NCBI RefSeq assembly: GCF_004010195.1
Contig: NC_057749.1
Span: 7,797,936-7,833,988, forward strand
Reading direction: 5' to 3'
Source: Chiloscyllium plagiosum
Lineage: Eukaryota
DNA: 36,053 bases
Position 1 is the first letter of the stretch. Every line of letters begins with the position of its first letter. The notes under the pieces are model-generated. The model made no database searches, was not told the DNA's origin, and saw only the letters and a program-made list of their open reading frames with translations. Made by a program: the position numbers and the translations under genes. Of the stretch, positions 1-36,053 are shown in pieces.

Positions 1-1420
1 GCAGAAATATTTATATCATCTACAGCTATGGGTGTAGTGCTGGAGGACTGGAGGATGGCTAATGTTGTGCCTTTACTAAGAAAGGCTATAAGGAGATGCC
101 TGGGAACTATGGACCTGTGGGTCTGACATCAGTCATGTGTATGTTGTTGGAGGGGATTCTGGGATATAGGGTTTATATGCATTTACAGAGGAGGGACTGA
201 TTAGGGATAGTCAGCATGGGTTTGTGCGTGAGAAATGGCGTTTCACAAATTTGATTGAGTTTTTTGAAGGAGTAACCAAAAAGACTGATGAGGGCAGAGT
301 GGTAGATGTTATCTCCATGGACTTTAATAAAGCCCTTGACAAGGTTCCGCAAAGTAGACTGATTAGTAAAGTTAGATCAGGTGGGATTCAGAGAAAGCTT
401 GCGAATTGGATGCAAAATTGGTTCGAGAGTGGGAGACAGAGGGTGGTGGTGGAGGGTTTTTGGCCTGTGACCAGTGATATTCCACAGGAATTAGTGCTGG
501 TTCACTATTGTTTGTCATTTAAGTAAACGATTCAGCTGAGATTTTAGGCATAGTTAGTAAAGTTTATGGATGATACCAAAATTAGTGGTAACGTCAAGAG
601 TGAAGAAGGTTATGTAAGGTTCAAAGGAATCGTGATCAACTGGGCTAATGAGCCGAGGTGTGGGAGATGGCGTTTAATTTGGATCAATGTGAGATATTGT
701 TTTTTGGTAAAACAAACAATGGTATGGCCTATACAGTAAATGGTAAAGCCAACGAAAGTGTTATAGAGCAGAGAGACTTAGGGGTTCAGGTACATTTATT
801 TAAACGTTTCACCACAGGTTGATAGAGTGGTTAAGAATTCATTTAGCATGCTGCTTTCATCGCTCAGACCATTGAGTATATGAGTTTGGACGTCATTTGA
901 GATTGTTGAGGCCACTTTTGCAGTACTGTGTACCGTTCTGCTGAGACTGTTCAGATCAGATTTACCAGAGAGTTGATAGAACTGGAGGGTTTGAGTTATA
1001 GGGAGAGTCTGGATAGGCTGGGAGTTATTTCACTGGAGCGTAAAAGGTTAAGGAGTAATCTTATAGAAGTTTACAAATTCATGAGGGGCATAGATAAGCT
1101 GAATAGCAAAGGTCTTTTCCCTAGGGTGGGGGAGTTCAAAACGAGGGGGCAAACTTTTAACTTGAGTGCAGAAAGATTTAAAAGGGATCTGAGGGGCAAC
1201 ATTTTCACACAGAGGTCATGTGTGGAATGAACTGCCAGAGGAAATGAGAGATGCAAGGACAGTGAGAACATTTAAAAGACATTTGTACAGGCACATGAAT
1301 AAGAGAAGTTAAGATGGATTATGAACAAAACACAGGCAAGTGGGACCAGTTTAGTTTGGGAAAATTTGGTCAGCATGGACAAGTTGGACCGAAGGGTTTC
1401 TTTCTGTGCTGTATGACACT
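1..1420 (+). mobile_element. Decayed CR1-clade LINE: ORF2 RT domain through 3' UTR
   Basis: Translation NLIEFFEGVTKKTDEGRVVDVISMDFNKALDKVP resembles CR1 RT. DDTK motif near 570. C-terminal LEGLSYRESLDRLG..LERKRLRSNLIEVYK. CR1 3' tail 'ttggaccgaagggtttctttctgtgctgtatgac'. Many stops and frameshifts. Confidence 0.95.
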
Positions 1421-2371
1421 ACAAATCAGATAAGCTTGTGCTTACCACTGTAGCATTTAAATCTACCAGGAGCAGTTACATACGCAGTAGCAAATGCAAC
1501 TTTCCACAAGTACCTGTTTAAACCCAATTGAAGTTTTGGAGGAGCAGTATTTGTTTTTCAGCATTGTCTTTTCCTAACCTTTACTTCTCAGCTTTTTTGT
1601 TTGCTTCTATTTTGAGAGCCAGTTAAAATAGTCATTTCTCTGGGTGGCTGCCAGCATAAGCACCATTCCCAATGTTTGTACACAGTGATCAGCCACAGAG
1701 GACGGTGGACTGAAGGACAGCGCAGAATATATTTAATCACAGCCCCGGGATTTTCGTGACTGTCAGACCAGTTAGTCCAGAGTGAGTAGGAGAGGTACAG
1801 TCCCTGAACAATAGGGCAGTGCATAAACTCTGCCTTGCCAAGCCTGGTAGAACTAATCAGCCAGAGGATGCATATTCAAATCCCACTTTGTGAATTTTGA
1901 TGTAGGTTTATTTTCAAAGATAAATTATAAATCAGAGTTGTCAGGGTTGAATTCTTGGCTCCCATCTAGGTTGGAAATAAAGGTAGACAGGGTCTAAAAA
2001 TTCTAGACAATGAGATGGTTTCCCAGCCCCGTTCCTAAAAGTGGTCATTTGGGCCAAGGTGGGCTCAGAAGCAGCAACGTGGCAAGAGGTGTGGAATTCA
2101 AGTAGAGACCATGCTTCCAGCACTGCCTGCCTGGGTGGGAGGTGGGTGTCTTGTAATGAGATTTCCATTGCGCACACGTGCACACACACACGCATGCACA
2201 GACACACACACACACACACACACGCATATCCCATATACACACGCACGTCTCAAATACACACACATGTCCCAAACATACACCCCCCCCCCGATATATGCTG
2301 ACACACACACACACCACCACACGTACCCCATACGCACACTCCATATACACACTCACATGCCATATATGTTT

Positions 2372-2497
2372 TGGAGGTGCCGGTGTTGGACTGGGATGTA
2401 CAAAGTACAACCACCTGATGAAGGAGCAGTGCTCCAAAAGCTAGTGCTTCCAAATAAACCTGTTGGACTATTACCTGGTGTTGTGTGATTTTAACTA
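2372..2497 (+). mobile_element. Short PLE-related terminal unit with hammerhead-like motif, inserted in the CA tract
   Basis: CAC-CTGATGA-A-GGAGC-agt-GCTCC-aAAA-G-CTA-GTG, followed by 'cttccaaataaacctgttggac'. The left part 'gtgttggactggg' is the reverse complement of the tail 'cccagtccaaca' seen in the related copy near 31905. Confidence 0.7.
2412..2446 (+). ncRNA. Minimal hammerhead ribozyme motif (G12>A mutated), predicted CUA cleavage triplet
   Basis: Stem I CAC/GTG, core CTGATGA at 2415-2421, stem II GGAGC/GCTCC, GAAA box reads AAAA, palindromic AGCT stem III. Confidence 0.65.
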
Positions 2498-3102
2498 ACA
2501 TACACATATAACCCATGTACACATACATCCCATATAAACACACACACACACACACCATATATCCACACACCCTCCCCCTCACACACACACCACATACACC
2601 CTATATATATACACACCCCATATACACACCCACATACATGCTCATACACACACACCATATACACACATGCCCCATAGACATACCATACTTCATGTACACA
2701 CACACTCCCATATACATACACACCCACACACACACACCATATATATACACCCCATATACATACGCACATCACAAACACCTATATATACACACACTCCATA
2801 TACACATCCACCCACACACTTCATACACACACACAATATAAAAACACACCATATACACATATGCACGCACACCACATACATACATGCCCCACACATATAC
2901 ATATACACCATGTACACAAAGCCCCCCCAAATGCGCACACACCCACACACCATAAACACACAAACACTGTGTATGTACACACACATACTATGTATGCACA
3001 CATGTATACTCACACCTGCCCCATATGCATACACTCATGCAGACACACATGATACACATACCACATACACAAAACATTTACACCAAAACATTTCGGAACA
3101 AA

Positions 3103-3830
3103 AGGAGAGGATTGCAGATGCTGAAGATCAGAGTCAAGAGTGTGGTGCTGGAAAAGCACAGCGGGTCAGGCAGCATCCGAGGAGCAGGAATGAGGCTTGT
3201 GGGCCAGGGGAGCTGAGAGATAAATGGGAGAAGGGTGGGGCTGGGACGAATGAAGCTGAAAATGTAATAGGTAGATGAAGGTGGAGGAGGAGGTGATTGG
3301 TCGGAGTGGAGGGTGGAGCAAATAAATGGGAAAGACGCTGTGAGGAAAAGTGCTGAGTTGGAGGCTTGGGACTGAGATAAGATGGAGGGGGAGGGGAATG
3401 GGGAAACTGGTGGAATCCACATTAATCCTGTGTGGTTTCAGGGTCCCAAGGCAGAAGATGAGATGTTCTTCCTCCAGGTGTCAGGTTGGTATGGTTTGGC
3501 AATGGAGGAGGCCCTGAACCTGCATGTCCTTGGTCAAGTGGGATTTCACCAGTTAATGTGAATTTCACCAGTTTCCTCATTTCCCCTCCCCCCCCCATCT
3601 TATCCCAGATCCAACCCTCCAACTCAGCACCACCCTCTTGAACTGTCCTACTTGTCCATCTTCCTTCCTACTCCCCCCCCAGCCCCAAACCCCCCAACCC
3701 TTCCCATTTCTCGCTCATCCCCAGCCCACAAGCCTCATTGCTGATGAAGAGCTTATGCCCGGAACGTCGATCTCCCGCTGCTCGGATGCTGTCTGACCAG
3801 TTGTGCTTTTCCAGCACCACACTCTCGGCA
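3103..3830. mobile_element. PLE 3' remnant in inverted-repeat arrangement (minus copy 3103-3550, plus copy 3553-3830)
   Basis: Minus strand encodes LEEEHLIFCLGTLKPHRINVDSTSF, resembling a PLE GIY-YIG C-terminus (E..I..L.TL.P.G.N). The two arms are diverged reverse complements. Hammerhead-like CTGATGA..GGAACGTC at 3741-3768. Confidence 0.8.
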
Positions 3831-3832
3831 CA

Positions 3833-4120
3833 CAAAGGATTTCCCCTGGTTGTGGAATTGAAAACCAAGGGGCTCAATCTATAAATAAGGGGATGCAACA
3901 CAGGTCCAAGGTGTGTAGAAATTATATCACTGAGAGGGTTGTGAACCTTTGGAATCCTGTACCACAGAAGGCTGTGGGGGATCGATAGATTGGGATAGAT
4001 TTCTGATTGCAAGTAGGTTATGCATGGGTAAAAGGTCTTGAAGTGTTTGAACAGGTTTGATCATATTGAATGGTAGGGTCAGGTTCAATGGGCTGAATAA
4101 CCTACTCCCATTCCTATATC
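3833..4120 (+). mobile_element. CR1 3' fragment
   Basis: RNYITERVVNLWNPVPQKAV (CR1 ORF2 end), then tail 'gggctgaataacctactcccattcctat'. Confidence 0.85.
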
Positions 4121-4134
4121 CCTATCTTCCTACC

Positions 4135-4440
4135 TCTTTTTTAAATTAGTGATCCCTGACCTTAAAACTGCAAGTCCTAGTTTTAGAATCTCTCACAGGA
4201 CGTCATACCCTATCCTCATTTATCCTGTCAAGATCCTTCAGGATCTTGTCTGTTTCAATCAAGTCACATCTTACGCCTCTAGTCTGCAGCAGGTACAAGT
4301 CTAATCCATCCAGCCTTCCTTCCCAAGACACATTCTCATTACAGCTATGAATCTGTAAACCCTCTCAGAACTATCTTCAACATATTTCCATTCTTCCTTA
4401 AATAAGATGATGAACACTGTGCACAGCATTCCAGATATGA
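4135..4440 (-). mobile_element. Decayed CR1 ORF2 fragment
   Basis: Reverse strand gives YLECCAQCSSSYLRKNGNML (cf. LEYCVQFWSPYLRKD) and 'attgaaacagacaagatcctgaaggatcttgacagg'. Confidence 0.75.
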
Positions 4441-4607
4441 AATCATAAAAAATGTTGGAATGATGGTCTTTATCTCAAGGGATTCAGAATTCAAAAATGA
4501 TACTTTAGTTGACAGAGTTTTTAGCAAATAGTGTCAGCTAATGATATCTTAAAAAATGCTCCATTTTTGGCAATGCCTTATTTCAGATGAAATATTAAAC
4601 TGGCGTT

Positions 4608-4775
4608 ACAGAAAGATAGAAACATAGCAAATAGAAGCAAGAAGTCTATTCAGCGCTTATAATCTGCCCTGCCATTCAGCTAATCTTGGCTGAACATCTA
4701 GCTCAGTCCCTTTTTCCTGCTTTTTTCCCCATATTAGCATTAAGAGCCAAATCTGTTTCCTTCTTGAAATCATAT
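4608..4775 (-). mobile_element. CR1 3' tail fragment
   Basis: 'atagaaacatagcaaatagaagcaagaagtctattcagc...gccattcagctaatcttggctga' is a typical antisense CR1 tail. Confidence 0.7.
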
Positions 4776-5400
4776 TTCAGGGTTTCTAAGGAGAATGTGT
4801 ACCTTGAAGGCATCATCAATGATAGCAATCCAAATTAATAAAGCAAGATCATGGACCTACTGCAGGACTTCATCTCGAAAGGCACAACCTTGAAGAGCAA
4901 GTGATGTTACATCAAATTTGTCTAGACGTTGCTGTGCTGGCCTCCGTATTACAAGAAGAAAGGACAGGCATCTGGGAAGGTGTAAAAATGATATACAAGG
5001 ATGTTGGCATCATTGAGACTTTCTAACATTCTAGAAACACTGCACAAGCTGGATCTTATACCTCTAGAAAAGAGAAGGCCATATCTTTGGAACTAACTTT
5101 CTGAACAGGCAACAGAAGCTCAGTAATAGTGGTGACATGGTGGTAATTTCATTGGGATTGTAATCTAAAACCCCATGCTAATTTTTTTAGCAGGGAGGCA
5201 TGTGTTCAAATCCCAACATGGTTGATAGATGAAATTTGAATTCAATAAAAATTAAAAGCTAGCTAAATGGTAACCGTGTAACCACTTAAGATTGTCATTT
5301 AAAAGCCCCCATCTGATTGATTAATGTCCTTTAAGGGAAGGAAATCTTCCATCCTTACTCAATCTGACCTACATGTGACTCTAGACCCACAGCAATGTGA

Positions 5401-5810
5401 AATTAAAAACTGAGAGAGCTGTAATTCTGAGGAAAGGTCACTTGACCCAAAACATTAACTCTGATTTCTCTCCACAGATGCTACCAGACCTGCTGAGCTT
5501 TTAGATTAGATTACTTACAGTGTGGAAACAGGCCCTTCAGCCCAACAAGTCCACACCAACCCTCTGAAGAGCAACTCACCCAGACCCATTCCCCTACACC
5601 TAACACTATGGGCAATTAAGCATGGCCAATTCATCTTTTTTGGACTGCGGGAGAAACCCATGCAGACACAGGGAGAATGTACAAACTCCGCAGAGACAGT
5701 TGCCCGAGGTGGGAATTGAACCCGGGTCTCTGGCGCTGTGAGGCAGTAGTGCAAACCATTGTGCCACCGTGCCGCCCGTAAATTTTCCAGCAACTTTTAT
5801 CTTTGTTTCC
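5401..5810 (+). mobile_element. PLE-related terminal unit with decayed hammerhead motif, itself interrupted by a SINE
   Basis: CTGAGGA (5427-5433)-aa-GGTC-actt-GACCC-aAAAC-aTT-AACT, then 'ctctccacagatgctaccagacctgctgagctttt', resuming as 'ttttccagcaac' after the SINE. Flanked by near-identical CAG(C/T)AATGTG direct repeats. Confidence 0.75.
5503..5777 (-). mobile_element. HE1/V-SINE-like tRNA SINE
   Basis: Minus strand starts GGGCGGCACGGTGGCACAATGG (A box), B box GGGTTCAATTCCC, CR1-like tail ending (TAATC)n. Confidence 0.9.
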
Positions 5811-6413
5811 CTCAGTAATGTGGTTGACTGTTAATACTTATCATCTTTGCAGTTAGGCATGAACAATAGATGCTGGACTAGCCAGTGATGACCTCATCCC
5901 ATGAATGAATGAAAAGGGATCTTTGAAGTTACGAAGTCGGCTGATAGGATAGTTGTTGCTACGCCCGCTAGGAAGTACAGAAACAGGCAACCTAAGATTA
6001 TCAGTCAGGGTTATAATGAGGTTCATTTACGGTTACTGGAACCTACATATTTTCACACACCGGACCCTGTCCTCTGTATGGAAAAAGAGCATGTGCAGGA
6101 ATTACACAATCGTTTGAATTAAATAAAAGTCTAGGGACACTAGTTCCCTCCTGTATTGTCCATAGCAGCACCTCAACCAGTTGGAATCAATTCGGCTTTT
6201 ACATAACAATACGAATTATTCTTCCTTTTAAAAATATGGCATTCTTGCTTCGGTCCTGATAAGTGCAAGCCAAAAGGTTCAACAACATGCCTGTCTTTGT
6301 CAGCTGTCTTCAAGTTCTGTACCACCAAGTGACCAAATGTATTTCCATTTGTGGGGAAACTAAACTTAGCATACATAAACATAAGATTGACACTTATGAT
6401 TGTAATCTAACTA

Positions 6414-6438
6414 ATATATATATATATATATATATATA
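6414..6438. repeat. (TA)n microsatellite
   Basis: Direct reading of the sequence. Confidence 0.95.
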
Positions 6439-6450
6439 ATTCCTGATAGT

Positions 6451-6548
6451 AATTGTTGATGAAGGGCTTATGCCCGAAACGTCGATTCTCCTGCTCCTTG
6501 GATGCTATCTGACTTGCTGTGCTTTTCCAGCACCACACACTCGGCGCT
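6451..6548 (+). mobile_element. PLE terminal fragment with hammerhead-like motif (C3>U)
   Basis: TTGATGA-A-GGGC-ttat-GCCC-GAAA-C-GTC at 6456-6483, then tail 'ctgctccttggatgct..gctgtgcttttccagcaccac'. Confidence 0.8.
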
Positions 6549-6777
6549 GATAAGTTCAATAAAAGATTCAGTAAACCAGTTGCTCCCTGGGCACTGTTAG
6601 AATGTACAACTTGCTATCACATAGAGCAGTAGAAGTGACTACCTTGGGTAGCTTTGAGGAAAGGTTAGCTAAATCATTATGAGACATCATATTGAGATTG
6701 TACAGAATGTTGGTGAGGCCTCTTCAATGGCCGTTACCATTACACCATAATGGTAACTGGTGGTAATGCTGAACATG

Positions 6778-6906
6778 GAGACAGTGAGGTCTGCAGATGC
6801 TGGAGATCAGAGTTGAGGGTGCATTGCTGGAAAAGCACAGCAGGTGAGGCAGCATCCGAGGAGCAGGAAAATTGACGTTTCGGGCCGGAGCCCTTCATCA
6901 GGAATT
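6778..6906 (-). mobile_element. PLE terminal fragment with intact hammerhead core
   Basis: Same tail family as 3103-3200, 16715-16848 and 35930-36053. Minus strand reads CTGATGA-A-GGGC-tccg-GCCC-GAAA-C-GTC. Confidence 0.85.
6871..6906 (-). ncRNA. Minimal type-I hammerhead ribozyme motif with all core nucleotides intact
   Basis: CUGAUGA 6901-6895, stem II GGGC/GCCC with UCCG loop, GAAA 6881-6878, ACGU palindrome, GUC triplet 6876-6874. Stem I is imperfect. Confidence 0.75.
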
Positions 6907-7012
6907 ATATCGAACATGTCTAGTCTGTAGTGTTAGGTAAGATAATTAGTCACTAAAATGGTTTACAGACAATACAAGATAAGCTCCTGCTGACAGGGTC
7001 TAAAGGGCAAAC

Positions 7013-7570
7013 CTTTGAATACAGGAGTTGGGAATTTACAGGACATTGGTGAGGTCTCTTCTGGAATACTGTGTCCAATTCTGCTCACTCTGTTATAGGA
7101 AGGAGGTACTCAAGCTGGAGGGGCTTCAGAAGAGATTTACCAGGAGGTTGCCAGGAATGGAGGGTTTAAGTTATAAAGAAAGGCTAGAGCATAGGAAATT
7201 GAGGGGTGATCTTATAGAGGTTTATAAAATCATGGGGGGTATAGATAAAGTGAATGGCAGATGTCTCTCCCCTCCGGTGGGAAATCTCAAAACTAGGGGG
7301 CATATTTTTAAGGTGAGATGAGAAAGATTTCAAAAGGGCATGAAGGGCAATTTTTTTTTACATAGAGAGTGGTTCATGTGTGGAATGAACTTCCAGAGGA
7401 ACTGGTGAATGCGGGTACAGTTACAATGTTTAATAGACATGAGTACATGAATAAGAAAGGTTTGGAGGGATATGGGCCGAATGCAGGCAGGTGGGACTTG
7501 TTGAGTTTGGGCTTATGGTCAGCATGGACTGGTTGGACCGAAGGGTCTGTTTCTGTGCTGTATGACTCTG
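7013..7570 (+). mobile_element. CR1 (HER1-like) 3' fragment
   Basis: YRTLVRSLLEYCVQFCSLCYRKEVLKLEGLQKRFTRRLPGMEGLSYKERL...GDLIEVYKIM and VHVWNELPEE. Complete 3' tail. Confidence 0.95.
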
Positions 7571-8469
7571 TGGCTCCATGTCAAAATCAGGGATGTAATG
7601 GGAGGAGATTTACGTGGTGGGTAAACACCGATGAGAAGCCTCACTTTGTACTGGAAATGCTTTCCCATTCTGTGACTGTCCTGAAGCCCTGGCAATATGA
7701 AGAATTTCTCCTGGCATCTGGGCCAACATCCTACCAATTAACTGTCCATTTATCAGTGGGAGTGCACAGTACATTGCAGGCACAGAATGTCCTGTTTGCG
7801 TACATGACTCCAGTCACTGCCCTTCATGATCTGTTCATGAGTTTGTGAATGCCTGCCTCAAAAGGCACAAAACAGCTTAATTTGAAAGTCAGTTCTTTGA
7901 GATGAGAGTGGAAACTATGCAACAGCTACTACAATCCAGTGAACATTTAATTTTGAACCACCTTGAGGAGACATTTGAAACATTATTTCTCTTAATGTAG
8001 AATTCCAAACCTCCACTTTCTGAGCCCCTTCAAATTCTGTTTTCGCAGAGGTCCCCATTATTTCTGCGCTGAGGGTGAGGCAGTATATCTTGGATTTCTA
8101 TGTCAACATTGGGGAGCACCCTTCAAATTCACAGATTGGGACAACGCTCTACAATGGTGACTTAGAGACCCAGGTTGTACTGCCTCAGCCTCAGCTCAGG
8201 AATAATGGGTGGCTTGACACTGCGGACAAGAGTGTAACATTAATGATCACGTGTTCACTTTTTCGATTCTCTATGGAGTAAATTGCATTTCAGGTTGACG
8301 TATGACGTACCAGTAAAAGTCTAAGCAGATACCAACGCAAACAAAACAAAGTACTTTAAAACAGAGAAGAGGCAAAAAAAGGTCTATCAGAGTGTCATGA
8401 CCTCTGATCCTGAAAACGGGTTGCCTGCAGAGCCTTTGAATATTTTCAAGGGATAGATTCTTCTTCAAG

Positions 8470-8735
8470 TATAGAATCCCTCAAGTGCGGGAACACGGCA
8501 TTTGCCCATACCAAACCTATGAAGAGCATCCCAAACCCCGAGCCTCTCCCTGCAGCCCTGCACTTTCCATGGCCAATCCACCTGGCCTGCACATCTTTGG
8601 ACTGTTGGAGGGAACCCATACTAACACGGGGAGAATGTGCAAAGTCCACACAGACAGTTGCCCAAAGGTGGGATTGAACCTAGGTGCCTGGCACTGTGAG
8701 GCAGCAGTGCTAACCACTGAGCCACAGAGCTGCCC
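8470..8735 (-). mobile_element. HE1/V-SINE-like SINE, diverged
   Basis: Minus GGGCAGCTCTGTGGCTCAGTGGTTAGCACTGCTGCCTCACAG, B box GGTTCAATCCC. Confidence 0.9.
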
Positions 8736-8737
8736 TT

Positions 8738-8870
8738 AACTAAGGGGGAATGACTATCAGGGGAAGGGCAGGCATGTGGATTTGAGATTACAGTCGATCA
8801 GCTATTGTCTAATCAAGAGGTGGAGCAGACTAAAGGGGCCAAATGGCCTTGCTCAGCTGAATATTCATGT
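8738..8870 (+). mobile_element. CR1 3' tail fragment
   Basis: 'ggtggagcagactaaaggggccaaatggcct' resembles the CR1 tail. Confidence 0.65.
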
Positions 8871-9950
8871 ATTTCTCCAGTTTCAAGATTTTTGTATACT
8901 CAGAACCTTTTCAGTTCCTTCTGATAGATCAGTATCATAAATAACCACAGATATTAGAACAAAGGCTATTGTCTTCCTCTATTCACTAATTTCAGTGAAA
9001 TAAATGGACATGGGTATAAAATTGTTCATAAAATTAGCAACCAGGGAACTTATAGTACAAATACTAAGAATTACACCATACTACCTCTGTTATTCAGCTT
9101 GCACTTCTCCTGAAAATAGTTTTTTTTTAATTATAAAGCAAAGTACTTTTCCTTCAACAAGCTGCTTCTGAATTAGCTAATACCTGAGTGCGGTGAATGA
9201 GTTCAGGCACAAGTCTTTTTGATGTAGCTCCCGACCTCCTTGCAGTTTGTAAACGTAGCCTTGTGGTGTCCTTCGTGAGTGTCAAGGATGGTGTTGTTGA
9301 TGACAACCAGATGGCATCTCTCTTACAACTCATTTATACTGAAAACTGGGAGGTCAGAGCAGACTTGACATCTGCCGAGAGTTTACCGTCAATTCACGGT
9401 GTGGATGGTGCAGGTTCTCAGCTCCACTTCTGGTAAAAAGGAAAACCACATTGAGGCTTGACGTGCAGCCAGGACCAATTTAAAGCCTCCACTGTGTAAA
9501 ATGATGGCCAAATTTGCTGCTGAATTAACTCCGTCACATCACACCAGCAATGGTCTGCTGCCAATGTGGCTATATGCCTATGTCTGCCCTTTAAAAATAC
9601 ATATTTGAGCCATAAGACCCTGTGCTGGGAACCGACAGGGTAACTGAGGTAGTTCGGCTGGATGCAATAGAACTGAGTCCAGGTTAAGACTCTGGGATCT
9701 ATAATATGATATTAAATGTAAATGTCTTGGTGCTCAGTGCGTAGTGTTGTTTACTCTGAGCCAGCATTCAAAGGATTCAATGCCAAGGAAGGTATATTGA
9801 TAAAGTGGCCAAGCAGGTTGGCTATCAACACGTAAAGCTTTCCGAGGTAGCAATGCCAAGTAGTTAGAGGGGGAGAAAGTCCTGTGAGAATGGTAGAAAT
9901 ACTTTGCCATCATTATTCATGGGTTCAGGAACTATTGCTAAGAACTATTA

Positions 9951-10862
9951 CTAAGTTTGCAGAGCACCCAACGATAGGTGGAGGAACAGGTAGTGTTGAG
10001 GAAACAGGAAGGCTGCAGAATGACTGGACAGGCTAGGAGAGTGAGCAAAGAATTAGCAGATGGAATGCAATGTGAGAAAGTATGAGCTTATACACTTGGG
10101 TAGGAAGAATAGGATTATAGCCTATTTTCTAAATGGGGAAAGTCTTCCGAAATCTGAAGCACAACGTGATTTGGGAGTCCTAGTTCAGGATTCTGTAAAG
10201 GTTAACATTCAGATTTAGTTGGCAATTAGGAAGGCAATGTTAGCATTCATTTTGAGAGGGCAAGAATACAGGAGCAGGGATGTACTGCTGAGGCTGTATA
10301 AGGCTCAGGTCAGGCTCAAATATTTGGAATATTTGAGTAGTTTCAGGTCCCGTATCTAAAGGAGGATATGTTAACATTGTGGGGGGTCCAGAGGATATTT
10401 ATCAGAATTATCCTGGGGATGAAGAGTTTGTCATATGACAGGTGACTGGGAACTCTGGGTTTGTACTCAGTGGAGTCTAGATGGATGAGGGGGATTTGCT
10501 TGAAGCTTACACAATACTGAGAGGCCGGGGTAGAATGGAAGTGGAGAATATGTTTCCACTAGTAGGAGGGGGTAGAACCTAAGGGTTTAGCGTCAGAGTG
10601 AAGGGATGGCCTTTTAGAACTGAGATGAGGAGGAATTTCTTCAGTCAATGGATGGTTAATCTCTGGAACTCATTGCCACAGAGGGTTGTCATTGAGATAT
10701 TTAAGACATAGATAGATAGGTTTTTGATTGGTAAGGAGATCAAGGGTTACAGAAAGAAAGCAGGAGATTAAGGTTGAGAAATACATTAGCCACGAACAAA
10801 TGGCAGAGTAAACTGAATGGGATGAATGGTCTCCTTCTGCTCCTATGCAAAGTTTTTATGTT
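9951..10862 (+). mobile_element. Decayed CR1 ORF2 3' part plus tail
   Basis: 'aagtttgcagagcaccc' (degenerate KFADD), 'gatttgggagtcctagttcagga', 'aggaggaatttcttcagtca...gttaatctctggaactcattgccaca', then tail. Confidence 0.9.
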
Positions 10863-12987
10863 CTAGTGACTACAAAACACATGGAAAAGCACACATTGAC
10901 AGAGTAACTCAAATGTCGTTTTGAGGGAACACACTATTGTCAACAATGTGTATGCTAAGTCTTTCTTGCATTTGTCTGAACGCAGTTGCCTCTGTTAACA
11001 TAATCCGTAGAAAGTTGTATGCAAAGACTGCTCTGTCACAATATCGTTGCAGAACTTGGACAACTGGGGGGAGCGGTGGTCAATGTAATGGGAATCTATG
11101 GTTTCTTTCCAGTCATGTGAACATCTTGTACATCAAGAATCACCAGCAGATCATGAGCGATTTGCTAACTTATTTCAAAATATTAAGTTTCCTTTAAAAT
11201 AGAGAAAAGCAAAATTCAGATGAATGCTCCAATAGATCCATTAGTGTCTGATGGAGCTGTTTCAGGGCTTGGGGGATTTAATCTCTTTTGGTTTTGCCCT
11301 ACTTAAAAAAAGTCTCAGAATATTCTTTTTCAGCAGATATTTAAAAGCCATTTATTTAAAATGGGCTGTGTTAAAACAGTGTGCAAATGCATTAAGCAGT
11401 GCTGCACCAGAGGAAATTAAACCCCATAATGGTTCAGATAGCTGTTAATCATACTTAAAAAGATATACAGGTTCAAAGTGCAGTACTGCAGAGTTACTGA
11501 TTCTTCACAGCTGCAGCAGTTCAAAGACAGCAATGTAGTCAATAACCTTTCAGCAATATATCTATAGACTCTCGATAGACAGAGTTAACTATGTAACTGT
11601 AACGTGTGTGAAATTCAGTACGTTTCTGAAATGAACTGGCAGCCTCTAGAAATCAGTTACACAGCACCTCAATATTAAAGCCGTTGTCCAGGAATTACTA
11701 ATTGAAAACAATCATGGCAATTCCAATTATACTGAAAACAGATAATTGGGAATTCAATTACAATTACTGGGTTTCAGCGAAAGTAGCCAATATTGTCACA
11801 AATTACACCCTTATAGTCATTGATTACTACTCAGTTACACCAAAATCTTGACTTGAGTGTTGTTTTTCTTGTGGTTACCTTGAAACACTATTTTGAATCA
11901 TTCTAGCTTGGAATATGGGATTAGCAATTTGAGACAAGAATGCCCTTTCGCAAATCAGATGCATGTGGAAATAGAGCCAGAACATAGACTATATGAAATG
12001 GACAGTTATATTGAGTTCCATTATAATCATTCACACCTGAATGAACAACCATTGGCACGACAAAGAGTATCACAAATTCTCCATTAACTAGATTCATCCT
12101 AATAAGGGGTGCTCCAGTATAATCTGTTGGGATTGAGAAGGGCTTCTGCTCTCTGTGGCACAGTGGTATTGTCATGAGCCCAGATTTAAACCCTACGTGC
12201 TCATGGCATTTCCCAAATGGGTTGATTAAAATATCTAGAAAAGAGATTCAGTGGCAGTACTCTGCCCCAAATGTTAGCTGGTTGTGGTTGATTCTTAGTT
12301 GAATTTGGAGGGAGCAGAGGAGATGGATATTCAAAACATTTGCTCTTTCTATAATTTGAATTCAAAATGATTTGTCCTTGGGCTGTACTGCTGACATGAA
12401 ATGTACAGTGTGAATTTTAAGAATGTTATGATCGTATTGTGGAAGGTTGTAAGAGTGAAACATGCTGGAGATGAAGTGAATTTTATTGCACTTCTCGAAA
12501 ATTTCAAGAAGTGCACTGTAATGCATTTTAGTAAATGTTATGAATAAATTATCTTTTTACAAAAAAAATAAATTGAGTTTAACTGAAAATGAGTTTGAGT
12601 TAATGTGACATGTGACAATTAAAGAGGAAATCAATTTCAAAAGTTGGAGAATAAAATATTCTTGAATAGCAAAATGGAGAATAAGGGTGAATATAACTGA
12701 GCACTTAGAATTTTCAGAACTCGGAACACAACACTTAGATTTCTTTTCAGGGCCATGTGTCATTCACAACATGCAAATCTACATGACAAGTTGTAACTTT
12801 TCACTGAAACAGTAAGAGATGTAAACTTTAAATAATACTATTATTTCAGTCAAAGTTATCAATTGCAAATGCTTGTGGATCATCAGCCCTTGTGTCATTT
12901 TCTTGCCTAGCTCAATCTCATAAACAGCAGGGAGATAAATGGGAAAGAAATGAAGGAGCAGTCCTGGCCCCAACATCAAACGATTTA

Positions 12988-13192
12988 AAACCAAAAGAGA
13001 AAATGCTGGAAAATCTCAGCAGGTCTGGCAGCATCTGTAAGGAGAGAAAACTGACAAAGCTTTGACAAAGGGTCAGTTAGACTCGAAACGTCAGCTCTTT
13101 TCTCTCCTTACAGATGCTGCCAGACCTGCTGAGATTTTCCAGCATTTTCTCTTTTGGTTTCAGATTCCAGCATCCGCAGTAATTTGCTTTTA
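12988..13192 (+). mobile_element. Short PLE-related hairpin element: perfect 63-bp inverted arms around a hammerhead-like motif
   Basis: 12988-13050 is the exact reverse complement of 13098-13160. Centre reads AGCT-TTGACAA-A-GGGTC-agtta-GACTC-GAAA-C-GTC-AGCT. ACCAAAAGA direct repeat at 12990-12998 and 13192-13200. Confidence 0.85.
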
Positions 13193-13494
13193 CCAAAAGA
13201 TTTATTTGAGAGTCTTTGAAATCAAACTTGGAAGCTTAAATATCTCTCTACAGAGACAACTGGGGCCCTAGTTAAACAGCTTAAATGAAGCCCCAGGCAA
13301 TATGGAACCCACAAGCAAAAATCTGAGCCAAGCTTTTTAGCTGCTTTTGGATCTGTTGGTTTAGACTATAGTGCAACTCTATATATATCCAGCAGAGGGA
13401 GTGTACTCATGGTGGTGATGCTGTCACTTCTTATGTGAACTACTAACAACGACATTTCTTGATGGCTTGAAAAATAATTCTGCTAGGAGACACC

Positions 13495-14350
13495 GTGGAA
13501 CCACAGAAGTGTCACATTGCAGAAGGAGGCTGTTCAACCCATCCTGCCTGTACCAGCGGCATCATTACCAAACCCAATCTTCTGCCTTTTCTTTGTACCC
13601 TTGCACACTCTTTCCATCCAACATCAAACTCCCTCTTGAATGCCCCAGGTGAATCTGCCCCACCATATTTCCAAAGTAGATTAACAGGAGGCTGGAAGAA
13701 CACAGCAAGCCAGGCACTGTCAGGTGGTGGAAAAGTTGACCTTTCCAGGTAGTATATTCCATATCGTAACAACTCACTGAGTGGAAAAGGTTATTTCTCA
13801 CATCACCCTTGCTTCTTTCACTTTAAATCCATGCCCCACTCATTTTTGTTCCTTTTACAAGAAGTAACAGCTTCTCCCTATCTACTCTACCCAGTTCTGT
13901 CATGGTTTTGAAACTCTCCATCAAATCTCCTCCCCGCGCTCTTCTCTCCCAGGAGAATAGTTGCAACTTCTTCATCTTGTTCTCAGACATTAACCAGGAT
14001 TCTGGATTAATATTCCAACAATAATACAACTAAGCCATCATCTGCCTTTCTTGCTTTCTCTCCATAGCCTTTGACCCCCTTCAACCCTAAGAACTATATG
14101 TAACTCCTTTTTGAAAACATTCAATATTTTGCCTTCTACCACTTTCTGTGATAAAGAATTCCACAGGCTCACCACTCTCTTCTTGAAGAAATTTCTGCAT
14201 CATCTTAGTCCTAAAAGCTCTACCACAAATTGTGATCCCTTGTTCTGGACTTTCTAGTCATCAGGAACATCCTCCTTGCATTTGTCTTGTCTAGTCATGT
14301 TAGAATTTTACAACTTTCTGTGAGATCTCATTGTCTTATTCTTCCAAATG
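13495..14350 (-). mobile_element. Cluster of decayed antisense CR1 fragments, with small SINE and PLE bits
   Basis: Minus ORF ERRARGGDLMESFKTMTELGRVDREKLLLL (CR1 ORF2 C-terminus). Antisense tail 'gaattccacaggctcaccactctct..gaagaaatttct'. Confidence 0.75.
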
Positions 14351-14589
14351 CTTCCAAATTCTAATTCTTTCATGCCTCTATTAATAAAATATACCCCATT
14401 AACCCTCCATTGGAGGATGCAATGGTGCAAGCTAACCAGAAAAGGAGGCCATGAGGTGCTTCACAGTTAAGAAGTTGTGACATGATCTGGGATAGTGTAG
14501 TTTTTCTTCATTAAGACCTTTATCGCCAAACTCAGTATCCGTGCCTCCATCACTGCTGCATCATTGCTAGGATACAGCAATGTGGAAGT

Positions 14590-15020
14590 GAAAAGAAACA
14601 TCTGTGTGAGGAACAGGAAGGAGTTGAGAGAGAATTTGGAGGTGATGGAACTCCCATGAGATTGCAGTTCTTGTCTTTCTTGGTGATACAGGAGCAAGAG
14701 AGTGAGAGAGAGAGCGAGAGAGAGAGCGAGAGAGATAATCTCAAGAGCTCATGCAGAACATTCTGTAGTCACAAATTCTAACAGCAACCACATTTTGGAG
14801 TGGGTTTTGAGTTCAAAGGCAGGAGCATCAATCAAGAAAACTGTTTAGTCCTGGAAGGGATTAAGCTTCTTTAATGTGCTTATTGTTTTTAAAGCAAGAC
14901 AGCAGTGAGTATTCCATGACACTCCTAATCTAAGCTTTACTGATGGCTGGGAAGGTTTCAAAGGTTGGAAAGTGAGTCAAGTATACTGCCTCAAACTACA
15001 CTTTCAGCCACAATATTGAA
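14590..15020 (-). mobile_element. Very old LINE (CR1/L2-group) fragment
   Basis: 'gtgagtattccatgacactcct' is near-complementary to 'gtgtgatggagtact' in the plus-strand relative at 30830-31090. Family recognised from memory only. Confidence 0.45.
14697..14735. repeat. (GA)n microsatellite
   Basis: Direct reading of the sequence. Confidence 0.9.
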
Positions 15021-16362
15021 ATTACTACTTAGCTTCACAAAGGGAGCTTTGGAATGGGATGTGCTCAATAATGATGAACTCATTGCCTGTGGCTAATCAG
15101 TCCAAGTTTGGATGCTATCTACATCCCGCTATTAGACAGGTTGAGACAGCTTCATTATCAGAGGATTCATAATGGAGGTGAGCATTATGGATTAGCCACA
15201 GTTTATGGGACATGATTTTGAGACTGAAGTTGGTATTTAATTCTATGTACTGTTGCTGAATTAATAACATAATTCGATTTGGACAAAAATAAAGGTGAAT
15301 TGTTGCAACATGTATTTCAGTAGAGATTTGAAAGATTTTAGTCAGTCAGCATAATTTTTTTTAGACAATATGTATACAGATTTGGCAATTTATGACAAAA
15401 TCTATTTTTAAATTATTGACAGTCTTGTAAAATGACTGATCACTGTTTGGCCCTTATTTCATTTATTTTCTTTTGAGTGTTCCAGATTACTGCTGACACA
15501 ATGTTACTATTGTGGGTCCATGTGTACTTTGCAGAGTCCTTAGGATTATTGTCAATTAATATTGTGTTTTTTTGGCTTGAACTCAAATGTTTCCTATTGT
15601 GAGTGTTTTCTATACAACTCTGAGTCCTCAATGCAACGTTGACTCTCCATTAATCCGAATGTGGAAAAGTGGAAACAGTTTAAAATAGGATTTAGACTGT
15701 GACCTTTGTTGGGCATTTGTTTCACAACTGCGACTTTATCAGAGCTGAAAGCCAGAGAAGCCTTGGTTGGAATCTTCTGGAGGTGATGGGGAAACAGGGG
15801 AGGTCTTGCCTGCTGGCTTGAGACCTAGAAAACTGCCCACCCAGAGAGAAAGAACAATGCTACATGGAAATGTGGGTCAGGTTGTTTTGGGCTTCCATTT
15901 TGAAATATATGAGACAAGTTGGATCAATATATGACGTTCAGAGATTTTACTGGCTTTTCCTTCTGGGAGTGTCCGCTTTTTTAGTATAGGTACATTGATC
16001 CTTGAGAAAGGGCACGTGGGCAGCCTGAGTGAGACAAAGACCATGTGAACTGGAACTTAGGTTCAAACAGAGGCAAGAAGTGCTTTAAATAAATTTACTG
16101 CAGGACATAAAATGTGATGAAGGGGGGAGTTTTCTAAAGGGTAAGGAAGAGTTGCTTCTTTGTCCTGCTCTTCTTTTCAGCCTCTAGTATTTGAATTCTA
16201 ACTGTGCAATAAAAGGAACAGGTAAATCAATAACTGTTGTTATTGAAGCTATAAGTGTTGGATTGCTTTATCAGTATTGTAATGTTTACTGGCAACGCTA
16301 AAGCTCATTAGGAGGAGTGGGCTGTTCTTAATTAATTCCTAATTAATTAATATATAATCGAG

Positions 16363-16950
16363 ATGGTAGAGCAGATGATGTGCTGTAACTGCAGAGTTTG
16401 GGAGCCTCTCGTTGCTTGTGTGACCCAAGGCAAACGCATCTGCAGTACCTGGCAGTTGCAGGAACTTGATCTCAGGGGTATTGACTTGGAGGCTGAGCTA
16501 GACATTGCAACACATCAGGCCGAAGAAAATTACCTCAGCACTTCCAACTCAGCACCATCCTCTTGTCCTGTCCTCCCTGTCCATCTTCCTTCCCACCTAT
16601 CCACTCCACCTTCCCCACCATCACCCCCACCTTCATTTACCTATTGCATTCTCAACTATCCTCCCCCCAGCCCCACTCCCCTCTCATTTATCTCTCAGCC
16701 TCCTCGGATCACCCCTTCATTCCTGATGAAGAGCTTATTCTTGAAATGTCAACTCCTCTGTTCCTCAGATGCTACCTGACTGGCTGTGCTTTTCCAGCAC
16801 CACACTCTTCGACTCTGATCTCCAGCATCAGCAGTGTTCACTTTCTCCCACTTTATTCCAATAGCTATTCATGTCCCTGAGGGTAGAGTCTTCTGATTTG
16901 GTCAATTATCAAAGATAAGAAGGCATGACTGCGAGTGAGGCAGGTAAGGA
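16363..16950 (+). mobile_element. CR1 ORF1 N-terminal remnant (zinc finger plus leucine zipper), interrupted by a PLE tail
   Basis: MVEQMMCCNCRVWE...ICSTWQLQELDLRGIDLEAEL resembles the CxxC..CxxC plus coiled-coil start of fish and shark CR1 ORF1. Continuation 'gactgcgagtgaggcaggta' near 16930. Confidence 0.7.
16540..16848 (+). mobile_element. PLE 3' tail with decayed hammerhead motif
   Basis: Homologous to 3620-3830. CTGATGA at 16723-16729, then 'agagcttattcttGAAAtGTC'. Confidence 0.8.
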
Positions 16951-17714
16951 GAGAGCAAAGTGTGGTTCCAGAAGGAAATGGGGAAGAAGGTGCCTCTGAA
17001 TGGACCCCCTTCCTGATGCCAACTTCTTCATTTAAGCAGTGAGTGTCCTTGAACTAGGGGTACCTACTTTAAAACCAACCCTGCATGAAATTGCATGTCC
17101 TGTTCCCTGCTGGGAGAACAGCCTCCTGCTATTTGTTGCTAGATTAAAGCCCGCAGTAGCAGCATAATGCCCTGAAGCAAGCATCACATGCACTTAAGGA
17201 CCTCATGGGTAACTGGTTGGCTGGACTATTCATGGGCCTTCCCATCATAGTGGGATGGGATGGGAGAGCTGGGGAGGCAAAAGGATCCCAAGCCACCTGA
17301 TTCAGTCTCCCCAACCCTACCGCTATTGCCACTGAATATTCCACAGGGAAGGGCATCAGATTCTGCCATAGCTAACACACTTAAACTGAGTGTCCGATGA
17401 AGTTATGCAGGCTCAGCCACAAGATGCACTGGTCAACCCATCCTCTGCCTGTTGCAGGCACTGTCATTGCACAGAGAAGTTCAATCTTGTCACTGATGTG
17501 TACACTCTTGCACGCAATTGATCAGATTGGCATTCATTGTTGGTTAAAGGACTTGTGGATTTTTTAAAATCTTAAAAGCACAGTATCCATTTCTAGGTCA
17601 GTTTTTCAAATGGGGTGATATGACAACTGGATCCTTGGGTGATTACTTTCATGTCTTCAGTTCCTGTCTAGCAATCACACAAAAGCCAGCGTCCAAGCTC
17701 AGCCGATAATAGGG

Positions 17715-18342
17715 AAGACAGATGGAACATCGGCCTTTATTTCAAAGGGAACAGAACATAAAAATGAGGAGGTTTTGCTAAGACCATACAAGGCACTAAT
17801 GAGCCCACAGTTGGAATACTGTGAACAGTTTTGGGTTCCTTATTGAAGTGGAGATACATTGGCATTGGAGGTAGTCCAGAGAAGGTTCACTAGGCATGGA
17901 AAGACTGTCTGATGAGGAGAGATTAAATAGATTGGATTTGTATTCATTGAAATATAGAAGAATGAGAGGTGACCTTATTGAAACATACAAGCATCTTAAA
18001 GGACTTGACAGGGTAGCTGTCAAAAGGTAGCTTCCCCTTGTGGGAGAGTATAGGGCCAGAGGTCACAGTCTCTGAATAAGGGGTCACACATTTAAGGCAG
18101 AGATGGGAAGGAATTTCTTCTCTCAGAAATGGCAATCCATGAAATTCTATACCACAGAGGGCTATTGAGGATGGGTCATCAAGTATATTCAAGTTGAGCT
18201 AGACAGAGTTTTAATCAGTAAGGGAATAAAGGGTTGTCGGGAAAGTAGAGTTGAAGATTATCAGATCAACCATGATCTCATTGATGAATGGAACAGTCTC
18301 ATTTGGCTGAATGGCTTATATCTGCTCTTACATCTCATGGTG
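17715..18342 (+). mobile_element. CR1 3' fragment
   Basis: 'ttggaatactgtgaacagttttgg', 'agaagaatgagaggtgaccttattgaaacatacaag', and tail. Confidence 0.92.
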
Positions 18343-18867
18343 TCTGATACCCTTCAAAGTCAGGGAATATGGGCTGGTGAGTGGCAGTTTCTAAATGACA
18401 GAGAGTCTATTGGCAAAGGCTGGCACTAAATCCTAACTTCCAACTTTGCATGGCTGGTTGAATTCATTTTCGGCATCTTGATTGACTCGAAGTTTTATTG
18501 AAATGATTTGCATAGACTGTAAGAAAGTTAAATGAGAACACTAGGAAAAAGAATAAGAGTCAATGTAGCAAATAATTAGAGACTGGATGGAGTGTGCACT
18601 CAGTGCATAAAGTATTCAGAATAGAAGTGGAAAGCTAGAAATGTGAACAAGTGTGGAGGGCTATGAATTGGGTGCAATAAATGCATTGCCTAAGACTGGA
18701 CAGTAGTGGGAACTGCTGAAACATATCCAAGAGTGAATAGAGAAAGTGCACTTTGATATTTTCTAACCAATCTGTCAATGTCACATAGTGTTCAGTAAAA
18801 GAAAAAAAATAGAAGTTCTATAACTCAGTGGTTCTGAAGGGGTGAATGTTCATGCTACATGAGGTGA

Positions 18868-19235
18868 CCTATAGGATTCTGAAGGGGCTCGACAGGGTAA
18901 ATGCTGAGAGGATGTTTCTCTTCATAGGACATCTAGGACCGGAGGGCATCATCTCAGAATTAAGGGACGCCGAGTCAAGAGTAACATGAGGAGCAATTTA
19001 TTCTCTAAGCGTTGTGAGTCTTCGGAATTCCTTGCCAGAGAGACCTGTGGAGGCAGAGTCCTTGTGTTTTTTTTTAAGGTTGAGGTACATTCTTGATCAG
19101 TCGGGGAGTCGAGGGTTACGGGAAAAAAATCAGGAAATTGGACGCAAGGAAGGTCTGATCAGCAGTGATCTTACTGAATGGCAGAGCAGGCTCGAGGGGC
19201 CGAATGGCCAACTCCTGTTCCTGTTTCTTATGGTC
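18868..19235 (+). mobile_element. CR1 3' fragment
   Basis: SLRNSLPERPVEAESL, tail 'gcagagcaggctcgaggggccgaatggccaactcctgttcctgtttcttatg'. Confidence 0.9.
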
Positions 19236-19344
19236 GTATTGACTGTACCCATTCTACTGATGCTACGCACAGCCAGTGGGTGGAGGTGGGGGTTTTACTC
19301 TAGCTTTCAGAAGGGGTGGATGTATCTGTACCAGCTCCCTAAGG

Positions 19345-19500
19345 CCATACAGGCAAGCCCTTCCAGCCTGGTCCACCATTTACCAAGATCACGGCTGAGC
19401 TAATCATAACATCAGCTCTACATTCCTGCACGCCACCGCTAATCGTTCATCCTCCAAGATCCTGAGGTTCTCATCATTATGCCTGACCAAACATTGCTTA
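19345..19500 (-). mobile_element. Decayed CR1 tail
   Basis: 'cccttccagcctggtccaccatttaccaagatcacggctga' is an antisense tail. Confidence 0.6.
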
Positions 19501-20125
19501 TTGTTATCCTGTAATAAACCTTGTTATCTGAGGATAGTTCCTCTAACGTAGCTACTCCATGGTGATATCTATCAATAATTACTGGATTGGCCCAAGGTAA
19601 AGCAAAGACAAAGGAGGAATGGTGACAGTAAACTGTCCTCAGACAGCCCTTATCTGGTATCGCAGACTGGTGGTATCTTGAGGTGCCAGGAGTAGTCACC
19701 TGAGAAAATAACAAAGCCTACCCTGTTTCACTAGAGATCAGATAATCTAATGGCTGTCATGACAAGATAAAACGATTAAGTGTTTGGAGGTGCGTGGGTT
19801 CCGCAAGGACTGTAGACACAGATCTGTCAATCGTAAATCTTGTGTGGCAAATTTGATGGAGTTTTGTAAACAAGCAAGTGGTTGGACAGATAGAGAATAT
19901 GGTTGATTTGTGTATAGAGGTATCTAGAGATTCAAACAGAGATGAAGGGGAAATGTGCTTTTTTTTTCAGGCACAGTGTATCTAATTTCTGGGAATAACA
20001 TCCAGCATCTGTTCTGCAGGCTGCATCCACTGGGCTGCAATTCACAGCTGCCCAGCAAGTTCATTTGAAAAAGCGAAGAAGGGTCTTCTACAACTTTGCG
20101 AGAGGCTACACAGCTTTATAGGTCA

Positions 20126-20434
20126 AAGAATCTCTACGGTGCAGAGAGGCCATTCGAGTCTGCACTGACACTCAATGAGCATCCAACCCAAACCCTGTCA
20201 CCATCATTTCCCATGTCTAATCCACCCTGCTTACACATCCCTGTGACACTGTAGACAAGTTTAACATGGCCAATCAATCTGACTGACACATCTTTGGATT
20301 GTGGGAAGAAACCCACACAGACACAGGTAAAACACGTGCAGGCTTCACACAGGCAGTCACCCGAGGCTGGAATCAAACCCACGTCCCTAGCGCTGCATGG
20401 TAGCAGTGCTAACCACGGAGCCACCATGCCACCC
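20126..20434 (-). mobile_element. HE1/V-SINE-like SINE, diverged
   Basis: Minus GGGTGGCATGGTGGCTCCGTGGTTAGCACTGCT. Body homologous to the other copies. Confidence 0.88.
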
Positions 20435-21400
20435 AAGGGTAAAAGGACAAAAGAGATGTTCAGGACTGTAACAGGGCACTACAATCTTAAAGCTGGCATG
20501 TCCGGCTCCCCACTTTGAGTGCAGGACTCTGACAAAGTGCTCATTGCTTATTCACCAACTCAAATGGCAAGTTTGAGCAGGTTGCCAGGATTCATTTAAA
20601 ACCTTGCAATACTTCAACAACGCAAATTCTACCTTTCTGTCACCCTGTGCTCCATACCCTTCACTTCACCTCCACTCATCTGTCATTAAATTCTGGTCAA
20701 GATGAGTCACAGGAGCACCTTATAAAGATTCCTCAGCCAGTGTGGGGAGAACTGAAGGCTGGCATCATAGACAGGATCCATCGTCAGGACTATTAAAAAG
20801 TTAATCAAGGCAATAAAGGGATAATGAATGATTTGTGAAAATCTTAGATCTAAGAACATGCAACAACTAAAAAATGAAGCAATTTCTCTTGCTTGCTCTC
20901 CAGCCATAACCGAGCTTTCTAAAGCATAAAATAGGGTAATTATAGCAGTTTTATTGGCCTTTAGAAAACAGCAACTGTGTTCCTACTATTGTATCCATCT
21001 GTGTTCTATAAGCTTGTTTCCAATACATCAGTTAATTAACTGGGCCAAGTTTTATTTCACTAACACCCATGGATTGAGATTGAAAATAGACATGGGACAT
21101 TGATGAAGGATGAGAGGGAGGAAAAATGAATTCAGTTCCTGACCACCCCTTGGTAATGCATGCCAAGAGTCACAATTATTAAGTGTGTCTTGTGTTTATA
21201 AAGACTAGATGCAACACCCTTTTCTGGCTAAGTCCCATCTCATTTCATTACTAAGAAGACTGTCATGCTAAACTTTTTAACTTATTTCTTTATTTTTATG
21301 CTTCTGTAATTAAGATTTTGTACCAAGGTACTTGTACCTAAGATGGCACAGTGTGTGGTGACATTGTACGCCTTTCACTGTACTCCTCTATCCAGTACTT

Positions 21401-21752
21401 GAGGCAATGGCTTGGTGGTATTATTGCAAGACAATGAATTCAGAAACTCAGCTGATGTTCTGGGCACTCAGCTTCAAATCTCACCATGGCTGAGAGTGGA
21501 GTTTGAATCCAATAAAGAATCTGGAATTAAATGTCTAACGATAACCCTTGTCGATTGATGGACAAAAACCCATCTGGTTCACTAATGCCCTTTAGGGAAG
21601 GAAACTGTCATCTTTACCTGGTCTGGCCTATATGTGACTCCAGACTCACAACGATGTGGTTGACTCTTAACTGCCCTCTGGCAGTTAGGGATAAGCAATA
21701 AATGCCGGCCTAGCCAGAGATGTCCATATCCTGCAATGAATCAAAAACAAAG
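21401..21752 (+). mobile_element. tRNA-derived shark SINE (second family), full length
   Basis: A-box-like TGGCTTGGTGG, B-box-like CTTCAAATCTC, A-rich end. Homologous to the split copy at 5120-5915. Confidence 0.8.
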
Positions 21753-21888
21753 TCTAAATTTAAATCAGAGTGTACATTAAACAGAAAGCCCTGGAAGAGG
21801 AGATAGGTCACCAGTGTTGGGTTTACTCATGTCTGATCTCATTAAGTCTAAGTCATAGCCAAATGGCAAGAATCTTATTCAGCCCTTC

Positions 21889-22201
21889 TTTAGAAATTAC
21901 AGTGTGGAAACAAGCCCTTCGGCCCAACAAGTCCACACTGGCCCTCCGAAGAGCAACCCACCCAGACCCATTAACCTACAATAACCCCTTCAGCTAACAC
22001 CATGGGCAATTTAGCATGGCCAATTCACCTAACCTGCACATTTTTGGACTGTGGGAGGAAACCGGAGCACCCAGAGGAAACCCACGCAGATATGGGGAGA
22101 TTGTGCAAACTCCACACAGACAGTTGCCTGAGGCAGGAATTGAACCTGGGTCTCTGGCACTGTGAGGCAGCAGTGCTAACTGCTGTGCCAATGTGCCACC
22201 C
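21889..22201 (-). mobile_element. HE1/V-SINE-like SINE
   Basis: B box GGTTCAATTCC, V-domain-like 'ggtttcctctgggtgctccggtttcctcccacagtccaaaa', CR1-like tail. Confidence 0.92.
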
Positions 22202-22784
22202 ACTTGCCAACATCACATTATTTATAATCCCCCTGCCCTTCTGTAGCTGTTGTTCTTCTGGAGCTCAAAAGTACCTTTCAGAGTTTCCAAAGTTACTTGT
22301 GTTCAGCTTCAAACACTGTGCACTCATTACAATGAGTAACTTGCAGAGACTCAAGGACAGTGTGAACTGTTCACTGCCCATTAGAAAAGCCAGGCTTTGT
22401 TCTGTAATTTCAAGTTCAGACGGAGTCTCCAAGTGCAGATGATCTGAAGAACCTTTACCTCAAAACTGATGAAAGCTGAGAACAACTCCAAAAATAAAGA
22501 CTTATGTATTTTTATAAACACATAGAACTAACAAATGTAAAACTTACATTCACCTACACGTTGTATCAGTCTTTTTTAGATTCATTTATTACTTAGTCAG
22601 ACACCCAGATGACTCTTATAATATTATAAAATTATAAAACCTCTTGTGTTTCATTGTAGTTGTGTTCCTGACTGTAGATCATGTTAACTGTTCCAGCCTT
22701 TTTTTTTAATGTGACACTGAGGCAAGTCACATTTGGTTAATCAAACATAAGACTGCAATGAGCTGTGACCCACCTAGATCGGAA

Positions 22785-23135
22785 TTGGCTACGTGGGGAG
22801 ACTGAGAAAAGCTGGAATTGTTCTCCAGACAATGTTATGGGGAGATGTAATCGAGATGTTCAAATTCGTGAAGGGCACTGACAGGGTAAGTGGGAAAAAG
22901 CTCTTTCCAGTAACATAAGGGTCACTTAAATGGAGGACACAGATTCAGATTGCAAAAGAGTCAGAGGTGAGTTCAGAATGCTTTTCTTTAACTCGATGAG
23001 TTGTCATCTGGAAGCCGGTGGGGTGGGGGGGCTGCGGCTTAACAGGGAAATGTTGCAGGACCTGGGGATAAAGGAGAAGTAGCCTCCTTAAAGATTCTGC
23101 ACAGGCATGATGGACCACACTCTCCTGTTCTGTGG
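22785..23135 (+). mobile_element. Decayed CR1 3' fragment
   Basis: 'gagactgagaaaagctggaattgttctcc...ggggagatgtaatcgagatgttcaaattcgtgaaggg'. Confidence 0.75.
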
Positions 23136-23252
23136 GTTTCTGTGCTTTTCTTAAAAATTACATAATTGATGACACATTTTCAAAGTGCCAGAGAGGACAT
23201 TTGAATCATCCACGCTTACATTAAGAAAAGCACACAAATGTTTCATTCGAGG

Positions 23253-23400
23253 TAAAGTCTCCATAGTCCCAGAGAACAAGAGGGTTATTGTCTCATTAGA
23301 GAGAGAGAGTTGGTATTGAACTTAACCTGAGGGTCACCATGCTCTATGCGAGGGACAAGGTGGAGAAAGTAGGACTTACATAGTAGTGAATTGAGCCCAC
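23253..23400 (-). mobile_element. Probable shark SINE fragment (third family)
   Basis: 'aaagtctccatagtcccaga...ttaacctgagggtcacca...gaattgagccca' ends in an antisense B-box-like motif. Recognition from memory. Confidence 0.5.
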
Positions 23401-23454
23401 CTTCACTCTAAGTAAAGCTCAGTAGTTGCACTGTTCTGTATTAGCTGTCCCTTG

Positions 23455-24056
23455 TGGAAAAAATTGAGGGCAAGTCTATGAAGCAGAGGTCAGCATGTGG
23501 TGTTCTCGAGACTGTGATGAAAGAGAGGGTTGATCCTGTCAGATGTTTCCCTGAGCAGACTGTCAAAGTCATCTGGCAGAATGTCTCATTGTCAGAACTT
23601 TCCAACAAGCACCAAGATGTAGTTTAATTGGTGAAAACAGCACTATCTGTCAGATTCTTCATTATGCCTGGACTGTCTGCCACCGCCTGCTGCCCTCAAA
23701 GTAGTTTCAGGGTGAGAGGGGATGGTTGGGTTAGAGACAGTCGCACATCTCCTTGTGGAATGTGCCTTTTCAAAGGACGTGTGGAACGAGATGAGGTGGT
23801 TTGTGTCGAGGTTCGTCTCGAGCAGTCCCGTGAGGGACGACTGTGCTCTACTGTCTATTCCCTGGAATGCACACAGAGACAAACATCGAATGCACCTGGA
23901 GGACCATCAACTCAGTGAAAGACACTCTTTGATCTGCCAGAAACACGTGGGTCTTCCAGAGCAAAGAGTTGATCTCAACGAAGTGTTGCAGACTGGCCCA
24001 TTCCAAAGTTCAGAACTATGTGCGGAGGGATGCACTAAAGCTTGGGGCAGCTGCTA
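23455..24056 (+). mobile_element. Tx1/L1-group LINE ORF2 C-terminal remnant (zf-RVT region)
   Basis: VIWQNVSLSELSNKHQDV, CCPQ...ETVAHLLVECAFSKDVW (zinc knuckle ET..H.L..C......W), WRTINSVKDTL*SARNTWVFQ. Frameshifted. Confidence 0.85.
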
Positions 24057-24084
24057 AATTGCAACACAAATTCATTTAGTTATG

Positions 24085-24417
24085 AGATTAGATTAGATTA
24101 CATTACATTACAGTGTGGAAACAGGCCCTTCAGCCCAACAAGTCCACACCGACCCGCCGAAGCGCAACCCACCCATACCCCTACCCCTACCCCATATAGT
24201 TACACTTACCCCACACTACAGGCAATTTAGTATGGCCAATTCACCTGACCTGCACATCTTTGGACTGTGGGAGGAAACCGGAGCACCCGGAGGAAACCCA
24301 CGCAGACATGGGGAGAACGTGCAAACTCCACACAGTCAGTCACCTGAGGCGGGAATTGAACCCAGGTCTCTGGCGCTGTGAGGCAGCAGTGCTAACCACT
24401 GTGCCACCGTGCCGCCC
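24085..24417 (-). mobile_element. HE1/V-SINE-like SINE, young full-length copy with TSD
   Basis: A box TGGCACAGTGG, B box GGTTCAATTCCC, many intact CpGs, (TAATC)n/(TAATG)n tail. ATGAGA duplicated at 24082-24087 and 24418-24423. Confidence 0.95.
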
Positions 24418-24456
24418 ATGAGACCCTCTTTTTGCCTTGAAATATATGTAAGTAGT

Positions 24457-25490
24457 TAACGAGTTTTGTGAAGATTTGTAGCTTCAGGTTGAGGTTCTAG
24501 GTATATGTTTGATCACTGAGCTGGAAGGTTCATTTTCAGACATTTCATCACCAACCGAGGTAACATCTTCAGTGAGCCTCAGGATGAAGCATTAGTGGTA
24601 TCGCCTGCTTTCTATTTATTTGTTTAGATTTCTTTGGGTCAGTGATGTCACTTCCTGTGGTGATGCCATTTCCTTTGGGGATGTCATTTACTGTTTTTTT
24701 TTAAATTGGATCCAAGTCAATGGGTTATTGATAGAGTTCTGTTTGGAATGCAATGCTTCTAGGAATTCTCATGTGTGTCTCTGTTTGACTTGTCCTAGGA
24801 TGGATGTGTTGTCCCAGTCGAAGTGGTGTCCTTCCTCATCTATATGTGAGGATACTAGTGAGAGTGGGTCATGTCTTTTTTGGCTGGCAGATGTTCGTGT
24901 ATCCTGGTAGCTAGTTTTCTGCCTATTTGTCCAATGTAGTGTTTGTTACAGTTCTTGCAGAGTATTTTGTAAATGACGTTAGTTTTGTTTGTTGTCTATG
25001 TAGGATTTTTCATGTTCATAAGCTGCTGTTTTAGTGTGTTGGTGGGTTTGTGGGCTACCATGATGCCACGGAGTCTGAGTAGTCTGGCAGTCATTTCCGA
25101 GATGTCTTTGATGCAGGGGAGAGTGGCTCGGGTTTCCGAATGTACTTTGTCTGCTTGTTGGTGTTTGTTGCTGAGAAATCGGTGGACTGTGTTCATTGGG
25201 TACCAGTTCTTTTTGAATACACTGTTTAGGTGATTTTCCTCTGCTCTGTATAGTTTCTTTGTGCTGGAGTGTGTGGTGGCTCATTGAAATAATGTTTTAA
25301 TGCAGTTTGTTTGTAGATGTTGGGATGTTTGCTTTTGTAGTTCAGTATTTGGTCAGTATGTGTTGTTTTCCTGTAGATGCTGGTTTAAGTTCCCCATTGG
25401 CTGCTCGCTCTACTGTGACATCTAGGAATGGCAGTTTGTTGATGTTTTCCTCCTCTTTAGTGAATTTTCTGCCAGTAAGGGTATTATTGA
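24457..25490 (-). mobile_element. Penelope-like retroelement: RT C-terminus, GIY-YIG endonuclease and 3' terminal region, decayed
   Basis: Minus-strand pieces KFTKEEENINKLPFLDVTV, IYRKTTHTDQILNYKSKHP, TLPCIKDISEMTARLLR, NVIYKILCKNCNKHYIGQIGRKLATRIHEH (VIY..YIG). Stops and frameshifts present. Confidence 0.95.
24536..24575 (-). ncRNA. Minimal hammerhead ribozyme motif downstream of the PLE GIY-YIG domain
   Basis: TCA-CTGAAGA (24572-24566)-T-GTTACC-tcggtt-GGTGAT-GAAA-T-GTC-TGA. Stem I TCA/TGA. Confidence 0.75.
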
Positions 25491-27218
25491 AGTATTATGT
25501 AAGCAGTGTTCTGCATGAGTAGGAAATGCTGTTGTTTGCAAATGCAGGGAATGACAAATCCTAATGTTTTGTTCCTTTTTATCTGCAAAGACTGTATAGA
25601 ACTGTTTTAGTACCTTGTATACATGCATTAAGATTTTTAAAAGAATAATGTATTTTTTACAATAAAGCAAAGCTCTGATCAAGGGCAAATGGAGATTGTT
25701 CATAGTGACTGACTCACACAGCAATGGAGTTGACTAAATTTGACAAAATTTGATGAAATGTTTCTCTGTCCACAGGTGTTGCTAGACCTGGTGAGTTTCT
25801 CCTGTTTTCCCTGTGCTTGCCACAGAATTGGAGTATGGCCCTTAGAGTTTACAGTAAGATGTCCTCACTGATCATCCATTGTGAAGAGTTACGTTCAATA
25901 AGTCGTATTAATATTCACTCAGATGAGCGTAGGTCTCATCTTAGTACATAGAGATCATCCTTACTTCTTGTAACAGTAATGGGAAAGATTGTTTGAGCGT
26001 CCAGGGCTGGGGTCGGACTATTATGCAAGTAAATGTTCTGCATGATTAGGATCAGGCTATTTACTTTAGGACCATGAATGACTGGAATAGCCAACCCTTG
26101 AACGATTTTATCAATTCCCTGCATATTAAATTGCAAACATGTTTATTCGTGGACAAATAAGTACAGAATGGTCACGGGGTTAAGTAGGAAGGTGTTTCAG
26201 TTTTTATTATAGAATTAATGTTGATAGAAGTACCAAGGCATTGCCGAGATGGTCCTCCATTCCGACAGAGAATGAACTTAGAGCAGAGTAACTGACTCCC
26301 AATTACTCGATTGGGAATAATTGCTAAATTGTTTGTCTAACCCGGCACACAAAGCTGGCAAATGGCCTGATAATGGTCCCTTTGCAATTCACCTGCCCTA
26401 GCTGGATTGGCCTTTCGAGATCTGACAGAGCAGTTAGGGAGGGTAACGAAATATTGGGCTTTCTCCGCAATGCTGTGTCCAAAGAAAGAGTTAAAAAATA
26501 GTCAATGCCGTTTTGGATCTCATTTGTGAGGGTCCTGGAGAACCTGTGCAGTGTAGCAATGCAGCTGCTCAAAGTGCGAATGACTAGGACGTGGCATTCC
26601 AGTAATTACTATGCCCAATTGAGATTTTTTTTTCCCTGAAGAAGAAAGAAACAATAAGGGATGCTGTTCTCGGCAGAGTGCGTACTGGGCCCTTCATGGG
26701 AAAATGGGTCAAACAAAATATATTATCATAGCACAGTGCTATCATCTGTGGAAAGGACAAAACTGTAATGGATTATGAAGTGAAATTGTAACTGCAGACA
26801 TGTATTCAGGATTTTAGAATTAATAGCATTCTATTTGCATTTCATCATTTTTAACATTAATGACCTTGAAGGCTGGAGCAGATGATTTCAGGCCTTACTG
26901 CATCATTTGGCACAGTGCCCCATCAGATCCAACTATTCATGGGCAGGTCTTTGCCTCAGCTACCAAGTCTCCAGAAGAGCCAAGAATAACAACTGTTGGC
27001 AGAGGCTGTTATGGATATGCTCTCATGTTGTATGGCTTCTGATGTTCGGAGCCAATGTGTTATTGAGTGACAGTTTAACACACTGCAGTGCCCTGGACTG
27101 CAATCTCTTGGGCACACCTGTTCATGTCGTCCTAAAGTTTGCTCTGGGTCAGAGTGTATATGATAAAAGGGATAAGTAATCTTTTAGCAGACGGACATAG
27201 ACTTTGCTAATGAGCAAT

Positions 27219-27755
27219 AGAAATTGCTGGAAAAGTTCAGCAGATCTGACTGTGCATAATCCCTACAGTGTGGAAGCAGGCCATTCAGCCCATCGAGTCA
27301 TGCCAACCCTCTGAAGAGCATCTCATCCACACCCACTCCCTACCCTATACCTGCATTTTCTATGGCTAATCCATCTAACCGCCAGATCCCTGGATACATG
27401 GCTAATTTAGCATGGCCAATCCACCTAACCTGCACAACTTTGGACTGTGGTGGGAAACCAGAGCACCCAGAGGAAACCCACGCAGACACGGGAAGAATGT
27501 GTAAACTCCACACAGACAGTTGCATGAGGTTGGACTTGAACCCAGGTTTCTGGAGCCGTGAGACAGAAGTGCTAGCCACCATGCCGCCCATGGAGAGAAA
27601 CAGCAAAGTTAACGTTTCAGCTCCAGTTCTGAAGAAAAGTCACTGAACCCAAAATATTAACTCTACTTTCTCTCCAGGATGCTGCTAGATCTGCTGAGAT
27701 TTTCCAGCAATTTCTGTTTTTGTTTCTGATTTCCTGAATTCACAGTTCTTTTGGT
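27219..27755 (+). mobile_element. PLE-related hairpin element with decayed hammerhead, interrupted by a SINE
   Basis: Left arm 'agaaattgctggaaaagttcagcagatct' is complementary to right arm 'agatctgctgagattttccagcaatttct'. AGTT-CTGAAGA (27629-27635)...aAAA-tATT-AACT. Confidence 0.75.
27256..27588 (-). mobile_element. HE1/V-SINE-like SINE
   Basis: Minus GGGCGGCATGGTGGCTAGCAC, B box GGGTTCAAGTCC. Internal partial duplication of 'atggc(t/c)aatcca(t/c)ctaacc'. Confidence 0.9.
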
Positions 27756-28674
27756 CTACAGCCTTGACTATAGTTATTAGAAATCTGTGTATAATATCTT
27801 TTCAGATATTCTCTTCTTGATTTATAAACGCATTTGGAATATTACCACTCTGTCTATCTTCACCACAAGTGCACTAATATTTATTTATTAAGAAATGCAA
27901 TTTAACGATGAAATCTGTCAGCCACCTCGGCTTCTTGTTCAGCTCCCCCAGTGTGTATAATGTCTCCGAGTACACTACAATAGCCACTGTGCCATTGGGT
28001 GAAGAAGGGGAATCAAGTGGGATAAATCCACTTGATTAATCTGTCAGTAAAGAGTTGCATTTTCTTCAAAGAATGACAGAATCTTGTTGCTCAGAATGAG
28101 GCCATTCCACCATCTTGTCTGCGGTGGCTCTCTGAAAGTGACATCCAGAGACTCACACCTCTGCTCCTTCCAATTGTCCTATAAACTTGTCCTTTTCACA
28201 TATGTGTCCAAGCTCATTCCTGCCACCCTGTCAGGATGTATAAGGCAATGGATATGAAAAGGTTATTCTGGGAGTTGAACAGAAACTGCACCCAATCAGA
28301 TGTAACACAGCCACTCGGTGGAACATTCGGTAGTCTTGAGTAGCTTGAATAAACAGTGGTTGGAGTCTGGCCCGGTCTTCTCATGGAGACACAGGTATCT
28401 TACCTCGCTCTTGCAATAGAAGAGTTAATGTAACCTATAGTTATTCAGATGCAATAAACCGCATCTGTTTTCTCAGACAAGAGCTGCTTATGCTGAGATT
28501 TATTCATGGTCCATCCTCCACCACCAGCTACTAAAAAGCTCCTAGACCAGCCTAGGAAGAAAGATTGATGGTAGTGTCTTACCCAAAACACAGAGAGTCA
28601 GTACTGAGGCATCACCCGATCATTGTAACACATTTCAGCTCACATATGGCTCTCTGTGTTAAATAAAGTCCCTT

Positions 28675-29285
28675 TATCTCACCTCTGGTTCTTTGACTAA
28701 TTATCTAAACACTCTGTTGCCTGGGTTACTGACCTTCAGCACTGCAAACAGTTTTTCCTTACCTACTCAATCAAAACCTTTTTGTGATTCTCTAAGCCAT
28801 TACTAAACACTTGGTAGGAAAACAATTCTATCCTCTCCCAGGGTACCTCATTCACTCATCCACGATAAATCTCCTCAGCCTTGCCTCTAAGGCCCTGACA
28901 TTTGGTCACTCTTTCTGAAGGACAAGCGAGGAGGTAGTCATGGGGAAAGGAATTGCCATAAAAACTTAAGAAATAAGAACTGGAATAGGTAATTCAACCC
29001 TCGAGTCTGTTCCACCAGATTATGGTTATTCCGACATTGCTTACATCCATTTCCTGCCCTCTCCTCATAACCTTTGATTCTCTGACCGATCAATAATCTA
29101 TCAATCTCAGCCTTAAATATGCACGAGGATGCTAGCTCTCTGAGGCAAGGGGTTCCAAAGACTCTCAACCATTTGACAGAGGAAATTCCTCCTCATTTCA
29201 GTCCCTTTATTCTGAGCCTAAACCCTCTGGTCCCAGACTCTCCCGCAAAGGGAAACAACCTCTCAGCCCCGTGAGAATCCTGTCA
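28675..29285 (-). mobile_element. Antisense CR1 fragments (older 28675-28910, younger 28960-29285)
   Basis: Minus ORF IFKAEIDRLLIGQRIKGYEERAG. Tail 'cataaaaacttaagaaataagaactggaataggtaattc'. Confidence 0.8.
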
Positions 29286-29286
29286 T

Positions 29287-29582
29287 GATTAGATTAGATT
29301 CCCCACAGTATGAAAACAGGCTCTTCGGCCCAAAAGTCCACACTGGCCCTCCGAAGAGCAACCCACCCAGACCCATTCCCCTACATTTACCCCTGACTAA
29401 CACTACGGGCAATTTAGCATGGCCAATTCAGCTGGCCTGCACATCTTTGGACAGTGGGAGGAAACCCACGCAGACACGGGAGAGTGTGCAAACCCCACAC
29501 AGACATTTGCCCAAGGCTAGAATTGGACCCTGGTTCCTGGCGCTGTAAGGCAGCAGTGCTAACCACTGAGCCACCGTGCTTC
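29287..29582 (-). mobile_element. HE1/V-SINE-like SINE with TSD
   Basis: A box TGGCTCAGTGG, (TAATC)n tail. CATGAT duplicated at 29284-29289 and 29583-29588. Confidence 0.92.
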
Positions 29583-30596
29583 CATGATGGTGAACAATGA
29601 AAAATTTACAGAAAGAGAAAGGGGGACGTAAAGAAACCTACAGGTTTTTAATTTTTGTTTGAACTCAGGATGAACCAAAACAGATTGTGCCGTATTCCCT
29701 GCAGTCATTGAATAATACTAATATTAAAAGAACTCTTATTTCTTGTTTGTTGAGAGATTAGTGGTGGAAAATACCATCTGGTGCAGTGTAATTACTTAGA
29801 AAGGTAAACTGCTTGGATGTGTTATATGAAGATTGAAAAATTAGCTTTCCATTATTAGCTCTATGGATTTTTCAGTCTGGTTGTAGTGTACCAACCCCAC
29901 ATCTAATTAGAAGGGTCATGCCTTTCCCAATGATGTTTAAATTTGCTCACTTATTTCAACAAAGCAGGAGGAATTCTTTTCCCCATATGCTTTTTTAAAA
30001 AGTTCTGTCGTATGCAATACATCTAGAGTATCAGCTACAGCATGGGTCCATTCTTTCTCCATTTATTGCCCAGCCAATCTTAAGTAGTAACTAACTTAAT
30101 GCTTTGGGGTTGAAGGGTTTAAGTTGTGGCTGAGAGATGAATCACACAAATGTATCAGAGCCTGGGAATTGCTCCTGGCCGTGTTAGTGAGGGAACACCT
30201 CCCACATTGCCTCTGACATTTTCGTTTCACTAGCACTGGTGCTAATTTGTTTCTTTTTACAGGGTTAATACACTAAAACAGAAGGCAAATGATTATCATG
30301 TTGTCAACTGCATGCTGATAAAACCAACAGTGAATTCTAGCTTTTTATTCTTAGACAGTGCCCTTTCAGTCTAGTCAGATGACTTTCTTCCATTACGAGT
30401 TATTCACAGCTATCTCAATTCTAGCTTCCAATAAACATAATTACACTGCCAGAAATGATCCCAAATTGGATTATGAGGAGCTATTAATTTTAATGCGTAG
30501 AAAATCACCAGCTTCACACTTTCAAATTCCCACAATTGCCTTTCCCAGGAGCACGTCATCATGGAAGCAGTCCTGTTACATGAAGAGCTAACAGGA

Positions 30597-30803
30597 GGAC
30601 TTGTATTTATATAGCGCCTTTCATAATCTCTGAATGTCCCAAAGCAATTTGCAAGCAGTGACGTATTTTCCAAGTGGAAGTACTGTTCTAATGGAGGAAA
30701 AGTGGAGGAATTTCCAAGCAACAAGATCCTATAAACACCGATAATCTAATGTCCAGGTAATCTCCTTTTTGGACTTGGTTGACAGTTAAGTATTGACTGG
30801 ATG
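30597..30803 (-). mobile_element. DeuSINE (SacSINE1/AmnSINE1-like) 3' part
   Basis: 'acttgtatttatatagcgcctttca...atgtcccaaagc...caagatcctataaaca' matches the antisense DeuSINE 3' region as I recall it. Confidence 0.7.
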
Positions 30804-30829
30804 AGGCACATTTACAATAGCAAAGCAGA

Positions 30830-31090
30830 GACTGAATACTCAATGATGATTATCTCTTTACCAGCCAAGGCCTCGCCTACAAGGCTCAATTGATGTGTGT
30901 GTGATGGAGTACTGACCTGAGTGAACCCAACCACCACTGAAGATGCTCAATACCGTGCAAGGCAAAAGTGGGACAACTGATGTAATTGAAGCTTCTCCCA
31001 TTAGGCTCAATATTCACCTCCTCAACCAATGTCTTGAGCTCATTCACAAGTCAATGTGTACGCAAGTCTGAACACAACGTAGGACAATAC
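30830..31090 (+). mobile_element. Old LINE fragment (relative of 14590-15020)
   Basis: 'ctacaaggctcaa...gtgatggagtac...gaagatgctcaataccgtgcaaggcaaaa' reads YKAQ..VMEY...KMLNTVQGK, a pattern of CR1/L2-group ORF2. Confidence 0.55.
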
Positions 31091-31224
31091 AAAACAACTA
31101 TTCATAAGCAGGAACTTTTCAGATGTCAGATCTTTAAAATTAATATTAATTTTCCTATGTATGGGTTCAGGTAATTATGAGCAGATATTCATAAATCAGG
31201 ACTCCCACCCTATGTGTTGTGACC

Positions 31225-31440
31225 AATGGCTTCTTCCCTGCTTTTATTAGACTTCTGAACGGACCTCTCAAGTCTCAAATCTAATGGTGCTCTTGCTTTT
31301 AGCATGCCTTCTTTTTATTCCTTGCTGTGTTCTCTGATCTTTGTATGAAATGATCAGCTTGTACTGCAAGCAAAACAAAATCTTTTACTGTACCTAGGTG
31401 CATGTGACAGTCATAAAACAAACTAAATCAAATCAAATAT
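31225..31440 (+). mobile_element. Rex1/Babar-like LINE 3' end
   Basis: 'gcttcttccctgcttttattagacttctgaac' (FFPAFIRLLN), 'cttttactgtacctaggtgcatgtgaca', (AAATC)n tail. Confidence 0.65.
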
Positions 31441-31834
31441 CATCACTGTCTCATAGCATGCAATGAGATGGTATAAAAGGCTGATTCCATCTTACCCTGT
31501 GACCATCTTTGAAGAATTAAATGCTACCAAAAGCATGCTGTTCTGTTTATCTTAATAGCTTTATGTAAGTCAAGACACCGATGTGTCTCTGAATGTAATA
31601 TCTATATTGTAATAGTTTGTCGTAATGAATATCTGTTGGATTCTTCGATACCATGATCTACACCCAGGAGAAAACATAAACATTACTGTATCAGGTAAAA
31701 CAACTGTTGGAGGGAGTGCCCTATCAAAGTAGCCACATGTCCAGTGCAGTGTCATGCTTCAAGTGATCCTGGGGTTGGATGGAGCTTGACATCTTCATAT
31801 CTGCAGGTCTATGTGCGGTGATTGGAACTAGTCC

Positions 31835-31922
31835 CTTCACCCAATGAAGAAGCAATGGTCAGAAAACTTGTGGTTTCAAATAAATCTGTGTATCGTGTGA
31901 CTTCCCCAGTCCAACATCCACA
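31835..31922 (+). mobile_element. Degenerate copy of the 2372-2497 PLE/hammerhead unit
   Basis: CAC-ccaATGA-agaagcaatggtca-GAAA-a-CTT-GTG, then 'tttcaaataaatctg...cccagtccaaca'. Confidence 0.55.
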
Positions 31923-31924
31923 TT

Positions 31925-32110
31925 ATGAGATCCCTGCCTGGATTTGTTAACCTGAGCCAATCAAGGAGCCCTGGCTGACAGGTATAAACAGGGGATTCAG
32001 AAAGTTTCCTCATCCTCGGGGCTGGCTGATCAGAACCCATGAACAAATCACATGTAAACAAAGGATGACTTGGTGACGAGATACCAGCCTTAGTGCAGCT
32101 AATTTATTGT
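31925..32110 (+). mobile_element. Possible solo-LTR remnant
   Basis: CCAAT (gagccaatc), then TATAAA about 25 bp downstream, then a degenerate poly(A)-signal-like 'gtaaacaaag'. Resembles shark LTR-type repeats from memory. Confidence 0.4.
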
Positions 32111-33149
32111 GATACAGAGATCATATCATTAACATGTATTTTATGGGCATATTGACATTCTGAGAGAAATGGCGAAGCCTACTCTTCTTGGTCACTGAAG
32201 GAGTCCTGTCTTTTAAGCTGCAATACATTTCAGCTTTAGGTCAGCTTGCAACATCAGTGGTCATTGGTTCAGCAAGGCCCCACAAAGTCCAAAATTAGCC
32301 TCCAATTTTGACAAACTCACTTCGTGGAAAGCAAGTGAGTTTGATTTGTAACTTTGTATATGACACAAAGTCAACTTCCTGCACACACCTCAGAGAAGGG
32401 ATATAAGGATACCTCCAATTTGTGGAGATCTTTGACTTCTGGAGCATTTATTATTTTCAAGAAGTTGCCTAACTCTAAATTCTTAGGTTAGATGGGAAGA
32501 TTTTGTTTAAATAGGACATGAGGGCTACAGACTAGCTTTCAGCACAGCAATAAAATCAGATATTCTAATTGAGTGATATCTTGCACAGCTCACTAGTCAC
32601 ACAGATAAAACGTAATGAATTCCAAGGCTGAATATTAAAAGCATCACTAACGCAGTATTAAAGAGACAATACTTTCCAAAACATCTCATTTGCAAGCCTG
32701 AAACTTCTTGCAAAGCTAAAGAAGGAGGCTGGGGGCAATTCAAGAGAAGTGAAAGCTTTTGACACTTTTTTGTAATATTTTTGCGCTTTCACAAGGCATA
32801 AATTAATATTGAAAACAAATCAACGATTAAGAATTTTCACCATGTGCGTTGTTTATTTTTAACTACTTTTCATAGGTGTTACTGTAAATGTGTGGACTAA
32901 ACTTATTAAAAGAAAATTGCTTCCCTCTGTGCTATTGAAGATGGGGAAACCTGGGAACACGGACTATACAATGCTGCATTCAGTAGCTGCAGAGAAATAC
33001 AGTACAAATGGGATTTGGTTTGTATCTTTCTTGGGCTGGACATAAAATGCACCACTGGATGTGTTTCTGCCTGGGCTGGCAGTGTGTAAAATAATTTAGT
33101 TTGGAATGATCACCCCCCTCCTGCCCATTCTGGAGTTCATATATATATA

Positions 33150-33765
33150 GAAACGAGATGCAGGAGTAGGTCACTGCACTGCCATTCAGTAGGATCAAGG
33201 CTGGTCATCTGTCTCAATGCTTTATTCCTACGTTTCCCCTCCCCCCACCGTATATCTTGAAGCCTTTGAAATCAAAAACTGAACCAGTTTCTTAATCTGA
33301 AAATTTACCAATCACTTCCTCGATTATATTCAGTGACTTGATTTCCACAGCCTCTGTGGTAAATAAGTCTAAAGGTTCATTACCGTCTGAGTTAAGGCAT
33401 TTTTCTGCACTCTGGTCATAACTGGGTGACAACACGTACCAAGAATGTGACCCCATGCTTCTACATGTCCCATCCAAGGAAAACAGTCCCCCTGTACCTT
33501 TCCAGTCCTTTTAGCATTTTACACATTAGTCAATCCCCTCTCATCTTTCTAAACTCCAATGCCTGGTCAAACCAATCTCTCCACATGGCACAGTCCTGTC
33601 ACCCTGTATTCAACCTAGTAAATCTCCACTGCACTCCCTCTATGGCAAGAAGAACCCCTCTTTATCTGGAGACTAAAATTTCGTGCAGTGTTCCTGCACC
33701 AGTCTCATGAAAGTCCCTGTATAACTGCATTAAGGCATCCCAATTTCTGAACTCCAGTCCTCACT
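33150..33765 (-). mobile_element. Decayed antisense CR1 3' fragment
   Basis: 'caggagtaggtcactgcactgccattcagtaggatcaaggctg'. Minus ORF TEAVEIKSLNI. 'caacctagtaaatctccactgcactccctc'. Confidence 0.8.
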
Positions 33766-34569
33766 GCCATAATATGGAGGGTGAGTGAGAGCTAAATTTG
33801 GATGCCCACTCTTCATATGTAAATACATAAATAAAGACCATTCGACCTCCACAGCCGACAATATAATTGGCTCAGGCAGGCAGTTTGTGATTGTAGTACC
33901 TTTTGTTTTAAAGGAAATTTTTAAGACAGAGAGAAGGAGCAGCGCAGGATATATAGAGGGTACTCTTTGCCCGATCACCTCAGGGAGATATCACCTGATC
34001 CCCACTCACACTCTCCCTCTGACCCCACCCCCACTGTACAAACTGTAAAACCCATTCCTTCAACTCTTTCTGACACTGCCCATCCCTCTCCCAAGGTAGC
34101 AAACCCTTCCACCAACAACACCCCCCCCACACCCCACCCAATGCCCTTGTATTATCTGGGGGTGCGATCCATTGGACATCTTTTATGGACCTACTTGCAT
34201 CCCAGTGTTGACCATTGCCAATCAGTGGCCCTCCCAAGGACAGTGGGAGCTGTTAGCCAGTCAGAGTGGCTGGCAGCTCAAGATGGTGGGACTTCCTGTC
34301 ACCGAGGGATGGAAGCCCCACTCTGCATTAATTTACCCGCCTACAGTGCCCTGCAACTGGAGAGCAAGCTTTGTCTACTTCTGTCAGTTAGTTGCCAACT
34401 TTCCTTCTAGGGGTGACAGGGAGCGAGTTGTTCACCTCCTTTCCCCAATCTTGACCCCTTGTTTTCAAAGATGCCTTTGCAAAATGGTCATCCTACCCTC
34501 ACTACTTGGCGTTAGCTATCGATCAGTGTTGCAACTATTGCTTCTCCATACCAGAAGATTGTTGCACAA

Positions 34570-34712
34570 TATAGATATTTTTTTGCTAAGCAAAAGCATT
34601 AGAGGATATGGGCCAAAGGCTGCTGAACAGAGTTAGGCCTCAGATCAGGCAAGATCTCATTGAATGGCAGAACAGGCTTGAGGGGCTGAATGGCCTACTC
34701 CTGTTCCATGTT
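34570..34712 (+). mobile_element. CR1 3' tail
   Basis: 'gatctcattgaatggcagaacaggcttgaggggctgaatggcctactcctgttcc'. Confidence 0.85.
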
Positions 34713-34882
34713 CAATGTCAACGGCAAAGATTGGGAGTAATGGGTAGGATTTTATGGCCTCTCTCATGGCATTTTTTGGGAGGGGGCAAAGGGCAGTTAA
34801 TTGGGAAGGACAGTGACATATGAGCATTGCTCTAGCTTCCTGTCTTCACCAAAATTAAATCTGAGGAGGAGGGGGAGCGGCC

Positions 34883-35006
34883 ATACTGAGGGAGTGCTGC
34901 ACTGATGGTGGTGCCTTCTTTCAGATGAGTAAAGTGAGATCTTATCCTCTCTCCTCAAGTGGATGCCAAAAATTCCACAGCCCTGTTGGAAGATGATCAG
35001 TAGAGT
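34883..35006 (+). mobile_element. DeuSINE central (Deu) domain fragment
   Basis: 'tactgagggagtgctgcactgatggtggtgccttctttcagatgag...ctctcctcaagtggatg' matches the Deu-domain region as I recall it. Confidence 0.7.
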
Positions 35007-35021
35007 CGTGCACAGTGGCGA

Positions 35022-35355
35022 TGTATAAAATCATGCGGGGTATAGGTAATTAATGATGGGTGTCTTTTCCCTAGCGGGGACATTTTTAAGGTGAGAGGAA
35101 AGAGATTTAAACAAGGCAGGTGGGGCAATTTTTTTACACAGTGGGTAATTCACATGTGGAATGAACTTCCCGAGGAAGTGGTGGATGTGGCCACAGTTAC
35201 AACATTTAAAAGACACTTGGATAAGTGCCTGAATAGGAAAGGTTTGGAGGGATACTAGCCAGGTGCATGCAGGTGGGATTAGTTTTGTTTGGGATTATAT
35301 TTGGCATGGACTCCTTGGACCAAAGGGTCAGTTTCCGTGCTTTGTGACTCTATGA
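35022..35355 (+). mobile_element. CR1 (HER1-like) 3' fragment
   Basis: Highly similar to 7220-7570, including the tail. Confidence 0.92.
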
Positions 35356-35719
35356 TATCTTCCATTGGTATTTTGGTATTCTTATACTGTTTGTGATAAT
35401 AACTGACACGAGTTTAAAGCTCCTCTTTTCTTACCTGCTCCCTTGGTTGCATGCAACAAGATTAATTTATACATGGTCTCATCCCTCATGGACTACCTTT
35501 CTCCCAAAACCAAAGGGAGAATTTCAGTGGAGTGTTTGTATACCTTCAGCATATAAACACTTCCTCCACACCCTACTGAAATTTCAACTGTGCTAGAATC
35601 TTAAAGCCTTAAATCCATTGACTTTGGTATGGAAGTTTGTGCTGAGCCATGTTATGAGCAAGTTTGGATTCAAAAATCAAAATGTCTGACCCTTTGTTTC
35701 AGAACTTGCTCTCAAACCT

Positions 35720-35925
35720 TGAAGGAAGTGTCGCAGGTAGATAGGATGGTGAAGAAGGTGTTTAGTATGCTTTCCTTTATTGGTCAGAGTATTGAGTGCA
35801 GGAGTTGGGAGGTCATGTTGAGGCTGTACAGGACATTGATTCGGCCACTTTTGGAATACTGTGTGCAATTCTGGTCTCCTTCCTATCAGAAGGATGTTGT
35901 GAAACTTGGAAGGGTTCAGAAAAAA
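35720..35925 (+). mobile_element. CR1 ORF2 fragment
   Basis: QVDRMVKKVFSMLSFIGQSIECRSWEVMLRLYRTLIRPLLEYCVQFWSPSYQKDVVKL. Confidence 0.95.
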
Positions 35926-35929
35926 CTTA

Positions 35930-36053
35930 GAGGAGAAAGTGAGGTCTGCAGATGCTGGAGATCAGAGATGGAAATGTGTTGCTGGAAAAGCGCAGCAGGT
36001 CAGGCAGCATCTAGGGAACAGGAGAATCGACGTCTCGGGCATTAGCCCTTCTT
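35930..36053 (-). mobile_element. PLE terminal fragment inserted in CR1, hammerhead-like motif cut by the window end
   Basis: Homologous to 6778-6906. Minus strand reads ..AAGA-A-GGGC-taat-GCCC-GAgA-C-GTC-GATT. Confidence 0.8.

Follow-up and report, generated by a model that had tools for sequence, protein, structure and literature searches.

Hammerhead motifs and their repeat families

The window analysed here, a stretch of 36,053 nucleotides of the Chiloscyllium plagiosum genome, carries eleven sites at which a sequence-only reading had placed minimal hammerhead ribozyme motifs, and the coordinates and layout it gave are correct at all 11: from one helix I strand the order runs through CTGANGA, a single additional nucleotide, stem II, GAAA, two filler nucleotides completing a 4-nt palindrome, and TH to the other helix I strand. 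Ten sites are complete, and the eleventh, at the window end, is cut off by the border. Sequence comparison groups them into four families, in keeping with the four to five distinct families proposed earlier: A (3741, 6456, 6901-, 16723, and the window-end copy on the minus strand), B (5427, 13062, 27629), C (2412, 31838), and D (24572-). As members of repeat families, the sites show a genuine recurrence of the motif. Family A has six copies in the window, counting one that lacks the hammerhead block (3107..3552); its copies here are 77 to 87% identical among themselves, and an alignable tail is common to families A and B. The features, including remnants of Penelope-like elements (PLEs), are as follows:

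2369..2497, both strands: family C, with a forward piece at 2412-2497(+) (C3 at 2415, H17 at 2443) and an inverted piece of the element 3' end at 2369-2411(-), embedded in a CA-rich microsatellite-like region; site 2412 has CUGAUGA, a bulged A, GGAGC/GCUCC, G12>A, an AGCU palindrome, and helix I CAC/GUG
3107..3552, minus: family A copy, inverted partner of an inverted pair, with a PLE endonuclease C-terminus remnant (3382-3552) and a C/T-rich 3' UTR; the tail (3107-3189) is the long form, and the 33- to 34-nt hammerhead block is missing (junction 3189/3190)
3553..3829, plus: family A copy, forward partner, with the end of the ORF remnant (3552-3635), 3' UTR, and hammerhead relic 3741-3768 (A13>G, 10.2-11.2 mismatch); short-form tail ending at 3829
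5400..5502, plus: family B module with hammerhead relic 5427-5456 (G12>A, G16.2>A, 10.1 G>A); a different repeat begins at 5502 and cuts off the tail
6445..6551, plus: family A short module with hammerhead relic 6456-6483 (C3>T) and short-form 3' end, adjoining (AT)12.5 at 6414-6438
6777..6911, minus: family A short module with hammerhead 6901-6874 (CUGAUGA, bulged A, GGGC/GCCC, GAAA, ACGU palindrome, GUC), the sole fully intact minimal hammerhead of the window; long-form tail ending at 6777
12983..13200, both strands: family B inverted pair, 97% complementary, with a 5'-truncated inverted copy at 12983-13050(-) and a forward copy from about 13054(+), whose relic 13062-13092 has C3>T and G8>A but retains an intact 3' half (GAAACGUC) and an intact helix I (AGCU/AGCU); the palindrome yields spurious miRNA matches in Rfam
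16543..16848, plus: family A copy that includes 180 nt of 3' UTR, hammerhead relic 16723-16750 (both boxes intact, stem II 3' strand decayed, ACGU changed to AUGU), and long-form tail
24425..25700, minus: family D, a 5'-truncated PLE with an ORF remnant, GIY-YIG motif, hammerhead 24572-24539 (CUGAAGA, bulged U, stem II of 6 bp including two G-U pairs, GAAA, AUGU, GUC, helix I UCA/UGA), and tail to about 24425
25733..25828, plus: family B, a strongly degenerate twelfth relic absent from the sequence-only reading
27592..27770, both strands: family B, with an inverted fragment at 27592-27620(-) that on its own strand reads ...GAAACGTT... and so retains G at position 12, and a forward copy from 27621(+) with relic 27629-27658 (G12>A; helix I AGUU/AACU); more of the same inverted copy lies at 27216-27260(-)
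31838..31920, plus: a degenerate family C copy with U4>C and G5>A, G12 retained, and a decayed stem II
35932..36053, minus: family A copy cut by the window border inside CUGANGA (A14>G); long-form tail ending at 35932

Site 31838 was the only one previously marked as degenerate, but core substitutions are present at most other sites too, many of them at CpG positions. The earlier count of about 10 minimal hammerheads therefore stands for the layout and not for function, since both core boxes are exact at 3 of the 10 complete sites (6901-, 16723+, and 24572-) and a strict descriptor with palindromic helix III is passed by one (6901-; 0.13 expected, with 35 of 300 simulations reaching 1). The bare pattern CTGANGA...GAAA is not enriched in the window (7 matches versus 3.99 expected; at least 7 in 10 of 100 shuffles). 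A relaxed descriptor that asks for both boxes, a stem II of at least 4 bp, and U16.1-H17 is passed by two complete sites (6901- and 24572-) against an expectation of 0.033, with 0 of 1,000 first-order Markov simulations reaching two. An Rfam search of the window returned no hammerhead family, either at the gathering score or at E ≤ 10. Position 12 is A in 3 of 5 copies of families B and C, plausibly through CpG decay because the inverted family B fragment and the copies at 13062 and 31838 keep G; 2 to 3 window copies are too few to fix the consensus of either family. For the most part, the window copies are fossils, nearly all of them mutated, rather than intact ribozymes.

The stems differ in sequence yet keep their pairing, as had been claimed from stem sequences that were quoted correctly: stem II is paired in 38 of 47 cells in register versus 5 to 21 of 47 with the partner slid by 1 to 3, and the first three pairs of helix I in 21 of 30 versus 7 to 9 of 30 when slid. 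In family A, helix I is weak, no more than two contiguous pairs being in register, and the canonical base is present in most of this family's five copies at every core position. Three hallmarks that do not depend on a descriptor (Cervera & de la Peña 2014, PMC4209133) also recur. The extra unpaired nucleotide after A9 occurs at all 10 complete sites and also in the truncated window-end copy; G10.1-C11.1 is kept by the families (as G-U in family D), barring copies in which 10.1 or 11.1 is evidently substituted; and the tetramer at 15.1-16.1 reads as a palindrome, ACGU or AGCU, or departs from it by one to two substitutions. This anatomy and the in-register pairing support the proposed identity of the motifs as minimal type-I hammerheads like those described from PLEs. 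Folded as a monomer, the intact copy (6901-) is predicted to pair UGAUG with CGUCA, which sequesters the core and cleavage site.

Insertion architecture and coding remnants

Inverted 5'-truncated partners adjoin forward copies at 2369-2497, 3107-3829, 12983-13200, and 27592-27770, and the insertions have two alternative 3' ends about 30 to 35 nt apart, depending on an optional tail of about 35 nt. Relative to C3, family A copies end at +89/+96 (two copies) or at +125/126 (four copies), and in the family B pair at 12983-13200 the tail extension is found at one end only, that of the forward partner. Microsatellites abut insertions at 6414-6438 and 2181-3002. Such inverted partners, paired 3' ends, and abutting microsatellites are described as PLE-type architecture (Craig 2021, PMC8557442; Frangieh 2024, PMC11167929), and the inverted 5'-truncated partners and optional tail seen here are PLE-like.

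Used as a query against 1.84 billion proteins, the remnant at 3382-3552(-) matched 21 at E ≤ 0.001; six of these were looked up, of which five are in a whale-shark protein set and one is from the little skate. The remnant is 54% identical over 52 residues to the C-terminus of the whale-shark protein P0025 (pairwise E = 1e-15), which has an RVT_1 domain at residues 1-121 and a GIY-YIG domain at 355-432 (23.2 bits; cutoff 22.6), and the same spacing is found in P0027 and P0028. Relatives of family A carry a CX4CX2C linker ahead of the GIY-YIG endonuclease, a Neptune-like feature. In family D, an ORF remnant of about 1 kb with stop codons and frameshifts (~25700-24691(-)) ends at 24691, and the hammerhead starts 119 nt past this end. 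Its GIY-YIG N-terminal motif lies at 24995-24867(-) (tblastn E of 1e-5 to 3e-9 in small search spaces; E = 0.0028 for Pfam GIY-YIG), with a weak collinear match to the RT-downstream part further upstream (E = 0.036).

GIY-YIG ORF remnants lie directly upstream of the family A and D motifs, and these two families originate from PLEs. The Penelope-related origin suggested for all families thus holds for A, by its endonuclease C-terminus remnant, and for D, by its GIY-YIG ORF remnant, while families B and C have no coding remnant within the window. The tail shared with A and the insertion architecture may point to a PLE link for family B, and the architecture is consistent with one for family C.

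Abundance and origin of the short modules

Across DNA contigs of three related organisms, the hammerhead-plus-tail module reaches a summed depth about 10^5 times that of single-copy sequence and 10 to 60 times that of the upstream part, where the figures are sums across all look-alike contigs rather than copy numbers and the tail block common to A and B inflates the tail-versus-upstream step. In run X1, summed word depth is 4.6 to 7.1 million in tail-dominated bins, an estimated 3 million or so in the hammerhead segment, and 0.08 to 0.41 million over the family A upstream 3' UTR and ORF end, against 23 to 144 in unique bins and a single-copy contig depth of 20.7; the profile is alike in the two other organisms. 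These depths bear out the claim that the repeats are very abundant. The accompanying description of short non-coding derivatives does not fit A and D, which are 3' ends of coding PLEs, but the short module is indeed extremely abundant. The insertion with site 3741 is present in contigs of a second organism, some 4 to 5% diverged (organism B), one of which covers the unique flank together with 32 nt of the element at about 4.4% differences; the overlap at site 6456 is borderline (29 to 36 nt), and organism C at 3741 has an overlap of 28 nt only.

We consider it very likely that the sites are relics of minimal type-I hammerheads located close to the 3' ends of PLEs from four or more families and that most copies are short modules. 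Each relic would lie about 90 to 125 nt upstream of a PLE insertion 3' end, in the region that forms the pseudo-LTR. Family A would be the 3' end of a PLE with Neptune-like relatives, B a sister of A that has its conserved tail, D the 3' end of another PLE that is more divergent, and C a family of the same architecture. Going by the literature, RNA of an active master copy would self-cleave after a GUC, GUU, or CUA triplet, with low efficiency as a monomer and more efficiently once helix III is built between two copies by way of the ACGU or AGCU palindrome; cleavage of PLE hammerheads as dimers is attributed to Lunse et al. 2017 in a review (PMC6765202). The window copies, almost all presumably inactivated by point mutations, would not be expected to cleave. 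Most genomic copies would consist of the hammerhead and about 100 nt, produced by extreme 5' truncation or from retroposed pseudo-LTR-only transcripts.

A tenable, if doubtful, alternative is that the abundant units are not randomly 5'-truncated PLE copies but distinct non-autonomous, SINE-like "pseudo-LTR-only" retroposons of 3 to 11 nt, the hammerhead, and a 90- to 125-nt tail, with the PLE RT initiating at internal start sites on short transcripts. Six of nine forward copies (6456, 6901-, 5427, 27629, 2412, and 31838) begin 3 to 11 nt 5' of C3 by in-window homology limits, although the apparent 5' end at 27629, like that at 13062, is a junction with an inverted copy. Depth is flat at 0.08 to 0.41 million over 500 nt of upstream family A sequence and then 4.6 to 5.7 million in the module, a step without a gradient, but each bin covers 130 nt and, with a tail block common to A and B, the step is partly a sum over families. 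In three organisms, contigs aligning from 6457 share only about the last 9 upstream letters (...CCTCATTCC), with agreement of 0.38 to 0.39 across 30 letters; copies whose own upstream sequence differs halt every alignment there, however, so these loose ends are indirect. Animal retrozymes have likewise been argued to be non-autonomous PLE derivatives in a 2026 preprint (10.64898/2026.07.22.740005).

The retrozyme-like nature also suggested by the sequence-only reading is very improbable. Non-LTR retrozymes are hammerhead repeats in tandem whose transcripts cleave themselves and become circular, and type-I hammerhead retrozymes with a mean consensus length of 363 bp are described in one chondrichthyan genome (2026 preprint); the palindromic helix III, too, implies that two copies are needed for cleavage. 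Yet the 18 rows reported by Tandem Repeats Finder include no hammerhead-containing array in the window, neighbouring same-strand sites come from different families, and close pairs lie on opposite strands and therefore cannot supply two sense ribozymes in one transcript. That the sites are LINE-dependent SINEs or unrelated repeats with a coincidental hammerhead-like layout is scarcely credible, even though the window is full of CR1-like LINE fragments and of a further SINE-like family and Rfam sees no hammerhead, given one architecture across four families that includes features a box match does not need, the chance expectation of the relaxed descriptor (0.002 once helix I of at least 3 bp is also demanded), the lack of any pol III head in the window (no tRNA gene by ARAGORN; no tRNA, 5S, or 7SL among 17 weak Rfam matches), the failure of family A queries to match the window's LINE fragments, and the GIY-YIG remnants upstream of A and D.

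Comparison with known hammerhead-bearing elements

As PLE-associated relics, the sites resemble the metazoan minimal hammerheads described by Cervera & de la Peña (PMC4209133) in having a type-I topology that all but lacks helix III, a palindromic tetramer at 15.1-16.1, an unpaired nucleotide separating A9 from 10.1, G10.1-C11.1, and a short helix I, and also in occurring as several divergent families per genome, mostly as solitary copies, with pairs 100 to 700 bp apart on opposite strands. Unlike the cases described there, the present host is a cartilaginous fish and the window copies are nearly all mutated; stem II of families A to C has 4 to 5 bp versus 7 to 8 bp in Schistosoma, and apparent abundance is of the order of 10^5 depth-equivalents versus about 4,000 motifs in the coelacanth and about 9,000 in Xenopus.

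In the Poseidon PLE PAc of Anolis carolinensis (Frangieh et al. 2024, PMC11167929), the hammerhead likewise lies about 110 to 125 nt 5' of the insertion 3' end, two adjacent 3' ends are separated by a 30- to 40-nt "tail," and the ORF encodes an RT and a GIY-YIG endonuclease. The PAc ORF begins at hammerhead stem II, whereas here the AUG within CUGAUGA opens a frame of just 17 to 18 codons in three copies and family B has no AUG. Relatives of family A further differ from PAc in their Cys-rich, Neptune-like linker.

Animal non-LTR retrozymes (de la Peña et al. 2020, PMC7229834; Li et al. 2026) are similarly non-coding, PLE pseudo-LTR-related repeats that carry type-I hammerheads but are defined by tandem units, of which the window has none; hammerhead retrozymes and PLEs have already been reported in one chondrichthyan (Li et al. 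2026 preprint). The Schistosoma retroposons Sm-alpha and Sj-alpha are also short, very abundant, and non-coding with a type-I hammerhead, but as reviewed (PMC6765202) they are made up of a promoter and then a canonical, tertiary-stabilised, fast-cleaving hammerhead, whereas the motif here is minimal and has no pol III head.

In Anolis Poseidon, hammerhead mutants left insertion in vitro unimpaired and RNA ends at the cut site were not seen (PMC11167929), so that the ribozyme's part in PLE biology is itself unsettled. The sites described here are real, ordinary in kind, and notable in abundance: the association of PLEs with hammerheads was already known, and here it is found at very high copy number in a cartilaginous-fish genome.

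Hammerhead motifs, their families and the state of their cores

BLAST searches of each site against the window resolved the hammerhead-like motifs into four repeat families, A to D, which together occupy about 2.4 kb, or roughly 6 to 7% of the window by coordinates. The layout described in the sequence-only reading (stem I, CTGANGA, one extra nucleotide, stem II, GAAA, a short palindrome, NUH, and the returning strand of stem I) was found at its coordinate and strand in 11 of 11 sites when each was read individually; one further relic and one copy lacking the ribozyme came to light alongside them.

Copies of the four repeat families (start coordinate and strand, or range)
3741 (+), 6456 (+), 6901 (-), 16723 (+) and the window-end copy: family A
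3107-3552 (-): sixth copy of family A, without the hammerhead block
5427 (+), 13062 (+), 27629 (+): family B
25733-25828: strongly degenerate relic of family B, not listed in the sequence-only reading
2412 (+), 31838 (+): family C
24572 (-): family D, without a relative in the window

Among the 10 complete sites, the CUGANGA box is exact in seven and mutated at 6456, 13062, and 31838, and across five copies of family A the canonical base is in the majority at each of its positions. The GAAA box (G12 A13 A14 A15.1) is exact in 6 of 10, with G12>A in three sites, each of them a CpG, and A13>G in one; the cut copy at the window end has A14>G. Position by position, the remaining core damage comprised C3>T at two sites, G8>A, and U4>C together with G5>A. 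No copy lacks the unpaired nucleotide after A9 (10/10 complete sites); U16.1 and a non-G at position 17 occur in all 10 as well, and the tetramer at 15.1-16.1 reads ACGU in four sites, AGCU in one, and is one or two substitutions off in the other five. These structural features match the descriptor-independent features of hammerheads from Penelope-like elements (PLEs) as described by Cervera and de la Peña (PMC4209133). Of the roughly ten hammerheads that had been proposed, two proved near-intact, and eight to ten motifs in the window are mutated; as ribozymes, the copies in the window are fossils. In the inverted family-A copy, exactly 33 to 34 nt are missing at 3189/3190, beginning immediately ahead of C3 and ending a few nucleotides beyond the cleavage site. 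Both flanks continue across this loss of the ribozyme block, which is seen in one copy only.

That the stems differ in sequence and still pair was upheld for stem II by in-register counts, which were taken from coordinates by script because the MAFFT alignment (A2) sets family C one column off the structural register. In register, 38 of the 47 stem II cells pair, as opposed to 5 to 21 of 47 once the 3' strand is shifted; for the first three pairs of helix I the counts are 21 of 30 and 7 to 9 of 30. By family, stem II reads GGGC/GCCC; GGGUC/GACCC or GACUC; GGAGC/GCUCC; and GUUACC/GGUGAU, and the 10.1-11.1 pair is G-C in 6 and G-U in 2 of the 10 complete sites. Helix I is 3 to 4 bp long in families B, C, and D, differing within family B itself (AGUU/AACU in one copy, AGCU/AGCU in another), and is weak in family A, with at most 2 contiguous bp. 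Consensuses of loose-end contigs from all three related organisms compared with the window carry the letters ...CCTCATTCC directly before the box, which gives family A a C-G pair at 2.1-1.1.

The bare two-box pattern (CTGANGA, a gap of 4 to 30 nt, GAAA) is not enriched in the window, matching 7 times where 3.99 matches are expected; 10 of 100 shuffles gave at least as many. A strict descriptor (exact boxes, stem II of at least 3 bp, palindromic 15.1-16.1, U-H) matched 6901 (-) alone, against an expectation of 0.13, with 35 of 300 simulations reaching 1. With stem II set to at least 4 bp and any two-letter filler, the relaxed descriptor matched 6901 (-) and 24572 (-) against 0.033 expected, a count of 2 being reached in 0 of 1000 simulations; a helix I of at least 3 bp in addition left 1 match versus 0.002 expected. 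A reading of 24572 as a chance match, which its lack of relatives in the window had favored, was overturned by this simulation and by the GIY-YIG remnant upstream of it. The Rfam hammerhead models, put forward earlier as a check, returned nothing for the window, with 0 matches at the gathering score and none among 17 matches of any kind at E ≤ 10; the relics show that these models miss this class.

Coding remnants and insertion architecture

The PLE origin attributed to the motifs is borne out for families A and D by remnants of RT/GIY-YIG-type open reading frames (ORFs) upstream, and it is borne out by remnants only, the window holding no PLE reverse transcriptase (RT) core. The minus-strand family-A copy runs upstream into an open frame (with one TGA read as X), and an exhaustive search of 1.84 billion proteins with a 57-aa piece of it recovered 21 at E ≤ 0.001; of the six that were looked up, five belong to a whale shark protein set and one to the little skate. 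An earlier 104-aa family-A frame had found no homologous proteins and no Pfam match. Three longer proteins (P0025, P0027, and P0028), found by a further search that started from one of the recovered proteins, have a partial N-terminal RVT_1 domain with GIY-YIG about 230 residues further on (23.2 bits versus a cutoff of 22.6 in P0025), and the remnant aligns with the C terminus of P0025 at 54% identity over 52 residues (pairwise E 1e-15). The ORF that defines EN+ PLEs is described as joining an RT to a GIY-YIG endonuclease at its C terminus (PMC8557442). Just before the GIY motif, P0025 and P0027 carry CX4CX2C, a linker type assigned to the Neptune and Nematis clades in the same account (PMC8557442), and going by this linker in its relatives, family A is probably Neptune-like. 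A further protein, P0024, with RVT_1 and a weak GIY-YIG match, was dropped as proof of an RT-endonuclease fusion, because motifs of its RT part look LINE-like and its gene model may be a chimera.

In family D, tblastn with the RT/GIY-YIG proteins placed the N-terminal motif of GIY-YIG at 24995-24867 (-), with E values between 1e-5 and 3e-9 in small search spaces; the piece has a Pfam E value of 0.0028, a weak collinear match lies further upstream (E = 0.036), and three-frame translation outlines a broken ORF of about 1 kb ending at 24691. With this remnant and ORF end upstream of its hammerhead, family D represents a second PLE, of which it forms the 3' end. An 18-nt unit is repeated 2.9 times at 24642-24694, just upstream of the family-D hammerhead and within the last part of the ORF remnant. 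Over 29 nt it shows 72% complementarity to the stem II region of D, which may be coincidental or may mark an inverted fragment.

The hammerhead lies about 190 to 250 nt past the ORF remnant in family A and 119 nt past it in family D, and 90 to 126 nt before the insertion end; the distance from the RT start sites reported for the hammerhead of Anolis Poseidon is similar (PMC11167929). Inverted partners, truncated at the 5' end, precede forward copies at 3107-3829, 12983-13200 (arms 97% complementary), 27592-27770, and 2369-2497. Counted from C3, the 3' ends of family A fall at +125/126 in four copies (16848, 6777, 35932, 3107) and at +89/+96 in two (3829, 6551), long and short ends differing by about 30 to 35 nt, and the family-B pair at 12983-13200 has an extra ~30 nt on its forward arm only. 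Inverted 5'-truncated copies and a tail of 30 to 40 bp at one end are listed as PLE signatures by Craig et al. (PMC8557442), and in the account of Frangieh et al. the tail arises from a pair of neighboring internal sites at which the RT starts (PMC11167929). Microsatellites adjoin two of the insertions, (AT)12.5 at 6414-6438 and a CA-rich stretch at 2181-3002; the imperfect, microsatellite-like CA-rich stretch of about 900 nt at 2160-3063, covered by many overlapping TRF rows, hosts a family-C insertion. At 13003-13145 the family-B inverted pair forms a near-perfect hairpin of 143 nt that matches four microRNA models below threshold, on both strands. We reject a microRNA gene there as an artefact of the inverted pair, and for annotation, hammerhead relics explain spurious microRNA-like hairpins of this sort.

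The tail 3' of the hammerhead contains a block common to families A and B, with 19 invariant columns across nine sequences; a scan of metagenome contigs for it gave 0 matches. Folding predicts that a conserved GAUGCUG in this tail pairs with CAGCAUC of the optional ~35-nt extension, enclosing the short-form 3' end. Both paired segments occur in A and B copies, the 135-nt fold of 6777-6911 (-) has z = -2.27, and the modeled stem-loop could be an RT-initiation structure. Frames through the hammerhead region stop at the same TGA within the conserved tail (GCCTGACC) in three copies of family A.

Location of the common stop, family A
3773-3790; 16760-16775; 3170-3160 (-)

Given this common stop, the AUG in CUGAUGA opens a frame of only 17 to 18 codons in these three copies, whereas in Anolis Poseidon the ORF starts at the hammerhead.

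Abundance, age and neighboring repeats

Contigs of three DNA sequencing runs from three related organisms were matched to 3080-6960 at a likeness of at least 80%. Read as orders of magnitude only, summed depths not being copy numbers and the tail block being common to families A and B, the word depths in one of them (run X1) were 4.6 to 7.1 million over tail-dominated bins, of which 5420-5549 also takes in the start of a neighboring SINE-like repeat; about 3 million over the hammerhead itself, as estimated from partial bins; and a flat 0.08 to 0.41 million over the 3' UTR and ORF end of family A upstream. Unique bins of this run gave 23 to 144, with a single-copy contig depth of 20.7, and the depth profile was the same in the other two organisms. 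The moderately repetitive spacer between convergent family-A copies at 6590-6719 has a depth of ~10,900 versus ~20 for single-copy sequence. The window also holds two other sets of repeats.

Other repeats in the window
5515-5777, 8528-8735, 20260-20434, 21897-22202, 24108-24418, 27393-27598, 29302-29584: seven copies of a SINE-like repeat
170-1421, 7019-7572, 17768-17841, 35071-35354, 35605-35929: fragments of LINE ORF2 C terminus and 3' end

The SINE-like repeat, putatively a SINE of the Deu-domain type, is likewise very abundant, with a summed depth of 3 to 3.7 million, similar to that of the hammerhead module, and two of its copies directly adjoin family-B modules. RVT_1 matches the LINE fragments weakly at 170-526 (E = 0.0033), and their repeated C-terminal coding blocks look CR1-like by their motifs. 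Going by the depths, the hammerhead-plus-tail module seems roughly to equal the main SINE-like family of the same stretch in abundance. For coelacanth and Xenopus, 4,000 to 9,000 motifs have been reported, and the apparent abundance here, an order of magnitude taken from depth, is far higher.

A contig of organism B, with ~4.4% differences, reaches from the unique flank 32 nt into the element at 3741, so that this insertion predates the split from organism B; the overlap is borderline at 6456 (29 to 36 nt), and in organism C it amounts to only 28 nt at 3741. Copies of family A in the window share 77 to 87% identity with one another.

Proposed working and significance

By analogy with published PLE hammerheads, the transcript of a master copy would most likely cleave after GUC in families A and D, after GUC or GUU in family B, and after CUA in family C. 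A monomer would cleave poorly, and two ribozymes joined through ACGU or AGCU in a helix III of four pairs would do better. Such behavior, with poor monomer cleavage and cleavage as palindrome-paired dimers, is described for minimal PLE hammerheads (PMC4209133; PMC6765202). In the predicted fold of the intact copy, UGAUG pairs with CGUCA and hides the core, which is consistent with poor monomer activity. Of the 20 sequencing runs that contain the stretch, none is recorded as RNA, and a single-cell poly(A) RNA run (X22) matched it with 0 reads, an outcome that weighs neither for nor against transcription. Hammerhead mutants of Anolis Poseidon are reported to insert normally in vitro (PMC11167929), which leaves the role of the ribozyme in PLE mobility unsettled.

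The dominant form may be something other than a truncated PLE. Tentatively, and with a probability below even, the short module may be a self-contained retroposon of ~100 to 135 nt, made up of a few nucleotides, the minimal hammerhead, and the RT-initiation tail, and amplified by a PLE RT to roughly 10^5 copies. Membership among SINEs proper found no support at either end of the element: there is no pol III-type head in the window (0 genes by ARAGORN and no tRNA, 5S, or 7SL match in Rfam), and family-A queries have no match to the LINE fragments of the window. The retrozyme-like reading is likewise unsupported in the window, where TRF found no tandem hammerhead array of the kind that defines retrozymes, with two or more consecutive units each bearing a complete hammerhead. 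Partial head-to-tail tandems or direct pseudo-LTRs are likewise absent for every family in the window, where all copies are truncated and say little on their masters.

The kind of element is known, and what is added is a host among the cartilaginous fishes with coding remnants as evidence, the presence of four families within 36 kb, and an apparently high abundance. A 2026 preprint reports retrozymes and PLEs in one chondrichthyan (10.64898/2026.07.22.740005). Literature searches brought up no paper on shark PLE hammerheads by name, and cartilaginous fishes may be listed in the supplements to Cervera 2014 and to the preprint. The coding remnants are direct evidence that extends the association of PLEs and hammerheads to cartilaginous fishes. 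There is also a hint of a short module with discrete ends; if its ends are discrete, the many independent copies could provide a map of the points at which PLEs begin and end reverse transcription, and might tell whether selection acts on the ribozyme in master copies. Should the module prove to be a self-contained retroposon, it would be a PLE-driven analogue of a SINE, hammerhead relics would make up a percent-scale part of elasmobranch genomes, and no larger population of hammerheads would have been reported from a vertebrate.
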